Shown here one piece after another: positions 1 to 64,000 of a stretch of DNA of 64,000 nt. How positions within the stretch are numbered: position 1 is the stretch's first letter; every line of letters starts with the position of its first letter. The position numbers and the translations under genes are program-made. The DNA is taken from assembly GCA_000165345.1 (NCBI GenBank), contig CM000436.1, positions 1,088,001 through 1,152,000 on the forward strand. The letters are read 5' to 3'. The notes under the pieces were generated by a model, which was not told where the DNA came from, did not search any database, and saw only the letters and a program-made list of their open reading frames with translations.

Positions 1-1128
1 CTTTTGAAAACCATAATCAAGATTAAGTTCGTTTGGATAATCTTCATTACCTGAATCTTGAGAAGACAAATCATTTCCATTTGAATTTGAAAAATGCCTA
101 TAAATAATATTAAAAGGATTCATCCTATGATATAATAAACGTTTAAGAAGAAGAAAATCAATAATCCAGTTCTTTTCAAGTTGAAGAAATGCAAATATTA
201 TTCCAGGAAAACTAGTTTTTACCCACATAGGTTCGGAAGAAAATTGATTTTTGGATGTATAGAATCCAACAATACCTCCTTCAAGTTCATCTTCTGAAAT
301 GAATAATAACTCTACCATATCTTTATGCTCACAAAAAATATTTGAGCTAACTTCAGTATTAATAGAGGCAAAACTTTTCATTGAATGAGGAATACTATTA
401 TTTGAAGAATCATTTGTAAAACCTTTGATATTTTTTGAATTACTCCGATTCTTTTTATTCGTACCTTCTCTAATATTCAATCCACACCAATTAATTAAAT
501 GAGGTTTATACTTAATATCATTATCATTTGTGTACATTCTTGTACTAATTTGATAATCTATTTCATCTCTAATAAATAATGGAACAGGAAAATCACCTGG
601 ATGATATACTGAGAATTTGCTAGAATTTAGTTCTTTGTGAGAATTTATTTCTTGAAAAACAGATGATTCTGAGGAAGAACTATTCAAATTAACTGTTAAT
701 TTATTATTTTCTAATTTGTTAATAGTATAATATGATTGTTTCCAAGCATCTATGCATAAACATGTTGCTCCTTCATAAATGCATGTTCTTTTATTTTTAT
801 TATCACTGTAATAATACCGATCATGATGCAAGATTCTCATTAATACTATTCCATTAAATTCATTTATATCATTTCTAAACCTATTTCTTTCTCTACAATA
901 AATTAATGAAGGTGTTTCAATTCCATTTAATTCAGAATATATTGTAACGAAGCTATTTATGCGCCCAAATCGGAAATATAGCACAAAAGAGTTGTAAATA
1001 CTTGCCAATACAAAGACATATATTAATATTTGATATATTGTAGCCACAATTCCTGTTAAATAAGCTCTTCTTCCTTTTCCAAAAGTTCCAGGAAGTATAA
1101 AATCTCGAATTTTATTTATAATACCCAT
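1..1128 (-). CDS. Partial CDS (3' end lies beyond the window start). Product unknown. Predicted type-II membrane protein with one N-terminal hydrophobic anchor (GIVATIYQILIYVFVLASIYNSFVLYF), possibly Golgi-type.
   Basis: Manual translation of the minus strand from the ATG (plus-strand CAT at about 1126-1128) down to position 1 has no stop codon over about 376 codons: MGIINKIRDFILPGTFGKGRRAYLTGIVATIYQ...PGDFPVPLFIRDEIDYQ...NELNLDYGFQK. It is absent from the ORF track because no stop codon falls inside the window. Confidence 0.45.
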   Translation of the reverse strand, partial: MGIINKIRDFILPGTFGKGRRAYLTGIVATIYQILIYVFVLASIYNSFVLYFRFGRINSFVTIYSELNGIETPSLIYCRERNRFRNDINEFNGIVLMRILHHDRYYYSDNKNKRTCIYEGATCLCIDAWKQSYYTINKLENNKLTVNLNSSSSESSVFQEINSHKELNSSKFSVYHPGDFPVPLFIRDEIDYQISTRMYTNDNDIKYKPHLINWCGLNIREGTNKKNRSNSKNIKGFTNDSSNNSIPHSMKSFASINTEVSSNIFCEHKDMVELLFISEDELEGGIVGFYTSKNQFSSEPMWVKTSFPGIIFAFLQLEKNWIIDFLLLKRLLYHRMNPFNIIYRHFSNSNGNDLSSQDSGNEDYPNELNLDYGFQK

Positions 1129-1848
1129 ATTCAAACAATTTTCAAAAAATAAAGGGGAATTTTGTAATTTTATTGATGGGATATACTGAAATTCCCAATA
1201 AGCTGTATATAAACATATCTCATTGCAGCATTAATTATTATTGCTATAGTAAAATATCGTTCAGTTCAGATTCGCACAAGCTCTCAAATAGAACTCAAAA
1301 ATCTGCAATATACTAATCAATATACAGTCACCAAAATTTTTGTGGGCTCACTTGACAATTTAAATTATTGAAATATCTCTTTCATCAAAATTGCCAGCTT
1401 TCTTTTTCATTAACTTTTATCAAGGATTCTTTAAGAACTGTTAAAAAAAATGCGCAGTTCCCGCCAAAAGTGCCCGCCACACATAATATGGCAAATAGGG
1501 ACTAAAAAATGGTGGGAGAATAAATGTTAAGGGGGGCAGTTGGAGGTAGTTGAATACAAAATTTAATGGAAGTCAAGGAAAAAATTGGAATAGCGAATAA
1601 TTTAAGAAGGAAAATAGACAAAAATAGGTTAGAAACCCTATTAGAAACTATTGGTTTATAAAGATCATATACAAGTAATTGTTGAGGAAATTTAAAGAAG
1701 AAAGAATCAAGTGTTTGGTTAGAGTGTGGAAACAACGGAATAATTATCGGAAAGTAGTAATATTTGATGCAAAAGAGGAAATATATGTGTGAGAATATTG
1801 AATGCTGATTAGAGTGAAGTTGGTAGAGTTTTAAGTGTCGGAGTTGGT

Positions 1849-4800
1849 ATGTTGAATTCTGTGGATGTTGATAAATCAGGTAGATTTGGAATATTTAGTA
1901 GGAAGGATGTTTATATATATAATTTAGATAGATGGAAAGATAGAATAGATGATGGGCTAGAATTTATTAAGGTAGATAAAGGAAAGAAGATAGGATTAAA
2001 GAAGTCTACAGAAGCAAGTAGTAACCTTAATTCAATTTTTATGGATGAATATGACCATAATAGTTCTAAGTATCCTGAAATAGTAAAATTTGGAACTCAT
2101 CCAAGTATGTATGGGAATTTCATAAATATTCAAGGGAATTTAATACTATATGGAAGTTTGGAAACTATTGGACTGGATTGTATTTCAACTCAGATGATGA
2201 ATATCAGTTCTTTTGACTGGAGTCCTCATTTTTCAACAGGTACTTTTGTAACAAGTTGTGAGGATGCGTTAATAAGAGTCTCAGATATAAGGAGTAAAAG
2301 TCTAGACTTATCATTCATGTCGTTCTATAATACAAATTGCATTAAATGGAATCCTTTAAATTCTTATTTAATAGGAGCTTTACATGAAAATGGAGAATTT
2401 TTAAGTATTTATGATCTTAGAGTTTTAAAGTCTACTGGTATAATATCTAGAAATCAGTGGCTAAATGATAATTTGAAAAGAAAGGAGAGAGAGACAAGAG
2501 GTAGAGAAAAGGGTAATACCGAATTTACATGGTTACCATTATCATCAGATAAAGTTTTGATTTCCGAAACAGATTATTTATGTATAATTGATTTTAAAAT
2601 AGCTATTGAAAGCTCTAATACAGCTTATAATAGTATTGCAGATTGTAATAATAATTTAAGAGTTAGAAATGGAGCACAATATATATCATTAACAAATCCT
2701 AATATTTCTCCAGATTTTGAAATACTCAACTTTTCATCAAGTTCGGTTGAAGAGGATGATGAACTAGGAGAGGATGAAGGTAATAGCTTAATGAATCAAG
2801 GTCATACTCAAGTTGATACAGAAATGGATATTCAGGATTTAAACTGGAAGAATAGAACAAATATAAAGGTTAATACATTTGATTTTTTACCAGGAACAAA
2901 TGATCTAATAATTAATGATAAAAATGGAAGATTCTACTTTAGTGAAATCAAATATAGCGATGATTTGGAACTTAAAAAGCTTAAATTAAAATATAGTGGG
3001 CCAGTAAAGAGAATTTTTTCAAGAGAAAATAATGGACTAACAGTTTTTGGAGGATTAAAAGCAGCAAGTCACTCAAGTATTAGTTATTTTGAAAGTGAAG
3101 AAAAAAATATAAAATATGATTTTTATGCAACTTCTTTACCACAAATAAATAATAAAAGAAATACTACAGAAGATGAAAAATACAAAATGTCAAACTTGAC
3201 ACTTCAAAGCTTCTGTTTGGACTGGTTTTATAGAGATTTGAATATGATCTATGAAAAAGTAAAGTTAAACCAACAAATGGCAAATAATCTAATATCAATT
3301 TCTATTGAGTCAAACGAAAGGATTATAGCAAAACTTTCAAGACATCCATCATTACGTGGGAAATTTGTAATGGAAGATAATACAAATCTTAATTTAGTTA
3401 TTGATTCTTTTGAATTTACAATAATTTTAACAACACAAAAAAATAATATTAAAGCTACTTATTATTTCACTAATAATACAATTCTCTTAATTAAAGAGAT
3501 TTTTTCATATCTTTCTATTATTGAAAAATCAGAATTAAATATTAATTCATGTGGACAAGAATTTAAAAAATTACAAAATTATGACTACACGTCACTAAAT
3601 TATTTGCATGTAAAAGAAAAAAATTACATGCAAAATTTAATACCGGTAAGAGTTTATGTGGATAATATAATATTGAATGGTAAAGAGAGAGAGAAATTGT
3701 GTGAATTATTTAGAATAGAACTTGATAAGGAATTATTAATATCATTATTTAATGAAACAGTGATAAGTAATAAAGCTCAAGTATCAAAGCAATTAATAGA
3801 TTGGGTATGGATTATTTCTAGTTTACCAGAATTAATATTTGGATTATTAATTCAAAATGATGGATCAAAAAAAGAACAACAATTAGAGTTAATATCATCA
3901 ACTAGAAAGCATGTATATGGGATAGGATTTGAACAACATGCAATAGTTGGTGAAAATTATGAGAAAAAAGCAAGAATTTCATTTACATTTAATACATTAG
4001 ATAAATTGATCATATCTCAAGGAAATTATTTAGTAGTAATGAAAGTGAATAATGAGGATGATTGGAATAGAGCTACAAGGTATGAGAATATATTGATTGA
4101 GATTAATGAAATGTTAAGAAAAGTGGAATATATTTCAGAGGAAAGGTTCTTATATGGAGATTATTTTAAATATGCATATGTACTATTTAGTTGGCTAACA
4201 AGAGTTTTATATAAGCAAAATAGAAGACGTAGTGTCAAGGATATACAGAATTTTAGTATAGATCCAACCAATATTGAAGAAAATTCAAATTTGAGTATGA
4301 TGTTATGTCCGACAGTTGTTCACTCATATTTTAAGAATAAAAGTGATGCTAATACATCTAGAAGACAGTTTGACCATATAATTGATTCTGTTACTCCTAT
4401 CACATACAAGTTTAATTTAACTTGTTCTAGTTCATCATGTTTTGATCAGATTGATAAAACAAAGCTTTTTATTTTACTAAAGAAATTATATTTGGAAATT
4501 AAAAATAATTATGATGCTAGAATTTTGGTGGTGGCTATTCAAAAGCTTTCAAATCATATAAAGAGAACCGAAGATTGGTATAAGTTAAAAAATGATTCAA
4601 AAATGGGATTAGGAAATCGATTAGAAGGAATGGGAGCAAATGAACTCATTTCAGAGTTGGAGTTGAATCCAGTATCATTATCTGAAATACAAAGAGGAGG
4701 AATAATATCAGATAATAATGGTTCAATTTTAGCTCATTCTGTTTCACCTTTTCCCTTGGATTTGACTTTATATTCAGAATATAAATCTACTCAAGTACTG

Positions 4801-4977
4801 AAACTTGCATCAGAAGCTTGCAGTATTTGTTTGGAACCAGTTTTTGGTCTTTATACACGTTGTATAAGTTGTAAGCATGGAGGTCATATAAAGCATATTA
4901 AAGATTGGTTCGAGGATAGGACAATATGCCCTATGGTAAACTGTAAATGCAAATGCGTCCCGGAAGAATGGAAGTAG
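1849..4977 (+). CDS. 1042-aa protein with an N-terminal WD40 region and a C-terminal RING-like zinc finger (CSICLEPVFGLYTRCISCKHGGHIKHIKDWFEDRTICPMVNCKCKC). The best fit is a GATOR2/SEACAT WD40-RING subunit of the WDR24/WDR59/MIOS/Sea family.
   Basis: Uninterrupted ORF starting at an ATG. The C-terminal C-x2-C...C-x2-CGHGGH-x2-H...W...CP-x2-C-x-C-x-C pattern is the signature RING-like tail of GATOR2 WD40 subunits. WD40-like motifs occur near residues 100-200. Confidence 0.5.
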   Translation: MLNSVDVDKSGRFGIFSRKDVYIYNLDRWKDRIDDGLEFIKVDKGKKIGLKKSTEASSNLNSIFMDEYDHNSSKYPEIVKFGTHPSMYGNFINIQGNLILYGSLETIGLDCISTQMMNISSFDWSPHFSTGTFVTSCEDALIRVSDIRSKSLDLSFMSFYNTNCIKWNPLNSYLIGALHENGEFLSIYDLRVLKSTGIISRNQWLNDNLKRKERETRGREKGNTEFTWLPLSSDKVLISETDYLCIIDFKIAIESSNTAYNSIADCNNNLRVRNGAQYISLTNPNISPDFEILNFSSSSVEEDDELGEDEGNSLMNQGHTQVDTEMDIQDLNWKNRTNIKVNTFDFLPGTNDLIINDKNGRFYFSEIKYSDDLELKKLKLKYSGPVKRIFSRENNGLTVFGGLKAASHSSISYFESEEKNIKYDFYATSLPQINNKRNTTEDEKYKMSNLTLQSFCLDWFYRDLNMIYEKVKLNQQMANNLISISIESNERIIAKLSRHPSLRGKFVMEDNTNLNLVIDSFEFTIILTTQKNNIKATYYFTNNTILLIKEIFSYLSIIEKSELNINSCGQEFKKLQNYDYTSLNYLHVKEKNYMQNLIPVRVYVDNIILNGKEREKLCELFRIELDKELLISLFNETVISNKAQVSKQLIDWVWIISSLPELIFGLLIQNDGSKKEQQLELISSTRKHVYGIGFEQHAIVGENYEKKARISFTFNTLDKLIISQGNYLVVMKVNNEDDWNRATRYENILIEINEMLRKVEYISEERFLYGDYFKYAYVLFSWLTRVLYKQNRRRSVKDIQNFSIDPTNIEENSNLSMMLCPTVVHSYFKNKSDANTSRRQFDHIIDSVTPITYKFNLTCSSSSCFDQIDKTKLFILLKKLYLEIKNNYDARILVVAIQKLSNHIKRTEDWYKLKNDSKMGLGNRLEGMGANELISELELNPVSLSEIQRGGIISDNNGSILAHSVSPFPLDLTLYSEYKSTQVLKLASEACSICLEPVFGLYTRCISCKHGGHIKHIKDWFEDRTICPMVNCKCKCVPEEWK

Positions 4978-5324
4978 CAATCATCAAGCAAACAAAAGGT
5001 TGAGTTATATTATAGAATGTTAAGTTATAGCTAAATTGATACAGAAATATGAAACTTTCATCTATATAATCAGTTTATTTTCATTATACTAGTTTAATAT
5101 TAATAGAATAGTTAGGGTATTTATCATCCTCAAGAATTATACAAGGGATGAATTTAGGAATTAAAGCATTTATTTGAGCTTTAGGAGAAAATTTTGACTT
5201 CTTTTCTAAAAAAAAAAAAAAAAGATTATTTTCCTTTTTCTTCTTTCCCTTTTATTTTTCCTTGTTTCCAGATTATTTCGTTACCATAATCTAGTCTATT
5301 AGATTCACCATATATTTGGATTAA

Positions 5325-5969
5325 TTATGCAGCTTTAGCCTTCTTTCTATCAGCTCTAGAAACAGCGTGGAAACCAGTTTTAATGTTTTGTACACTTCTA
5401 TTGGCACCACAAGCGGCACAAACAATTGTATATAGACGGGTTCTATTATCTCTTTCAAGTCTAGTATTTGGAGATTTACACATAGAACATGCAACATATT
5501 CCATAATGTATTTCCTAAGCAAAACTTCAATGTGTTTTGGCCCATATTTACCCTTTAATACAAGCTGACCATCTCCTGCAATTGATCCTTCAGTTCCCAA
5601 TTCACTTAACACGAACTGGAAAACGTGGTCTGCATTTCTTTGCATAATATTGCAAATTTCTTGGAAATTAATCCAAGCTACCTTCTTACTTCCAACTCTA
5701 ACAACTTGTGGTGGTTTTAGTGTATATCTCTTTGCTCCCCACAAATCTGGATTGTGCTCAAGAATCAATCTTCTGACTCTTTCTAAAAGTTCTTCATATG
5801 GGTAAATTGCACCCTTGACAAATAATTGTCCTGATCCATCAACATAACTGCTTTCTACTTCAGAAACTCCCGTCTTATGTTCCTTACTCTTCTTCTTCTT
5901 CTTCTTTTCACCAAAATCATAACCCATATCCATCTTCTGCACTCCTTCAATTAATTCTTTCTCTGACAT
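5325..5969 (-). CDS. EIF2B (eIF2-beta): Translation initiation factor eIF2 beta subunit.
   Basis: N-terminal lysine box (KKKKKKSK). Conserved core LLERVRRLILEHNPDL...RYTLKPPQVVRVGSKKVAWINFQEICNIMQRNADHVFQFVLSELGTEGSI...LVLKGKYGPKHIEVLLRKYIMEYVACSMCKSPNTRL...YTIVCAACGANRSV, including the C-terminal C2-C2 zinc ribbon. Start is an ATG. Confidence 0.85.
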   Translation of the reverse strand: MSEKELIEGVQKMDMGYDFGEKKKKKKSKEHKTGVSEVESSYVDGSGQLFVKGAIYPYEELLERVRRLILEHNPDLWGAKRYTLKPPQVVRVGSKKVAWINFQEICNIMQRNADHVFQFVLSELGTEGSIAGDGQLVLKGKYGPKHIEVLLRKYIMEYVACSMCKSPNTRLERDNRTRLYTIVCAACGANRSVQNIKTGFHAVSRADRKKAKAA

Positions 5970-6085
5970 TTTTCCTTCTCTATCTCCACTTTAACAATTT
6001 AGGACTTGTTTTATTATTCAATTTTTAATAAATTTTTCCCTTGATAGTTTACTATTTATTAATTATTTAAGACATAAGTCCTTAT

Positions 6086-6099
6086 TTCCCGCCAAAACC
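6086..6099. promoter_or_regulatory. E2F-like box TTTCCCGCCAAAAC, about 120 bp upstream of the eIF2-beta start.
   Basis: Matches the E2F consensus TTTSSCGC(C)AAA. It is a GC-rich island in an AT-rich spacer. A 10-bp palindrome ATACGCGTAT lies at 6333-6342 in the same spacer. Confidence 0.4.
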
Positions 6100-6663
6100 A
6101 AATTTTTTTTCAAGAAAATATTTCTTTAGTTTTGGTTTACAAGTCTGAATTATTATTTCTTCTCTTGCTTGAATCTTTTATCATTTACCCATACTCTATG
6201 AGCTAACTATTATAGTTAATTTGTTTATAATATATATTGTAAACAAATTAATTCCAAGAATCTATATAACTGCTTTTCCTTAACTGCAAACTCCCCCAAC
6301 AAATTTTTCCATTTCAAATATATATTGTTTTAATACGCGTATTGTACACGCATTTTTTAAAAAACTCTTTAAATAATTACTAAATTCTATTGTTCTAGCG
6401 GAATGGTATACCATTTGTTATTTAGAGAGAAAAAAAGAGGAGAAAAAGTTAAATAAATATAATTACTATAAAATTTGATTTGATGGTTGCTTCTATAAGT
6501 ATTCTAATATTAATTATTCTTATTTCTACAAATTTCTATAAAGTTTAGCCATATTGATTTCCTTATACAACTTTTATATTATCTTTTCTTTCAACAATTT
6601 TTGTTGATTACTTCTGTTAATTTCATTAATATCACCTTATAATTACACTCACCCGTGTGCGAA

Positions 6664-6736
6664 GGGGAACTAGCTCAGATGGTAGAGCGCTCGCTTAGCA
6701 TGCGAGAGGTGATCGGATCGATGCCGGTGTTCTCCA
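6664..6736 (+). tRNA. tRNA-Ala(AGC): tRNA-Ala, anticodon AGC, 73 nt.
   Basis: The acceptor stem GGGGAAC pairs with GTTCTCC, including the alanine-identity G3:U70 pair. The A-box is TAGCTCAGATGGTAGAGC. The anticodon loop is CTTAGCATG. The T-arm is GGATCGATGCC. There is a discriminator A and no intron. Confidence 0.9.
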
Positions 6737-6737
6737 C

Positions 6738-6742
6738 TTTTT
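6738..6742 (+). terminator. Pol III terminator T-run (TTTTT) immediately 3' of tRNA-Ala.
   Basis: Five T residues begin 2 nt after the discriminator base. An E2F-like box CTCCCGCCAAT follows at about 6745-6755. Confidence 0.6.
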
Positions 6743-7123
6743 GCTCCCGCCAATTTATTTTCCATTAATATTTTTTCAAAGTGGTCATTGAATACATACG
6801 AAAATAAGTTAATATTAGAAAATAATGAAATGTTATTTGCCATTAAATTAAAATATTAAATTATTAATTCGACGATTACAATTTATTTCAAGCAACTAAT
6901 TACATATAAATATATTGTGTATAAACTAAATTGTTGAAAAGAAGAAGAAATTGTCTTTAAAATAATATTCTCTCCACTTAAGAATTTTCCTTTTCTTTTA
7001 TTTGCTCTTAATTAAATTAAATGATATGGTTTAAAAGTTGTTATTGTAAAATTTGAAATGATTTTAATAAAAGAAAAAGCATTTCACTTTTAAATCTTTT
7101 TTAGATATTGAAATCCAAATAGC

Positions 7124-8854
7124 TTAAACACATACCTGGTGAGTCTTTGTCTTTGCGTCAGATACCTGATTCTTCCTTGAATTACTATTTGATTTAGAAG
7201 TGAAAGTGGTAGTGAGTCCAACAATAAATCCGATAAATTTAACCTTGATTGCTAAGATATATGTTGCTATACTTAATATTGTTGTAATAGTGAAAGTAAG
7301 GAAGATTGATTGTAAATATGGTATCTGGAGCGGAATGATTATATAAGACATAGTTACTTCAAGCCAAAGCATATGTACAATATATATTATAATTGATGAT
7401 GCTGTAAAATGGAAATATAAGTTTGGAATAAATACATGATTAAGTAGTGAATGGCATATTGAATCCAATACAAATACGATAATCCATGATCCTGTAACAT
7501 AGAATAATGAGCTACTTGGTATTCTATACATTGGGAATGCCCACATATATCCAATGCCATCATTACCCAAAGAAAAGCTGATTGAATATAAAACCAAAGA
7601 AATGAAAACGAGAGTTGGTTTAAACATTCCTGGCATATTATTAATAATACTGTGGATCTTATTACTGGAATAATAATTATAATCATTTGAAAGGCTTATT
7701 TTGTCAACAGATTGTTGGTGATTTTTAGTATTACCAAAATTGAATTCTTTGCAAGCATTAATATTAAATTGATCTTGACTGGAGCTTGGTATTGGTATAG
7801 TTAAATCAGAAGACTCTTCAGAATTTAGAGGGTCAGAACTTCCAATTAAAGCTTGGTTTTCGGGAATGACTTGATGATTTATAGAACAATAATGACTTAG
7901 TAGTTGGTCAATAAAACCAACAGCAAAGAATGAAATATAGAAAATAATAGCTAACATCATTCTTCTGTCATCAATAACTCTAAGAAATCCTTTTTCAGGA
8001 AAAACGGGTTTGTGGTTATCAGAGGATATAGTTGAAGTGTTGGAATTATATTCAACGTTACTATAAAATGCTAGAAATAAGCTTCCAAGTATAAATGATG
8101 CAGCTGTTAAATATATTAAAGCAAGATTTAGACTTGATTTCCCATCCCTATTTGATTTCATTACTAGAGATGAAACTAACATAATCATTAGCGGAAATGA
8201 AAGCCCAAAAAGTGCTAATGGATGAAAATTATAACTATATATTACGATAGGACCAAAAACTGCTGCAATACATCCGCATGAAATTATATATGAAATATTC
8301 TCACTCTTTTTCTGACCTTTCATAACCTTCATAAAGGGAAACATCACCACAGAAATAACAATCAATAATGCTAAAAACCAAAGCCATTCAAACCCATGAC
8401 ATTTAAAATCTTTGACATACATGAAATAGTAAAGATGAAAATTGGCAGGAGCTCCATCTAATGTATAAGTACATGGCCTTCTACCATTTGCCACGTAATG
8501 TGTTATTGGTAATAGAATAAAATACCCAGAAATTAGAGGTAAAGCCAAACGTAAAATCTTCTTTCTTAATAATACACCCAAGCTTGGAGTACTTGAAAGA
8601 AAACTAGCTCTTCCTGAAACGTAAAAAAAAATGGGCATTCCAAATTCTGAGAAAAATACAATCATTTGTCTGACAATTTCCTTTTCACTTCTTGTTATTC
8701 CAATATTTAGTAGGTTCAAGTAATAAATTACATGAACGAAAACTACCAGCCAAACAGCCAGTGTTTTCAGCCAATCCAAGTAGTGAAGGCGAGCCTGGCT
8801 CGATTTCTTCATCTCATTGGTAGCCTTTTCTTGGGAAATTACCTGATTCTCCAT
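7124..8854 (-). CDS. Polytopic membrane protein of the acyltransferase-3 / OpgC-HGSNAT-like family.
   Basis: Long ORF with more than 8 hydrophobic helices. The N-terminal region RLHYLDWLKTLAVWLVVFVHV resembles the acyltransferase-3 start motif (R...LD.LRG.A...V...H). The ORF-track start at 8878 is a TTG codon, so the first in-frame ATG (MENQVISQEK..., plus-strand CAT at about 8852-8854) is used here. Confidence 0.55.
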   Translation of the reverse strand: MENQVISQEKATNEMKKSSQARLHYLDWLKTLAVWLVVFVHVIYYLNLLNIGITRSEKEIVRQMIVFFSEFGMPIFFYVSGRASFLSSTPSLGVLLRKKILRLALPLISGYFILLPITHYVANGRRPCTYTLDGAPANFHLYYFMYVKDFKCHGFEWLWFLALLIVISVVMFPFMKVMKGQKKSENISYIISCGCIAAVFGPIVIYSYNFHPLALFGLSFPLMIMLVSSLVMKSNRDGKSSLNLALIYLTAASFILGSLFLAFYSNVEYNSNTSTISSDNHKPVFPEKGFLRVIDDRRMMLAIIFYISFFAVGFIDQLLSHYCSINHQVIPENQALIGSSDPLNSEESSDLTIPIPSSSQDQFNINACKEFNFGNTKNHQQSVDKISLSNDYNYYSSNKIHSIINNMPGMFKPTLVFISLVLYSISFSLGNDGIGYMWAFPMYRIPSSSLFYVTGSWIIVFVLDSICHSLLNHVFIPNLYFHFTASSIIIYIVHMLWLEVTMSYIIIPLQIPYLQSIFLTFTITTILSIATYILAIKVKFIGFIVGLTTTFTSKSNSNSRKNQVSDAKTKTHQVCV

Positions 8855-8950
8855 CAAAAAGTCAAATTTGACGAACAAACCTTTTCCTCTTAAAAAATTA
8901 TACTACCTAAAATCTTTAGGCGCCAACCCTACTTTTTTTTTTTTTCCTCT

Positions 8951-9005
8951 TACGTGGCACCGGTATTTTAGAAAACAATTAATAATTTACATGCATGTAA
9001 GCTTA
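8951..9005. promoter_or_regulatory. Composite element CTTACGTGGCACCGGTATTTT ... CATGCATGTAAGC, upstream of the acyltransferase-family gene.
   Basis: It contains an ACGT-core box (TACGTGG), the ACCGGT palindrome and GCATGCA. The same elements recur at 12023-12064 and 39666-39690. Confidence 0.4.
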
Positions 9006-9351
9006 GAGTTCATTTGCAAATTTTCAAAAAAAAAATAAATATATACATTAAACTACTAAAATATACTTAAGTAAATATTAAGATTTATTATTTATTAATA
9101 CAATTTATTTTTACTCTGCATCTTTTAATTGCCCTTTCTATATGGATAGACATCTGCCATTGAGCGCTAACAAGTTTATTGTGTGTGAACAATATAAATA
9201 ATTTGAATGTGCACATAGTTTTTCCACCCATATTGAATGCAATGCCAAATCTTTATAATTTGATTCTCTTTTATTCAAAGCAAGCCTATTAGTATTTAGC
9301 CCCTCACCACATTTTCCCCACTATTTCTCAATATTTTTTCCACACCTGAAC

Positions 9352-9548
<197 letters not shown>

Positions 9549-9643
9549 ACCTCCCTATTGTAATGGTTCCTTTCTCAGGCAGTCCCGTCATTTTTATCTT
9601 TTTCTTTTAACTACAACTGGTCGTTAATCCATGCTTTTGTAAA

Positions 9644-11587
9644 TTAATTTTTATTCTTCATTTTTAATTGAATATATGATTTCAAAAATGACCCAAAAGA
9701 ACTGAATACCAACATAATATAGTAAAATATTTGTGTTAAAAGTAACGAAGTGATAGTTATAAATAATATATTAATGTATATAGGCAACTCAAGCTTTATT
9801 TTGGACTCCAATAAAAATGATACAATACGAATTGTAATCGGATGTAAAAAAATCATAATAAATAGATTTTGGTTTTCTTTCTTTATTTTTTCTATCCCAT
9901 TTGAACTTTTAACAAGGTATAATTCAGATCTGAAAAGTGGATGAGATGTAATTGTTATCATAAGAAATAGTAGAGATATTTCTTTAAATGTATTTAAATA
10001 AATTGTTAAATTTTGAAAGTATTTATTTTCTGTGAAGAAAAACGTTATATAAACAATAGTTAAGAATAATACCAATAAAGATATACTTTTAAGTAGTGGA
10101 TGTATGATGTATATTTCTTCTCTTTTCTTAAGATAATTATTATACTGACTTCTCATAAATGATAATTGTGAATCTGTAGCACCAAGTAAGAATATTAAGC
10201 AGAGCTTCCAAATTATTGAATAATCTTTTAATGGAATCAAAAGAAAGAATAAGAGAATGTAAGTCAAAGCCAAAGAAATTTGTACTTTTGTTACTGAAGA
10301 TAAATGACCAGCTAAGGAGAATGTAATGATTGGAAGAGCTAATGGGATGAATATAAGCATTGAAAACTCTCCAAGCTTATAGTAGTATAACATTAAAATA
10401 ACCAAGATTGGAATTGTAGCTTTACTAATCAAAGAAATGAATGAGAATTCTCTTTCATAAAAGTAATATTCTGCTTGATTTTTTGCATTAATAACTCCAA
10501 TATCTCTATGCTCTAGCTCATTTGTTAGCAAAGGACTATTTAGATTTTCTTGATATTTTCTCACATTATTTGAGTTATTCATATCCAAAATTGTTGAATA
10601 TTTACTGAATAGTACGGAACCAATAGTATTTGTAGTAGTATTGTTAGTATTAGTATCAGTAGTGGGAAAATGACTGCAAGTTTCCATTAAGTCAATATCA
10701 TTAGAATTATTTCTAGAGCAGTTTTGTAATATAGAATTTCTGATTTCTCCAAGAGAACATTCTATTATATACTTTGTAAGCTCAGTAATTGGGAAACATA
10801 TTATACGTATAAATGATAAATAAATTAATACTTGAGGAAAATATGAAATTTTTTTGGATGCAGTATCTAATGAAGCTTTATATATGATTCTATCCAATGA
10901 ATCCAAGAAAAAGTTGATAGGAGACAATGTAATTCTTTCTGCCCATATTGGATATTCTGATGAAATATAATATGAAAAAGGCTGAATAAAGTATAAGATT
11001 AGAAATCCTGGTATAAAATATTTGGTAATGGATTTATATATGACAGTCTTGATAGATAAGAAGGTAGGATGAGTAAAAATACGTATAATTCTGGAAGATT
11101 TCTGGTTGAATGAATGATTATTTGAATAATTTAACTCAATAGTTTTATTTAAAGTTAGAATTGAAGTTGTGAATGATTTTCCGGAAATATATGTAAATGC
11201 AAAAATACAGGAAAAAAATATGATATTATGAAAGATTTTGAGAGTGATTAGAGTTTTCTCATCAATATTACTAACAATATGCTTTGTTTCAATTATTGAT
11301 CTTGATATATAAAGTAATGTAACAACGAATATTTTGAATCGGAACAAGTTTTTATCATAGATAAGTAGTTCACTTTGACTTAGAGACTTAATTTCACCAG
11401 GTTGAGTTTTATCTTTAATATTAATATTAACACAGTTGCTGTTATCAAAATAATAATCATTATACTTTTGATTAAGTTTTGAATTTGTACCTGAAATCTT
11501 TAAATAGGAGTCTCGGAAATTATTGTTGGGCCCACTTTTTATTGGGGAAAGAATACTTGATAAACGATAATTAGATGATGAAGGCAT
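9644..11587 (-). CDS. Polytopic membrane protein of about 647 aa with 10 or more predicted transmembrane helices. Function unknown.
   Basis: Long uninterrupted ORF, hydrophobic throughout. The ORF-track start at 11617 is a TTG codon. The first ATG (MPSSSNYRL..., plus-strand CAT at about 11585-11587) is used here. Confidence 0.5.
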   Translation of the reverse strand: MPSSSNYRLSSILSPIKSGPNNNFRDSYLKISGTNSKLNQKYNDYYFDNSNCVNINIKDKTQPGEIKSLSQSELLIYDKNLFRFKIFVVTLLYISRSIIETKHIVSNIDEKTLITLKIFHNIIFFSCIFAFTYISGKSFTTSILTLNKTIELNYSNNHSFNQKSSRIIRIFTHPTFLSIKTVIYKSITKYFIPGFLILYFIQPFSYYISSEYPIWAERITLSPINFFLDSLDRIIYKASLDTASKKISYFPQVLIYLSFIRIICFPITELTKYIIECSLGEIRNSILQNCSRNNSNDIDLMETCSHFPTTDTNTNNTTTNTIGSVLFSKYSTILDMNNSNNVRKYQENLNSPLLTNELEHRDIGVINAKNQAEYYFYEREFSFISLISKATIPILVILMLYYYKLGEFSMLIFIPLALPIITFSLAGHLSSVTKVQISLALTYILLFFLLIPLKDYSIIWKLCLIFLLGATDSQLSFMRSQYNNYLKKREEIYIIHPLLKSISLLVLFLTIVYITFFFTENKYFQNLTIYLNTFKEISLLFLMITITSHPLFRSELYLVKSSNGIEKIKKENQNLFIMIFLHPITIRIVSFLLESKIKLELPIYINILFITITSLLLTQIFYYIMLVFSSFGSFLKSYIQLKMKNKN

Positions 11588-12008
11588 TTTATTTCCAATT
11601 TTAAAATGATAAATCAAAAAATAAACTCTTAATTTTTACAAGTAGAACTTTTCAAGATTACTTATTCTCTTTCTCTTAACTTGAAACTGAGATTCAAAAA
11701 AAAAAAAAAAAATGGATAAATGAATAACTTCAGAGCCTTACCCTGAGGGAGGAAAATAGTAATGTAATGAAAACAATAATAATAGTAATTTTGTGTTAGT
11801 ATCAATAAATAATGATTATTAATTAATAGTGCCACTACCTTCCAAAATACTCTTCTATAACAACTTGTTTTTGTTACAAATTGAACCCAATTTGCCCATA
11901 CAGATAGATAGATAATTTATCAAGCTTCCAAATTGTGCATATTTTTATAATTTTGCAATTCTGAAATATCTTCTTTTTTTCGCACTCTGATTAAAAAATG
12001 CAAACTAA

Positions 12009-12064
12009 TTTGGCGCCTAGTACACGTCATGTGGGGAGAAACCGGTACTATGCACAAGCATGCA
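12009..12064. promoter_or_regulatory. Module TTTGGCGCC - ACACGTCATGTGGGGAG - AACCGGTACT - GCATGCAT, about 420-480 bp upstream of the 9644-11587 gene.
   Basis: E2F-like half site, ACGT box, G-box (GTGGGGAG), ACCGGT palindrome and GCATGCA clustered within 56 bp. Confidence 0.45.
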
Positions 12065-12528
12065 TATAGATTGAAATTTGGGCGGGTATTGAACAAAATG
12101 ATTTTTTTTTTTCTTATTAATTCAGAGATACAGAAGAGGGTAAGAAGTTAAATAAGAATTGGAAAGAATAGAAAAGATTAGATTTTTTAATTTCCGATTA
12201 AAAAGAATGTATTAATTCCACAATAAATTATAGAATTTAAATTTGAATTAGTAATGCAAGTAAATGGATCTATTTCATAAATTGTATCATAAATTTTGAG
12301 TAAAAATGGGTATAGCTGTTTAATCCTTTTCCTCTTCTATTTTGAAAGTCACAATGATTGTAGTGATAGAAAGATACTTCAAATTGAAAAAAAAGATTTT
12401 GAATAATTACTATCCTTACTAATTTTTTTTTCTTTTCTACCAATTTATTATATTTAACTATTTTTCCCAATTTACCTTCAATTCTATTATTTATCTTTCT
12501 ATTCAATAAAAACTCCTATAAGTCTATT

Positions 12529-12566
<38 letters not shown>

Positions 12567-12921
12567 CTCAAATTTAATAAATCTGTTAATTTTGAATATA
12601 AAATTTGCAAGTTAAGTGTTTAGCTGAGCGTACGAATATTTTATAATTTTGAAGATTACGCTTGAAGAAAATTGAAATATATAAAGGGAGAGAAAAGGAA
12701 AGCATTGGGGAGAAAAAAAAAAAAAAGACCGAATGCTAAGATAAAAAACAGTTTTGAAATAAAATTCTAAGAATATCCGTAAATGCCTTCAATATATTTA
12801 TTAAAGATATGTGCAATTGGATAAGCCATTAACTTGCATAATTTTTTATTTGAAATTTATTCCAAAAGTGACGGCAATAGTATTGAAGATAGGTGGGGAC
12901 TCAAGTAGACAAACAAAATGT

Positions 12922-12947
12922 CCGGCGCCAAATGTGTTGGCGGTAAA
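12922..12947. promoter_or_regulatory. CCGGCGCCAAATGTGTTGGCGGTAAA, about 260 bp upstream of CNOT9. It has paired E2F-like sites.
   Basis: GGCGCCAAA plus an inverted TTGGCGG. Preceded by GGTGGGGAC at about 12893. Confidence 0.45.
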
Positions 12948-13197
12948 CCGAGTTGTCAAATTTAATTTGGAAATTGAATGAAATAAAAGAAGCAAGGAAT
13001 TAAAATAAAACAGAATTAAAAAAAGGTTTTAAGTTAATGGATTTTTAAAATCGAAGAAATGAAAAGCCATTGAACGAGTTTATATAGAATCCAAATACAT
13101 TGTGCAGTTCTCTTTTTTGTTTTTTTCTTTTTTATCTTATATTAAAATAAAGTTAATCAAAGTAGAATTTTAATTTTTGGGAATCAATAAATAAGAA

Positions 13198-14370
13198 ATG
13201 ATACCACAAGGAGGATTAAACAACTCAGGAGGCGGAATAATGGCTCCTTCCTCTGCATCTACAGCGCCACCATCATCTTCTTCCTCCTCATCTTCATCTT
13301 CTGCTCCTTCTATGCCATTACATTCTTCAAATTCAATGGCAGCTTCTGTGCCATCCTCTAATTCGGCATCATCATCTAATTCAGTACCATCCAATTCTCT
13401 TTCAGCTTCTATTAGTGGAAAGGTACAACAGAGAATTTCTCAAGGAGAACTTGGAATAGGTGGAGGGATCCCAAATCAAATTTCTGTTTCAGGAGATGTA
13501 GGAATTTTACCATCACCATCAGATAATAGTGGTGACTTGAAAGGGAATGAAAATATTATCCAAAAAGAAAGAGAGAAAGTTTATCAATATTTAGTTGATA
13601 TGACTTGCTCTTCAAAAAGAGAAATGGCATTATCAAAACTTTCAAAATATCGCGAAACATTCCCAGATTTGGCTCCGCTAATGTGGCATAGCTTTGGTTG
13701 TATTACTGCTCTTTTACAAGAAATCATTTCTATATATCCACTTTTATCTCCTCCTAATTTATCAAATCAAGCAAGCAACCGGACATGTAATTGTTTAGCC
13801 TTATTACAGTGTGTTGCAAGCCATTCGGAAACAAGAGCTCACTTTCTTGCAGCTCATATTCCACTATATCTTTATCCTTTTCTAAATACTGTGACTAAAT
13901 CACGTCCATTTGAGTATCTCCGTCTCACATCACTTGGTGTTATTGGCGCCCTTGTAAAGGTTGACGATCCTGAAGTTGTGAGCTTTCTTTTACAAACTGA
14001 GATCATTCCTCTATGTTTGAGAGTGATGGAAACTGGAAGCGAACTTAGCAAGACTGTCGCGACGTTCATCATACAAAAAATTCTGTTGGATGATCTTGGC
14101 CTTACTTATATTTGCGCTACTCCTGAAAGATTCTTTACTGTGTGCCAAGTTCTTGGTAATGTTATTACTCAGCATAATGAGGCTCCTTCCCCGAGACTAT
14201 TGAAGCATATTATTCGCTGTTATCTAAGATTATCAGAGAACTCCAAAGTTAGAGATGCTTTGAAACAAACCATCCCTTCTGTCATTCTTTCTCCCAGTTT
14301 TAAAATGATCTTTCATGATGACGGCGTTACTACTAAATGGTTACATCAACTATATGCAAATATTTGCTGA
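13198..14370 (+). CDS. CNOT9 (RCD1): CCR4-NOT complex subunit CNOT9 / Rcd1 (cell differentiation protein RCD1 homologue), with an N-terminal Ser-rich extension.
   Basis: Conserved armadillo-like core [59 protein letters not shown]...[35 protein letters not shown]...[63 protein letters not shown]. Start is an ATG. Confidence 0.85.
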
Positions 14371-14756
14371 TCAGCTGTTACAGGTTTATAGTTTAGAGAA
14401 TAAAATAAAATTATTTCTATTTGAGTCCCCTTTTTTTCAAAAGTCGTTATTAATGCTTTTTTTTTTCTTATAGCATTAACTCTCATTTTTTTTCCCACTA
14501 ATTTCTCTAATTTTCAAGTTACAATTTCTAATCTAATATGTTCTACTTTAATTTCATAATCTTGGTATTCTTCTTGTCCCCATATTTTGGTGGTAACTGC
14601 TCGCACTCCTTTCAAGTAATTTATTCAAGACTTATTCACACAATTAACACAAACAAAACTATTTTAGAAGAAAAAAACATGCACATGTACATACAGAAGA
14701 GAAATATATTTGCAATGTTAATTATCTAAAAATATCATTCATTTTTTTAAATCAAC

Positions 14757-14816
14757 ATGGCGCCTTATTTGCCCGCCAAACAGCGGGAACATTGTTTGGT
14801 ATTTTTAGGGGGGAAG
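14757..14816. promoter_or_regulatory. ATGGCGCC - TTGCCCGCCAAAC - AGCGGGAAC ... TAGGGGGGAAG, about 150-190 bp upstream of Sec24.
   Basis: Three E2F-type SSCGC cores in both orientations, plus a G-run. Confidence 0.45.
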
Positions 14817-14949
14817 AACACAAAGAGAAAGATCAGAAAGAGTCAAAAGAAAAAAAATTCAAAAGTGAAGAATCCAGTAATTTATATCTACCACTAATTC
14901 ACTTATTGACTGGAAATCTCAAACTAATTGGTGTATACTCTTTATTTTA

Positions 14950-17636
14950 ATGTCGGGACATCCATTTGGAAATTCAGTTGGCGGGGGGGCAATGCAATAC
15001 TCACAACAGACTCAGATTCCCCAACAACGCCCAGGTACAGTAATGTCATCTCCTTTTCAAGGAGTGGCAGAGGCAGCACCAAAAACTAGTCCATTTGGAA
15101 TGCAGGGTCAATATCAGGCTCAAAGCCAAACTATAGGACAAAATCAAGGTTATTCACAAAGTGGAGGATATTATGGTTCAAGTAATGATAATACTATGCA
15201 AGGTCAGAATAGAGTTAGACCAGGTATGGTGATTCCAACAGGAATGGGACAACAAGTTCAAGGTCAAAACCAAACTCAAACTGGTTTTTATAATTCGAAT
15301 CCTATCTCAAAAGATATTGGAAATAATACAACAATAGGAGGACTATCAATGAGTGAAATACAACAACTTAATGCTCCATCATATTTTGTAAGACCATCCG
15401 TCTCAAAAGTCCCAAGTTCAGCAAGTCTTAAACAGAAAGCCCATATTCCTGTTGGACTTGTTTTTCAACCTTTAGCAAGTCCGCCTCCTGGATATCCTGA
15501 AGTACCAACAGTTTCTTTTGGGTCAAGTGGTGTATTAGTTAGATGTAAGCCTTGTAGAACTTATATTAATCCATTTGTTAGATGGGAAGCTGGTGGTCGT
15601 CGTTGGATATGCAATATGTGCGGCTATTCTAATGAAACCCTTTCATTTTATTATTGCGGATTGGATGATCAGGGACGCAGAACTGATCGATTTGAACGTC
15701 CTGAACTATCTGTTGGTAGTACTGAATTTATTGCATCTGGAGAATATATGGTAAGACCTCCACAACCTCCAGTATATTTTATAGTTTTGGATGTTTCAAT
15801 GCCATCAGTATCTTCAGGACTTGTTGAGACAGTTTGTTTAGCAGTAAAAAATGCTATATTATCTGATAATATTCCAGGTGGAGGTAGAGCTATGATTGGT
15901 ATTATTACATTTGATTCATCCATTCATTTTTATGATTTAAATAGTAATCTTTCACAACCACATATGTTTGTTGTATCTGATTTGAATGATTTATTCCTAC
16001 CACTTTCTGAAGGTGTTTTGGTTAATATAGCAGATTCTACTGAGGTAAGTTAAATAATTGATTGACTTTATCATATATTTAATTATTATTGTTATTGTTA
16101 TTGCAGCAAATTACGAATTTGTTAGATAACTTACCAAATTTATGGAGAAATAATAGAGTTTCGGAAAATTGTATGGGATCAGCAATTAAAGCTGCTTATA
16201 TGGCAATTAGACATATTGGTGGAAAAGTTCTTTTATTTTCATCAGGAGCACCAACAGTTGGAGATCAAACAATAAAACTTAATCGTGAGCAGATGAGAAA
16301 TTCTGGAAAAGAATCCAAAGATATTGATAGAGAAGTTGAATTATTAAAACCAGAAAATGATGGATATAGTAATTTTGTTCATGCACTTGTTAGAGCATAT
16401 ATTAGTGTTGATTTGTTTATGTGTACTTCTCAACCGTATGTAGATTTACCTACAATTTCTCCAATTGTCAAAAAAACGAGTGGTGATCTTACATATATTT
16501 TTGGATTTAATTCGTATCTTCACGGACAAAAACTTAGAGAAGATATATTTTCAACTTTAACTAGAAACTCAGCTTGGGAGGCTTGTATTAGATTCAGAGT
16601 TAGTCGTGGTTGGAAGATATCAAATTGGTATGGTAATTTCTACTTTAGTGGGGTTGATCTTCTTCTTGCTCCAAATTGTCATAGAGACCAAGCTTTTAGT
16701 ATTGTTATAGATATGGATGAAAATGTAACAGTAGCACCTGATCCATTTGTTTATATTCAAGCAGCTCTTTTACATACAAATAGTGATGGTGAAAGACGTA
16801 TTAGAGTTCACACAATGGCTTTACCAGTAACTCAAAATTATGTTGATTTAGTATCAAGCATGGATGTTCAAGCAACAGTTTCAATAATTTGCCAAAATGC
16901 AATGGAACTAAGCCTTAAAAGCAAGTTATTAGATGGACGAAATTATCTTCAGACTATATGTTCCCAAATCATTTTACCTCAATCCAATCAAATAATTGAA
17001 GCTGCAAAGCAACTTCCACTCTATATTCTTGGTGTACTCAAATGTCCAGCTTTTAGAGATTATAAGGAAGTTTCTCAATCAGATACTAGAATTTATCATT
17101 GGATACGCTTATCTAGTTTGAGATTAGAATCTCAAATGATACTATTTTATCCAAGAATGTTTTGTCTTTCTTCATGGAATCTTCAACAACAAGAAACTGA
17201 TCAATCATTAGTGCTTCCTCCTGCCTTAAATTTAACAGCAGAAAAAATGACACAGGCAGATGCATATCTCTTAGAAGATGGTGAATCCATGTATTTATGG
17301 CTTGGAAGAGCGATTCCAACAACCTTTATTCAACAGGTGTTTGGCGTTGCAACTCTTGATCAGCTACATCCAGATTATGCTGAAACTGTTATTGGATCAA
17401 CTGGTGAAAAGCTTGGAGTCAAAGTTGCTATTTTAATCAATAATATTCGTGAACAAAGAAAACCGCCATTTATGAAGCTTTATACAATCAGACAAGGCGA
17501 TCCTTTGGAAAATAAGTTCTTCCTATCACTGATTGAAGATAAGACACAAGGCTTTATGCTTTCTTACAACGATTTCTTGAATAAGATTCTTCCAAGATCA
17601 AATCCAAACATGTTGCAGAGATATCCTGGTAATTAG
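14950..17636 (+). CDS. SEC24: COPII coat subunit Sec24. Two exons, join(14950..16044,16107..17636), with a 62-nt phase-0 intron at 16045..16106.
   Basis: Exon 1 carries the Sec23/24 zinc finger CKPCRTYINPFVRWEAGGRRWICNMCGYSNE. Exon 2 carries the trunk, beta-barrel and helical regions (GSAIKAAYMAIRHIGGKVLLFSSGAPTVG...). The two ORF-track pieces (14950-16053 and 16089-17636) are joined by GTAAGT...TTGCAG. The track 'M' at 16089 is an intronic TTG. Confidence 0.85.
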
Positions 17637-18030
17637 CATTGGTTATTTTTTTTTTTTTTGTTATAGGTATTATATTGGTATTTGAGTTACGTTGCATTTA
17701 TCTTACTTTCTTATTAACTCTTAATATTATTATTTTTTTTTTTTTTTAATAGCCCTTTTCATAACTTTAGTTGGTATCAATTTTGGCTCTAATTAGTGGC
17801 ATGCATTTTGCTTGCACACATTTCTTGTATTTGATTCAAAAGAAAGAGGGATATAGTTTTTTTCTTTTAACTTAAGTTTCATTCTTTATATTCTTCTAAC
17901 AATTATTAATTAATTTAATTCATGTATTTCAATTAATGAATTTTGTTTAGATATAAATAGTATCTTGCATTATTAATATTTTTTAAATAAATAACTAATT
18001 TTTTCTTTAAGTTGAATTACATTAAAAAAA

Positions 18031-18104
18031 CACGTAAGAATCAAAAAATTTCCCGCCCATTCGTGTAAAATTTGACTTGCATGCATACATTTAGATGAGG
18101 GGAG
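18031..18104. promoter_or_regulatory. CACGTAAG ... TTTCCCGCCCA ... TTGCATGCATA ... GAGGGGAG, about 300 bp upstream of the 18380 gene.
   Basis: ACGT box, E2F-like box, GCATGCA and G-box in the same arrangement as other spacers. Confidence 0.45.
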
Positions 18105-18379
18105 TAAAAATAAGTGCAAGAAAAAAGTGTGTTATAAAGTTCAAAGTGAAACATTAAAATTTTTTAAATAATTGAATTCGATTCTTTTTTTGTGAAAATA
18201 TTGTTTTTTCTAATATTATTATTATTATTACCACTATTAACGAGAAGATAATACAAATATATATTTAAAAAATTAAAAAAAAAAAAAAAAAAGTAAAGCA
18301 TTCTATTTATTCTAAGAATGGAAAAGTAATTTTAAAAAAAAAATCAATATATAAGTTAAGTGACAATTAATGTAACAAA

Positions 18380-20020
18380 ATGGATTTAATGGAATTAGCT
18401 TTAAAACATGGGATTAAAGGAACTCCTAATGGTCCTTTTTTATATCCACTAAGTGTAAGAGGTAGAAAACCATTTTCCTTATTAACAGATGATGAATCTT
18501 CTGATGATTCTGATCAATCTTCATCCAACGAGGAGGACTTGGGAATGGGAGCAAAAGTTAAATGTATATATGACAATGACTTATATAAGAAACAAGATTC
18601 AGTAATAGAAGAAGAAAATGTAGTCGAACAAAAAAAAAGAATACAAAAAACAATGTATGAATATAAAAGTAGGAGAGAAGGAAAAGAAGTGGAGTATATA
18701 TCTAGAGAAGATGCTTTTGAAATACAATATGCAAAAGATTTTGAATTTTTTTTTGGAGTTCCTTATCGTCCTTATATACGTTTATCACGTTATAGATTTG
18801 GTAAAAATATGAAATATCCACGAGATTTAAAACAAGAAGAAGCTGTTTATAAGAAATATCCACGTTATTTTTTTAATGACCCTTGGCCAGAAATAGATGT
18901 CTCAAAACCTATACCATATGTAAAACAAAAACAACCACCAAAGTTAGTAAATGAAAGAGGAGTTCCAATAGCTTGGTTAGATATTATTGAAAAGAGTAAA
19001 AGATTTAATGTAAGAAGAGGTAATAAATCAGCACATAACTTAGAATCTCAAAGTAAGAAAGAACCGCCTCGTACTCTTGGTGATGCTGTTGTTGCATGGG
19101 AAGTATCTTCCACATTATTGAATGGAGATCTTCCAAGTATTATTGGTGAAGATAAGAGAAGTAGAAAACAAAAAAGATTCTCATTTGTTAGAGATAATAT
19201 TCGTGGTGTTGCAGAAGAAATTGAATCATGGACAAAATGTCCAGTAGTGCAAACAGAAATTAATAAATATCTTGAAAGTTCTTGGAAGAACATTGAAAAA
19301 CAACTTTCTAACAAACCTATTGAAGAACAAAACGATAAAAAATTAAGCAGATCAAGTTCAAACAAAAATATTAATGAAGCTGAAAGTTCAACAAAAACAC
19401 CTTCTGAGTCTAATAAAAATTCCAAGTCTGAACCTACTAGTAAAAGCAGTAATATTTCTAAAAGTAAATCCGTACCTTCTGCTAAAGAAGAGCCTAAATC
19501 TGAAACTAAATTGGAAGGAAAAGAATCATCACCTCCTCCTCCAAAAGATCCTCCTGCATCAAAAGGCCCACCGCCACCAAAAGGTTCTCCAGCTCCAAAG
19601 GGTCCTCCAGCTCCAAAGGGTCCACCTTCCCCTGCATCAAAAGGTCCGCCACCACCAAAGGGCCCTCCAGCTCCAAAGGGTCCTCCAGGCCCACCTTCTG
19701 AATCTGAAGGATCTCCTGCGTCAAAAGGTCCACCACCATCAAAAGGCCCTCCAGCTCCAAAGGGTCCTCCAGGTCCATCTTCTGAATCTGAAGGATCACC
19801 TGCGACAAAAGGTCCTCCAGCTCCAAAGGGTCCTCCAGGCCCACCTGAATCTGAAGGATCCCCTGCATCAAAAGGTCCTCCAGCTCCAAAGGGTCCACCT
19901 TCCCCTGCATCAAAAGGGCCTCCACCACCAAAAGGTCCGCCTCCCCCCTCATCAAAGGGACCTCCTACAGGAAAAGGGCCATCACTTCCAAAAAAGGCGC
20001 CTCCTCCAAAGAAAGGTTGA
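18380..20020 (+). CDS. 546-aa protein with an acidic/basic N-terminal part and a C-terminal array of about 16 degenerate Pro-rich repeats (PPAPKGPP / SESEGSPASKGPP). Function unknown.
   Basis: ATG start and uninterrupted ORF. The repeat array spans about 19540-19990 with a 24-27-nt period. The overlapping antisense ORFs (19048-20025, 19506-19955) are repeat artefacts. Confidence 0.5.
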   Translation: MDLMELALKHGIKGTPNGPFLYPLSVRGRKPFSLLTDDESSDDSDQSSSNEEDLGMGAKVKCIYDNDLYKKQDSVIEEENVVEQKKRIQKTMYEYKSRREGKEVEYISREDAFEIQYAKDFEFFFGVPYRPYIRLSRYRFGKNMKYPRDLKQEEAVYKKYPRYFFNDPWPEIDVSKPIPYVKQKQPPKLVNERGVPIAWLDIIEKSKRFNVRRGNKSAHNLESQSKKEPPRTLGDAVVAWEVSSTLLNGDLPSIIGEDKRSRKQKRFSFVRDNIRGVAEEIESWTKCPVVQTEINKYLESSWKNIEKQLSNKPIEEQNDKKLSRSSSNKNINEAESSTKTPSESNKNSKSEPTSKSSNISKSKSVPSAKEEPKSETKLEGKESSPPPPKDPPASKGPPPPKGSPAPKGPPAPKGPPSPASKGPPPPKGPPAPKGPPGPPSESEGSPASKGPPPSKGPPAPKGPPGPSSESEGSPATKGPPAPKGPPGPPESEGSPASKGPPAPKGPPSPASKGPPPPKGPPPPSSKGPPTGKGPSLPKKAPPPKKG

Positions 20021-20378
20021 TTCAATAAATAAGTAAATGCAAAAGTACTAATAATTCATTTAAAAGAAATAATCAAGTTATATTTAAATTTAAGTTTGTT
20101 AATTTTTTTTCAAACAATTTTATTAATTTTTTTTGAAAATCATTCCAAATTTAAACTAAATAAATAAAACTAATTTTTGTTGAAAGGAGAATAAAAAAGA
20201 ACAATTTAAGAAGATATAAACTAATTAATTTAAAACTCCTGTTTCACTCTTATTAAAAATCACTATGTTTTAATTAATTTTTTTTTAATGTTATTTAATT
20301 TACTATCTTGTTTTTTCTATATTCCTATTTAATTAACTCAATTTAGGAAATTCATGTAAAATTAAATCATGGAAATTG

Positions 20379-20414
20379 TGGCGCCGGCGCCAGGCATGTA
20401 ATATTTGGGGTCCA
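20379..20414. promoter_or_regulatory. 14-bp GC palindrome TGGCGCCGGCGCCA, then GGCATGTAAT and TTTGGGGTCC, about 300 bp upstream of the 20705 gene.
   Basis: Two overlapping GGCGCC E2F-like cores. The identical 14-mer recurs at 41743-41756. Confidence 0.45.
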
Positions 20415-20704
20415 GTCCTGACAGTAATAATGTGAGATCATACAAAAAATCAACAAAAAATTAAAATAGAAATTTGATTTTCAAGATAAAAAAGGAAATC
20501 AAATAGTTAATTAAGGAATTTTGTATTTTTTCAAAGTTTTAGAGTATTAGTCAATAGAATTTTAAAGATTTAGAAGGTAAAAAGGTAATTATAAATAATT
20601 AACTTACCAATCAATTTATAAAGATATTTTTCTAACTTCAAAAAAAAAAAAAAAGTTATTTAGAAAATAACTTTATTTATTTAAATATATGAAGAACTTT
20701 TATA

Positions 20705-23116
20705 ATGGATTATTTAAGTGGCTATTACAATGATGATGTAACTGGATCAACTTTTCATAGAGACCCAGATTTAAGATGTTGTAGTTATTTAGCTTATCCA
20801 GAATCTGATGAATCAGTATATGGAGATTCTGAAATACAACTTAAACTTTGTATTATGGAATTATATGATTTTCTTTATAATAGGAATGATTCAATAATAA
20901 AAGAAAATCAAGATTTTCAACATTCTGAATTACTTAAAATTATTACTGAAATTTCTAGTATTATATCAGTATGTATAGAAACCAAAGTAGATATTAAAGA
21001 TTCTATTGATGTTCAAAATAGCCAAGTACAAAGATTAACTGAACAAAAAAGAAATATTGAAAGGATTGGTGAAACTGTTGGAAATAATAAGATGTTAATA
21101 GATATTGTTGATAAAATCTCATCTTCTATTCAAAATAAATTGTTCTGTTTATCAAAGATTGTAAATACAGTTCAACAGTTTTCTTTAAAACAAGAAGAAT
21201 TCTATGATAATGAATATGGTTTAACTCCTTTAAAAATTAAATATCCTTATTTAACTGGAACATATACACAGTTAAATTATAATAATATACCAAATAGTCC
21301 ACAAACTACTTATCAATATCAAGAAAGTAAAATCAATATAAATAAAGAAACAGTTGATAATATTGGGATAAATTCAACAAATATTAAAGAATATGTTGTT
21401 AATAATGATCAATTTAATCAACATGAATATAAAAAAGGCTATCAAATACTTCAAGAAGCTGAAAGGAATGCAATGATTAAATTAAGAAATAGAAAGAATG
21501 CTAATTTACAAGCTGCTATTAAAGACACATCTAAGGAAGAAGAATACCATATAGTTAAGGATGAACATTTATATACTAAAAATCAACAAGATTATAATCA
21601 ACTTATAAATATTACAAATTCCAATCATCAAGAAGAAAAAATTGGTATTTATGATAAATTCTCTGGAGGAACAACAAGATTAATTATAAATAATAATAGA
21701 ATACAAAAATCAAATGGTAAAGATTCACTACTTTGTATTGATGGTTGGGGATTAATAGAACATCATAAGGAAGATACTCCAATAAGCCCCAAATATAATT
21801 GTAATAATTTAGAGTCTGAAGATGAATCTAGTTTAGATCTTGATAAAGATAATAAATTATTAATTAATAGAAAATATAAATTAAATATAAACAATAATAA
21901 AGAAGAATCTGATTTAAGTGATTATGGTAGTGGTAATACTAATACAACAGAAACAAATTATTCAAGAATTAATAAAACCAAAGAAAAATATATAAATAAA
22001 GGAGATAGTTCTTGTGAAGAAGATGATAATAATAATAATAATAATAGTACCCAAAATGTCAGAAAACTTCGAAATAAATTTGAGAAAGATTTGAAAAGTC
22101 ATATTCATTGGGAAATTGAAAGAGAAGAGGATAATATGAAATTACATGAAGAATTTGAAGAATGGGAAATTAAAGAAGATAATGAAAAAAAAACAATAAG
22201 AAATAATAAAAACAATAATAATATTATTAATAATAAAAAAAATGGAGATAAAATGATTTGTACAGAATCTAATAGAAGAAATAAATTAAAACTTGAATAT
22301 TCTGGATCTACTATGCCTAGTCAATATACAAATACTAATAATAGAAAACTTTCAAATTATAGAGATACCATGTACTCAACTAGTAGTTGGCTACCTTTAT
22401 CAAGGAATACAGGTTTCAATTACAACTGTTTATATTCAAATTCTGATAAGAATTCAAATAAACAATCAGGTTCAGAATATAATCCAGCAGCAGAATATGC
22501 TCGATTTTCAGATGCTGTAGGAAAAGTAATTAATCCTATAGTAGCTGATGAGTCATATAGAGATAATGGTAAGAATATAATGAATCCAAAAAAATTATTC
22601 AATGTAAAATTTGGTACTTTAACAGAAGATACATTTAAAGAGATTCAAGAAAAATTAAGACTTAAAATGGAAGGATGGACAATACATGGATCAGGATTAC
22701 AAGATCCCAGAGCAAATTTATTCTGGGATCCAGCTGTAATGGCTGCTGCATCTTCAGTATCACCATTCTATACAAATATGCCATCTTCAAATTCTCCTTT
22801 ATTAACAAATACACTAATTCCTGCAAATAATGGAATACCTAAAAGATCAGGATTTTTAGAATCAATTGGTCCATCCAGATTTTCTTTACATAAAAGTCTT
22901 AATAGGGGAGAGGATAAGCCTGATTTTATCTTAAGATCATCCGATTTACAATCGTCTGGCTCAACTTCTCCTAAAAATTCTCTTTCACATTCACGATCTT
23001 CATCTCCAAAAACCCCACAGACCAATACTAATATTAATAGTACATTTTCATCAAACTCTAAATCAATTCCCATAAAAAGTATGAGAGAACTTTCTAGAAG
23101 AAGAAGAAATAACTAA
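20705..23116 (+). CDS. 803-aa Asn/Ser-rich low-complexity protein. Function unknown.
   Basis: ATG start and a long uninterrupted ORF. No recognisable domain by eye. Confidence 0.45.
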   Translation: MDYLSGYYNDDVTGSTFHRDPDLRCCSYLAYPESDESVYGDSEIQLKLCIMELYDFLYNRNDSIIKENQDFQHSELLKIITEISSIISVCIETKVDIKDSIDVQNSQVQRLTEQKRNIERIGETVGNNKMLIDIVDKISSSIQNKLFCLSKIVNTVQQFSLKQEEFYDNEYGLTPLKIKYPYLTGTYTQLNYNNIPNSPQTTYQYQESKININKETVDNIGINSTNIKEYVVNNDQFNQHEYKKGYQILQEAERNAMIKLRNRKNANLQAAIKDTSKEEEYHIVKDEHLYTKNQQDYNQLINITNSNHQEEKIGIYDKFSGGTTRLIINNNRIQKSNGKDSLLCIDGWGLIEHHKEDTPISPKYNCNNLESEDESSLDLDKDNKLLINRKYKLNINNNKEESDLSDYGSGNTNTTETNYSRINKTKEKYINKGDSSCEEDDNNNNNNSTQNVRKLRNKFEKDLKSHIHWEIEREEDNMKLHEEFEEWEIKEDNEKKTIRNNKNNNNIINNKKNGDKMICTESNRRNKLKLEYSGSTMPSQYTNTNNRKLSNYRDTMYSTSSWLPLSRNTGFNYNCLYSNSDKNSNKQSGSEYNPAAEYARFSDAVGKVINPIVADESYRDNGKNIMNPKKLFNVKFGTLTEDTFKEIQEKLRLKMEGWTIHGSGLQDPRANLFWDPAVMAAASSVSPFYTNMPSSNSPLLTNTLIPANNGIPKRSGFLESIGPSRFSLHKSLNRGEDKPDFILRSSDLQSSGSTSPKNSLSHSRSSSPKTPQTNTNINSTFSSNSKSIPIKSMRELSRRRRNN

Positions 23117-23304
23117 TTAATTAACTTATTATTTCTCATTATTTAATTATTCGAGTATCTACTTACTTAAAAATACAAAAAGTTTCAAGATAAAAAAGCC
23201 AATTTCTAATTATAAAGCTAGAAATAAATACTAAATAATAATTCCTTATTTATTTATTTATTTTTAACAGGTATTATATTTATCATTATTAATATTATTA
23301 TTTT

Positions 23305-23356
23305 TGCATGCACATTATCAAATATTTGAACTGGCGCCACTCTTTGGCGCCAACCG
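23305..23356. promoter_or_regulatory. TTGCATGCAC ... CTGGCGCCAC ... TTTGGCGCCAACC, upstream of the PI 4-kinase gene.
   Basis: GCATGCA plus two GGCGCC E2F-like palindromic sites. Confidence 0.45.
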
Positions 23357-23802
23357 TGAATAATTTACTAAAATTATATGGAGGTTATTTAAGTAGAAAA
23401 TAAAGAGATAAACAACTTAGGGACTTTATTTACTTTTCTTTTCTTTTTTTTTTAATAAATATAATTATATATTTTTAAAGTGTCATAAAGTAAGGAAAAG
23501 TATTTGAGGGAGAAGAAAATTGGTTCAGAGTTTAAGTTAAGAAGTTTAAATTCCTCTAATAGAATAATTGAAGGTATTTAAAGATTGGTAGCTTTTGATT
23601 AATTTTGTAATTTAACAGATCTATAAGTAATTTCAATAAATAATTGAGATATAATAACACTTAAAAATTAAAAAGTAATTTTAATAACAATTTTTTTTTT
23701 TAATTTGAATTTTAAATTAATTAATTGGACTTTTTTTTTTAAAAAACAATTCTTCTTCTGAATGAGAGCTTTACTAACGAATAATTATATATTATAAACA
23801 AA

Positions 23803-26800
23803 ATGGTAGAAGGATGGCTAACCACTTCAAAATCTATGTCAGGTTTGTTTGGTAAAAGCTTGATTTCAAAGCAAAAAAGTACAAGTGGAAGTATAAATTT
23901 TAATGATGATGAATTAACAGATAACATTGTAGTAGATTTAGGTGACTTTTCAAATAATAATAATAATAAAAGTGATAACTTATATTCTAGAAAAGATTCA
24001 AAAGGAGGAGAATTTGATAAAAGTAAAGGCTCACTACTGAGATTATTTCAATCAGATGTATTTGATGCTCACCTACATTTATATTATATATATCATCATA
24101 AAGAATTTGGAGTTCATGAATATCTTGTAAACTTATTATATGAAAGATCTGATGAGATTTTATGGTATTTACCACAATTATGTGAAATATCTTTAAATAG
24201 ATTTGAGAAGAGTAGCCTTTGGAAATATTTTCTTGATAAATCGAGTGAAAATATGAACTTTTCTTTGATACTTTCTTGGATGTATCAAGCAATGAATGAA
24301 GATAATATACCATTAATTTCAGAATATGCTCAAAATATGCTTCAAGAAATTGAAATGGCAATGGTAAATAGCAAACTTAAGCCTGATATTAGATATATAG
24401 AAAAGAGATTATATTTTTGGAGAAGGTCCAATTTATCTGTTTTTCAGTCACTTTGTAATCAAAATATGAAATTGAATGATATTGAAGATGAATTTAAAGA
24501 TAATGATAACACAATGTTAATGAATCGTGAAAATACCAATACTCAATTATCTTTAGCAATTTACTCAACTCTTCCTAGTAGTGAAACAATAAATTTGAAT
24601 GAAAGTGATGATTTAAATCAAGATGATAATAATAGAATAATATCTTCAGATATAAATACAAATACGATTCCAAATAATAATTCAAAAACAATTAAACTTT
24701 CATCTTGTGATGTTTTACCTGATATTTGGATTTATAGAATTATTAATGATGATTTTAGTTGTGAAAATAAAGCAAAGATTGAATATATACAAACAAAACT
24801 TGGATTAATAAATCGTCAATTTAAGAATTTATATTCAAATGCAACTTGTGCTGCTTATTATAATCCAAATCCAGGAACATCTTTAAATTATAAAAGTGGA
24901 GTTTCATCAAGTGCTTTTGGTTCATTAAACTCAGGATTTTTACCAACAAGTATAATATCAGGATCATCATCTTTTGGTACATTTAGTTCAGGTGGAAATT
25001 CTAATAAAGTTTCAATACCTTACTTTTTCTTTTCAAAATTAGGTTCTCCATTTGATTTAATTGATGTTAATAAGATAATAAATGATATTCAATTTAGATC
25101 AAAATCTAGAATAAACTTGATAAATAAGAGCCATAATTTTAATGTACAAGATAATAGTTCTGAAGATACAGTATCTATTCCAAAAACCCCAAGAGACGTG
25201 ATAAGAATTACTCATCCTTTTTCTCCTTGTTCAGAAACAGAATCAGAAACTAACAATTTGGATTTGGATGATAATGGTACTTTTGAGGAGATAAAATTAG
25301 CTCCAGATTCAAATGTTTGTAGTGATAATGATAATAAGAAGATACCAATATTAACACCAAATTCAACCAAAATAATAGAATGCTTAGAAAATTTATCAAA
25401 TGAGAATTCTGGTTCCCCAATACAATTAAATGATGATATTCTTAGAAATGAAGAAATATTTAAAGTATATATATCTGAAATTGAAAAAGAGAGTGAAACA
25501 CTTTATTATTTACTTAAACAACATAGATATAATTACTTTAATAGAGTAAATCAACTTGTTTCACAATTTCTTGAAATTTCAAATTACTTGCAATCAAATA
25601 TTAATAAAGAACATAGATGTGAGATTTTGGAATTTATTATAGAAGAATTAAATCTTTGGCTCTTTTATTCAAGATTTTCAATTTCAATTTCAAGAACAAC
25701 ATTTTTATTAAATAGTATTTCTTTACCAATGCCATCATTTAATAATGAATTTTGTAGTAGATTTTCAGAAAATGATAGTTTTAATTCAAATAATAAAGAT
25801 GGGAATAGTAAAGGTATAATTGGATTTTCTCACTCAGATTATATTATGGATAAAGGTTTATGTTCTCTAAATAATTGCCAATTTTTACGTATAATTCCAA
25901 ATGAATGTAAAATTTATAATTCCAGAAAAAGAGTTCACTTTTTATTAGCAATTGAAATTGCAGATCTTGATGATCAAGATTATGAGCTTGGAAAGAATTC
26001 TCAAGATTTAATTTCTAAGGATATTTTAAATTATCTCAAAAATCATGGAATTAAACTTAAAACTGATAATAATGATGAAAATCAAAATAGATCCCAAGAT
26101 ATATTGCTTAATTTTCTTAATATACTTTCTGTTGGTATTTCAGAATCAATTGATATGGGCTTATCTCAAGAAGACTTTAACCAAATAACTTTTATTGATA
26201 ATAAAGATTCTGATGAGATTGAAGATTCTAGTATTCATGATAATGAATTAAGTGATGAAGATATATTTATTAATAAAGATTGGCCTCAAGAAACTTGGTC
26301 AAGTAAGATTAAGAGATATAGAAAAGAATCACCCTACTCAAAATTAAAGAGTTGGGGTATTAAAACACTTTTGTTAAAATCCTCAGATGATCTTAGACAA
26401 GAATATCTTGCATCTCAATTACTTCAACAATTTGATTGGATTTTTAAAATTAATAAATTACCCTTATGGCTTCATCCATATGAAATACTTGTAATTGGTT
26501 CTCATGGTGGATTTATTGAATATATTCAAGATACTTTCTCCATAGATAGCCTTAAACGTAGATTCCAGACTGATAATCTTTTGAATTGCTTTGATCAGTT
26601 ATTTAAAGATGAGGAACTTAAATCTAAAGCAAGGAAATGTTTTGTTGAAAGTCATGCTGCTTATAGCCTTGTTAGTTATTTCCTTCAAGTTAAAGATAGA
26701 CATAACGGTAATTTCTTAATTGATAAGCATGGCCACATTATTCAAATTGATTACGGGTTTATGTTAAGTAATTCTCCTGGTAATGTAAATTTTGAGCAAA

Positions 26801-27147
26801 GTCCTTTCAAATTAACTCAAGAATTTCTTGACGTCATGATGGGTGAAAACTCTTCTGATTTCCAATATTTTCAACAACTTATTATTAAAGGATTCTTAGC
26901 CTCCAGAAAACATGTTGACCAAATTGTTTTAACCATTGAATCTATGACTTCAGCATCCAAACTTCCTTGTTTCTCTTTGTTTACAAACAAGGAATACTTT
27001 ATTCAAGATATTAGAGATCGTTTCTTTCTTCATCTTACTGAGGAACAATGTGTTGTTAAAGTCACAGAATTAATTCAATCTTCAATAAATAATTGGAGAT
27101 CCATTCAATATGATGCATTCCAACGAATTACCAATGGAATTCTTTAG
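23803..27147 (+). CDS. PI4KB (PIK1-like): Phosphatidylinositol 4-kinase of the PI4KIII-beta / Pik1 type, 1114 aa.
   Basis: C-terminal PI3K/PI4K catalytic domain: LLKSSDDLRQEYLASQLLQQFDWIF...LWLHPYEILVIGSHGGFIEYIQDT...HAAYSLVSYFLQVKDRHNGNFLIDKHGHIIQIDYGFMLSNSPG...FKLTQEFLDVMMG. Start is an ATG. Confidence 0.85.
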   Translation: MVEGWLTTSKSMSGLFGKSLISKQKSTSGSINFNDDELTDNIVVDLGDFSNNNNNKSDNLYSRKDSKGGEFDKSKGSLLRLFQSDVFDAHLHLYYIYHHKEFGVHEYLVNLLYERSDEILWYLPQLCEISLNRFEKSSLWKYFLDKSSENMNFSLILSWMYQAMNEDNIPLISEYAQNMLQEIEMAMVNSKLKPDIRYIEKRLYFWRRSNLSVFQSLCNQNMKLNDIEDEFKDNDNTMLMNRENTNTQLSLAIYSTLPSSETINLNESDDLNQDDNNRIISSDINTNTIPNNNSKTIKLSSCDVLPDIWIYRIINDDFSCENKAKIEYIQTKLGLINRQFKNLYSNATCAAYYNPNPGTSLNYKSGVSSSAFGSLNSGFLPTSIISGSSSFGTFSSGGNSNKVSIPYFFFSKLGSPFDLIDVNKIINDIQFRSKSRINLINKSHNFNVQDNSSEDTVSIPKTPRDVIRITHPFSPCSETESETNNLDLDDNGTFEEIKLAPDSNVCSDNDNKKIPILTPNSTKIIECLENLSNENSGSPIQLNDDILRNEEIFKVYISEIEKESETLYYLLKQHRYNYFNRVNQLVSQFLEISNYLQSNINKEHRCEILEFIIEELNLWLFYSRFSISISRTTFLLNSISLPMPSFNNEFCSRFSENDSFNSNNKDGNSKGIIGFSHSDYIMDKGLCSLNNCQFLRIIPNECKIYNSRKRVHFLLAIEIADLDDQDYELGKNSQDLISKDILNYLKNHGIKLKTDNNDENQNRSQDILLNFLNILSVGISESIDMGLSQEDFNQITFIDNKDSDEIEDSSIHDNELSDEDIFINKDWPQETWSSKIKRYRKESPYSKLKSWGIKTLLLKSSDDLRQEYLASQLLQQFDWIFKINKLPLWLHPYEILVIGSHGGFIEYIQDTFSIDSLKRRFQTDNLLNCFDQLFKDEELKSKARKCFVESHAAYSLVSYFLQVKDRHNGNFLIDKHGHIIQIDYGFMLSNSPGNVNFEQSPFKLTQEFLDVMMGENSSDFQYFQQLIIKGFLASRKHVDQIVLTIESMTSASKLPCFSLFTNKEYFIQDIRDRFFLHLTEEQCVVKVTELIQSSINNWRSIQYDAFQRITNGIL

Positions 27148-27300
27148 TACCTTTCATTTACACTTGTATCGCTATTAATGATACAGGAATATTTCTTTTC
27201 TTTTAATAATAATAATAAAATCTAAAATATAACCTTATATTTTTATTAATTATTTCTCTCTTTAAATAAAATTCACTCTTTTTTCAACTATTATCCACAT

Positions 27301-27361
27301 GACGTCATTTTTATTGCATGCATGCAGTGGCGCAAATGATAACAATAATTTGACACGTAAT
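27301..27361. promoter_or_regulatory. Module GACGTCAT - TTGCATGCATGCA - GTGGCGCAAA - GACACGTAAT in a convergent (3'/3') spacer.
   Basis: Same element vocabulary as the upstream modules, but located between the stop codons of the PI4K gene (27147) and the 27525-30761 minus-strand gene. Confidence 0.4.
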
Positions 27362-27524
27362 TATATTTATTAAATGTTAAATAACAGACATTACAAAACA
27401 CGGAATGAAAAGAAATTAAAAAAAAAATCATTAATATCCAATGCTAGTACTATCTATATTAGATACAAAACATGCAACCTATCCAATTAATTGTGAAACT
27501 AATTTGTGAGCAAAAACGAACCCT

Positions 27525-30500
27525 CTAATTATTATTCCACATATTGTTATTATGTTGTAGGAATCCAGAATTACTACCAGTTCTAGACGAATGGAAGCCT
27601 GGGAAATTTACAGAAGTTTGCTTTGATTGAGCAGACCCAACTTGTCCTGCCTGGCCAGCCGTATTCTGTGCTCTTCCTGGTAGAAACATGCTTGAATTGC
27701 CAGAACTTGAATTACCTCCAACTCCCTGGCCTTGGTGAGCTAAATCCATTCCTGAACCTACCGTTGCCCCATTTACAGCACCTGAAGGGTTGCCAGGTGC
27801 GGAATTACCACTTGTACCATTTGGAGTACCAGAACCAGTATTACTCGACCCCGATCCAGCTGGTTTACCTATATATTGTATATTCCCCTGAAAGTTGCTA
27901 GCAGCGCTTTGGCTATTGCCTTTAGAATGACTGTTTGGATTACCAGTATTTGGATTTCCTTGAGAATTAATGTTTGCATTAGATGTAGGATTCTGAATGT
28001 GGCCATGATGGTTACCGTAGCTTTGGTGATGTATAAAATCTCCTGGATGAGCTCCAATATTATCCAGTTTATTGTTATTAGTAGTACTTGGTTGTCCCAA
28101 AAAAACTGCTTGAGGAATTGTCTGATCTACACCAAACTCGTTTGATCCCCCATTATTATTGAAACCCATTGGTAAATTCATCTGATTTTGTAGAGAATTC
28201 CCACTTCCATTTGGCTGTTGGCTTCCTATACCCATTTGCTGGTGTGACATACCTGGAGGAAGAATTGACTGAATATTTTGGTATGAACTTGGATTTTGGC
28301 TACTCATGTGATGATTATGTGCAGAATTTCCTCCCATTGTTATCGGTGATTGGTTATTTGACGAGTGATAGTTCACACCAATACCATCAGATACCATCAC
28401 ATTTCCAGATGTATTGTTATTAACTGCCGTATTTCCTGATCCCCCTGCTCCACCTCCAATTCCATATACTCCGTTCAATCCATGTTGACTTGGATTTGGT
28501 CCTTGTGAGTATTGATTAAAAACTGGAGTTGGGTGATGATGGCCATTTGGCTTAGTATTATAATGAGGGAAACCAAATGCTGCAGTATTTCCAACCATAT
28601 AGGGGAAATTTGCCGTATATCCTGCATAGTTCAAATATGCATAGTTATATGGATTTGCTGCTGCTGCTGCTGCTGCTGCTGCCGCTGCCAAAGCCATATT
28701 AGAGTTATTCCCATTAGATGCACTGCCTGAATTACCACCATTTGATCCAGTACTGCCGCCTACAACTGTCTCGTTATAATTCATACCGCTATTACCAGAT
28801 AATAAAGTTGGATTTGATGAATAAACACTACCACTACCTACCATTCCTTGTCCTGCTATTGGTAAGTTGTTATAGTTATTAATTGCACTCCCAGAAATTG
28901 AGTGACCCATATATCCATTTCCAATACCAGAAGATTTTATAGAAGTATGTACATTGGATCCAGACACACCTGATCCTCCAGAAGAAACTCCTGATCCACT
29001 ATTTCTCTGTGAAGCATTTTGGTGTAATAGTCCTTGATCTACAACCATACCACTCGTAGAACCATCTTTTGATGGAGATGAACCGCTAGTATTCCATCCA
29101 TTCAATAAATGACTTCCTGTTACACCAGCACCACCAATTCCACTTGTATTTTCTGAAATACCTGTCACTACCGACATGGCGCCAACATTTGAAGCCCCAA
29201 TATTACCAGTGTGACCCCCCCCAGCTGTATATGAGGAATTAGTAGAAACCCCAGATGATTGATTTTGGACGCTATTGGAGTTATTATCAGAAACTATACT
29301 ATTATTGATTTGGACTTGATTTTCTGGAATTTTGCTGATATCAACAGCACCAAAGCTACCAAATAGGAGTCCATCATTAGCATTAGGATCGATTGTTCTA
29401 CCTTCTGGAAGAAATACTCCAATTCCATGTGACTTATAATCAATTCCACCACCTATTTGTATTCCATGTGGTGGGGAAATTCCTCCAACTTTAATTCCAA
29501 GGTCAATTGCAGTAATTCCAGAACCAGTCATTGAATTTGGTGAGTATATGTTCGAGGTTGATGGAGAGGAGCTTTGAGTATTATCGTTGACAAAATTTGA
29601 AGATACAATCTGTTCTTTTATAGTCTTTTCAAAAGGCTTTGATATTAAGCTAGAAGTTTCCTGTGTGTTTTCTTGTTCCTGATGTTGTCTGGTAGAAGCT
29701 GAGTGATCTTGTGATAATTTCTCCTTAGTTATAGTATCATTTGAGGAGTTCTTATGATCTTTATTGTTACTATTAGTGGTTTGAGACTTTTCTAAAGTAC
29801 TTCCGATATCCTTATTATTGTTTTTGCGAGCCAAATTAGCCCATGTAGTAGTGTTATCTACTGGATTATTGGAGATACTTGCTTTTGTAGCGCTAACATG
29901 AGTGACAACTGGATTTGAACCAATTGTTGTTGCGACCTTTGAAGCATTATTTGATTCTTGTTGTATACTTTGATCTCCTGTTGTTCTTGCCTGGTGAGAG
30001 TGATTTTGGTTTTGTGTTTGAGTATGACCATGACCATGACCATGACCATGCCTCTGTCCGTGGCCATGACTATGGCCTTGAACATGGCCTTGGCCATGAC
30101 CATGACCGTGACCGTGACTGTGACCGTGATTGTGATTGTGATTGTGACCATGACCGTGTACATTGTGCTTAATAGACTTGTTATTGGACTTGTTATAGTT
30201 TGTATTAGTACCTTCGACATGGTTTTGGCTTTGGTTTTGGCTTTGGTTTTGGTTCTGACTTTGACTTTGGTTTTGAATTTGACTTTGATTATTTTGCGAA
30301 TGAGTTTGTTTACCAGATTTAATAGAATTAGTATTATTAGAATTCTTATTCCTATTGACATTATTGTTATTTACATTTGTAGAATTTGTGTTATTTTGCT
30401 TTAAGCCTCCATTTGTCCTATTCTTACCAACCTTTGTCCATTGCCCTGATTCATGACCACTAAAATCCTCAATGACATTGCCTACAGCAAGTTCTATTTG

Positions 30501-30761
30501 ATTGGCATCGTAATGGCATCTATGTATTAAATCAGAAATCTCATTTAGATTGAAGTTATATGGTTCTAATACAGGGGTCAATTCTCTGACCCACTTTGCA
30601 GTTCTTGGAGACATGGGAGTATCAACAATAGCTGGTTGAACATTTATTCTTCTATAATAGTCCTCATTTATTGTAGAATTTGGCTCCTTAGAATTAGACT
30701 TGTTATTTCCTGCAATAGCAGAATTCTTATTAGCTCTCAAATTTCTTGCTCGAGCTGACAT
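27525..30761 (-). CDS. 1078-aa Gln/Asn/Gly/Ser-rich low-complexity protein with a (His-Gly/His-Asn)n tract, a poly-Ala run and a short structured N-terminal segment. Function unknown.
   Basis: ATG start and uninterrupted ORF. HGHGHNHNHNHGHSHGHGHGHGQGHVQGHSHGHGQRHGHGHGHGH is encoded around 30040-30170. A run of 13 Ala is encoded by the (GCT/GCC)n tract at about 28645-28690. Confidence 0.55.
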   Translation of the reverse strand: MSARARNLRANKNSAIAGNNKSNSKEPNSTINEDYYRRINVQPAIVDTPMSPRTAKWVRELTPVLEPYNFNLNEISDLIHRCHYDANQIELAVGNVIEDFSGHESGQWTKVGKNRTNGGLKQNNTNSTNVNNNNVNRNKNSNNTNSIKSGKQTHSQNNQSQIQNQSQSQNQNQSQNQSQNHVEGTNTNYNKSNNKSIKHNVHGHGHNHNHNHGHSHGHGHGHGQGHVQGHSHGHGQRHGHGHGHGHTQTQNQNHSHQARTTGDQSIQQESNNASKVATTIGSNPVVTHVSATKASISNNPVDNTTTWANLARKNNNKDIGSTLEKSQTTNSNNKDHKNSSNDTITKEKLSQDHSASTRQHQEQENTQETSSLISKPFEKTIKEQIVSSNFVNDNTQSSSPSTSNIYSPNSMTGSGITAIDLGIKVGGISPPHGIQIGGGIDYKSHGIGVFLPEGRTIDPNANDGLLFGSFGAVDISKIPENQVQINNSIVSDNNSNSVQNQSSGVSTNSSYTAGGGHTGNIGASNVGAMSVVTGISENTSGIGGAGVTGSHLLNGWNTSGSSPSKDGSTSGMVVDQGLLHQNASQRNSGSGVSSGGSGVSGSNVHTSIKSSGIGNGYMGHSISGSAINNYNNLPIAGQGMVGSGSVYSSNPTLLSGNSGMNYNETVVGGSTGSNGGNSGSASNGNNSNMALAAAAAAAAAAANPYNYAYLNYAGYTANFPYMVGNTAAFGFPHYNTKPNGHHHPTPVFNQYSQGPNPSQHGLNGVYGIGGGAGGSGNTAVNNNTSGNVMVSDGIGVNYHSSNNQSPITMGGNSAHNHHMSSQNPSSYQNIQSILPPGMSHQQMGIGSQQPNGSGNSLQNQMNLPMGFNNNGGSNEFGVDQTIPQAVFLGQPSTTNNNKLDNIGAHPGDFIHHQSYGNHHGHIQNPTSNANINSQGNPNTGNPNSHSKGNSQSAASNFQGNIQYIGKPAGSGSSNTGSGTPNGTSGNSAPGNPSGAVNGATVGSGMDLAHQGQGVGGNSSSGNSSMFLPGRAQNTAGQAGQVGSAQSKQTSVNFPGFHSSRTGSNSGFLQHNNNMWNNN

Positions 30762-31325
30762 TATAAAGTATTATATAATAATTTATAAGTAGAATAGGTT
30801 GTTATGTGTTTAGATATCTTATTATTAAGCAAAAACAAGCAGTTGGATTAATTAAAATTGCCAATAATGTTTGTTTCTGCTCTTAACTGCTCCAAGTAAT
30901 TTTTGACTACACTCTCACTTTAAAAACTTTAAAGTGAGACCGTGCTTTATGAAACGGAGAGTCTCTAGTTACTTGTTCTGCTTTTCTGTGTACTTTTTTT
31001 TTTAGTATAAGAAAAAATAAATCACATATATTTCTTATGTAATAAATTAATTTTATTCCTACTTCCCACAATACTTTAATTTCTCTCCAACCCTATTTTT
31101 CCTCTAGTCTTAATTTATTAATAATATAGCTAATATTATACATTACATTATAATAAATAATTATTATTAATAGACCTATATATATTTAATTATTTACCTT
31201 TTATTATTATTATTATTATTATTACTATTCAAATTATTTATTTGAAGTCAAACTTAGCTTTTTCCATATATTATATTTAAAATTGTCTAAACTCGGCCGC
31301 CTCTTAATATTTTCTAATTTTAAAA

Positions 31326-31439
31326 TTACCGCCAAAAATTAACAAACTCTTTAATCATTCTATTCTTTCAACATTTTCCCGCTCAAAATAGTCGAATTGT
31401 TAAATTTTACAAAAAAAAATGCATGTTTTCCCGCCGTCT
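31326..31439. promoter_or_regulatory. Cluster of three E2F-like boxes (TTACCGCCAAAAATT, TTTTCCCGCTCAAAA, AAATGCATGTTTTCCCGCCGTC) in the divergent spacer between the 27525-30761 gene and the small 31760 gene.
   Basis: Direct sequence matches to TTTSSCGC. Confidence 0.45.
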
Positions 31440-31759
31440 CAAAAGATTACTTTAATATGAAATTTAATGAAAAATGATGAAAAGTCAAAATAATGAGCGA
31501 TTAACAATAAATAAAAATTGAGAATGGAACAGAATAAATATTTAAAAATATTTAGTTTTCTTTTTGAAGAAATTTCTTAGTTTTTTTTTTTCAAAAATTA
31601 TATTTGTCTGTTTTGTTTTAAAGCCGGTATAGGAATACATGTATGCATGTAATTGAATAGATTTGTGTGTATTTGCATTTGAGTAATTATTTTTCTAAAT
31701 TCATTGAATATTTTTGTGAATATTTTTAATTAAAAAATTCTTAAATACTTTATTGGAAA

Positions 31760-32488
31760 ATGACAAAAAAAGATGCAAGAAGTTCCATTAGAGCAAGCAT
31801 TGAGACTACAAGTAGTTCCATATTAGGTTCAGGAGGTAAGTTTATTTGAAATATTAGCAAATAAATTTGGCTAAAAGGTTCATAATATTAATTAATAAAT
31901 CTTTTACTTTCTCTTTAAATTTGACTGGCTAACTTTCTTGTCGTAGATAATAATGGCAACAATTCTCCAACAAGTAAAAGAAAATGTGTTAAGAAAGAGT
32001 TTAATAATACAGAACTAAGTGCCGTTGAAAATTATAAGGTATGTTTGATTAAATATTCATAATATAAATTTTTAAATATTTAAAATAATTAAAAAATAAT
32101 TATAATGTTAAAAAAAAATATATATATACATAGAAAAAACTGGAAGAACATAAAGACTTTTTGCATGAATCAATGACAAGTAAGTAATAATATACTTTAC
32201 CAATTACTTTTTCCATAAATCTGGGAAATATATTAAATTCCCAGTTAAATAAAAAATAAAGATAATTAACTATAAAATCTTAATTTAGAATTTCTCAATT
32301 CTTTATATGACGAATTAGAAAATTCAAGAGTGAATTTAGAAGCATCATGTGTAAGATCTTTACAAAGATATGGAGATTCAATCAAAAAATTGGAATCATT
32401 AAAAAATCAGAATATGGAAAGCTCTCTCAAATTACAAAAAATGCAAAACATGATTCAGAAGTTCTCTGATAAAATTACTCAAGTTTAA
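31760..32488 (+). CDS. Small coiled-coil protein of about 139 aa in four exons: join(31760..31835,31947..32038,32134..32179,32289..32488). Function unknown.
   Basis: ATG at 31760. Donor sites GTAAGT, GTATGT and GTAAGT. Acceptors ...TCGTAG, ...ACATAG and ...ATTTAG. Reading phase is conserved across all junctions. It ends at a TAA about 28 bp from the Nup155-like stop on the opposite strand. Confidence 0.4.
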
Positions 32489-32515
32489 TTATATATAAAG
32501 AAAATGATATAAAAA

Positions 32516-35500
32516 TTAAATAATACTAGCTTTGATAATTTCAGAAATTTCCATCCTTTCATGATTACTAATCATATTTGAAAGAATATTAGAATTGTTT
32601 GAGTTACCAGAAAATAATGGTAAGAGTCTTGAAACAATATATTTGTTATTCAAGTGGAATATTAGAAATTTAACTGGCCAAACCCACCAAAGTACTCTAG
32701 ATTTAACTTGAGTTACATCTTCAAAATCGTAAATGTCAACAAGATCATTCTGTCTGAACCTATTATAATACAAAATAGAGAACTTATAAAGTTCTAATAT
32801 AATTGTTTCCAAAATTGAATCAAATTGCTGAAGAGATACTCTGAAATTCATTCCGCTTCTAATACTTTGATTATTTTGATTGATAATGAGATCATAGGGC
32901 ATAGAATTCTCACATAATCGTAATAGATCAGCTATATCAACCTCGAATAATATCGGAGATTCAAAGAAAAATGCTTGTTTAGTTCTGTATTCACATAATG
33001 ATGGAATTTTAATAATGATATGGTTTATAATTCTTGGTTGATTTTTTGAGTTTTCCATCAACCATTTAATTTCTGTAATAGATGAAAAGCCTGTCAAATT
33101 GTAAAATTCTGTAATAAATTCTAGTAAAGTTTCATCATTATGAACCATACTTTGGATATGGAAGATTCCCATAATCAAGCTTTTGAATATATCAATTCCT
33201 TCTTGAGAAATATCAACATTTTCATTTAAATGTGAGACTTCAATATTATTACCAACAGAAGTAGCAAAGATATCAAAAATTTGTTTGACTAGTGGATTAA
33301 TATTAACGTTTTGCTCTAATGCTGAGAGAATATAGTAATTAATAAACTCTGCAATCTGTAACAATATCTCTATCTGTGTATCTACATTAAAGATATCGTT
33401 TCTAATACTTTTAATAAATTCCTTATTCTTATCATCATTCATGTCTCTCTCAATACAAGTTTGAGATTGCAATAATAATGATCTTCTTTGAATTAATGTG
33501 GGATCTTGTTGCATTTTCAAAACCTGCAAGTGTATATCAGACAATAAATCAAAAATATTTTCAAGCCTTTTCCCACCTTGGATGAAACTTGAGCTAGAAA
33601 CTCTTCTTTTGTAATTCTCAAGGCTTTTTTTCATAAAATCTTGCATTTTAACGATTTCATCATTATTTACTTCTTTAAGTATAGTTGAAGAGCTCAAATC
33701 CTTCCCCCTTGAAACCGACTTTAATACATCTGATTGAGTTCTTAAAATCATTGAATTCACTCCAGGAGTAATTTTCCACAAAGCTCTAGACTTTGAGTAG
33801 TAATATTGACCAGCAGAAAGGTATTGCTTAGCATTATAAAGCAGATAACCCTGATCTTTCTTAAGATTATTTTCATTGTTGTAATTGTTAGAAATCAGTG
33901 CTAAACTATTATTTACACTTGGTTGATCATTTTCTAATTTATTAGTAAAATTATTGCTATATCTTTGCTTTGTCAACAAACCAGCTGTAGTATTGTCAAA
34001 ACTACCAGAAGTTTTAGTATTATTTATTAACCCTGGACTCTTTTGTTCTTTATTTTTATTACCTTTAATACTATATCTGTGGGTATCATTCAAATGAAAG
34101 TGCTCCAACCAATTCTTTAAATAAATTGAGTGCTCACTAAATTGAAATACTGATATACATAAATTCTTTATTAGCCAATTTTCCAATCTATCCCCGCCTT
34201 TTCTGCTAACTATTTCTTCATGTACCGTTTTTTGCATGCAAGAATCAATATATGACACGTAAGAAAATAAATAATAGTGGAGCCATTCTTTGCATGTGGA
34301 CAAAAATGATTTTTGGCTTTGTTTATTGAATTTTAAATTGTAATTGGACTCTTGTTGTTTAAGTCCGCAAAGAATGAATTCAATGATAGATGATTTTTTT
34401 TTAAGAATATTTTCTCTGTGATTTTTAAACGCAGAGAGTCTATCTTCAAGAAGTTGCTTTTCAGAAGCTGTGTTTGTATTTTTCAAATGATTGAATGAAA
34501 CATCTAGTTCTCTAAGATAGTCAAAAGATGGGTCATCGACAAGATCAACTTTTGAAAGGAACATTTCAATTTCCACGATATATTCACTATAAATTATATC
34601 CAAGGTATGTTGAAGATTTTGGTAAATCCATAGAGAACAATGGAATTCATAAGTATAAATGGATCTGACAGCATGGGTTATTGAAGAAGTTTTGCAGAAT
34701 TCAAGTAAAGTTTTGCACCCGCTTTGTTCGAAATTTACTATTATATCTTGAAAACTCATCAGCCTGTTGTTATATTGAGGCTCGCATTGATTGATTTCAA
34801 AAAGTAGAATAGAAAGGAAGTATTTAATGAAAGAGTTTGACTTTGAAATATGACTAGAAAATTCCGAAATTGAAGATGGAATGTGTATTTCAACTTTTTC
34901 TCCATTTGAAAGCCAAGGAGGTAGGAGTCCTGTATGATGAATGTATTCAGATTGGGAGTTAATTAGAGTAATAATGGATGGAATCTCCTTCTTGTAATAT
35001 AAAAGGCTCAAAACAATATTCAATGGTACCTCATAAATATTTTCAAATAAAATGGACATTATCTGTGGATGTGATGAATTCCCATGTTGTTCATTACCTT
35101 TGACTTTAGGTCTAGATACGCGAGTTAGGTTCCTACGAGCCAAAAAGTTCTCATTGTGAGATGCTTTATTTCTTTTGTTAATGATTACATCCTTATTTAA
35201 GGAAGATATGCTGTGCTCAATTGCAACCTGTTGAGATGTGATTAAAGAATATTTCGAATTTGATGGGATTGCAGACATATATTGGGATGCCGAAAGAATG
35301 TTATATCTGAATAATAGACGAAGAATAAATTGGAGTCCTTTATTATTTGATAATTCAAATAGTGTAAATTTCGTCAGTGATTTCTTCAAAATATCCATAT
35401 AAGTAAAACATAAAATTGCTTCGTTTGTTATCCTGGCATTATATTTCAGTCCAAGTGGATAAGTCTTACAGAAAAGATTCATCATTTCCAAAATTTCGAT

Positions 35501-38500
35501 GGTTTTTGAAACAAAGTTCTTAACTTCAATAAATAACTGAAGCTCAGAAATATTCAATAAAGAGTATGAATTAGAATTGGAATTAGAATTTGACTTTGAA
35601 TTAAAATTTGTGTTTGTTGAGTAATGATTTGCAAGATATACTTCATCTTCATTATTATTACGGTTAACCTCCACATTATAATTTGGGAACCACCAAGGTA
35701 ACAATAAATCTAAGAGGTTATTAATTGGTATTAAATTATTCTTCAGATGTGTAATATGTTCTTCTTTTAAAGATGAAAATATTGTCACTGAAATCGAATC
35801 ATTCATGGCAAAATCATTCGTATTATTTTCTGGAATAAGCCCATTGTCTTTGTTACTCATTTTTTTGCCATTATAAATTACTTCTGAAGATCCTGAAGTA
35901 TGAACTTGATTATGGGTTAACCAATCTGAAGCTTCAGATTTAAAGAATTCATTAATGCAAGAATTAATCTCCAATACCACATTCTTGTTTTTACAGCTAG
36001 AGGATTTCTGAATATTAGAGTCTTTCAATAAAAAAAAGCTGTTTTGATAAGAATGGCAGAAGTTGTCTGAACTATCAATCTGAGATTTAATAAATTCTGA
36101 AACAAATTTAAGACCATTATCATTTAATGAAAAATCTTTTGATTCAAACTCATCGTAATCATTGCTCTGATTAAGTTGATTCTTCAATAAATCATCTTCA
36201 TCAATGTATTTTGAAAAGTCTGAAGAATTTTTACTAATTAACTCAAAGCTAGTTTGTTGGAATAAAGGAATATCCCAAATACTCCTAATAATTCTTCCAA
36301 TTAGAAGAATTAGCCCTTTGCATCTAGGAGTAATAGCTAATTTGTGATTACAAGAATTAATACTCAAAAAGCAGTTCGAGTTTGACCTAGATTGTATATT
36401 TATATCTGTTAAAAGAGTAAGCCAAATCTTAATTAAAGTAATTGAAGGAAAGTCATTTTGAGCAAAATTCTTATCAAACATTTCAAAATCTTTATTTCTA
36501 ATATGGATTTCAAAAGGATTATCATTCTTGATATCGTTTGAGTAAAATCTTTGTATAAGTTCAGAATCGAGGATTTCTTTGGTATTCATTCCAATAATAC
36601 CTTGCCAAATTAAGGCAAAAAATTGTTCAAAAGTAATAGTTTGAGCAAAAGTACCTAAAAGTTTCATAACAAAAGTAATTGATCTATTATTTTGTAAACT
36701 ATCATCCTTAGATCTTCCTCCAAAAGATCTTAAACCATTCATTGGACTGAAACATTCATGATCATCAAAAACATTCATCATAAAAGAGTAATTATGTGGC
36801 TCCAAAGTCATCTTTGTAATAATATCCAAGAGCCTTTTTTTTTCCAAAATAAATATTCCCTTGGTTGAAATGATTGTCCAGTATCTACATTCAGTTATTT
36901 GATCTAAAATCAAGTCATTTAGTCCATTTGGAGGACATTGGGGAATGTTTATACCAAAAACAGAACATGATGTTGATGAATTCAAATATTTTTGAATTAA
37001 GCAATGTGGTTTGGCTTCTTCATTTGTTTCATTAGTATAAACAGACTTGGAACTTAATCTATTAAAGAAATATCTCCAAAGATGGAAAAATTTTGACCCA
37101 GAAGTTCTACATCCAAATCCTGATAAATTGTTATTAGAAAGTAGTTGATCGTGATTTGAAGCTGAAATATTTGGTCGAATTAAGAGGATTTCTTTCAAAT
37201 TATTATTTCCATAAGAAAATGGATTTGGAGTATTCCAAAGATTCTCGAATAATCTCTGGTATTTATTTGGTACATTTCTTTCTTGTATACTTAAAATAAG
37301 TCCCAAATTTGGATCAGAAAAAGAGTAATTCCATTCATTAAAGTAAGGAGGTGTATTTTGTACACTGGAAGATCCCAAATTTCTATTGGATAAATTCTTT
37401 GCAATAATTGTTTGATCAATACAAGAAGCTGATATACTTGAAGTAATTAATGATAATATTGCCTCATTATCATCACATAAATTCTCAGAAATTTCACCAA
37501 AATTCATTTCAGATCTTTGTGAAAAGATGGATTCTGGTAAATCTAAACCGTCTCCCATGTTTACAGTGGTTAAAATAGAAACTCCATTCGAATAAAGACT
37601 TGAATTAATCAATTTTTCTTCAGAATCTTCTGAGATTATCGAAGTTTTTTTAAACTCTTTAACTCTCATATTTATTGGAATTGAATAATTCAAATTATGT
37701 AGGAATTGATTATTAAATTGTGAATTAGAAACAAAGCAAGGTTTATTTCCACACTCAAAAACAGATTCTAAATATATACGATCTCCATGATCAGTAACTA
37801 AAATGGCATAAATAAAGTCACTTTCTTGTGGATTTGTGGGATGAATTGAATGAATATTAATATATGAAATAAAATTGGAGTTCTTCTTTTGTTGAATAAC
37901 TGATGATTGTTTCTTATTATAATTTGCATTAATTAATTTACTTAATTCACTTTTTAAAGTATTAATATTCAATCTAAATATTAAATTAATTGGTGTAAAA
38001 GAATTCGAGCTTAAAGTATTTGAACTTAAGTATTTTGTTAAAAAAGCACTTAAAGAATTTGAAGAATTTTCTTTTTCAATATAAGTTAAATCATCTGAGA
38101 TTTTTTTGATCAGAAAATTTCCTATTGGTATTAAAAATACATCAATATCTGAGTTCAAATAAAGCACATAAAGTAAACCTCTAAATTCATCAATAAACAT
38201 GGATTTAATACAACTCTGTGATTGACCAAAGAAATAATTTCGAATAAATCTTGGTAAATATGAAATAAAATTATTACCAGAAATCTTTATTAATCTAGCA
38301 AATGAATGGGTTTGATTATCATTATGAATAAATCCAGATATTTTCTGAACTTTTCTTTTTATCCAAGAATTTTCTTGTTCCATTGTATATTCATAAACAC
38401 TACCAGTATTACCACATCCGAGAAAAAATCTTCCTGAAGCTTGATGAGAAATAATCTTAGTAAAAGAAATATCTTTAAATCCAGAAAGAGAATGGTAACT

Positions 38501-39184
38501 ATCTTTTATACGATTAATAATATAATTTCCATTTGTATTTTTTATAATATTTAAAAGTATAATATAGTAATTCGTACAAACTAAAATTTTTATTAAAGAA
38601 GAGCTTTCATCCTCTATAGATCCAACACTGGTAATTATTGCTTTTTTATTGGTATTTTCTTGAAAGAATTCTTCAGTTTGAACAGAATATATGGGATCAT
38701 CTTTTGACCAATTCCAAAAAATTATCTCATTTTCATAATATATATAAAATATACTATGATTATTTAAAGTTTTTGATTTCAAAGCTAAATTTTCTGAAGA
38801 GAGTTTATAAATTAAATTTCTTCTATCATTGGAATCTTTTAAATTCAATTTCATACTTTTTAAATTATTTAAAATGGCTTGTTTAATTTTTTTGGGAAAA
38901 TATCCATTTAAAGCTTTAACTTCAAATGTTTCTGGTCGATATTCATAATCTGTTGAATAAATACCTTTAAGAAAATGGCTTAATTCAGAAAATTCTTCAT
39001 CTTGTTTAATACAAGAATTTAAAGAAATTCCAATAATATTAGATTTTGAAATGGTATCTAATGAATTATTTTCTTTATTCATTAAGTTTAAAGANTTCTC
39101 CATATTCTTTCCTCCTTTATTTATTTGGTTTCCAGTGTCAAATTGGAAAAAATCTTCATTTCTGGTACGAATATTATTAAACAT
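32516..39184 (-). CDS. NUP155-like: Very large nucleoporin of the Nup155/Nup170 family, 2222 aa, expanded by low-complexity inserts.
   Basis: The N-terminal beta-propeller region aligns by eye with Nup155: IIFWNWSKDDPIY with DIFMWNYEDGGDLAY, and GRFFLGCGNTGSVYEYTMEQENSWIKRKVQKI with [31 protein letters not shown]. A long alpha-helical C-terminal part follows. ATG start. One N base at about 39091. Confidence 0.6.
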   Translation of the reverse strand: MFNNIRTRNEDFFQFDTGNQINKGGKNMEXSLNLMNKENNSLDTISKSNIIGISLNSCIKQDEEFSELSHFLKGIYSTDYEYRPETFEVKALNGYFPKKIKQAILNNLKSMKLNLKDSNDRRNLIYKLSSENLALKSKTLNNHSIFYIYYENEIIFWNWSKDDPIYSVQTEEFFQENTNKKAIITSVGSIEDESSSLIKILVCTNYYIILLNIIKNTNGNYIINRIKDSYHSLSGFKDISFTKIISHQASGRFFLGCGNTGSVYEYTMEQENSWIKRKVQKISGFIHNDNQTHSFARLIKISGNNFISYLPRFIRNYFFGQSQSCIKSMFIDEFRGLLYVLYLNSDIDVFLIPIGNFLIKKISDDLTYIEKENSSNSLSAFLTKYLSSNTLSSNSFTPINLIFRLNINTLKSELSKLINANYNKKQSSVIQQKKNSNFISYINIHSIHPTNPQESDFIYAILVTDHGDRIYLESVFECGNKPCFVSNSQFNNQFLHNLNYSIPINMRVKEFKKTSIISEDSEEKLINSSLYSNGVSILTTVNMGDGLDLPESIFSQRSEMNFGEISENLCDDNEAILSLITSSISASCIDQTIIAKNLSNRNLGSSSVQNTPPYFNEWNYSFSDPNLGLILSIQERNVPNKYQRLFENLWNTPNPFSYGNNNLKEILLIRPNISASNHDQLLSNNNLSGFGCRTSGSKFFHLWRYFFNRLSSKSVYTNETNEEAKPHCLIQKYLNSSTSCSVFGINIPQCPPNGLNDLILDQITECRYWTIISTKGIFILEKKRLLDIITKMTLEPHNYSFMMNVFDDHECFSPMNGLRSFGGRSKDDSLQNNRSITFVMKLLGTFAQTITFEQFFALIWQGIIGMNTKEILDSELIQRFYSNDIKNDNPFEIHIRNKDFEMFDKNFAQNDFPSITLIKIWLTLLTDINIQSRSNSNCFLSINSCNHKLAITPRCKGLILLIGRIIRSIWDIPLFQQTSFELISKNSSDFSKYIDEDDLLKNQLNQSNDYDEFESKDFSLNDNGLKFVSEFIKSQIDSSDNFCHSYQNSFFLLKDSNIQKSSSCKNKNVVLEINSCINEFFKSEASDWLTHNQVHTSGSSEVIYNGKKMSNKDNGLIPENNTNDFAMNDSISVTIFSSLKEEHITHLKNNLIPINNLLDLLLPWWFPNYNVEVNRNNNEDEVYLANHYSTNTNFNSKSNSNSNSNSYSLLNISELQLFIEVKNFVSKTIEILEMMNLFCKTYPLGLKYNARITNEAILCFTYMDILKKSLTKFTLFELSNNKGLQFILRLLFRYNILSASQYMSAIPSNSKYSLITSQQVAIEHSISSLNKDVIINKRNKASHNENFLARRNLTRVSRPKVKGNEQHGNSSHPQIMSILFENIYEVPLNIVLSLLYYKKEIPSIITLINSQSEYIHHTGLLPPWLSNGEKVEIHIPSSISEFSSHISKSNSFIKYFLSILLFEINQCEPQYNNRLMSFQDIIVNFEQSGCKTLLEFCKTSSITHAVRSIYTYEFHCSLWIYQNLQHTLDIIYSEYIVEIEMFLSKVDLVDDPSFDYLRELDVSFNHLKNTNTASEKQLLEDRLSAFKNHRENILKKKSSIIEFILCGLKQQESNYNLKFNKQSQKSFLSTCKEWLHYYLFSYVSYIDSCMQKTVHEEIVSRKGGDRLENWLIKNLCISVFQFSEHSIYLKNWLEHFHLNDTHRYSIKGNKNKEQKSPGLINNTKTSGSFDNTTAGLLTKQRYSNNFTNKLENDQPSVNNSLALISNNYNNENNLKKDQGYLLYNAKQYLSAGQYYYSKSRALWKITPGVNSMILRTQSDVLKSVSRGKDLSSSTILKEVNNDEIVKMQDFMKKSLENYKRRVSSSSFIQGGKRLENIFDLLSDIHLQVLKMQQDPTLIQRRSLLLQSQTCIERDMNDDKNKEFIKSIRNDIFNVDTQIEILLQIAEFINYYILSALEQNVNINPLVKQIFDIFATSVGNNIEVSHLNENVDISQEGIDIFKSLIMGIFHIQSMVHNDETLLEFITEFYNLTGFSSITEIKWLMENSKNQPRIINHIIIKIPSLCEYRTKQAFFFESPILFEVDIADLLRLCENSMPYDLIINQNNQSIRSGMNFRVSLQQFDSILETIILELYKFSILYYNRFRQNDLVDIYDFEDVTQVKSRVLWWVWPVKFLIFHLNNKYIVSRLLPLFSGNSNNSNILSNMISNHERMEISEIIKASII

Positions 39185-39615
39185 CAGAAATTAAATCAAT
39201 TAATAACAATAATAGTTATTTGAAAAGTTGTTTTTCTTCTTTATTCTTATAAAGAATGTAAAATAATTATGGTTATTAATTAATAATTACTTAATTTCCC
39301 ACCCTTTTTACTAATAATATTCGGTAATTATTTCATATCCAATATAATATATTATCAAAATAATAATAATAATAATAATGGCGATACTTTTCTTTTTAAT
39401 TTGTTGGGAAAAAAAAAGGATAAATCTTGAATAAAAAAGAATTAACAAGTTTTTTTTTTTATCAATACAATTTAATTAATATTTACATATACATTTGGCA
39501 ACTTTTTAATCAATGGATTTCTTAATATTTTTTTTAAAGAAAAAAAGAATATTATTATGGNAACTTTTTTTTTCTCAAATTATTTATATTGATTTAATTA
39601 AATATATAAGCATAA

Positions 39616-39690
39616 ATGACGTGGGGTTGCGCGCGCAAATTATATTTTGAATTATAATATATATATACCGGTATCGTTATTACGTGGTAC
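39616..39690. promoter_or_regulatory. Module ATGACGTGGGG - TTGCGCGCGCAA (12-bp palindrome) - TACCGGTATCG - TTACGTGGTACC, about 430-500 bp upstream of the Nup155-like start.
   Basis: ACGT box fused to a G-box, a perfect GC palindrome, ACCGGT and a second TACGTGG box. The TACGTGG and ACCGGTA pair also occurs at 8951-8970. Confidence 0.4.
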
Positions 39691-40002
39691 CAAGTAAATA
39701 TAAAATATATTATTTAATTTAAAAAAAAAAAAAAAAAAATATGTATATAATAGTAATAGGTAAAAAGTACATGAATAAGATAGATTGAAGAATAAATAAG
39801 TAAATAAATGAGTGGAAATAATAAGATCTATAAGTGTGTGTAAAAAAAAAAAAAGAAAAAGAAAACAATTCAAGAATATAATGGAAATACAGGTAAATTA
39901 ACAAATAACATGAAATAAAATTTACATGTGAATTAAAGGATAATTAAATAGATATAATGAATATATGTATGAGTAGTTGTGAATAATTGATAATGAAACA
40001 AA

Positions 40003-41462
40003 TTACTCCAATACAGAAACAATGGGTTTTTGTCTTTCTGGAAGTGGTTTTGATGAATCTTTGGTATGATCTCTAAGATTCTGTTCTCTTTTTTTCTTGG
40101 CATTAATCTGCACAAGTTTTCTTTCTTGAATTGATTTAATCATCTTTGGCACGTGATGATGTCTGGAAATCTTTTTAATTTCAGGTAAATGCTGGTATCT
40201 ATCAATAAGCTGATTTCTATAAGCTAATGTTTGTCTTTCTCTATAAGATCTGGGTCCAAGTGGTTGACTGGCTTCATTTTTTCCATAAACGAACACAAAA
40301 ATCAGATGAGCCACTCACAATAAATNTACCATCAGCAGTNAATTTAGTANCCCATACATTATGCATTCTTTTTGNATGATAAATATCTNTANAAGCACCT
40401 TGGTCAATATTAAAATATTCTNATAGTATTATNTNTTACTACCAGCAACAAAAACTGTTTCCCCATTGGTATTATTANTCAACATCTAAAAACAGCATGA
40501 ACCAAAACCTTTTANATNTAAAATCTANCCAATGGTTAAGCCTTTTCTTCATAATCAAAATGTTATATAACATTGTAAATNATCATTAAGCAATATTGTG
40601 AAATATTAATNGGTTGGTCTGGAGGCGTNCCAACAAATATGCCATTTGGATTTTATTTTGATNAAANAACNNTNNNTNANNCTGTTGATGATCTTATATC
40701 AAATAGTCCAACAGAATTATCAGAAGAAACTGTTGCAACAATATGAGGCTCACTTGGATTAATTTTTGCAGAATAAACAGTTTCATTTCCCCATTCAAAT
40801 TCTTGTAATGGCGTACTTCTATGACGATCCCATACATGCAAACCACCAACTCCACTACTTATTAATACACCACTATTCCAATGGTGATCTAAACTATATA
40901 ATTGATTATTTGCAAGAAATGTAGTTTCAGGAATAATTGCTTTTGAAAAGCTAGAAATATTATCATATCCATTAAATACATCCTCAACATTTCCTCCATC
41001 TTCTAATTCCATTAAATTCATTTCATTTACAGATTCTCTTTTAGATATTTTCCACATTTGTAATTTCTTATCGTCACCACATGAAAATAAATGCTTATCA
41101 TTATTTGTAACACATAATCCACGTACTGCTCCTTCATGTGCTCTAATCATATATTCACATCTTCTGCTACCTGCTAAATTCCAATATCTAATAGTTCCAT
41201 CAAATCCACCACTATATATATCAGAAAGATGATGATGAGCTCTTGCTAAACATTGAACAGTATCTGAATGACCCTCAAATACAGAAACCAAAGGCTTTGA
41301 AAACATTTTCCTTAATTTTACGCTCATTAATGCTCTGCTATATTCTCTAGCTTTCTCAAAAGGGTGGATATTTGGATCAGGATTATGATAAATCCTTTGT
41401 ACGGAACCTTTCGATCTATCTTGATATTTATTTACATCTCTTTGTAATACTTTAACTTTCAT
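40003..41462 (-). CDS. SOF1 (DCAF13): U3 snoRNP / DDB1-CUL4 associated WD40 protein Sof1 (DCAF13). The reading frame is interrupted by an N-rich low-quality segment at about 40320-40690.
   Basis: The N-terminal piece (41462-40653) carries HPFEKAREYSRALMSVKLRKMFSKPLVSVFEGHSDTVQCLA...GGFDGTIRYWNLAGSRRCEYMIRAHEGAVRGLCV...SCGDDKKLQMWK. The C-terminal piece (40314-40003) carries the Sof1 C-terminal domain (RQTLAYRNQLIDRYQHLPEIKKISRHHHVPKMIKS). The spacing between them fits one gene of about 480 aa. Confidence 0.75.
40320..40690. other. Low-quality, N-rich assembly segment inside the Sof1 gene.
   Basis: Dozens of ambiguous bases (n). The ORF track breaks here. Confidence 0.9.
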
Positions 41463-41742
41463 ATTTTCTATCTATCACTATTTAATAGTTGCCTTTTTAT
41501 ATTATAATATTAGTAAGTTTAATTTTCATTTAGTTTACAATCAAGTAACTATAAACTTAAAAATCTTGTAATTATCTAGAAGTAATTGTAATTCAATATA
41601 TCTTTTTATATTATAACTCCTTTTAAACTTCTTTTGATGTACAAGGCCTACTTGATATTTTTTTCTTTTTCTTCTAAATCTTTAATTTTTTTTTTCCTCC
41701 AATGTTCCTTTTGACTTTTTACAAATTTAAAAAATAATTTGT

Positions 41743-41780
41743 TGGCGCCGGCGCCATCTGTCATGCGGACACGTAATAAA
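41743..41780. promoter_or_regulatory. TGGCGCCGGCGCCA (14-bp palindrome) - CATGCGGACACGTAATAAA, about 280-320 bp upstream of Sof1.
   Basis: Second exact copy of the 14-mer seen at 20379-20392, followed by a CACGTAAT box. Confidence 0.45.
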
Positions 41781-41975
41781 TTTTTTTTAAAAATTACTAA
41801 ATACATGCAATACTAAAAAATAAATAAATAACAATCGTAATGAATCATCATAAATTGACAATATTAGATATATAAATTAATAATTTAAGTTTCATATAAA
41901 TAAATTAAATTGGATTTCTGTTGGTGAATATTATCGTAGAAATGAGTTGAAATATAATTGATGTAGTTATTAATA

Positions 41976-44336
41976 TTAATTAATATCATCAGTAATATCA
42001 TTCTCATTACTATTAGAGTTTTGGCTAATTGATCTCTTTGCTATATTGTTATTCATTGAAATACTCTTTGATTCATTATAAATTGACTTTGAGCTGCCAT
42101 CCTTATGGAAAGATCTGATACTTTCAATTCCACGGTTATTTTCACTCGAATCTATGGTTTTGTTTCCATTATCTAAACTTCCCGAACTTGGAGCATGTTG
42201 ATGATCTACATGATCCATATTAATATTTGATTTGGATGAATCTTCCAGGTTATTCCCGGTTGAAAAGTCCATAAGACTTCCAGCTCGTGTATTTTGTCTA
42301 TATGTCTTTTTATTCATTGATTTGATCATTTTAGTCAATTTCTGAATCTTTTCAGACATTATTTCATTCTCCCCCTCTAGAATACGATACTTTTCTTGCA
42401 TTTCTCTAAAATTGTTTTTAATTCTTTCATATTCTGATTCAGGTACATTTTTTTCTGGTGGACTAAGTAAATCAACTTGAATCTTTGGAATATACTGAGT
42501 ATTTGCCATAATTGAAGATTTTAATGAAGAATATTCAATTAATCCGCCATCATCCCCTCTTGATGAACTATTTAAACTTCCACTTACACTACTAATATTA
42601 CCAGATCCTTCAATATTTGTTGAGTTCTCAATAATTTCTTCAATCTTTCCTGCCATTTTACTTTTTGAATTACCAAATACTGAAGGTAATACTGATAATG
42701 GTGGTTGTTTAAAGTTTCCACCATCCCAAATTGGACTTTTTGCCAGATTTTTATTCATTTGATTACGAACTCTTAAAGGTTCAAAACCTAAATTTGCATT
42801 GCCAATATCCTCATATAGAAATTCAGATCTTGTCACAACAGAAAATTCTTCTTCTCTAAAAATATATTGAAGCTTATGAAGAAGTTCCTGTATAATTGCA
42901 TAATGTGTTGGAAGTGGGTGGCCTAGAGTATAAGCCTTCATTTGTTCTCCAAGAACTATACTTCTATGTTTTAAATAAGATGCTCTTGCTACAGCTTCAT
43001 CTACTTTCCATTGATTTTGAAGTTGTTGTATCCAAAATAATAAATTCTCAGCTTGATTATCTGGCATTCTCCAAGCTTCTTGTTGATATTGAAGCTTTGC
43101 TTGAACTAATTCCATTTGTCTAATTAATAGTTGAAAAACGTCCTGTTGTGAAAGTAATTCCTTAATTGTATTTAATTGTTTTGTTGACTTTTCTTGTTCT
43201 TCCCTATAATGGTCTAGAATTGACTTAATTTCATTCTTATACTTTCTATTTTCAATCAGTAATTCTTGACTTGAGGTCTTCAAATACTGAAGTCTTGTAA
43301 TCAACTTGGTTAATCCTGCATCGCCACTTTTATATGATGAAATATTATCTTGTAAATCTGTTAATTCATCCATTATCTCAAATTTCTCCATTAGTATTTG
43401 TTGATTAGATTTTTGTAATTGTGAAATCTTTTCATGTAACTGATTCTTTTCCTCAATAAGAAGCTCTTTTTCACTTCTAACATTACTTAAGTCTTCTCTA
43501 ACTTGAGTTAATTCTGCTGCTTTTTGTTCCACTGCTTCACTTGTTGCTTTTTCAGTGACAGTTAATGTACTTTGAAGCTTTTTAACTTGATTTTGAAGAC
43601 TTTCATTCTTAAATTTTAAACTTTTATTTTCATTTTCCATTTGCTTAAATTGATGTTTTAATTTATCTAATTGTTGCGATAATTGGTTTATATCTCTTCC
43701 TCTATAATATCCTCCAGCAACACTTGCAAACTCTCCTTTCATACTATGAGATACTCTAAAATTTTCTTCATCAAATTCTTGGTCAGAATTATCTACAACA
43801 TATCTCATTTGTCCATATTGTATTGATTGGTTCATTGCAATACACCATCTAGCTGAAACATTTGGTGAGCTTGCTGCAAATATTAAAGGATTTGATTCTA
43901 TCCCAAGAGAACTGTTATAATGTAAAAGAATAATTAAATGTACATCTTTTCCAATATTCTGACGTAGAATTGCCTCTTCTTCTCTTGTAATATATTCTCT
44001 CTGAAGTGCTGTAATTGAATCTATAGTGCTAATTACTGTATCGCATAATACATATACAACTTCTAATGTGGATCCATCTTTCTTACTTGTACCAAACATC
44101 ATTCCACCCTTTAAGTTAAAATAATATTGTTCCCAATTATCTTCTTCTAAACTAATATCACGTCCATATTGATTTCCTTTCAAGTTTAGTACATAGAGCC
44201 ATCCACAACATTCAGGATTTATAGAAGCAGATCTTGACAATGAGAGAAGAGATGAATCTTGGATTCGAATTTCTACTTTGTTTATTAGTTCAAATCCACT
44301 CTCTTTTGATTGGTTGTAATCATGTTTCTTAGTCAT
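41976..44336 (-). CDS. 786-aa protein with a probable N-terminal PH-like domain followed by long coiled-coil regions and a Ser/Asn-rich tail.
   Basis: ATG start. N-terminal CGWLYVLNLKGNQYGRDISLEEDNWEQYYFNLKGGMMFG... fits a PH-domain pattern (inference). Heptad-rich segments cover about residues 210-420. Confidence 0.55.
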   Translation of the reverse strand: MTKKHDYNQSKESGFELINKVEIRIQDSSLLSLSRSASINPECCGWLYVLNLKGNQYGRDISLEEDNWEQYYFNLKGGMMFGTSKKDGSTLEVVYVLCDTVISTIDSITALQREYITREEEAILRQNIGKDVHLIILLHYNSSLGIESNPLIFAASSPNVSARWCIAMNQSIQYGQMRYVVDNSDQEFDEENFRVSHSMKGEFASVAGGYYRGRDINQLSQQLDKLKHQFKQMENENKSLKFKNESLQNQVKKLQSTLTVTEKATSEAVEQKAAELTQVREDLSNVRSEKELLIEEKNQLHEKISQLQKSNQQILMEKFEIMDELTDLQDNISSYKSGDAGLTKLITRLQYLKTSSQELLIENRKYKNEIKSILDHYREEQEKSTKQLNTIKELLSQQDVFQLLIRQMELVQAKLQYQQEAWRMPDNQAENLLFWIQQLQNQWKVDEAVARASYLKHRSIVLGEQMKAYTLGHPLPTHYAIIQELLHKLQYIFREEEFSVVTRSEFLYEDIGNANLGFEPLRVRNQMNKNLAKSPIWDGGNFKQPPLSVLPSVFGNSKSKMAGKIEEIIENSTNIEGSGNISSVSGSLNSSSRGDDGGLIEYSSLKSSIMANTQYIPKIQVDLLSPPEKNVPESEYERIKNNFREMQEKYRILEGENEIMSEKIQKLTKMIKSMNKKTYRQNTRAGSLMDFSTGNNLEDSSKSNINMDHVDHQHAPSSGSLDNGNKTIDSSENNRGIESIRSFHKDGSSKSIYNESKSISMNNNIAKRSISQNSNSNENDITDDIN

Positions 44337-44776
44337 TTTTCTCTATTCTTTGAAAAATTAAGATTGATATGGAAGTATATTATATATATATATATATATA
44401 TGTATATTATATATATATATATATATAATATATTTAATAATTATATAATAGAAACAATAATTAAATGATTTGCAATAGCAATAATAATATTTATTGAAGC
44501 TTCTTTGATTCTTTGCTTAAATATAATATTGTGAGCTCTTCTGATTGTATTGAAATCGAATCATAATACTTATTAATTTAGGATCTAAAAATATCTGGAT
44601 AAATTAAATTATATTGCGTAAAGAAACTTTTGATTTTATAAATTTTAAGTAGAGATTCAAGTAGTAATATTTAAGGCTTGAGTTAATTTTAATTTCAGTC
44701 ACTGAACTAATTTTTATTAAGAATATTTTGAATTTTAATTTTTGATTACATGAATTAATATTTTGACTGCCTCAAC

Positions 44777-44790
44777 TTTTCCCGCCTTTT
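44777..44790. promoter_or_regulatory. E2F-like box TTTTCCCGCCTTTT upstream of the 41976-44336 gene.
   Basis: Direct match to TTTSSCGC. The palindrome TGTGCGCACA lies at 45049-45058 on the other side of the divergent spacer. Confidence 0.4.
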
Positions 44791-45276
44791 AAATTAATAT
44801 TTAAAATAATATTTTTGTTCTAATATAAAATGGCCACTAAGTATTGTCTAAGTCTAAAAGGACATTAAAATAATTAAAAATGTGAAGAAAAAAAAATCTA
44901 AGAGAATTTGAGAGTAAAGGAATAAAATATAAGCTAAATAAGTATGATAAATCTAAGTTGCAAGAACTAAAATGAGTAAATTTGTTAGATATTGAATATA
45001 GAAAATAATAAATATTATTTAAAAAAAAAAAAAAATGTGTGCATTTTGTGTGCGCACAAAATAACTTAATAATCAATAATATTCATTTAGTAAAAAAACT
45101 TAACTTGAAAATATGGAACGATATTTTTAAACTAAATTAGAACTTCTCCTCTTTTTGGTATAATAATTTTAATAACACTATAAACAAAAAATAAAAGTTA
45201 AATCTTCCTCTTTTTTTTTTTTTTTTGTTAGAGAATTAATTTAAATGTATATAAATTAATATAAATCAAACTAATA

Positions 45277-46580
45277 ATGGTAATTAATGAAAAAGGAAAA
45301 AAAGAAAACAATAATGAAATATCACCTAAACATAAATTATCAGATCTTTGTTTATTGGATTTATCAAGGGAAACATCATCTCTTCAATTACCAAATGCAT
45401 TTAGTAAATTAATGTCAATTAGTAAACAGTTACAAAATGAATTAAAGCTAACAAGAAAAGAAAGAGATGATGCCTACAACTCTTTAATTCTACAGAGGGA
45501 TTACTATGAACAGTCAGTGGGGTGTCCAATGAATAATGATAATGGTAGAAATGAAATAGTAAGTTAAAAATTTTTATATTTACCTATTTATAATTGAATC
45601 AATGAATTTGAACTAAAATATTTGAATTTGAATTAATTTTAGTTAGAAAAGTTGCTTAATGATACAGCTAATATTGAATATAGGGCAGAATTGAATAATT
45701 TAAAGAGAGAATATGAAAGAAAGGTAAGTAATTCAATAAGGAGACAGAAAATATTGCAATAATGATTAAACCTTATGTTTTTGAATAATAATATTGATAA
45801 TTTTTCTGTCATTATTCCTTGTTTATTTATTATTTTTTTTATATATAACTTTGATAACTATTGATTAATAAATAAATAATTAATCATTACTTTAGATTTT
45901 TGAAATGGAAAAGGAATTTGAAGAAGAAAGTAAGACATTAAAAACACAAATTTTGAAGGATGTAGAGATTTACTTGGCTAAATATAGAGATTTAGCAATG
46001 TTAGCAACAGAAGAAGCAAAAAGACAGCAAAAAAAGGCAGAATTAATAAAGTTAAAAACAAGAGAATTAACAGAAATAACATGTAAATCTTTTGAAGAAA
46101 AGCTACGTAGTAAAATGCAAGAAGATTTGAAGAAATACGAGGAGGCTACTCAATCAGCATATTCAAAAATGATTTTGAAGGAAAAATCTATGAATATTAA
46201 ATGGAATGAAAGGGAAAAGTTTATTGAAAGAGAAAAGAAGGATTTCGAAAAATCGATATTAAAGCAAGCAGAAAAAAGAATTGAAGAATTTAGAAGAGGG
46301 TTAATGACAACTCAAGCACAATTAAATAAAGAAAGAGAAATATTCGAAGATATGATGGGAAATTTGAGGGAAAGGGTAAGTTATAAATTAATTATGAATA
46401 TTAAAATATTTTTTTTTTTCATTTTAAAATTATACCAATTTATTAGATTTCCTCTGAATGTGCTGAATTTGAAAAAGAAATGTATCATAGGTTTGCTGTT
46501 ACATTCAGTTTGGATGAAAATGAAGTCTCAAGAAGAATGCAAAATTATAATGATGCATTAGAAAAGAAAGGTATTAATTA
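45277..46580 (+). CDS. Multi-exon coiled-coil protein in four exons, approximately join(45277..45558,45643..45723,45896..46375,46447..46580). Function unknown.
   Basis: ATG at 45277. Donors are GTAAGT at about 45559, 45724 and 46376. Acceptors are ...TTTTAG, ...CTTTAG and ...TATTAG. The ORF-track pieces 45277-45567 and 45905-46561 are exons 1 and 3. The product is rich in E/K/R heptads. Confidence 0.45.
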
Positions 46581-46684
46581 ATTAAGATATTTATTATAGA
46601 AATTTATAGTTTAATTATTTATATATTCAACAAAAAATTGTAAAAATTTTTTCTAATCATTTTCTTTTGTCAATTCTATTCAAT

Positions 46685-46827
46685 ATTACGTCATTATTAC
46701 GTCATTGTAACGCCAGAGATATTATTTAATTAAAAAAAAAATTCGTGTGAATTGCATGTAAATTTGTTTATTACAATAAATAACCTTATAATAAATAGGT
46801 GAGGGGCCAAAAAGTTACCGCCAAAAC
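46685..46827. promoter_or_regulatory. Tandem ATTACGTCATT x2 at 46685-46706, then GCATGTA, GTGAGGGGCC and TTACCGCCAAAAC. This is the upstream region of the TMEM147-like gene.
   Basis: Duplicated ACGTCA box, a G-box and an E2F-like box within about 140 bp. Confidence 0.45.
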
Positions 46828-47114
46828 ATTGTCTTATTAATGGTCAAATTAATAATTACCAGAAATTAAAAGCAAATCAAATCTAATCAGATTTATAAAA
46901 AATTGTAAAGTTTGATTCTAAAATTTTTTTTGTTTGAAGTAAAATTTAAAGATTAAAAAAATAACAATTGAACTATTTTATTTTTTTATCTCCAAACAAA
47001 CATATTCATAAAATTAAACAGAATTTTTCCCAGAATATTACACAAAAAATATTTAATCTATTATTAATATCATAATCAATTAAGCTTTTTGAATTTAAAT
47101 TAAATTAAAAAAAA

Positions 47115-47600
47115 ATGGGGTTTCCAGTATTTTCAGGAATAACATTAATGATACTATTAATGGGACCATATTATTTAATGTATAATATCTCAAGTGTTTT
47201 TGAAACAACAGGAACAAATCCATTGTTATTTACTTCAATATCTTACTCTGTATCGGGTTGTTTTTTGAAATCATTACTTTTAGCTTCAATCCCTATTCCA
47301 TCTCAAAGCACTATGGAATATTTGAGTATTATTACTAAAGTTATTTATTTATTTTTCATTAGGTTAATTTTACAAAGCAAAAATGCAAAAAATCACGAAG
47401 TACATGTAAGAATAAATGTTGGTATACTAGGATGGTGTATTGCACATACTGCTCTAACTTATTTTATTCCTCTTGCTACTGATACGTCATTAAGTTCAGA
47501 TTTCTCATTGGATTATGTTAGATTAATATTATCTTCATATTCAGCATCACTTTCTACATATACATGTTTCNTATTGTATGTACATGTTAACGAAGCCTAA
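47115..47600 (+). CDS. TMEM147-like: TMEM147-like multipass membrane protein (BOS/NOMO-nicalin complex subunit family). It appears 3'-truncated relative to homologues.
   Basis: SKNAKNHEVHVRINVGILGWCIAHTALTYFIPLAT aligns by eye with human TMEM147 [35 protein letters not shown]. The ORF ends after 161 aa, shortly after an N at about 47571. Homologues are about 220 aa. Confidence 0.45.
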   Translation: MGFPVFSGITLMILLMGPYYLMYNISSVFETTGTNPLLFTSISYSVSGCFLKSLLLASIPIPSQSTMEYLSIITKVIYLFFIRLILQSKNAKNHEVHVRINVGILGWCIAHTALTYFIPLATDTSLSSDFSLDYVRLILSSYSASLSTYTCFXLYVHVNEA

Positions 47601-48160
47601 TGCTTTATGACCTATAATGTGCAACAATAACTGCAATAAGTAGCTGCTGCTGGATTCAGCCCTTTACATTGGGACTATAAAGCATGGAAGGCATAAATAA
47701 TATCGCTCCTTTTATTAATCATCCAATATCTAGCTTTATTGGCATACTATATCAACTTGAACTTTAATCGAAAGAGAGAAACAATTTCTAACAATAAAAA
47801 AGAATAATTCTAGTTATATAACAATTATTTCTATTTTACTTTATTTTATTTTATTTTTCTCCCATTATTTTTCTTCTTTGTATATTATTTATATTATTTA
47901 TAACACGTAATATATTGTTTTGTTAAACTATTTTGATAATTTACACAAATCAACCTTGAAACTTTGCATATTTCAAAATTTTCTAGTTGTTCATCGACCA
48001 AAATTTAATCACTAAATTATGAAATTCTTATTATTTATTCGAATTCCCCTCATTTTGTTTTCAATTAGTAGAAAACTTAAAGATAATACTAAATTAATAT
48101 GAACATGTAATTTATTCCCAAAAATTAAAATATAAATTATTATTATTATTATTACCTCTC

Positions 48161-48188
48161 CTCATGCATGCAATTCACACGTAATAAT
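48161..48188. promoter_or_regulatory. TCATGCATGCAATT-CACACGTAATAATT, overlapping the stop codon of the 48175-49599 gene in a convergent spacer.
   Basis: GCATGCA followed by CACGTAAT. Same pairing as at 27315-27361 and 41763-41780. Confidence 0.4.
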
Positions 48189-49599
48189 TGACTCTAAACT
48201 CTTTAGAACTAATATCATCACTAGGAAGAGGATCAATAATATGATTTCTTGAAAATCCAACAAAGAACCAAATTATATTTGAAGTTAAAAATAATAAAAA
48301 GAATATTCCAATACTACATGGAATAGAAACAGCAGGATCTGCAAAGTTAATAGCTGAGTAAATAAAGCCAAGATCATCTTGAGATTGTGGATTTGGAAGC
48401 TTAAGAATAAAGTAAACAATTGTAAAAATCAGGTATATTAAGCAATAAAGGAATGAATAGAATGCTTGAGAGATAAAAAATGGTATTGTAGTAAAATAAG
48501 TATCTAGTGAAAGTAAAATTGCTGTTAAACCATGTTTATTAAAAGTTAAGAAAGAGAAACCATCAACTCCAACAGGTGATATTATACTCATTGACCAATA
48601 AACAATGGAAACAATGAAAGATGCTGGTAATGCAATTGCATGAAATACCCACATAAGTCTAATTAATAATGGTAAATTAATATTTGTTGTAGTATTATCC
48701 ATTCTTTGGTTAATTTCATCAGCAAAATGTGGTCTGTCTGTTTCTTTGCAATATTTTATAATAAACATATGAGATTTTAAATGATTGTAATATCTTACAA
48801 AAATATTTCTTGTCTTTCTGGGTATAATATATTCATTATTTCTTTCAGTATTATTTTTTATTGCATTCTTATTTAAATTTTCAGGCGATTCAAAAGCTGT
48901 CGAAATTGAAACAATACTTGCATGACCATAAGAAGCTTCTTTATTTTTATTACTATTATTATTTTCAAGATTTAAATCAACCATTTGAATTTCGTTTAAT
49001 TGTGCATTTTTTGGACTACTTGAGTATCCATTAGTTGTATGATCTGATACAACAACTTGTTCATTATGTTTTGAAGGGTTAATATGTTCAAATTTTCGAT
49101 CTAAAATATTTAATATGGAACCACGTGGTCTAGAATTGACATTTTGATGACCAATAATATCATCATCAAGTTTTAAATGAATTCTTCCACCAATTGATGG
49201 ACTATTAGTCATTTTCAAAGACTTTATATACTTTTTTCTACCAAAAGAGTTATTTGCATATGAATATATAGTTGAAGTTGTTGCAAAAAAATAGTAAATA
49301 ATTGTTATAGCATAAGTCCAATTTGTAACATATACACCCCAGTACATAGCATATCCTAACTTATAATAATTAGATACATCCAATCCAAGCATAATAAGTA
49401 GATATAGAAAAACAGATAGTCTAAGGTAAATCAAAAACCATTGTGGAATAATCCAAGAACAGTTAAAGTGATTAGTTTGTTCAAATTCATCAAAAGTGAA
49501 TGTGATTCTATTAATAGCTCTACTTAATTTATACTCCCATATAAATCTATGTAAAATTAATTTCCATCCTCTTTTAATATTTTCTGAAACATTCACCAT
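48175..49599 (-). CDS. Polytopic membrane protein of about 474 aa. Function unknown.
   Basis: Long ORF with many hydrophobic helices. The ORF-track start at 49617 is a TTG codon. The first ATG (MVNVSENIKR..., plus-strand CAT at about 49597-49599) is used here. Confidence 0.5.
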   Translation of the reverse strand: MVNVSENIKRGWKLILHRFIWEYKLSRAINRITFTFDEFEQTNHFNCSWIIPQWFLIYLRLSVFLYLLIMLGLDVSNYYKLGYAMYWGVYVTNWTYAITIIYYFFATTSTIYSYANNSFGRKKYIKSLKMTNSPSIGGRIHLKLDDDIIGHQNVNSRPRGSILNILDRKFEHINPSKHNEQVVVSDHTTNGYSSSPKNAQLNEIQMVDLNLENNNSNKNKEASYGHASIVSISTAFESPENLNKNAIKNNTERNNEYIIPRKTRNIFVRYYNHLKSHMFIIKYCKETDRPHFADEINQRMDNTTTNINLPLLIRLMWVFHAIALPASFIVSIVYWSMSIISPVGVDGFSFLTFNKHGLTAILLSLDTYFTTIPFFISQAFYSFLYCLIYLIFTIVYFILKLPNPQSQDDLGFIYSAINFADPAVSIPCSIGIFFLLFLTSNIIWFFVGFSRNHIIDPLPSDDISSKEFRVNYYV

Positions 49600-50169
49600 T
49601 TTTTTTTTTGTTTTCAATTCAAATTATATATTACGACACTTCCTTGCTGAATACAATATCTTATTTAATATTTACTATAAGTTATATTTTATCTTACTTT
49701 TCACACAGTATCAATTAAGATCTTCTTAAACTTTAATTCTGTATTAGTAATAATTGATTTAGTATTATTTCAAATTAGTTTTCTTTTTAAACTGTTTTTA
49801 CAGTTTAATAATAAAAGAGATCTTAATTAATGAATTGTGGAATTCTAATTACGATAATGTATCTACAACGGAACTCTGAAATGAGATATTTCCTGGTACT
49901 TTTTATTTTTAATTACATACAGTATTGTCGAGGGTGATCAATGTACACTTAAATATTTTTACCTTTAAAATTCAAAGTAATACAAACCTAATTTTTTTTA
50001 ATTAGATCTGAGGACACTCAAAAACTTGTTCATTCCATCAAAAAGAAATGTAATAGTAATCAAATAGTATATTTAAATACTCATTTGATTACTTCTAATC
50101 GGTTCTCTTTTCTATTATTATATTAATCTAATTAATACTTCACACTTTCAATTATTTACCACCTCGATA

Positions 50170-50245
50170 TTTACCGCCAATTCCCCCCTTAATTTTTACA
50201 CCCTTGAAATTAATATTGAATTTAATCACATTGGCGCCAAATTTT
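50170..50245. promoter_or_regulatory. TTTACCGCCAATT ... TTGGCGCCAAATTTT in the divergent spacer between the 48175-49599 and 50927 genes.
   Basis: Two E2F-like boxes. The second is a perfect TTGGCGCCAA palindrome. TGTGGGGAAATGGG lies at about 50294. Confidence 0.4.
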
Positions 50246-50926
50246 CCAAATTGTTATTGTGGACAATTATTAACAGATAAAATAGAAAATAATTGTGGGG
50301 AAATGGGTAAATGATAGTATAAATAATAAAACTATTACAGCTAAAAACTTGTTACAATTTATTTGCTTGATTTTTTTTTGTCATCTTTCTTTATGAATAG
50401 TTAATGCAAATATCTTTTTGAAATATTCATAAGTTCTATTATTATTATTTTTTTTTTTAAGAATATGGAATTAAAACTAATGGGTGCAGTTGCATGCACT
50501 AAATTTATTTCAATAATTTCTCAATTAGATTTTATTTGTAAATTATTGGATAGTTTTATGAATAGTTTAGTTATTCATTAATTTAATGATTAATTAAATA
50601 GTATAAAAGCTTTTAATTATTGAATAATTTTGTTGTTTTATATGAGAAAAAAAATTGCTGTATTTGATCTTTAGTGGCGTATAATGTCTTTGTGAAAATG
50701 TTAATAAGTGATTATTTGAAAATAATTGAAAAAATAAACTTAGAAAAATTTTAATAAAAAGTTGAGTAATTGATATTTTCTTCTAGTATGAATGTATGTT
50801 ATAAGCTCATTTAAGTAAAATATATTAGGGTAAAAAGTGAGTATTGGTCAATTTTAATATTTTCCTTTTTAAGATTAAATAAAATATATTAATAAGAAGG
50901 AAAAAAAAATTTAAATCAAAAGAAAG

Positions 50927-52510
50927 ATGTCGGTAACATCAAGGACCAATACTTTATTTACTTTACCATTACCAGGAGCTTCACAATATACAAGAACTGG
51001 CAGTCTTAATACAGTGGTTGATAATTCAGAATTAGAAAATAATAATTTGGATATAATTAAAGAACATAATGCAAAAAGAGTATTTAATGTTGTAAGACCA
51101 AATAAAAAAATTGAACAACCAGAAATCAAAAAAATTGAACCAGAAAGTAAAAAAGAAATATTATGTCAAAAAAAAAACAAAAATGTGAATTACCATGAAT
51201 TGGAAGTTCAATTAATGATGAAGGATAGAATGATAGAAGAGTTATTAGAAGAGAATGGAAAATTAATTGAAAGTATGAATAAGATAGAACAAGATAAGAT
51301 AGATGAAACAAATAGAATACAACAAGGAACAGAAATGATATTACAACAAGTAGTAGAAGATAATGAATGGTATAAAGCACAATTTTTGGAGATGAAGAAT
51401 GAATTAGAAAAGGCAATATCTCAAACAAGAAACAAAGGAAGAGAAATAGCAACATTAGAGAAACGATGTAAAAATTTAATAGAAGAAAAAGAAACAATAC
51501 AAAATTTCTTGGATGAATTGACTGTACAATATGATGAGAGAATTTATCAATTACAGAAACACAATCAAAATATATGTAATATAAGTCAGTTAATGAAGAA
51601 ATATCTTGGATATGGTAAAAAAGTGAGAAGACATAAGGGAAAACAACAAGATGGTTCAAATTGTTCAATAAGTGAAATAATAAAGAAAATTAAAGAAATA
51701 TTAAATGTTGAACATAATTTTTCAGAAATTAAGTATTTAGTAGACCAGATAGAATTAAATGCGTTAAACTTTGAAACAGAAATTGAAGAATTAATTAATA
51801 AATTTAACTTTAAAAATTATAATAATCAACATTTGGATGAAAATATTAATGATCAAGTTGATTTTAATGATCATAATCAGCCAGTAATAGATAAACAAGA
51901 TGATTTAATGTTAAATAATGATTATCAGAAAATAAATAATGAATTAGAAAGTGCAAAAAATGAAATTGAACAATTAAAATTTGAAATTACAAGAAAAGCT
52001 GAAATAATTGAAGAATTGAAGAAAGTGAATAAAAATGATAAATTAGAAATTCTAGATAATATTGATAATACAAAGGAAAATTCAAAAATTAAATCATTGG
52101 AAGAAAAGATTAGTATTCTAGAGAAAGAAAAGCATGAATTAATTAAAAAAATTGCAAACATGAATCGAAGTAATATAAATAAACATAATATTAATAATGA
52201 ATATATTAATAGAAAATTATTAGTAATTACAGAAGAAGAATTTTCTTCAAATATGAATATAAATGGAAATAAAGAAATTGATAATCACGATGAAGAAAAG
52301 ATTTCAATAGATCAAAGTTTAAATATAAAAAATTCTATCAAAGATTTTGATAAAGATGAAAAGAATGAATTAAATAATAATGAGCTAGTACAAACAGTTT
52401 CAGTTTCTGATATTATTGATAAATATATAAAATATCCAATAGATTATAATAATGGAAAAAAACAGATTATACAAAAAAACTCTATTCAAAGAAATAGATA
52501 TTATAAATAA
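50927..52510 (+). CDS. 527-aa coiled-coil protein rich in E/K/N. Function unknown.
   Basis: ATG start and uninterrupted ORF with long heptad-like segments. Confidence 0.5.
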   Translation: MSVTSRTNTLFTLPLPGASQYTRTGSLNTVVDNSELENNNLDIIKEHNAKRVFNVVRPNKKIEQPEIKKIEPESKKEILCQKKNKNVNYHELEVQLMMKDRMIEELLEENGKLIESMNKIEQDKIDETNRIQQGTEMILQQVVEDNEWYKAQFLEMKNELEKAISQTRNKGREIATLEKRCKNLIEEKETIQNFLDELTVQYDERIYQLQKHNQNICNISQLMKKYLGYGKKVRRHKGKQQDGSNCSISEIIKKIKEILNVEHNFSEIKYLVDQIELNALNFETEIEELINKFNFKNYNNQHLDENINDQVDFNDHNQPVIDKQDDLMLNNDYQKINNELESAKNEIEQLKFEITRKAEIIEELKKVNKNDKLEILDNIDNTKENSKIKSLEEKISILEKEKHELIKKIANMNRSNINKHNINNEYINRKLLVITEEEFSSNMNINGNKEIDNHDEEKISIDQSLNIKNSIKDFDKDEKNELNNNELVQTVSVSDIIDKYIKYPIDYNNGKKQIIQKNSIQRNRYYK

Positions 52511-52553
52511 TTTAGATAGGATTTAATTTGTTATTAATTTTGTATCTATACTT

Positions 52554-52648
52554 GTGGGGATATTCTTTCTCTCTTTTCATGCGCATTAATTAAATTATTT
52601 TTTCCAGGGTTTAAACTATTCAACCTGGCGCTCAATTTTGCATGCCCT
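52554..52648. promoter_or_regulatory. TGTGGGGATA ... CATGCGCATT ... CTGGCGCTCAATTTTGCATGCCC, about 100-180 bp upstream of the 52732 gene.
   Basis: G-box, GCATGC-type element and E2F-like element. Confidence 0.4.
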
Positions 52649-52669
52649 CTTGAAATTAATATACATTTG

Positions 52670-52701
<32 letters not shown>

Positions 52702-52731
52702 TACAACAATAAATTCAAAATTTTAATTTAA

Positions 52732-53406
52732 ATGGCTGAAGTTATTGATATAGAGGAATTTTTAAATAGTATTGAAAGAAGAATACAAAAATGTGAAAAT
52801 ATTATTTCTTCAAAAAAAGAAGATTTTAGAAATAATTATGATCAAGGGGTTTCAAATAAATCAAAGGAGAATAATTCATTAACTCCTACTATTCAAAATA
52901 GGCTTGCAGTTGGTCAAAATAGTTTAATGGCTAATTTAGAAAATGAAATTCAAGAGCTTGATAAAGTTAAAGATGATCAAAGCTACTCCATTAATTATAA
53001 GTTAGATTGTATTGAATCAATAATTAAAAAAATATTTAGTTTAGGACCTTTGGAAAATTGGTTATCTACTTATGAAACAATTAAAGCTTATTTAGAAATG
53101 GACTCTGCAGATTTTGAATCATCTGTATTAACTTTAGATTTAAGAAAAGCTTACATCATGGAACATTTTGATGAATTTAATACAATGAAGTCTCAATTAA
53201 TTGAGTTAGAAAATTTGTTACCATTTTTAAATCAAGAAATAGATATTCAAAGTATTAATGATACTGGGAAAAGATTGAAGGATTTGGAAAATAGATCTAA
53301 AAGAATCAGTAATGAAACAAAGTTATTATGGGAAAATCTTGAAAAATTAGTATTTTCATATTCAAATTTCGTCTATAAATATAATATTTTAACTTTAAAT
53401 CAATAA
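52732..53406 (+). CDS. 224-aa predicted alpha-helical protein. Function unknown.
   Basis: ATG start and an uninterrupted ORF directly downstream of a motif module. Confidence 0.4.
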   Translation: MAEVIDIEEFLNSIERRIQKCENIISSKKEDFRNNYDQGVSNKSKENNSLTPTIQNRLAVGQNSLMANLENEIQELDKVKDDQSYSINYKLDCIESIIKKIFSLGPLENWLSTYETIKAYLEMDSADFESSVLTLDLRKAYIMEHFDEFNTMKSQLIELENLLPFLNQEIDIQSINDTGKRLKDLENRSKRISNETKLLWENLEKLVFSYSNFVYKYNILTLNQ

Positions 53407-53437
53407 ATCAAATATTTATTCAAATTATATTATTTAA

Positions 53438-54925
53438 CTAGCCAAATTCATCAATATAATAAGATTCTTTTTTAGTACTTTTAATCATACTTTTAAGAAT
53501 ATTAATTCTCTCACTTATATCTTTAGTGTTCGATAATTTACTCATTAGTTGTTCTTTTGTATATAATGGAGTTATTTTTCTTTTATTTGTTGGAGATTTT
53601 AATTCAAAATTATTCTTATTCCAATTATTAATCAAATAATTATTAATATCAGCCTTTTCATAGTTATTTTGTCTTTTTATATTTTTATTGAATTTTTGTA
53701 AATATTTGTAATAAGAATTATTATCAGATTCAAATTCAGAAGGAATTATTGAATTATTATATTTTGGTGCATGTTCTCTGTAATTGCTGAATTCATATTG
53801 ATCGTTATTTGAATTGAATCTATTACTAAAAGCACTGGTTGTTTCTCTATAAAGTGAATCATTTTTAGTCCTACGAATAGTTTCTATTGCAGATCTCAAA
53901 GCTGAATTCTTTCCATTTGTTCTTAAGGAGGAAGAAAATGAAGAGTAATATGCAGGAAGAGAGCTTGTAGAATAAGAGCCATAATATTGATGATTCCCAG
54001 TTTTGGAAGAATCTTTAATAAATCTATAGGTTTTTATTTGATTATGTAATAATTCTGAGTTTGAAATTTTCGAGTTAAAAATGTTAATATTATTATTATG
54101 TTTGTCAATTAATGGAGAATTATTCAAATACGATGGAACTCTTAGTTCAGATAATTCTAAAGTTCCACGTGTATTTGGTGAATTAAATTGAATTGTTACG
54201 TTATCATAAATATCTTCAATTTTTTGAGACAATTCTTGCTTTTGTTCTTGTTCTTGTTCTTGCTCTTGTTCTTGCTCTTGTTCATTTTCCTGTATCAGTT
54301 CCTGTTCTAGTTTTTGTTTTTGTTCTAGTTCCTGAACTTTAACTTGAACTTGACTATTCTCTCTGTTTTCCATTATTTGCTTATAATTTTTATTACTAAA
54401 TTCAGCCAAGTTACGTAAATTTTCATGTAGATTAAAATTTTCAAGTTTAATTAATTCAACCATTTCTTTAAGACATGATATGACATTAATATTCTCCAAA
54501 GTTGATAAATCTTTAATATTATTATAAAATGTGGATCTTAAATGCAATATAATTTCTGATTCAATTTCTTCCAATTTAATAATTAATATATAATCCTTTT
54601 CTTTTGCATGATCATCAAAGGTATTACCAAATGGTCTTTTATCAGGAATTTTATCCATATATTCATAATACTTCATTAAATTTAATGAAAATAAATCTTT
54701 ATATGAAGAGTCTTCGTCAATCATTTCAAGAAAATTCAGTATTGAATACTTTTGATTAATATTATCACGATAATTTAGTATCTTTCCTCTAATAATATCC
54801 CATAGAAAATAACCTTCCCAAGGTCCACCCAACTTTGTAGTAAGTTCTATTGGATTAAATGATGTCAATATAATTTTTAAAATATAATTTGATTCATTAA
54901 TATCATTAATATCTTTATTATCCAA
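53438..54925 (-). CDS. About 495-aa protein with an (EQ)n repeat. Function unknown. The 5' end is uncertain.
   Basis: The ORF-track start at 54925 is a TTG codon. The frame stays open upstream into the N-containing segment at 54937-55060. The true start codon cannot be determined. The (EQ)n tract is encoded around 54240-54300. Confidence 0.4.
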   Translation of the reverse strand: MDNKDINDINESNYILKIILTSFNPIELTTKLGGPWEGYFLWDIIRGKILNYRDNINQKYSILNFLEMIDEDSSYKDLFSLNLMKYYEYMDKIPDKRPFGNTFDDHAKEKDYILIIKLEEIESEIILHLRSTFYNNIKDLSTLENINVISCLKEMVELIKLENFNLHENLRNLAEFSNKNYKQIMENRENSQVQVKVQELEQKQKLEQELIQENEQEQEQEQEQEQEQKQELSQKIEDIYDNVTIQFNSPNTRGTLELSELRVPSYLNNSPLIDKHNNNINIFNSKISNSELLHNQIKTYRFIKDSSKTGNHQYYGSYSTSSLPAYYSSFSSSLRTNGKNSALRSAIETIRRTKNDSLYRETTSAFSNRFNSNNDQYEFSNYREHAPKYNNSIIPSEFESDNNSYYKYLQKFNKNIKRQNNYEKADINNYLINNWNKNNFELKSPTNKRKITPLYTKEQLMSKLSNTKDISERINILKSMIKSTKKESYYIDEFG

Positions 54926-55556
54926 GGATCCTACTTNATCTTCAGAATCTAATAATATTGCTGAAATCGCCCCAGCTTAANTTNCAATTCCCATTCTGGG
55001 AGATTATGTNNAAAAATCTTCTTTACACACTTTNCCCTTCATTTTTTTTTTTCAANTTATACTTCCCAATATATATATATATATATATATTTCTATAATT
55101 GTTTGAAACTTGTAATCCATTATTCAAATTATATTTATGTATTTGTTTTAAAATATTATTTGATATAAATTATTTTGATACATGCACGCATTACTTTGCA
55201 ATAATATAGCTTAAGATTCAGAGAATTTTCAGACTCCACATTTATTTAAAAAAATGCATTAATATATACAATAGCATAAAGATAATGTGAAGTGAAATTT
55301 TTTTGAATCTACTTTCTTTTAATTCTATGCAATTACAAAACAACTGGAATTCAAGTATATTGGTATAAGCAATTTTTTCTTTCTAATGATTGCTTAAACT
55401 TCTTCTTTACTTTCTTGGGTAATTTGAGTGCATATTTCAATAATTAAATGAATTATTGAAATATGCTAAAGTTAGAACAGGAGGAAAAAAAAAAATTACC
55501 AAATTCAAAGTTATTCACTAAAAATTCTTAATATATTTAATTTAAATATTTTTGTT

Positions 55557-55599
55557 TTGGCGCCAGACTTTGTTTCTACTAATAATAATGTGGGGAATT
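55557..55599. promoter_or_regulatory. TTGGCGCCAG ... TGTGGGGAAT in the divergent spacer between the 53438 gene and the Nudix gene.
   Basis: E2F-like GGCGCC core plus a G-box. Confidence 0.35.
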
Positions 55600-56415
55600 C
55601 CTAGTAAAAAAAAAAAATAATNTATNATAAAATAAAATTTGAATAATAATAATTTTTATATAAAATNAATGATTTTCTATAAGAGTNTTTGATTAANTTT
55701 TATTACATTTCCCTATTAAAACTGGTGTAGATTTTTCTAATTGAATGATTTTTTTTTGTTTTGGTTTAATTTAAAAGATATATATATTTGTGTATCTATT
55801 TATAGATTTATTTATAATTTTAATATTTAAATTAATTTATGAGGTTTTTTTTTGTTTTATTAATATAATTTTGATTAAATATTTTAAAATTAATTTTCCA
55901 GTTTTAAATTTTCTATTTTCTAGATGTTTTCTGCATGCATTGCATGCATTTTTATATATTTATAATTTTTCGTGTGGACGAAATTTTAAGTTTATATAAA
56001 AGTAAAATTTTAAAGAAAAATAATAGAAGATATTTGAGTAATATAATTAAAAAAAAATTGTTTTGATCAAACAAAATAATATTACAATTCATATTAATAA
56101 ATTCTTTTTTCTTCTTCTTTTTTCTCTTTCTAATTTCTTCTTATTTCTTAATATTATCGATTAAGAAAATACTACATATACATAAGAATTAAAATTGAAA
56201 TTAAAATGATTGATAATTTGAATTTGAGTTGAGTTAAGGTTTACATTTTATAATTTTCTTAATAAATGGAAAAAGAAAATAATCAGAATAAAAAGAATAG
56301 TCGAGTTGAGTTAATAAAAGAAAGAGAAAGAAAGAGAATGGAAGAAAGAAAGAGAGTGAAAGTCGTTATATTTTGAAAATAATTAAATACAAATAATTTA
56401 ATATTATTTAAAATA

Positions 56416-57039
56416 ATGAAAATGAAAAATAACAACTATCCAAATAAATTTAGATCATTTATTATTGTTATTCATCAAGAATATGGATGTTTACTTTTAA
56501 AGTCAACTAAAAAAAGTGAATATGGCATTTTTCAATTACCAGGAGGAAGATTAGATGAGAAAGATTTGATGATTAATATTTCAGAAGCTAATAATAATAA
56601 TGGTAGAATAAATCCAATACCTGCAGAGAATGATTTTAAAATAGCTGCTGCAAGAGAATTATATGAAGAAACCGGATTAGATTTTAGAAATCGTCTTTAT
56701 ATGTTAAAACCATTGAAATTTGATTTGCCTAATAAATGGAGATTTTTTTACTTGAATATTACTAATTATGAAATAGTTAACCAAAATCAAAATAAAAATT
56801 ACTATTTTAATATATTCAAAGAAATTTCCCAATACTTTAACTCGATAATATTTAAAACAAAGAATAATAACATTGATGTAAATAATATTATTATAAAACT
56901 GTCCAAAGAACATGAAAGTTTCTTGTTTGAAAAAGACTTGGTAAAAGCTTCTCAGCTAGTTAAATCCCATAGCAAAGGTGTATGCTCCAAGGCACTATTA
57001 CTTTTCCAACAAAATTACCAAATATATACAAATTACTAG
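56416..57039 (+). CDS. Nudix-family hydrolase of 207 aa, with an Asn-rich insertion in the Nudix box.
   Basis: PGGRLDEKD ... AAARELYEETGL matches the Nudix box G-x5-E-x7-REUXEEXGU, with an inserted low-complexity loop. Start is an ATG. Confidence 0.6.
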   Translation: MKMKNNNYPNKFRSFIIVIHQEYGCLLLKSTKKSEYGIFQLPGGRLDEKDLMINISEANNNNGRINPIPAENDFKIAAARELYEETGLDFRNRLYMLKPLKFDLPNKWRFFYLNITNYEIVNQNQNKNYYFNIFKEISQYFNSIIFKTKNNNIDVNNIIIKLSKEHESFLFEKDLVKASQLVKSHSKGVCSKALLLFQQNYQIYTNY

Positions 57040-57364
57040 TTTTTTTTTTTTTCTTTTTTTTTTCTCCTGTTTCAAATTTTAATTCTAACTTTTCCTCTCA
57101 ACACATATTATTACAAAAACAATAGGAATTCACTGGAACATTGAAATCAATTCACTAAATATTAAAAGAAAAGATTGTAATTGAATAATAACAAAATCTA
57201 CCAGCTAAAATAGAACAATTATAAATCATTATATTACTACCATTAAAATATTGATAATCAACTAACTTTCCCAAAAATAATCCCAACTTTATCTAAATAA
57301 ATTTCCATCATTTTTTCATCAAATTATTCTTATATTCTAAATGCAGTAATTAACTATTATTTAT

Positions 57365-57420
57365 CCACATAAATGTGCGTGCATGCATGATGGCGCTCAT
57401 GTAAAAAATGACGTGTTAAA
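57365..57420. promoter_or_regulatory. GTGCGTGCATGCATGATGGCGCTCATG ... AATGACGTGTTAAAA in the convergent spacer between the Nudix and SNF2 genes.
   Basis: GCATGCA, a GGCGC core and an ACGT box (ACGTCA on the other strand). This is the third convergent-spacer instance. Confidence 0.4.
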
Positions 57421-57533
57421 AAATAAATCGAATAAAAATAGAAAGTGATAATAGTAGTTTTAGTTGTTGTCTTGATGAAGTAATTTTGAATAAATAGTTG
57501 AAGATAATGTGAACTTCACCTTTTTTCTCAAAT

Positions 57534-57569
<36 letters not shown>

Positions 57570-57630
57570 TAGAAATAATTCTCCAATTATAATTCCCAAG
57601 AAACGAGAGAATAATTACTTGGGCTATAAA

Positions 57631-64000
<6,370 letters not shown>

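What the first reader, a model, noticed from the sequence alone, without database searches (positions are those of the whole stretch)
1458..57420. A recurring GC-rich cis-element grammar punctuates almost every AT-rich spacer
Short GC-rich islands are embedded in the 75-85% AT intergenic DNA. They reuse the same few words: E2F-like boxes, GCATGC(A), ACGT-core boxes, GTGGGGA-type G-boxes and ACCGGTA. These are usually clustered within 30-110 bp, about 100-500 bp upstream of start codons. In divergent spacers there is one cluster per gene.

E2F-like TTTSSCGCC boxes and GGCGCC palindromes occur at 1458, 6086, 6745, 12009, 12922, 14757-14790, 18049, 20379, 23331, 23344, 27328, 31326-31439, 41743, 44777, 46815, 50170, 50231, 52626 and 55557. 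GCATGC(A) occurs at 8990, 12057, 17800, 18077, 23305, 27315, 48161, 52579, 52640, 55930 and 57375. ACGT-core boxes occur at 8951, 12023, 18031, 27301, 27352, 39616, 39679, 41770, 46685, 47905, 48175 and 57408.

This matches the E2F-like, G-box and GCATGCA motif classes reported as over-represented upstream of Cryptosporidium genes. The genes here are a constitutive, growth-related set. The pattern suggests a simple shared promoter code.
Basis: partly seen in the sequence, partly recalled or inferred. Interest (0 to 1): 0.6.

Follow-up and report, generated by a model that had tools for sequence, protein, structure and literature searches.

The report
Known Cryptosporidium promoter motif clusters
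The short GC-rich word clusters between genes in this Cryptosporidium parvum chromosome 8 segment are real, non-random and conserved across species, but three of the five words (E2F, GCATGCA, G-box) were already published for this very genome; two further words may be undescribed.

Summary
The window is C. parvum Iowa II chromosome 8 (exact protein matches).

- **Enrichment.** Against dinucleotide shuffles of the spacers, E2F-like boxes occur 22 times versus 0.39 expected (TSSCGCC). GCATGCA occurs 21 versus 0.64, GTGGGGA 6 versus 0.22, CACGTMA 9 versus 0.53 and ACCGGTA 4 versus 0.17. Densities are 4-28 times those in coding DNA. A bare ACGT core is not enriched.
- **Clustering and position.** Median nearest-neighbour distance between sites is 26.5 bp versus 92 bp at random. 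About 73% of sites lie 100-500 bp from the nearest ATG.
- **Conservation.** Sites are retained at orthologous positions in C. sp. chipmunk genotype I, C. ubiquitum and C. canis or C. felis in 59-82% of comparisons, versus 0-21% for control words.

Published work explains three words: E2F/DP sites, the ApiAP2 site TGCATGCA and the G-box (Oberstaller 2013, 2014; Xiao 2025 ATAC-seq).

- Three clusters lie in 3'-3' spacers.
- One "E2F box" abuts a tRNA-Ala gene.
- Short divergent spacers hold one central cluster, not two.

Additions:
- ATKACGTG (bZIP-like) and WTACCGGK are absent from the published 25-motif table.
- Similar multi-class clusters sit inside two long coding regions.

Verdict: real, but already known.

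The parts
1458..1481 (.). Two E2F-like boxes (TTCCCGCCAAAA, GCCCGCC). They form a single central cluster in a 720-bp divergent spacer.
6086..6097 (.). E2F-like box TTCCCGCCAAAA, 118 bp upstream of the eIF2-beta ATG. It is kept in 6 of 7 species.
8919..8997 (.). Cluster E2F (GGCGCC) - TTACGTGG - CACCGGTA - CATGCATG upstream of the acyltransferase gene. Order and spacing are kept in 5 intestinal species.
12009..12089 (.). Cluster E2F - CACGTCAT - GTGGGGA - ACCGGTA - GCATGCA - E2F in the divergent spacer, on the side of the minus-strand gene 9644-11587.
12893..12947 (.). Cluster G-box - GGCGCC - GGCGGTAA, about 270-300 bp upstream of the Rcd1/CAF40 ATG.
14757..14793 (.). Three adjacent E2F-like boxes, 167-192 bp upstream of the Sec24 ATG.
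18031..18089 (.). Cluster CACGTAAG - TTTCCCGCC - TTGCATGCA upstream of gene 18380-20020.
20379..20392 (.). 14-bp palindrome TGGCGCCGGCGCCA (two abutting E2F cores), 326 bp upstream of the ATG at 20705. It is identical in 4 species and is followed by a conserved block at 20405-20446.
23305..23354 (.). Cluster TGCATGCA - GGCGCC - GGCGCC upstream of the PI4-kinase gene.
27300..27362 (.). Cluster ATGACGTCAT - TGCATGCATGCA - ACACGTAAT in a convergent 3'-3' spacer. The ACGT and GCATGC words are kept in 4 species. There is no conserved E2F box.
31296..31440 (.). E2F boxes plus TGCATG-TTTTCCCGCC in the divergent spacer between gene 27525-30761 (-) and the small gene 31760-32488 (+).
31624..31652 (.). 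TACCGG - CATGCA pair, about 110-135 bp upstream of the small intron-containing gene at 31760.
39614..39688 (.). Cluster ATGACGTGGGG (ACGT box fused to a G-box) - GCGCGC - ATACCGGTAT - TTACGTGG upstream of the nucleoporin gene.
41743..41811 (.). Second copy of TGGCGCCGGCGCCA, then CACGTAAT and CATGCA, 281-342 bp upstream of the WD40 gene ATG. It is kept in 4 species.
44777..44786 (.). Single TTTTCCCGCC box in the centre of a 940-bp divergent spacer. It is kept in 4 species.
46685..46826 (.). Two TTACGTCAT boxes, then TTGCATG, then TTACCGCCAAAA (loose E2F), upstream of the DUF2053 gene.
47904..48182 (.). CACGTAAT at 47904, and CATGCATGCA plus CACGTAAT at 48161-48182. They lie in and at the edge of a convergent spacer. 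The last box overlaps the stop codon of gene 48175-49599.
50170..50301 (.). TTTACCGCCAAT - TTGGCGCCAAA - GTGGGGA in the centre of a divergent spacer. A GCATGC follows at 50491.
52554..52646 (.). G-box - TGGCGC (loose E2F) - GCATGCC in a 221-bp tandem spacer.
55557..55950 (.). TTGGCGCCAG plus a G-box (55557-55598), and a tandem TGCATGCATTGCATGCA (55930-55950), in a 1691-bp divergent spacer. They are kept in 3-4 species.
57375..57424 (.). GTGCATGCATG plus AAAAAATGACGTGTTAAAAAAT in the convergent spacer between the NUDIX and SNF2 genes. The 22-nt ACGT block is identical in 3 species.
3588..3650 (.).
34193..34296 (.).

Best explanation
These are clusters of transcription-factor binding sites that form the compact promoters of C. 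parvum genes.

Proposed mechanism:
- E2F/DP heterodimers bind the TTTSSCGC and GGCGCC boxes.
- ApiAP2 proteins bind TGCATGCA and the G-box G[T/C]GGGG.
- The ATKACGTG and ATKACGTCAT boxes have the hybrid half-site layout (TGAC, TTAC or CAC on either side of the central CG) typical of bZIP dimers.
- WTACCGGK has no assigned factor.

A 20-110-bp GC-rich cluster in an AT-rich spacer would mark the open-chromatin region where transcription starts. A single central cluster would serve both genes of a short divergent pair. Clusters in 3'-3' spacers and inside long ORFs most likely drive antisense or internal non-coding transcripts.

Shown here: enrichment, clustering, position relative to ATGs, and purifying selection on the words.

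Taken from the literature: factor binding (protein-binding microarrays for the AP2 domains; homology for E2F), and open chromatin with E2F motifs.

Inferred only: the bZIP assignment and the antisense-promoter role.
For: - Enrichment of 15-100-fold over dinucleotide shuffles, and 4-28-fold over coding DNA. The same holds in chipmunk genotype I, C. ubiquitum, C. canis and C. felis. For E2F it also holds in C. bovis and C. serpentis. Control hexamers sit at expectation.
- Sites are clustered, and 73% lie 100-500 bp from an ATG.
- Across 19 aligned spacers, motif positions are fully conserved at 61% versus 27% for other spacer positions.
- Site retention at the orthologous position is E2F 0.82, AP2_1 0.65, ACGT 0.67, G-box 0.59 and CCGGTA 0.75. 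Control words give 0-0.21.
- An unbiased ranking of conserved 6-mers puts GGCGCC, CATGCA and CCCGCC on top.
- Word order and spacing are kept while the DNA between the words drifts.
- Literature: the E2F, AP2_1 and G-box families are over-represented upstream of C. parvum genes (PMC3734150). AP2 domains bind TGCAT and the G-box on microarrays (PMC4117751). Sporozoite ATAC-seq peaks are dominated by E2F motifs, and more than half are annotated as bidirectional (10.1101/2025.01.17.633476). Antisense lncRNAs start near the 3' ends of genes and have E2F and AP2_1 motifs within 100 bp upstream (10.1101/2020.09.19.304907).
Against: - No transcription start sites, RNA-seq or chromatin data could be examined for this window, so promoter activity of any single cluster is not shown.
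- The ATAC-seq study found no AP2 motifs in sporozoite open chromatin. The GCATGCA and G-box sites may therefore act only at other stages.
- The 3'-3' spacer clusters lack a conserved E2F box, unlike the published lncRNA upstream regions.
- Only 17 of 59 fully conserved spacer blocks carry a listed word, so the five words are not the whole code.
- Conservation fades in C. bovis and is mostly absent in C. serpentis, apart from E2F.
Confidence: 0.85

Rival explanations
1. The words are chance or compositional by-products of GC-rich patches in AT-rich DNA and have no sequence-specific role.
For: Spacer DNA is 77% AT, so any GC-rich word stands out to the eye. The bare ACGT core is indeed at expectation, 14 vs 13.2.
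Against: None of 300 dinucleotide shuffles reached the observed counts for the extended words. Control GC-containing palindromes are at expectation in every species. The exact words are retained across species while the flanks drift.
Confidence: 0.01
2. The GC-rich islands are small non-coding RNA genes, missed exons or repeat remnants rather than factor binding sites.
For: One island is a tRNA-Ala gene (6664-6737) that itself contains GCATGC. Another is a (TGAGCC)30 microsatellite. ORF scanning missed a small intron-containing gene at 31760-32488. Several longer conserved blocks without listed words exist.
Against: Rfam at gathering threshold finds only the tRNA in 64 kb. The conserved units are 6-14-nt words separated by variable DNA, not 60-150-nt blocks. 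The same words recur at unrelated spacers, which RNA genes or exons would not explain.
Confidence: 0.04
3. The ACGT plus GCATGC clusters in 3'-3' spacers and inside ORFs act at the RNA level or on chromatin rather than as promoters. Examples would be 3'-UTR stability or processing elements such as UGCAUG, or boundary and termination elements.
For: These clusters lie 100-380 nt past stop codons, where 3' UTRs may still run. They lack the conserved E2F box present in every 5' spacer. ACGT-core boxes are about 5 times denser in convergent spacers than in 5' spacers. My estimate is 4 of 12 sites in 11% of the spacer length, binomial P about 0.03, from the positions.
Against: The same words in the same arrangement occur in 5' spacers alongside E2F boxes. 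The words are palindromic or occur on either strand with no orientation bias, which fits DNA recognition better than RNA recognition. Published antisense lncRNAs start near 3' gene ends and have AP2_1 motifs upstream.
Confidence: 0.15
4. The ATKACGTG boxes are bound by an ApiAP2 or other non-bZIP factor rather than by a bZIP dimer.
For: ApiAP2 proteins are the main specific factors in the phylum. C. parvum has 18-19 of them, and several domains gave no motif on microarrays.
Against: None of the reported C. parvum AP2 motifs (TGCAT, CACACA, G-box, GTGTGT) has an ACGT core. The observed set, TGACGTCA, TTACGTCA, TGACGTG and TTACGTG, is the classic mix of bZIP half-sites (established knowledge of the bZIP family, not tested here). 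Text searches at CryptoDB list bZIP proteins in C. parvum (PMC3734150, Table 2).
Confidence: 0.3

Closest known systems
E2F-like upstream motifs of C. parvum (Oberstaller 2013 motif 3 DTTGSCGCCH and motif 4 TTTGGCGGGAAV; E2F/DP winged-helix factors)
   Same: Same genome and same words (TTGGCGCCAA, TTTCCCGCC). They are the most widespread class here too, present in every 5' spacer, and they survive even in C. bovis and C. serpentis.
   Different: Nothing essential differs. New details here are site-by-site conservation across at least 4 species, and a 14-bp double palindrome TGGCGCCGGCGCCA present at two unrelated promoters.
AP2_1 motif TGCATGCA (ApiAP2 site; bound by cgd2_3490, cgd1_3520 and others on protein-binding microarrays; TRP-2 in Toxoplasma)
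   Same: Same word, strongly enriched in spacers (21 vs 0.64 expected), and often next to E2F or G-box sites.
   Different: Here it also occurs, conserved, in 3'-3' spacers and inside two ORFs.
Apicomplexan G-box G[T/C]GGGG (bound by cgd8_810 and cgd2_2990)
   Same: GTGGGGA is enriched 6 vs 0.22 and retained in 59% of orthologous comparisons.
   Different: It is the weakest of the three known classes in this window. At 39616 it is fused to an ACGT box (ATGACGTGGGG).
bZIP ACGT-core sites (CRE TGACGTCA; plant G-box/C-box hybrids TGACGTG; PAR-type TTACGTAA)
   Same: The boxes share the ACGT core with TGAC, TTAC or CAC half-sites in mixed pairs, as bZIP dimers recognise.
   Different: No Cryptosporidium bZIP has a determined specificity. 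The word is not in the published C. parvum 25-motif table. The resemblance is by sequence only.
Antisense lncRNA promoters of C. parvum (Li et al. 2020 preprint)
   Same: Motif clusters lie near 3' gene ends and include AP2_1.
   Different: The published set is enriched for E2F as well. The three 3'-3' clusters here have no conserved E2F box. No transcript data were available for this window.

Membership tests
C. parvum E2F-like upstream motif family | Sequence matches [C/G]GCGC[C/G] or GGCGGG with T/A-rich flanks. | tested here: met
   14 strict and 5 loose matches at 19 listed positions. The words match DTTGSCGCCH and TTTGGCGGGAAV.
C. parvum E2F-like upstream motif family | Over-represented in upstream non-coding DNA. 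| tested here: met
   TSSCGCC 22 vs 0.39 expected; 1.22 per kb in spacers vs 0.13 per kb in coding DNA.
C. parvum E2F-like upstream motif family | Bound by E2F/DP proteins and located in open chromatin. | not testable with these tools
   Published ATAC-seq peaks are enriched for E2F motifs. No direct binding assay for the C. parvum E2F/DP proteins appeared in the papers read.
AP2_1 (TGCATGCA) ApiAP2 site | Palindromic core GCATGC or TGCATGCA, over-represented in non-coding DNA. | tested here: met
   TGCATGCA 9 vs 0.12; GCATGCA 21 vs 0.64. CATGCA ranks second among conserved 6-mers.
AP2_1 (TGCATGCA) ApiAP2 site | Bound by ApiAP2 domains. | not testable with these tools
   Published microarray data for cgd2_3490, cgd1_3520, cgd8_3230 and cgd5_4250.
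Apicomplexan G-box | G[T/C/A]GGGG word over-represented upstream. | tested here: met
   GTGGGGA 6 vs 0.22; retention 0.59 vs 0-0.21 for controls.
bZIP ACGT-core element | ACGT core flanked by TGAC, TTAC or CAC half-sites, forming palindromic or hybrid 8-mers. | tested here: met
   10 instances of ATKACGTG and 3 of ATKACGTCAT. CACGTMA 9 vs 0.53.
bZIP ACGT-core element | A bZIP protein of the organism binds it. | not testable with these tools
   Only a text-search count of bZIP proteins in C. parvum is available.
Core promoter or bidirectional promoter | Lies just upstream of a mapped transcription start site. | not testable with these tools
   Only distances to ATGs are available: median 436 bp, with 73% of sites within 100-500 bp.
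Antisense lncRNA promoter | An antisense transcript starts next to the cluster. | not testable with these tools
   No RNA data for the window. Position at 3' gene ends and the AP2_1 content agree.

The most novel reading that the evidence does not exclude
Two words of this grammar, ATKACGTG/ATKACGTCAT (a bZIP-type ACGT box) and WTACCGGK, may be real, conserved cis-elements of intestinal Cryptosporidium species that are missing from the published motif catalogues.

Together with GCATGCA they may form an E2F-independent module. This module would mark transcription start regions in 3'-3' spacers and inside long ORFs (27300, 57400, 3588, 34193), perhaps for antisense or internal transcripts.
Probability: 0.3. 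Interest if true: 0.45.

Novelty: already known. Interest (0 to 1): 0.27.

Why it matters
Gene regulation in Cryptosporidium is poorly understood, and the parasite is the only apicomplexan genus known to keep E2F/DP factors.

This window shows the published motif families at single-site resolution. It also shows that they are under purifying selection across several species, which supports their function but does not change the picture.

The practical gain is small. There are two extra candidate words (ATKACGTG, WTACCGGK). There are also a few conserved E2F-less clusters at 3' gene ends and inside ORFs. Both could be checked against existing ATAC-seq, long-read and stranded RNA-seq data.

Tried and rejected
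- **Order-3 Markov k-mer enrichment.** It was dominated by a (TGAGCC)n microsatellite and by poly-A and TA runs. It also absorbs part of the GC-word signal, so I used dinucleotide shuffles instead.
- **Bare ACGT core.** Not enriched, so it was dropped in favour of the extended words.
- **RNA genes as an explanation for the islands.** Rfam and ARAGORN found only one tRNA.
- **A conserved hairpin at 30929-30976.** The predicted pairs show no covariation, so it was not pursued.
- **E2F proximal, GCATGC distal order relative to the ATG.** This holds in about 6 of 9 assignable spacers by my reading, which is too few to claim.
- **Orientation bias of ATKACGTG relative to the gene.** None was apparent by inspection.
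- **Bankier et al. 2003 (chromosome 6 octamers).** The paper is not held in the library, so I could not check whether ACGT or CCGGTA words were listed there.

Full report
**What the window is.** The 64-kb window is 28.6% GC and carries about 23 eukaryotic genes. They include eIF2-beta, an acyltransferase, Rcd1/CAF40, Sec24, PI4-kinase, a nucleoporin, a WD40 protein, DUF2053, a NUDIX hydrolase and a SNF2/ISWI ATPase. Four of its proteins are identical to C. parvum Iowa II entries. The C. hominis orthologue carries a chromosome 8 locus tag. The DNA is 95-96% identical on average to four C. hominis assemblies. This is therefore the genome on which the published Cryptosporidium motif surveys were done.

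I refined the ORF-based gene models using called genes in syntenic loci of seven other species:
- The WD40 gene runs 40003-41462 and is broken by some of the 41 Ns.
- A small intron-containing gene lies at 31760-32488 (+).
- One gene spans 45277-46581.
- DUF2053 ends at 47807.
- The SNF2 gene runs off the window end.

| Word | Observed | Expected |
|---|---|---|
| TSSCGCC | 22 | 0.39 |
| GGCGCC | 12 | 0.11 |
| GCATGCA | 21 | 0.64 |
| TGCATGCA | 9 | 0.12 |
| CACGTMA | 9 | 0.53 |
| TGACGT | 7 | 1.19 |
| GTGGGGA | 6 | 0.22 |
| ACCGGTA | 4 | 0.17 |

No shuffle reached any observed value. Spacer densities are 4-28 times those in coding DNA, although the spacers are more AT-rich (23% vs 31% GC). Five control GC-containing palindromes are at expectation. 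A plain ACGT core is not enriched (14 vs 13.2), so only the longer words count.

Sites are clustered. The median nearest-neighbour distance is 26.5 bp against 92 bp for random placement, with 0 of 2000 simulations as tight. 73% of sites lie 100-500 bp from the nearest ATG. GC-rich 30-bp islands number 21 against 8.3 +/- 2.0 in shuffles, and 14 of them hold a listed word. By my count, every spacer that contains a 5' gene end has at least one E2F-like box (15 strict, 2 loose).

**Are the words under selection?** Gene order is conserved in C. hominis, C. sp. chipmunk genotype I, C. ubiquitum, C. canis, C. felis, C. bovis and C. serpentis.
- In 19 aligned spacers (window, chipmunk genotype I, C. 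ubiquitum, plus C. canis or C. felis), motif positions are fully conserved at 61%. Other spacer positions reach 27%. The first eight spacers gave 72% vs 29%, Mann-Whitney P = 9e-28.
- Sites are retained at the orthologous position in 82% (E2F), 65% (GCATGC), 67% (ACGT boxes), 59% (G-box) and 75% (CCGGTA) of comparisons. Control words give 0-21%.
- Word order and spacing are kept while the DNA in between drifts. One example is GCATGC(-143) / CCGGTA(-111) / ACGT(-102) / E2F(-70) before the acyltransferase gene in five species.
- The same words are enriched in the non-coding DNA of each intestinal species. In C. bovis and C. serpentis mainly E2F remains.
- Promoters that lie beyond the window edge in the other species show the same grammar.

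**What it is.** The literature already explains three of the five words.
- Oberstaller et al. 2013 (PMC3734150) found E2F-like (DTTGSCGCCH, TTTGGCGGGAAV), AP2_1 (BGCATGCAH) and G-box (DTGTGGGG) motifs over-represented upstream of C. parvum genes. E2F was the most widespread.
- Oberstaller et al. [quoted passage not shown]
- A 2025 preprint (10.1101/2025.01.17.633476) reported that E2F motifs dominate sporozoite ATAC-seq peaks. [quoted passage not shown]
- A 2025 review tabulates the same families (PMC12246861).

The best explanation is therefore compact promoters built from clusters of factor binding sites. Short divergent spacers (720 and 940 bp) hold a single central cluster, as expected for bidirectional promoters. 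Longer divergent spacers hold two or three.

1. The clusters at 27300-27362, 47904-48182 and 57375-57424 lie in convergent 3'-3' spacers. The first and third are conserved in 3-4 species and consist of ACGT boxes plus GCATGC, with no conserved E2F box. A 2020 preprint (10.1101/2020.09.19.304907) reports antisense lncRNAs that start near 3' gene ends with E2F and AP2_1 motifs upstream. That is the most likely role, but it is an inference, since no transcript data could be examined.
2. The "E2F box" at 6745 sits 8 nt after a tRNA-Ala(AGC) gene at 6664-6737. The anticodon arm of that tRNA also contains GCATGC.
3. "One cluster per gene" is only partly true.

**What is not in the published lists.** The ACGT boxes resolve into ATKACGTG (10 copies) and ATKACGTCAT (3 copies). 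These are mixed TGAC, TTAC and CAC half-sites around the central CG, the pattern bZIP dimers recognise. This assignment rests on general knowledge of bZIP proteins and is not tested here.

The second word is WTACCGGK, often the palindrome ATACCGGTAT. In the window, 3 of its 4 spacer copies lie within 20 bp of an ACGT box.

Neither word appears in the 25-motif table of Oberstaller 2013 or in full-text searches. I could not read Bankier 2003.

Two multi-class clusters also lie inside coding regions, at 3588-3650 and 34193-34296. That is 2 against 0.035 expected. Each falls in the most conserved 60-bp window of its gene across four species, with a modest z-score of 1.9.

Only 17 of 59 invariant spacer blocks carry a listed word, so other elements exist.

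**Verdict.** It is already known for this genome. The modest new angle is the two extra words and the E2F-less clusters at 3' gene ends and inside ORFs. These need genome-wide and transcript data to confirm.

Noticed in passing
window 6664-6737 (+): A tRNA-Ala(AGC) gene lies in the spacer between the eIF2-beta and acyltransferase genes. An 80-nt block (6663-6742) is identical in 4 species. It contains a GCATGC in the anticodon arm, and an E2F-like box (TCCCGCCA, 6745) follows its T-run.
   Followed up: yes
window 9359-9543: A hexanucleotide microsatellite (TGAGCC) of about 30 copies lies just downstream of the stop codon of gene 9644-11587. The four C. hominis assemblies have 4-6 copies. C. 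ubiquitum, chipmunk genotype I and C. canis have none. It may be a hypervariable typing marker or an assembly-sensitive site.
   Followed up: partly
window 39095-40700: 41 scattered N bases lie here. They break the ORF of the WD40 gene, which is 474 aa in orthologues and maps to 40003-41462 on the minus strand. They also put one X into the nucleoporin ORF.
   Followed up: partly
window 20379-20392 and 41743-41756: The same 14-bp palindrome TGGCGCCGGCGCCA (two abutting E2F cores) occurs at two unrelated promoters. Each copy is invariant in 4 species.
   Followed up: partly
window 3588-3650 and 34193-34296: Multi-class motif clusters (ACGT box, CATGCA twice, then CCGGTA or GGCGGG) lie inside two long ORFs. 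That is 2 against 0.035 expected. Each lies in the most conserved 60-bp window of its gene. They may be internal or antisense promoters.
   Followed up: partly
window 20405-20446; 30929-30976; 44841-44855; 49894-49950; 50665-50691; 8884-8911: Spacer blocks of 12-28 nt are invariant in 4 species and contain none of the five words (for example TTGGGGTCCAGTCCTGAC and TGATCTTTAGTGGCGTATAATGTCTTT). The block at 30929-30976 can be drawn as a hairpin but shows no covariation. Their function is unknown.
   Followed up: partly
window 31760-32488 (+); 45277-46581 (+); 14950-17636 (+): Three intron-containing genes are missed or split by plain ORF scanning: a small gene (137 aa in C. ubiquitum and C. canis), a roughly 323-aa gene, and Sec24 (874 aa in C. 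hominis, split at about 16054-16172).
   Followed up: partly
window 19539-19981 and 30024-30287: Tandem repeats lie inside coding regions. One has periods of 18, 42, 63 and 84 nt in gene 18380-20020. The other has periods of 6, 12 and 18 nt in gene 27525-30761. The product of gene 18380-20020 varies in length between species and assemblies (505-648 aa).
   Followed up: no
window 63055-63191: Four E2F-like words and a GCATGC lie inside the 5' part of the SNF2 coding region. This stretch is 39% GC, so chance is more likely, and conservation was not checked.
   Followed up: no

Follow-up and report, generated by a model that had tools for sequence, protein, structure and literature searches.

The stretch of DNA analysed here (64 kb, referred to as the window) comes from Cryptosporidium parvum, and the orthologues of its proteins carry Cryptosporidium spp. 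names. The 14-mer TGGCGCCGGCGCCA has two exact matches in the window, at positions 20379–20392 (copy 1) and 41743–41756 (copy 2), neither of which is assigned to a strand. An earlier reading, made from the sequence only, had reported the same 14-mer at these two sites. No third match was found in the window with up to two mismatches allowed, and the 14-mer was absent from 100 of 100 dinucleotide-preserving shuffles. It is composed of T, GGCGCC, GGCGCC and A, and is a perfect palindrome. The sequence-only reading had described it as a double, overlapping GGCGCC site. The site is indeed double, but the hexamers abut instead of overlapping (20380–20385 and 20386–20391 in copy 1). GCCGGC is formed at the junction of the hexamers and, in the window, is confined to the two 14-mers.

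Copy 1 lies in the spacer between a 546-aa ORF and an 803-aa ORF, both on the plus strand. It begins 358 bp beyond the stop codon of the former, and the ATG of the latter (20705) follows 312 bp downstream. Copy 2 lies in the spacer between a 786-aa ORF and a Sof1-like gene, both on the minus strand, 219 bp from the stop codon of the 786-aa ORF and 280 bp upstream of the Sof1-like ATG (41462). The earlier estimates were about 300 and about 290 bp before the genes. The Sof1-like gene encodes a WD40 protein, the 803-aa protein is unannotated, and no function common to the two is evident. A 52-aa ORF that runs over copy 2 (41648–41806, minus strand), and is called in some Logan assemblies, was rejected as coding because frame-breaking indels occur there in other species.

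The whole window has a GC content of 28.6%, and its non-ORF DNA one of about 23%; the earlier figure of more than 75% AT is corrected accordingly. GGCGCC is the top GC-only hexamer of the window (16/81). Outside the ORFs, it occurs 12 times in about 18.3 kb, against 0.044 occurrences expected from base composition, an enrichment of about 270-fold. If these 12 hexamers were scattered independently over the same 18.3 kb, the expected number of abutting pairs would be 0.007; two were observed (P about 3e-5). The claim that the match goes beyond chance is thus upheld.

Several further features of the window were recorded. Other C. parvum assemblies have the Sof1-like ORF unbroken, at 474 aa, but in the window it is 269 aa long; this seeming truncation is a sequence-quality artefact and not biology, because N bases and small indels fall within the gene. 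The window has 41 N bases, of which 26, along with the small indels, are located at 40326–40681 in the Sof1-like gene; the other places are 54937–55056 and 55622–55697. The locus tag in C. meleagridis, cmbei_8004490, points to chromosome 8, and cgd8_4490, a gene ID that may map to the window, is in expression cluster 90 (Oberstaller supplement, PMC3734150). A tRNA-Ala (AGC) gene at 6664–6737 is the sole RNA gene detected in the window by Rfam or ARAGORN.

Relation to the E2F motif of Cryptosporidium

An 'E2F' motif upstream of C. parvum genes was reportedly described by Bankier in 2003. In later work, TGGCGCCA, with the core [C/G]GCGC[G/C] and listed as motif 3 (DTTGSCGCCH), was the most over-represented upstream motif of C. 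parvum (PMC3734150), and the form [A/T][C/G]GCGC[G/C][A/T] is called E2F (PMC12246861). Of 200 co-expression clusters, 161 had the TGGCGCCA motif upstream, and the motif was attributed to E2F/DP, a family reported to be kept among apicomplexans by Cryptosporidium only (PMC3734150, PMC4117751). The E2F motif also dominates sporozoite ATAC-seq peaks and intra-polycistron spacers (bioRxiv 10.1101/2025.01.17.633476), and ranks first among the motifs that precede lncRNAs (PMC7840661). Cryptosporidium has two E2F and two DP genes according to the literature (PMC12246861; bioRxiv 10.1101/2025.01.17.633476), and none of them is among the genes of this window. The E2F genes are cgd1_1560 and cgd6_1430, and the DP genes cgd7_3650 and cgd8_1850. 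According to a 2025 review, very few putative regulatory components have been confirmed experimentally, and the binding of E2F/DP to any Cryptosporidium site is an inference (PMC12246861).

Each copy of the 14-mer contains two GGCGCC cores that fit [C/G]GCGC[G/C]. The outer flanks are T and A; inwards, each core is flanked by the G or C of the other core. On one side, copy 2 reads GTTGGCGCC, which fits DTTGSCGCC. At the inner flanks of the cores, the T/A tract that marks the canonical TTTSSCGC site is missing; the canonical 12-bp form is T-rich on its 5′ side and A-rich on its 3′ side. The label of an E2F-type site, given in the sequence-only reading, therefore agrees with the published descriptions of the motif (PMC3734150, PMC12246861), whereas the binding of E2F/DP that the label implies is presumptive. 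The doublets resemble the C. parvum E2F motif in their GGCGCC core with outer T/A flanks, in their non-coding enrichment, in lying within short upstream spacers, a few hundred bp ahead of the ATG, and in their co-occurrence with GCATG-type (AP2_1) and G-rich motifs. They differ from it in that two cores are fused, with zero spacer, into one 14-bp perfect palindrome. A search of a literature library found the 12-mer GGCGCCGGCGCC in none of its Cryptosporidium papers; the matches were cloning primers and unrelated papers.

Many other copies of GGCGCC in the window carry classical flanks, e.g. ATTGGCGCCAAAT at 50233 and TTTTGGCGCCAGA at 55559. Homotypic pairing of E2F-like sites is frequent as well, with clusters at 1460, 14759 and 23332. 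The first is the pair TTCCCGCCAAAA-N-GCCCGCCA at 1460–1480 (sites at 1460 and 1473). The second is a cluster of GGCGCC, GCCCGCC and GCGGGAA at 14759–14790 (sites at 14759 and 14772). The third, TGGCGCCA-N5-TGGCGCCA at 23332–23352, is located upstream of a PI4-kinase gene. All three share a 13-bp spacing. The PI4-kinase pair is conserved in six species, with its spacer bases freely varying, and in C. canis one of its GGCGCC cores is replaced by GGCGGG, which is the other E2F-like variant in the literature. Such a pattern is as would be expected of two protein-binding sites for a factor with E2F-like degeneracy. Like the doublets at copies 1 and 2, these spaced pairs are homotypic arrangements of the same motif in upstream spacers. 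In contrast to the doublets, which have no spacer, they show 13-bp spacing, a freely evolving spacer and interchange of GGCGCC and GGCGGG.

Conservation of the doublets and of neighbouring blocks

The orthologous spacers from other species were aligned, and identity was scored in sliding windows and compared with the spacer mean. The copy 1 doublet is present in five of six species (C. parvum, C. hominis, C. meleagridis, chipmunk genotype I and C. canis). In the sixth, C. felis, the site reads TGCCGCCGGCGCCC, with a degenerate left half and GCCGGC retained. The sliding windows at copy 1 reach identities of 0.94–0.96, against a spacer mean of 0.69. Copy 2 was compared in C. parvum, C. meleagridis, chipmunk genotype I, C. 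ubiquitum and C. canis, and 13 bases, GGCGCCGGCGCCA, are identical in all five. Among the 500 14-mers ranked by conservation in the 513-bp spacer, copy 2 comes first; the remainder of the spacer is only about 60% conserved. The deeper-branching C. ryanae has one GGCGCC at the copy 2 place (AGGGCGCCAAATGTAATGTCAAAG). Both copies are found at syntenic positions in the other species, and the bases alongside have diverged.

Judged from these alignments, both copies are under purifying selection. The doublet itself is not obligatory, given the single site of C. ryanae at copy 2 and the degenerate copy 1 of C. felis. Because C. ryanae has one core at the copy 2 position, the doublet is a member of the single-site family.

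Copy 1 heads a near-invariant block of about 70 bp (to about 100 bp) in six species. The first element of the block is GCATGTAAT (20394–20402, plus strand), in which a GCATG (AP2_1-like) core is fused to CATGTAAT; it is conserved in six species, chipmunk genotype I having the variant GCATGTAGT. Next is TTGGGGTCCAGTCCTGAC (20405–20422, plus strand), which includes a G-box-like GGGG. This is the most conserved block of the copy 1 spacer (top window 0.97) and is near-invariant, C. canis and C. felis included. Further downstream is ATGTGAGATCATACA (20430–20444, plus strand), conserved as ATGTGA(GA)TCATACA in six of six species. Upstream of copy 1 lies the AP2_1-like TTCATGTA (20351–20358, plus strand), which is TTCATGCA in other species; the TTCATG of this block is invariant in six species. 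Two conserved mini-ORFs, ATG-TAA (20396–20401) and ATG-TGA (20430–20435), are also contained in the block downstream of copy 1, and they might affect translation if the 803-aa gene has its 5′ leader here.

Copy 2 is adjoined by GTCATGCGGACACGTAAT (41760–41777, plus strand), the second-best window of its spacer (0.86). In the Sof1 sense this block reads ATTACGTGTCCGCATGAC and comprises an ACGTG and a GCATG element; the ACGTG is invariant in five species, and the GCATG is found in four and lost in C. ubiquitum. Conservation also extends to ATTACGTG(G/T)CCGCATGAC beside copy 2. The stretch from copy 2 to the Sof1 start contains GTAAAAAGTCAAAAGG (41707–41722, minus strand, given in the Sof1 sense), with a window of 0.82. 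In C. ryanae, GTCAAAG also follows the single GGCGCC.

A CATG/ACGT element near each copy had been pointed out in the sequence-only reading, and the whole had been called a defined composite operator. The elements were located as CATGTAAT at 20395–20402 (copy 1) and CACGTAAT at 41770–41777 (copy 2), on the same strand and the same side, and both belong to the conserved CAYGTAAT/GCATG neighbours. The window has 15 occurrences of CAYGTAAT where 4.85 would be expected, and the element adjoins E2F-like sites at 20395, 27354 and 41770. Its distance from the palindrome is 2 nt at copy 1 and 13 nt at copy 2. Relative to the downstream gene, it is on the gene side of copy 1 and on the far side of copy 2. 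Because the side is opposite and the distance differs, any composite operator is loose and not fixed.

A candidate promoter module and its alternatives

The 14-mers appear to be a real, selectively maintained cis-regulatory element of an ordinary, described kind. A real regulatory element is indicated because evolution has kept the 14-mer at both gene-upstream sites. Since the motif class is known and very abundant, the two copies are instances of a general promoter element and not a new operator. The abutting geometry is the sole new aspect, the motif class being already described. The explanation considered fairly probable is that the 14-mer is an abutting pair of E2F-type sites, forming the GC-rich anchor of a conserved promoter module with E2F/DP as its putative reader. 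The analysis shows the sequence, its enrichment, its position and its conservation between species, from which the protein that reads the site, the occupancy of both cores at once and the effect on transcription are inferred.

In the mechanism proposed, the two GGCGCC cores, 6 bp apart from centre to centre, would act within a module in a head-to-tail intergenic spacer. The most likely reader would be the E2F/DP winged-helix heterodimer of the parasite, bound to one core, or to both cores via opposite faces of the helix. Two heterodimers at 6-bp spacing may clash sterically. Occupancy of the doublet would be raised in comparison with a single TGGCGCCA. Together with partner factors at the GCATG, ACGTG/CAYGTAAT and G-rich blocks, E2F/DP would open the chromatin, and transcription of the downstream gene (that for the 803-aa protein or Sof1) would be set in this way. 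Because the site is palindromic and lies in a head-to-tail spacer, transcription may proceed in two directions, and an antisense or upstream-directed transcript could possibly be driven too. A 6-bp tandem duplication of one site probably gave rise to the doublet, which selection then maintained; the single site of C. ryanae fits such an origin.

Directly adjacent E2F-type sites are known from the promoter of human RBL1 (p107), in which TTTTCGCGCG-CTTTGGCGCA are both required (PMC12564276). The Cryptosporidium doublets resemble the RBL1 sites, which are near the transcription start, in that two E2F-type sites are directly adjacent and conserved across species. However, the RBL1 sites repeat directly with a period of 10 bp, each with a T tract of its own, whereas the Cryptosporidium cores are 6 bp apart and related by a dyad. 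No T tract is found between the cores, so the doublets lack the separate T tracts and the spacing of about one helical turn of the RBL1 type. Cryptosporidium is reported to have no pRB orthologue and to lack most of the repressor-complex partners (PMC3734150), and for this reason the regulatory logic may differ from that of RBL1.

The doublets could also be a by-product of mutation, in which an abundant site was duplicated by 6-bp slippage and works like a single site, with the second hexamer carried along. The E2F-type motif is extremely common in this genome, the single core of C. ryanae at copy 2 and the degenerate left core of C. felis at copy 1 are in keeping with this explanation, and the doubled AP2_1 palindrome TGCATGCATGCA at 27316–27327 suggests that duplication of palindromic motifs readily happens. 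Nevertheless, both hexamers are invariant in five of five species at copy 2 and in five of six at copy 1 while the adjacent bases diverge, the identical geometry is found at two independent loci, and the number of abutting pairs expected by chance is very low. Such a by-product is considered unlikely. A lower probability still is given to the zero-spacer doublet being a distinct selected operator, read in another way than single E2F-type sites, either by two E2F/DP heterodimers on opposite helix faces or by a dedicated homodimer at GCCGGC; if true, it would mark a small promoter class, e.g. bidirectional or polycistron-internal promoters, with an expression programme of its own.

A quite improbable alternative is that the reader is a homodimeric factor other than E2F/DP, which recognizes all of the 14-bp palindrome or just the central GCCGGC; the doublet would then be a distinct element that bears no more than a likeness to E2F sites. 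The perfect 14-bp dyad symmetry would suit such a factor, and GCCGGC, unique to the two sites in the window, is retained in the C. felis sequence. On the other hand, the motif families published for Cryptosporidium include neither such a motif nor such a factor, the orthologous site of C. ryanae is a plain single GGCGCC, and the two known cores account for all of the bases.

The block at copy 1 (about 20378–20446), almost invariant over some 70–100 bp in six species, might instead encode a small structured ncRNA or belong to a folded 5′ leader, in which a 5-bp GC hairpin would be made by the palindrome. This is very improbable. No Rfam match was found at either site (gathering thresholds; E up to 10), and folding against shuffles on both strands gave z values of +0.93, +1.29, +0.22 and −1.43. 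The covariation term of the five-species consensus fold was +0.2, which is essentially no compensatory support, and the two loci are alike only in the palindrome and CAYGTAAT. With no Rfam match, thermodynamic signal or covariation, a small RNA gene (snRNA, snoRNA or single-hairpin H/ACA) was rejected. Finally, an origin of the 14-mer from a dispersed repeat or mobile element, as its end or as a remnant, is scarcely credible: it has the exact 14-bp identity and nothing more in its favour, and the dispersed-repeat family that the sequence-only reading had named as contrary to its claim was not found, because the flanks of the copies are unrelated and unalignable in either orientation beyond the palindrome and the short CAYGTAAT, only two matches occur in 64 kb even at two mismatches, and the positions are syntenic in species with otherwise diverged spacers.

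The E2F-type motif appears to dominate the promoter architecture of Cryptosporidium, and the doublets are unusually clean test cases, being short, perfectly symmetric and conserved in at least five species amid diverged sequence, with the single site of C. ryanae as a natural comparator. They could serve as probes for CpE2F/DP binding and stoichiometry, and they would allow asking whether site number and spacing (6 bp vs 13 bp) tune promoter output. Otherwise, they are two more instances of an already described motif class.

Other motif clusters in the window

The convergent spacer at 27290–27361 contains a dense cluster of motifs, namely ATGACGTCAT (a CRE-like palindrome), TGCATGCATGCA, TGGCGCAAA and CACGTAAT. 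As the spacer is convergent, no protein-coding start is expected there, and an antisense or non-coding transcript could have its promoter in the cluster. A palindrome, ACCGGTA, is found near E2F-like sites (within about 50 bp) at about 8950–8960, 12045–12055 and 39670–39680, and also in the copy 2 spacers of C. canis and C. ubiquitum. None of the motif families that the Cryptosporidium papers examined give a name to corresponds to this palindrome. Upstream of a gene for a 2222-aa protein, the region at 39623–39686 contains ATGACGTGGGGTTGCGCGCGCAAATT, in which ACGTG and GGGG lie on either side of a CGCGCG E2F-like core. About 50 bp past ATGACGTGGGGTTGCGCGCGCAAATT comes ATTACGTG, making this another pairing of E2F and ACGTG motifs.

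Follow-up and report, generated by a model that had tools for sequence, protein, structure and literature searches.

Three convergent spacers and their motifs

The window analysed here is a 64,000-nucleotide stretch of C. parvum DNA that contains several pairs of genes meeting tail to tail. A preliminary description had placed full promoter-type modules, each combining GCATGCA, a GGCGC core and an ACGT-containing element, in three of the spacers between such genes. The first spacer (site 1) is 377 bp long and runs from the stop of the PI4K gene (27147) to the stop of a minus-strand gene (27525), a true 3'/3' arrangement. The PI4K protein is encoded at 23803-27147, is confirmed by Pfam and has its closest named relatives in C. 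ubiquitum, C. canis and C. felis. The third spacer (site 3), also a true 3'/3' arrangement, measures 591 bp between the stops of a Nudix and an SNF2 gene, and both of these domains are likewise confirmed by Pfam. Scanning the window for the motifs verified a cluster in each of these two spacers, at 27293-27361 and 57363-57416, so that two of the three proposed modules are real. The site 1 spacer holds the following features.

27293-27300, plus strand: ATCCACAT, a form of motif 5 (TTGTCCACATK) with one mismatch
27300-27307: TGACGTCA, a CRE-like palindrome
27315-27326: TGCATGCATGCA, two overlapping ApiAP2 sites of the AP2_1 type (BGCATGCAH)
27329-27333: GGCGC, an E2F half-site (TGGCGCAA)
27351-27361, plus strand: TGACACGTAAT, an ACGT-core element
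27425-27476: a second conserved block (AAATCATTAATATCCAATGC...ATACAAAACATGCA; AAATCATTAAT.T.CAAT.C.A.TA ... ATACAAAACAT)

The site 3 spacer is built from a similar set of elements.

57195-57286: block L, a conserved AT-rich non-coding block (CTACCAGCTAAAATA..TATATTACTA..ATTAAAAT) present in four species
57363-57370, plus strand: ATCCACAT, motif 5-like
57380-57389: TGCATGCATG, an AP2_1 site
57392-57396: GGCGC, a half-site (TGGCGCTC)
57405-57416, minus strand: AAAATGACGTGT, an ACGT-core element and the reverse complement of ACACGTCA

An (ATA)n microsatellite also lies in this spacer, at 57535-57569; its C. parvum copy far exceeds in length those of chipmunk genotype I, C. ubiquitum and C. canis.

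The remaining location, site 2, between a TMEM147-like gene and a minus-strand gene, did not hold up as a module of the proposed kind. No GGCGC was found in 47808-48190, and the sequence in question is largely coding or 3'UTR. Its features are listed below.

47089-47597, minus strand: Cp_lnc_396 (CPATCC_0004783), a published lncRNA antisense to the TMEM147/DUF2053 gene
47115-47807, plus strand: true extent of the TMEM147/DUF2053 gene (DUF2053 confirmed by Pfam), whose open reading frame is broken by frameshifts near the N at 47571
48097-48110: ATATGAACATGTAA, a decayed composite
48165-48172: TGCATGCA, non-coding, directly 3' of the minus-strand stop at 48175-48177
48178-48185, minus strand: CACGTAAT, coding, the last codons (..Y-Y-V-stop) of the gene at 48175-49617

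The TMEM147-like stop at 47600, which had been taken as the edge of this spacer, is a frameshift artefact. A 229-aa protein of C. ubiquitum places the real stop at 47805-47807, the true C-terminus (..INLNFNRKRETISNNKKE*) sits in another frame that ends at 47807, and the true spacer is 367 bp long. In the IOWA-ATCC sequence this frameshift is an artefact of assembly or annotation. We also ruled out CACGTAAT as a spacer motif, as it is coding sequence of the minus-strand gene at 48175-49617. The TGCATGCA element follows the stop codon of that gene and precedes its first AATAAA, which likely places it inside the 3'UTR of the rolling-stone-like gene, and C. ubiquitum and C. canis keep a TGCATGCA after the stop too. 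The C. parvum composite ATATGAACATGTAA aligns with ATGTGGATGCATGCA in C. canis and ATGTGGACATGCA in chipmunk genotype I, two species in which CCACAT is inverted at this site, while the module is absent from the C. ryanae spacer. We therefore treat site 2 as a weaker relative of the other two, consisting of a 3'UTR-embedded TGCATGCA and a composite that C. canis and chipmunk genotype I retain intact but that has decayed in C. parvum.

Composition, non-randomness and conservation of the modules

Motif counts were compared with 500 segment-wise shuffles in which dinucleotides were preserved within each gene or spacer. Sites of the TGCATG[CT]A type number 19 in the window against 2.6 expected, and 13 of the 15 copies of GCATGC lie outside ORFs. 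The pair of CCACAT and TGCATGCA is present three times in 64 kb where 0.04 are expected, and the triple of CCACAT, TGCATGCA and ACACGT, also observed three times in the window, did not arise in any of the 500 shuffles; within any single spacer the shuffle frequency is at most 0.001 for the triple and at most 0.005 for the pair. A chance clustering of short GC-containing words in AT-rich spacers, without function, would fit the shortness of the individual motifs and a GGCGC part that is unconserved and fails the E2F consensus. It does not fit three observed pairs against 0.04 expected, nor a triple that is present in the same order in four species at site 1 and again in four at site 3, with a per-spacer chance of at most 0.005. 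Chance is effectively refuted by the shuffles and the conservation, and we give it next to no weight.

The conserved core consists of ATCCACAT or GTCCACAT, TGCATGCA and an ACGT-core element (ACACGTAA / TGACGTGT). Hence the GCATGCA and ACGT parts of the module as first proposed are retained, the GGCGC part is not, and the CCACAT element had been overlooked. The AP2_1 consensus BGCATGCAH is matched exactly at all three sites (TTGCATGCATGCAG, GTGCATGCATG and ATGCATGCAA); these predicted ApiAP2 binding sites show the usual strong non-coding bias. Motif 5 is matched at 10 of 11 positions at site 1 (TTATCCACATG) and at 9 of 11 at site 3, and exactly in the C. canis (TTGTCCACATG) and C. felis (TTGTCCACATT) orthologs. 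The ACGT elements resemble bZIP sites with an ACGT core, as in the CRE TGACGTCA or in G/C-box hybrids such as TGACGTGT. Site 1 combines a perfect CRE with TGACACGTAA, and site 3 has TGACGTGT, although the likeness is one of resemblance only. The half-sites share the GGCGC core of E2F/DP1 sites ([A/T][C/G]GCGC[G/C][A/T]; TTGGCGCCAA, TTTGGCGGGAAA), but TGGCGCAA and TGGCGCTC have A or T in place of G or C at the seventh position and fall outside the consensus. As GGCGC, moreover, is not kept at site 1 and is kept at site 3 in only some of the species, E2F was rejected as a part of the module. Elsewhere in the window 17 of 21 copies of GGCGC belong to the full palindrome GGCGCC, which is common in the 5' regions of the window genes.

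We compared the orthologous loci of C. ubiquitum, C. canis, C. felis, C. ryanae and chipmunk genotype I. Gene order and tail-to-tail arrangement at sites 1 and 3 are conserved in every species with synteny, which bears out the earlier statement that the modules are not 5' promoters of the flanking genes. Absence of the modules from orthologous spacers had been named as an outcome that would refute the proposal; instead the core is kept in four of five species at each of the two sites.

At site 1 the core is found in C. parvum, C. ubiquitum, C. canis and C. felis, the last three of which share the order GTCCACAT, ACGT element, TGCATGCA and (TG)ACACGTAAT. In these orthologs the ATCCACAT of C. 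parvum is kept in the form GTCCACAT. All three keep the overlapping AP2_1 sites and none keeps GGCGC, while of the CRE-like palindrome C. ubiquitum and C. canis retain only the (G/A)ACGT part. The downstream ACGT-core element is conserved, in C. felis as the inverted TTACGTGTA. None of the site 1 motifs was found in the orthologous spacer of C. ryanae. C. ubiquitum and C. canis share the second block of spacer 1, C. felis has some of it, and the block probably belongs to the 3'UTR of the minus-strand gene at 27525-30761.

At site 3 the core is found in C. parvum, chipmunk genotype I, C. ubiquitum and C. canis. Across these four species ATCCACA is invariant, as are all 12 bases of AAAATGACGTGT. 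The AP2_1 site TGCATGCATG is kept in chipmunk genotype I and C. canis and is degenerate (TGTATGTG) in C. ubiquitum, so that TGCATGC is present in three of the four. GGCGC is present in C. ubiquitum, is CGCGC in chipmunk genotype I and is absent in C. canis. The C. felis spacer is only 106 bp long and lacks the module, and in C. ryanae synteny is broken at this site. Block L may belong to the Nudix 3'UTR, or it may form the 5' portion of an RNA transcribed leftward from the site 3 module; a search of it for a conserved ORF, RNA structure or covariation found none.

The elements are independent of strand. The ACGT core is inverted in C. felis at site 1 and stands in the opposite orientation at site 3, and CCACAT, as noted above, is inverted at site 2 in two species. 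This bears on whether the elements could act in RNA, as 3'UTR signals bound by RNA-binding proteins (for example at UGCAUG-type sites) that control stability or polyadenylation. Such a role is most plausible for the TGCATGCA of site 2, given its place between stop codon and first AATAAA, and it would agree with the plus-strand AATAAA that directly follows the site 3 module in all four species, as well as with CCACAT preceding the other elements on the sense strand of PI4K, Nudix and the gene at 32516-39184. A strand-specific RNA signal, however, would not tolerate flips of orientation between species and sites; no RNA structure was detected at the modules (z-scores 0.1-1.4), and the motifs are known DNA-binding sites of ApiAP2 proteins. 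Because the elements are conserved, tolerate inversion and match known or inferred DNA-binding motifs, recognition looks to be at the level of DNA, and we regard an RNA-level role for the modules as improbable.

The spacers were also searched for hidden genes, since the preliminary description had offered very short unannotated genes and structured RNAs as candidates. The only RNA gene in the window is a tRNA-Ala(AGC) at 6664-6737; the GCATGC at 6698 lies inside it and is not countable as a promoter-type motif. A short protein-coding gene or small structured RNA gene, with the module as its ordinary promoter, would account for the length of the module-bearing spacers (288-616 bp, longer than those free of modules) and for the extra conserved blocks at 27425-27476 and 57195-57286. 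Against it, the three spacers searched alone gave no Rfam family even at E <= 1, with only noise at E ~0.7, and no tRNA fold or match. The longest spacer ORFs are of 38-56 aa and carry frame-breaking indels between species, their tblastn matches were short, in multiple frames and followed the blocks conserved as DNA, and no covarying structure was found. We consider a hidden gene very improbable, and this part of the earlier proposal is not supported. Alignment-free 7-mer footprinting of the spacers was also tried and set aside as too noisy in AT-rich sequence.

The tail-to-tail spacers of the window and the orthologous loci fall into two size classes, of 17-205 bp and 288-616 bp. The shorter class is without the motif cluster, as in the 53406|53438 pair of the window (31 bp) or the C. 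felis SNF2|Nudix pair (106 bp). The C. ryanae spacers are long (616 and 466 bp) yet have none of the motifs. At sites 1 and 3 the module lies 146-324 bp past the PI4K and Nudix stops and 163-214 bp past those of their convergent neighbours.

Yeast has 3' nucleosome-free regions with antisense promoters as well as factor-mediated roadblock terminators, and roadblock termination by DNA-binding factors is established there. By analogy, proteins bound to the clusters might halt Pol II arriving from both convergent genes and so prevent read-through or collision in a compact genome, with no stable transcript being made. The position of the clusters in mid-spacer between two 3' ends suits this idea, as do the facing AATAAA signals that flank the C. 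parvum site 1 at 27265 (plus strand) and 27366-27371 (minus strand). The bracketing nevertheless does not extend to C. ubiquitum, C. canis or C. felis, and a module set exactly between facing poly(A) signals was discarded as a general feature. Moreover, other convergent pairs manage on 17-205 bp without a module, as C. felis does without site 3, similar composites stand inside long ORFs, where a roadblock would be harmful, and genuine lncRNA 5' ends have an excess of this motif pair upstream of them. We think a boundary or roadblock role unlikely, though worth keeping in mind.

Published antisense transcripts and the case for 3'-end promoters

Approximately 10% of C. parvum genes have antisense transcripts, whose initiation is poorly understood. 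Li et al. 2021 (PMC7840661) reported 396 C. parvum lncRNAs, most of them antisense and with a bias towards the 3' ends of their sense genes, and the 100 bp upstream of these lncRNAs are enriched for E2F/DP1, AP2_1 and three more motifs including TTGTCCACATK, motif 5 (PMC7840661, Table S3). From a tally of that table, 11 of the 18 lncRNAs with motif 5 also have TGCATGCA, against 2.5 expected (Fisher p = 2e-6), and in 9 of the 11 co-occurring cases motif 5 is the nearer of the two to the lncRNA 5' end. The GTCCACAT/TGCATGCA pair is already in the published tables, although no attention was drawn there to its joint occurrence. Neither the 25 motifs reported upstream of mRNA genes nor the motif table of a 2025 review includes GTCCACAT, and a literature search with GTCCACAT strings returned primer sequences only.

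Sites 1 and 3 are like the lncRNA promoters of Li et al. 2021 (PMC7840661) in that they lie at gene 3' ends and have an AP2_1 TGCATGCA together with motif 5 and an E2F-like sequence nearby. They differ in that E2F is present only as a half-site, that the ACGT-core element is outside the five published motifs and that no listed transcript starts at either site. Among the lncRNA sequences of PMC7840661 that were covered, k-mer searches within spacers 1 and 3 and out of them in both directions gave no match, the ordered table holds no antisense RNA for the genes flanking these sites, and no mapped lncRNA 5' end among those covered lies within approximately 100 bp of the motifs. This silence counts against antisense promoters at these sites and in favour of the roadblock, as does, on the former count, the absence of the module from sites 1 and 2 in C. 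ryanae and from site 3 in C. felis. The newer CpBGF annotation contains 766 lncRNAs. TGCATGCA has several ApiAP2 binders, female-specific ones among them, and the AP2_1 binders include cgd2_3490, cgd1_3520, cgd8_3230, cgd5_4250 and AP2-F. Sporozoite ATAC-seq peaks are reported to be dominated by the E2F motif and to be without AP2 motifs, and the modules are therefore probably closed in the sporozoite stage, which also weighs against antisense promoters.

The sole catalogued lncRNA near any of the sites is Cp_lnc_396, at site 2. Its C. parvum IOWA-ATCC sequence matches the window, including the ambiguous base at 47571, and its 5' end is 568 bp away from the site 2 TGCATGCA. The extent of this lncRNA mirrors the truncated CDS annotation (47115-47600), and its expression correlates with the sense gene and with both neighbours alike (r 0.7-0.8). 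For these reasons it is weak evidence for site 2 and was rejected as proof; it could be read-through or strand leakage.

The reading that we prefer, to which we give roughly even chances, takes sites 1 and 3 as conserved regulatory modules that act at the level of DNA and drive antisense transcripts from gene 3' ends. Two observations favour small antisense promoters: this motif pair also occurs ahead of mapped antisense lncRNAs, and the position at gene 3' ends fits. The two sites are probably further members of a class already known in C. parvum, the antisense promoters at gene 3' ends. The lncRNA part of the earlier proposal is supported as far as the motif pair goes, while transcripts catalogued by Li et al. 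2021 (PMC7840661) that start at sites 1 or 3 are lacking. Each module would offer double-stranded-DNA sites to a putative factor at the GTCCACAT-type element, to an ApiAP2 protein at TGCATGCA and, at the ACGT core, possibly to a bZIP-type factor. We infer that proteins bind there and that the modules have promoter activity; a module would then be a small transcription-factor-bound promoter in the gap between tail-to-tail genes, launching stage-specific non-coding antisense transcripts back over the 3' end of a neighbouring gene.

The direction of transcription can be predicted from the order of the motifs. CCACAT is usually nearer the lncRNA 5' end than TGCATGCA, and the predicted transcripts therefore run leftward. 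At site 1 a minus-strand transcript would start at ~27230-27277 and be antisense to PI4K, and at site 3 one would start at ~57300-57347 and be antisense to Nudix. We infer this direction purely from motif order in a published table with an ambiguous strand convention.

Comparable arrangements are found in other organisms. Siegel and colleagues reportedly described 3'-end antisense transcription in Plasmodium falciparum in 2014. Like yeast and P. falciparum, C. parvum has a compact genome, factor sites between convergent genes and 3'-end antisense RNAs, whereas the factors and motifs are different.

AP2_1 sites are classically found upstream of mRNA genes, whereas those described here occupy 3'/3' spacers or, in the case of site 2, a probable 3'UTR. 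The window also has sites of the classical kind. The 5' region of PI4K has a TGCATGCA at 23305 and two GGCGCC (23305-23352), and that of Nudix has two TGCATGCA at 55932-55948, so this type of site stands at both ends of both genes. The modules could therefore be downstream, enhancer-like elements of a flanking gene, with the same ApiAP2 factors acting at both ends of PI4K or Nudix, or with a distal action on the convergent neighbour. AP2_1 sites in the PI4K and Nudix promoters are what this idea would lead one to expect, and conservation, which reports constraint without specifying its target, agrees with it equally. However, downstream enhancers are not described in the Cryptosporidium literature examined, and GTCCACAT was reported upstream of lncRNAs and was not among the motifs found upstream of mRNA genes. 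An enhancer-like role appears to us quite unlikely.

Sites 1 and 3 are two concrete and experimentally tractable candidate antisense promoters, one of which adjoins PI4K, a drug-target gene. That antisense RNAs start from gene 3' ends was already known in C. parvum, and the advance is a modest one. What is new is the identification of two specific and deeply conserved candidate sites, and the recognition of GTCCACAT, TGCATGCA and an ACGT core as a recurrent composite that is also present inside long ORFs. If confirmed, the motif pair with the ACGT core would help to predict antisense starts genome-wide and guide the search for the GTCCACAT-binding factor.

Composites inside genes and annotation artefacts

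The most regular composite outside the spacers lies at 34233-34301, inside the minus-strand ORF at 32516-39184. It consists of TGCATGCA, TGACACGTAA 22 bp on and ATGTGGAC 39 bp further. The spacing is identical at the orthologous loci of C. ubiquitum (20274-20341), C. canis (14215-14282) and C. felis (13858-13925; coordinates of the respective loci), and the motif words are among the longest invariant runs in a coding stretch that is 83% identical. It may be an internal or antisense promoter. A further intragenic cluster, at 3549-3663 in the plus-strand ORF at 1849-4977, reads ATGTGGAC .. ACACGTCA .. TGCATGTA .. TACATGCA .. ATGTGGAT and is nearly mirror-symmetric.

A broader, more tentative suggestion, which we hold to be possible but appreciably short of an even chance, is that GTCCACAT, TGCATGCA and ACACGT(A/C)A form a dedicated three-part regulatory code that was already present in the common ancestor of C. 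parvum and C. felis and has been retained. Such a code would mark a distinct set of non-5' control elements, in convergent spacers and at sites inside long ORFs such as 34233-34301. A putative GTCCACAT-binding factor and an ApiAP2 protein would read the code, which would switch on stage-specific antisense transcription or insulate convergent genes.

Annotation artefacts of the IOWA-ATCC assembly, of which the TMEM147 frameshift is one, can mislead analyses that set motifs against genes. A WD40 gene (474 aa) at 40003-41462, which is one gene in other species, is broken here by approximately 40 ambiguous bases (Ns at 40325-40681). The published 'lincRNA' Cp_lnc_395 (CPATCC_0004745) maps to this region, with a match at 40290-40318 on the minus strand; its sequence encodes part of a WD40 protein (..SGSSDFCVRLW..), so that a non-coding nature is improbable. 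Sec23 likewise appears as two adjacent ORFs (14950-16053 and 16089-17636), split by either a short intron or another frameshift, and is a single gene of 875-876 aa in C. ubiquitum and C. ryanae.
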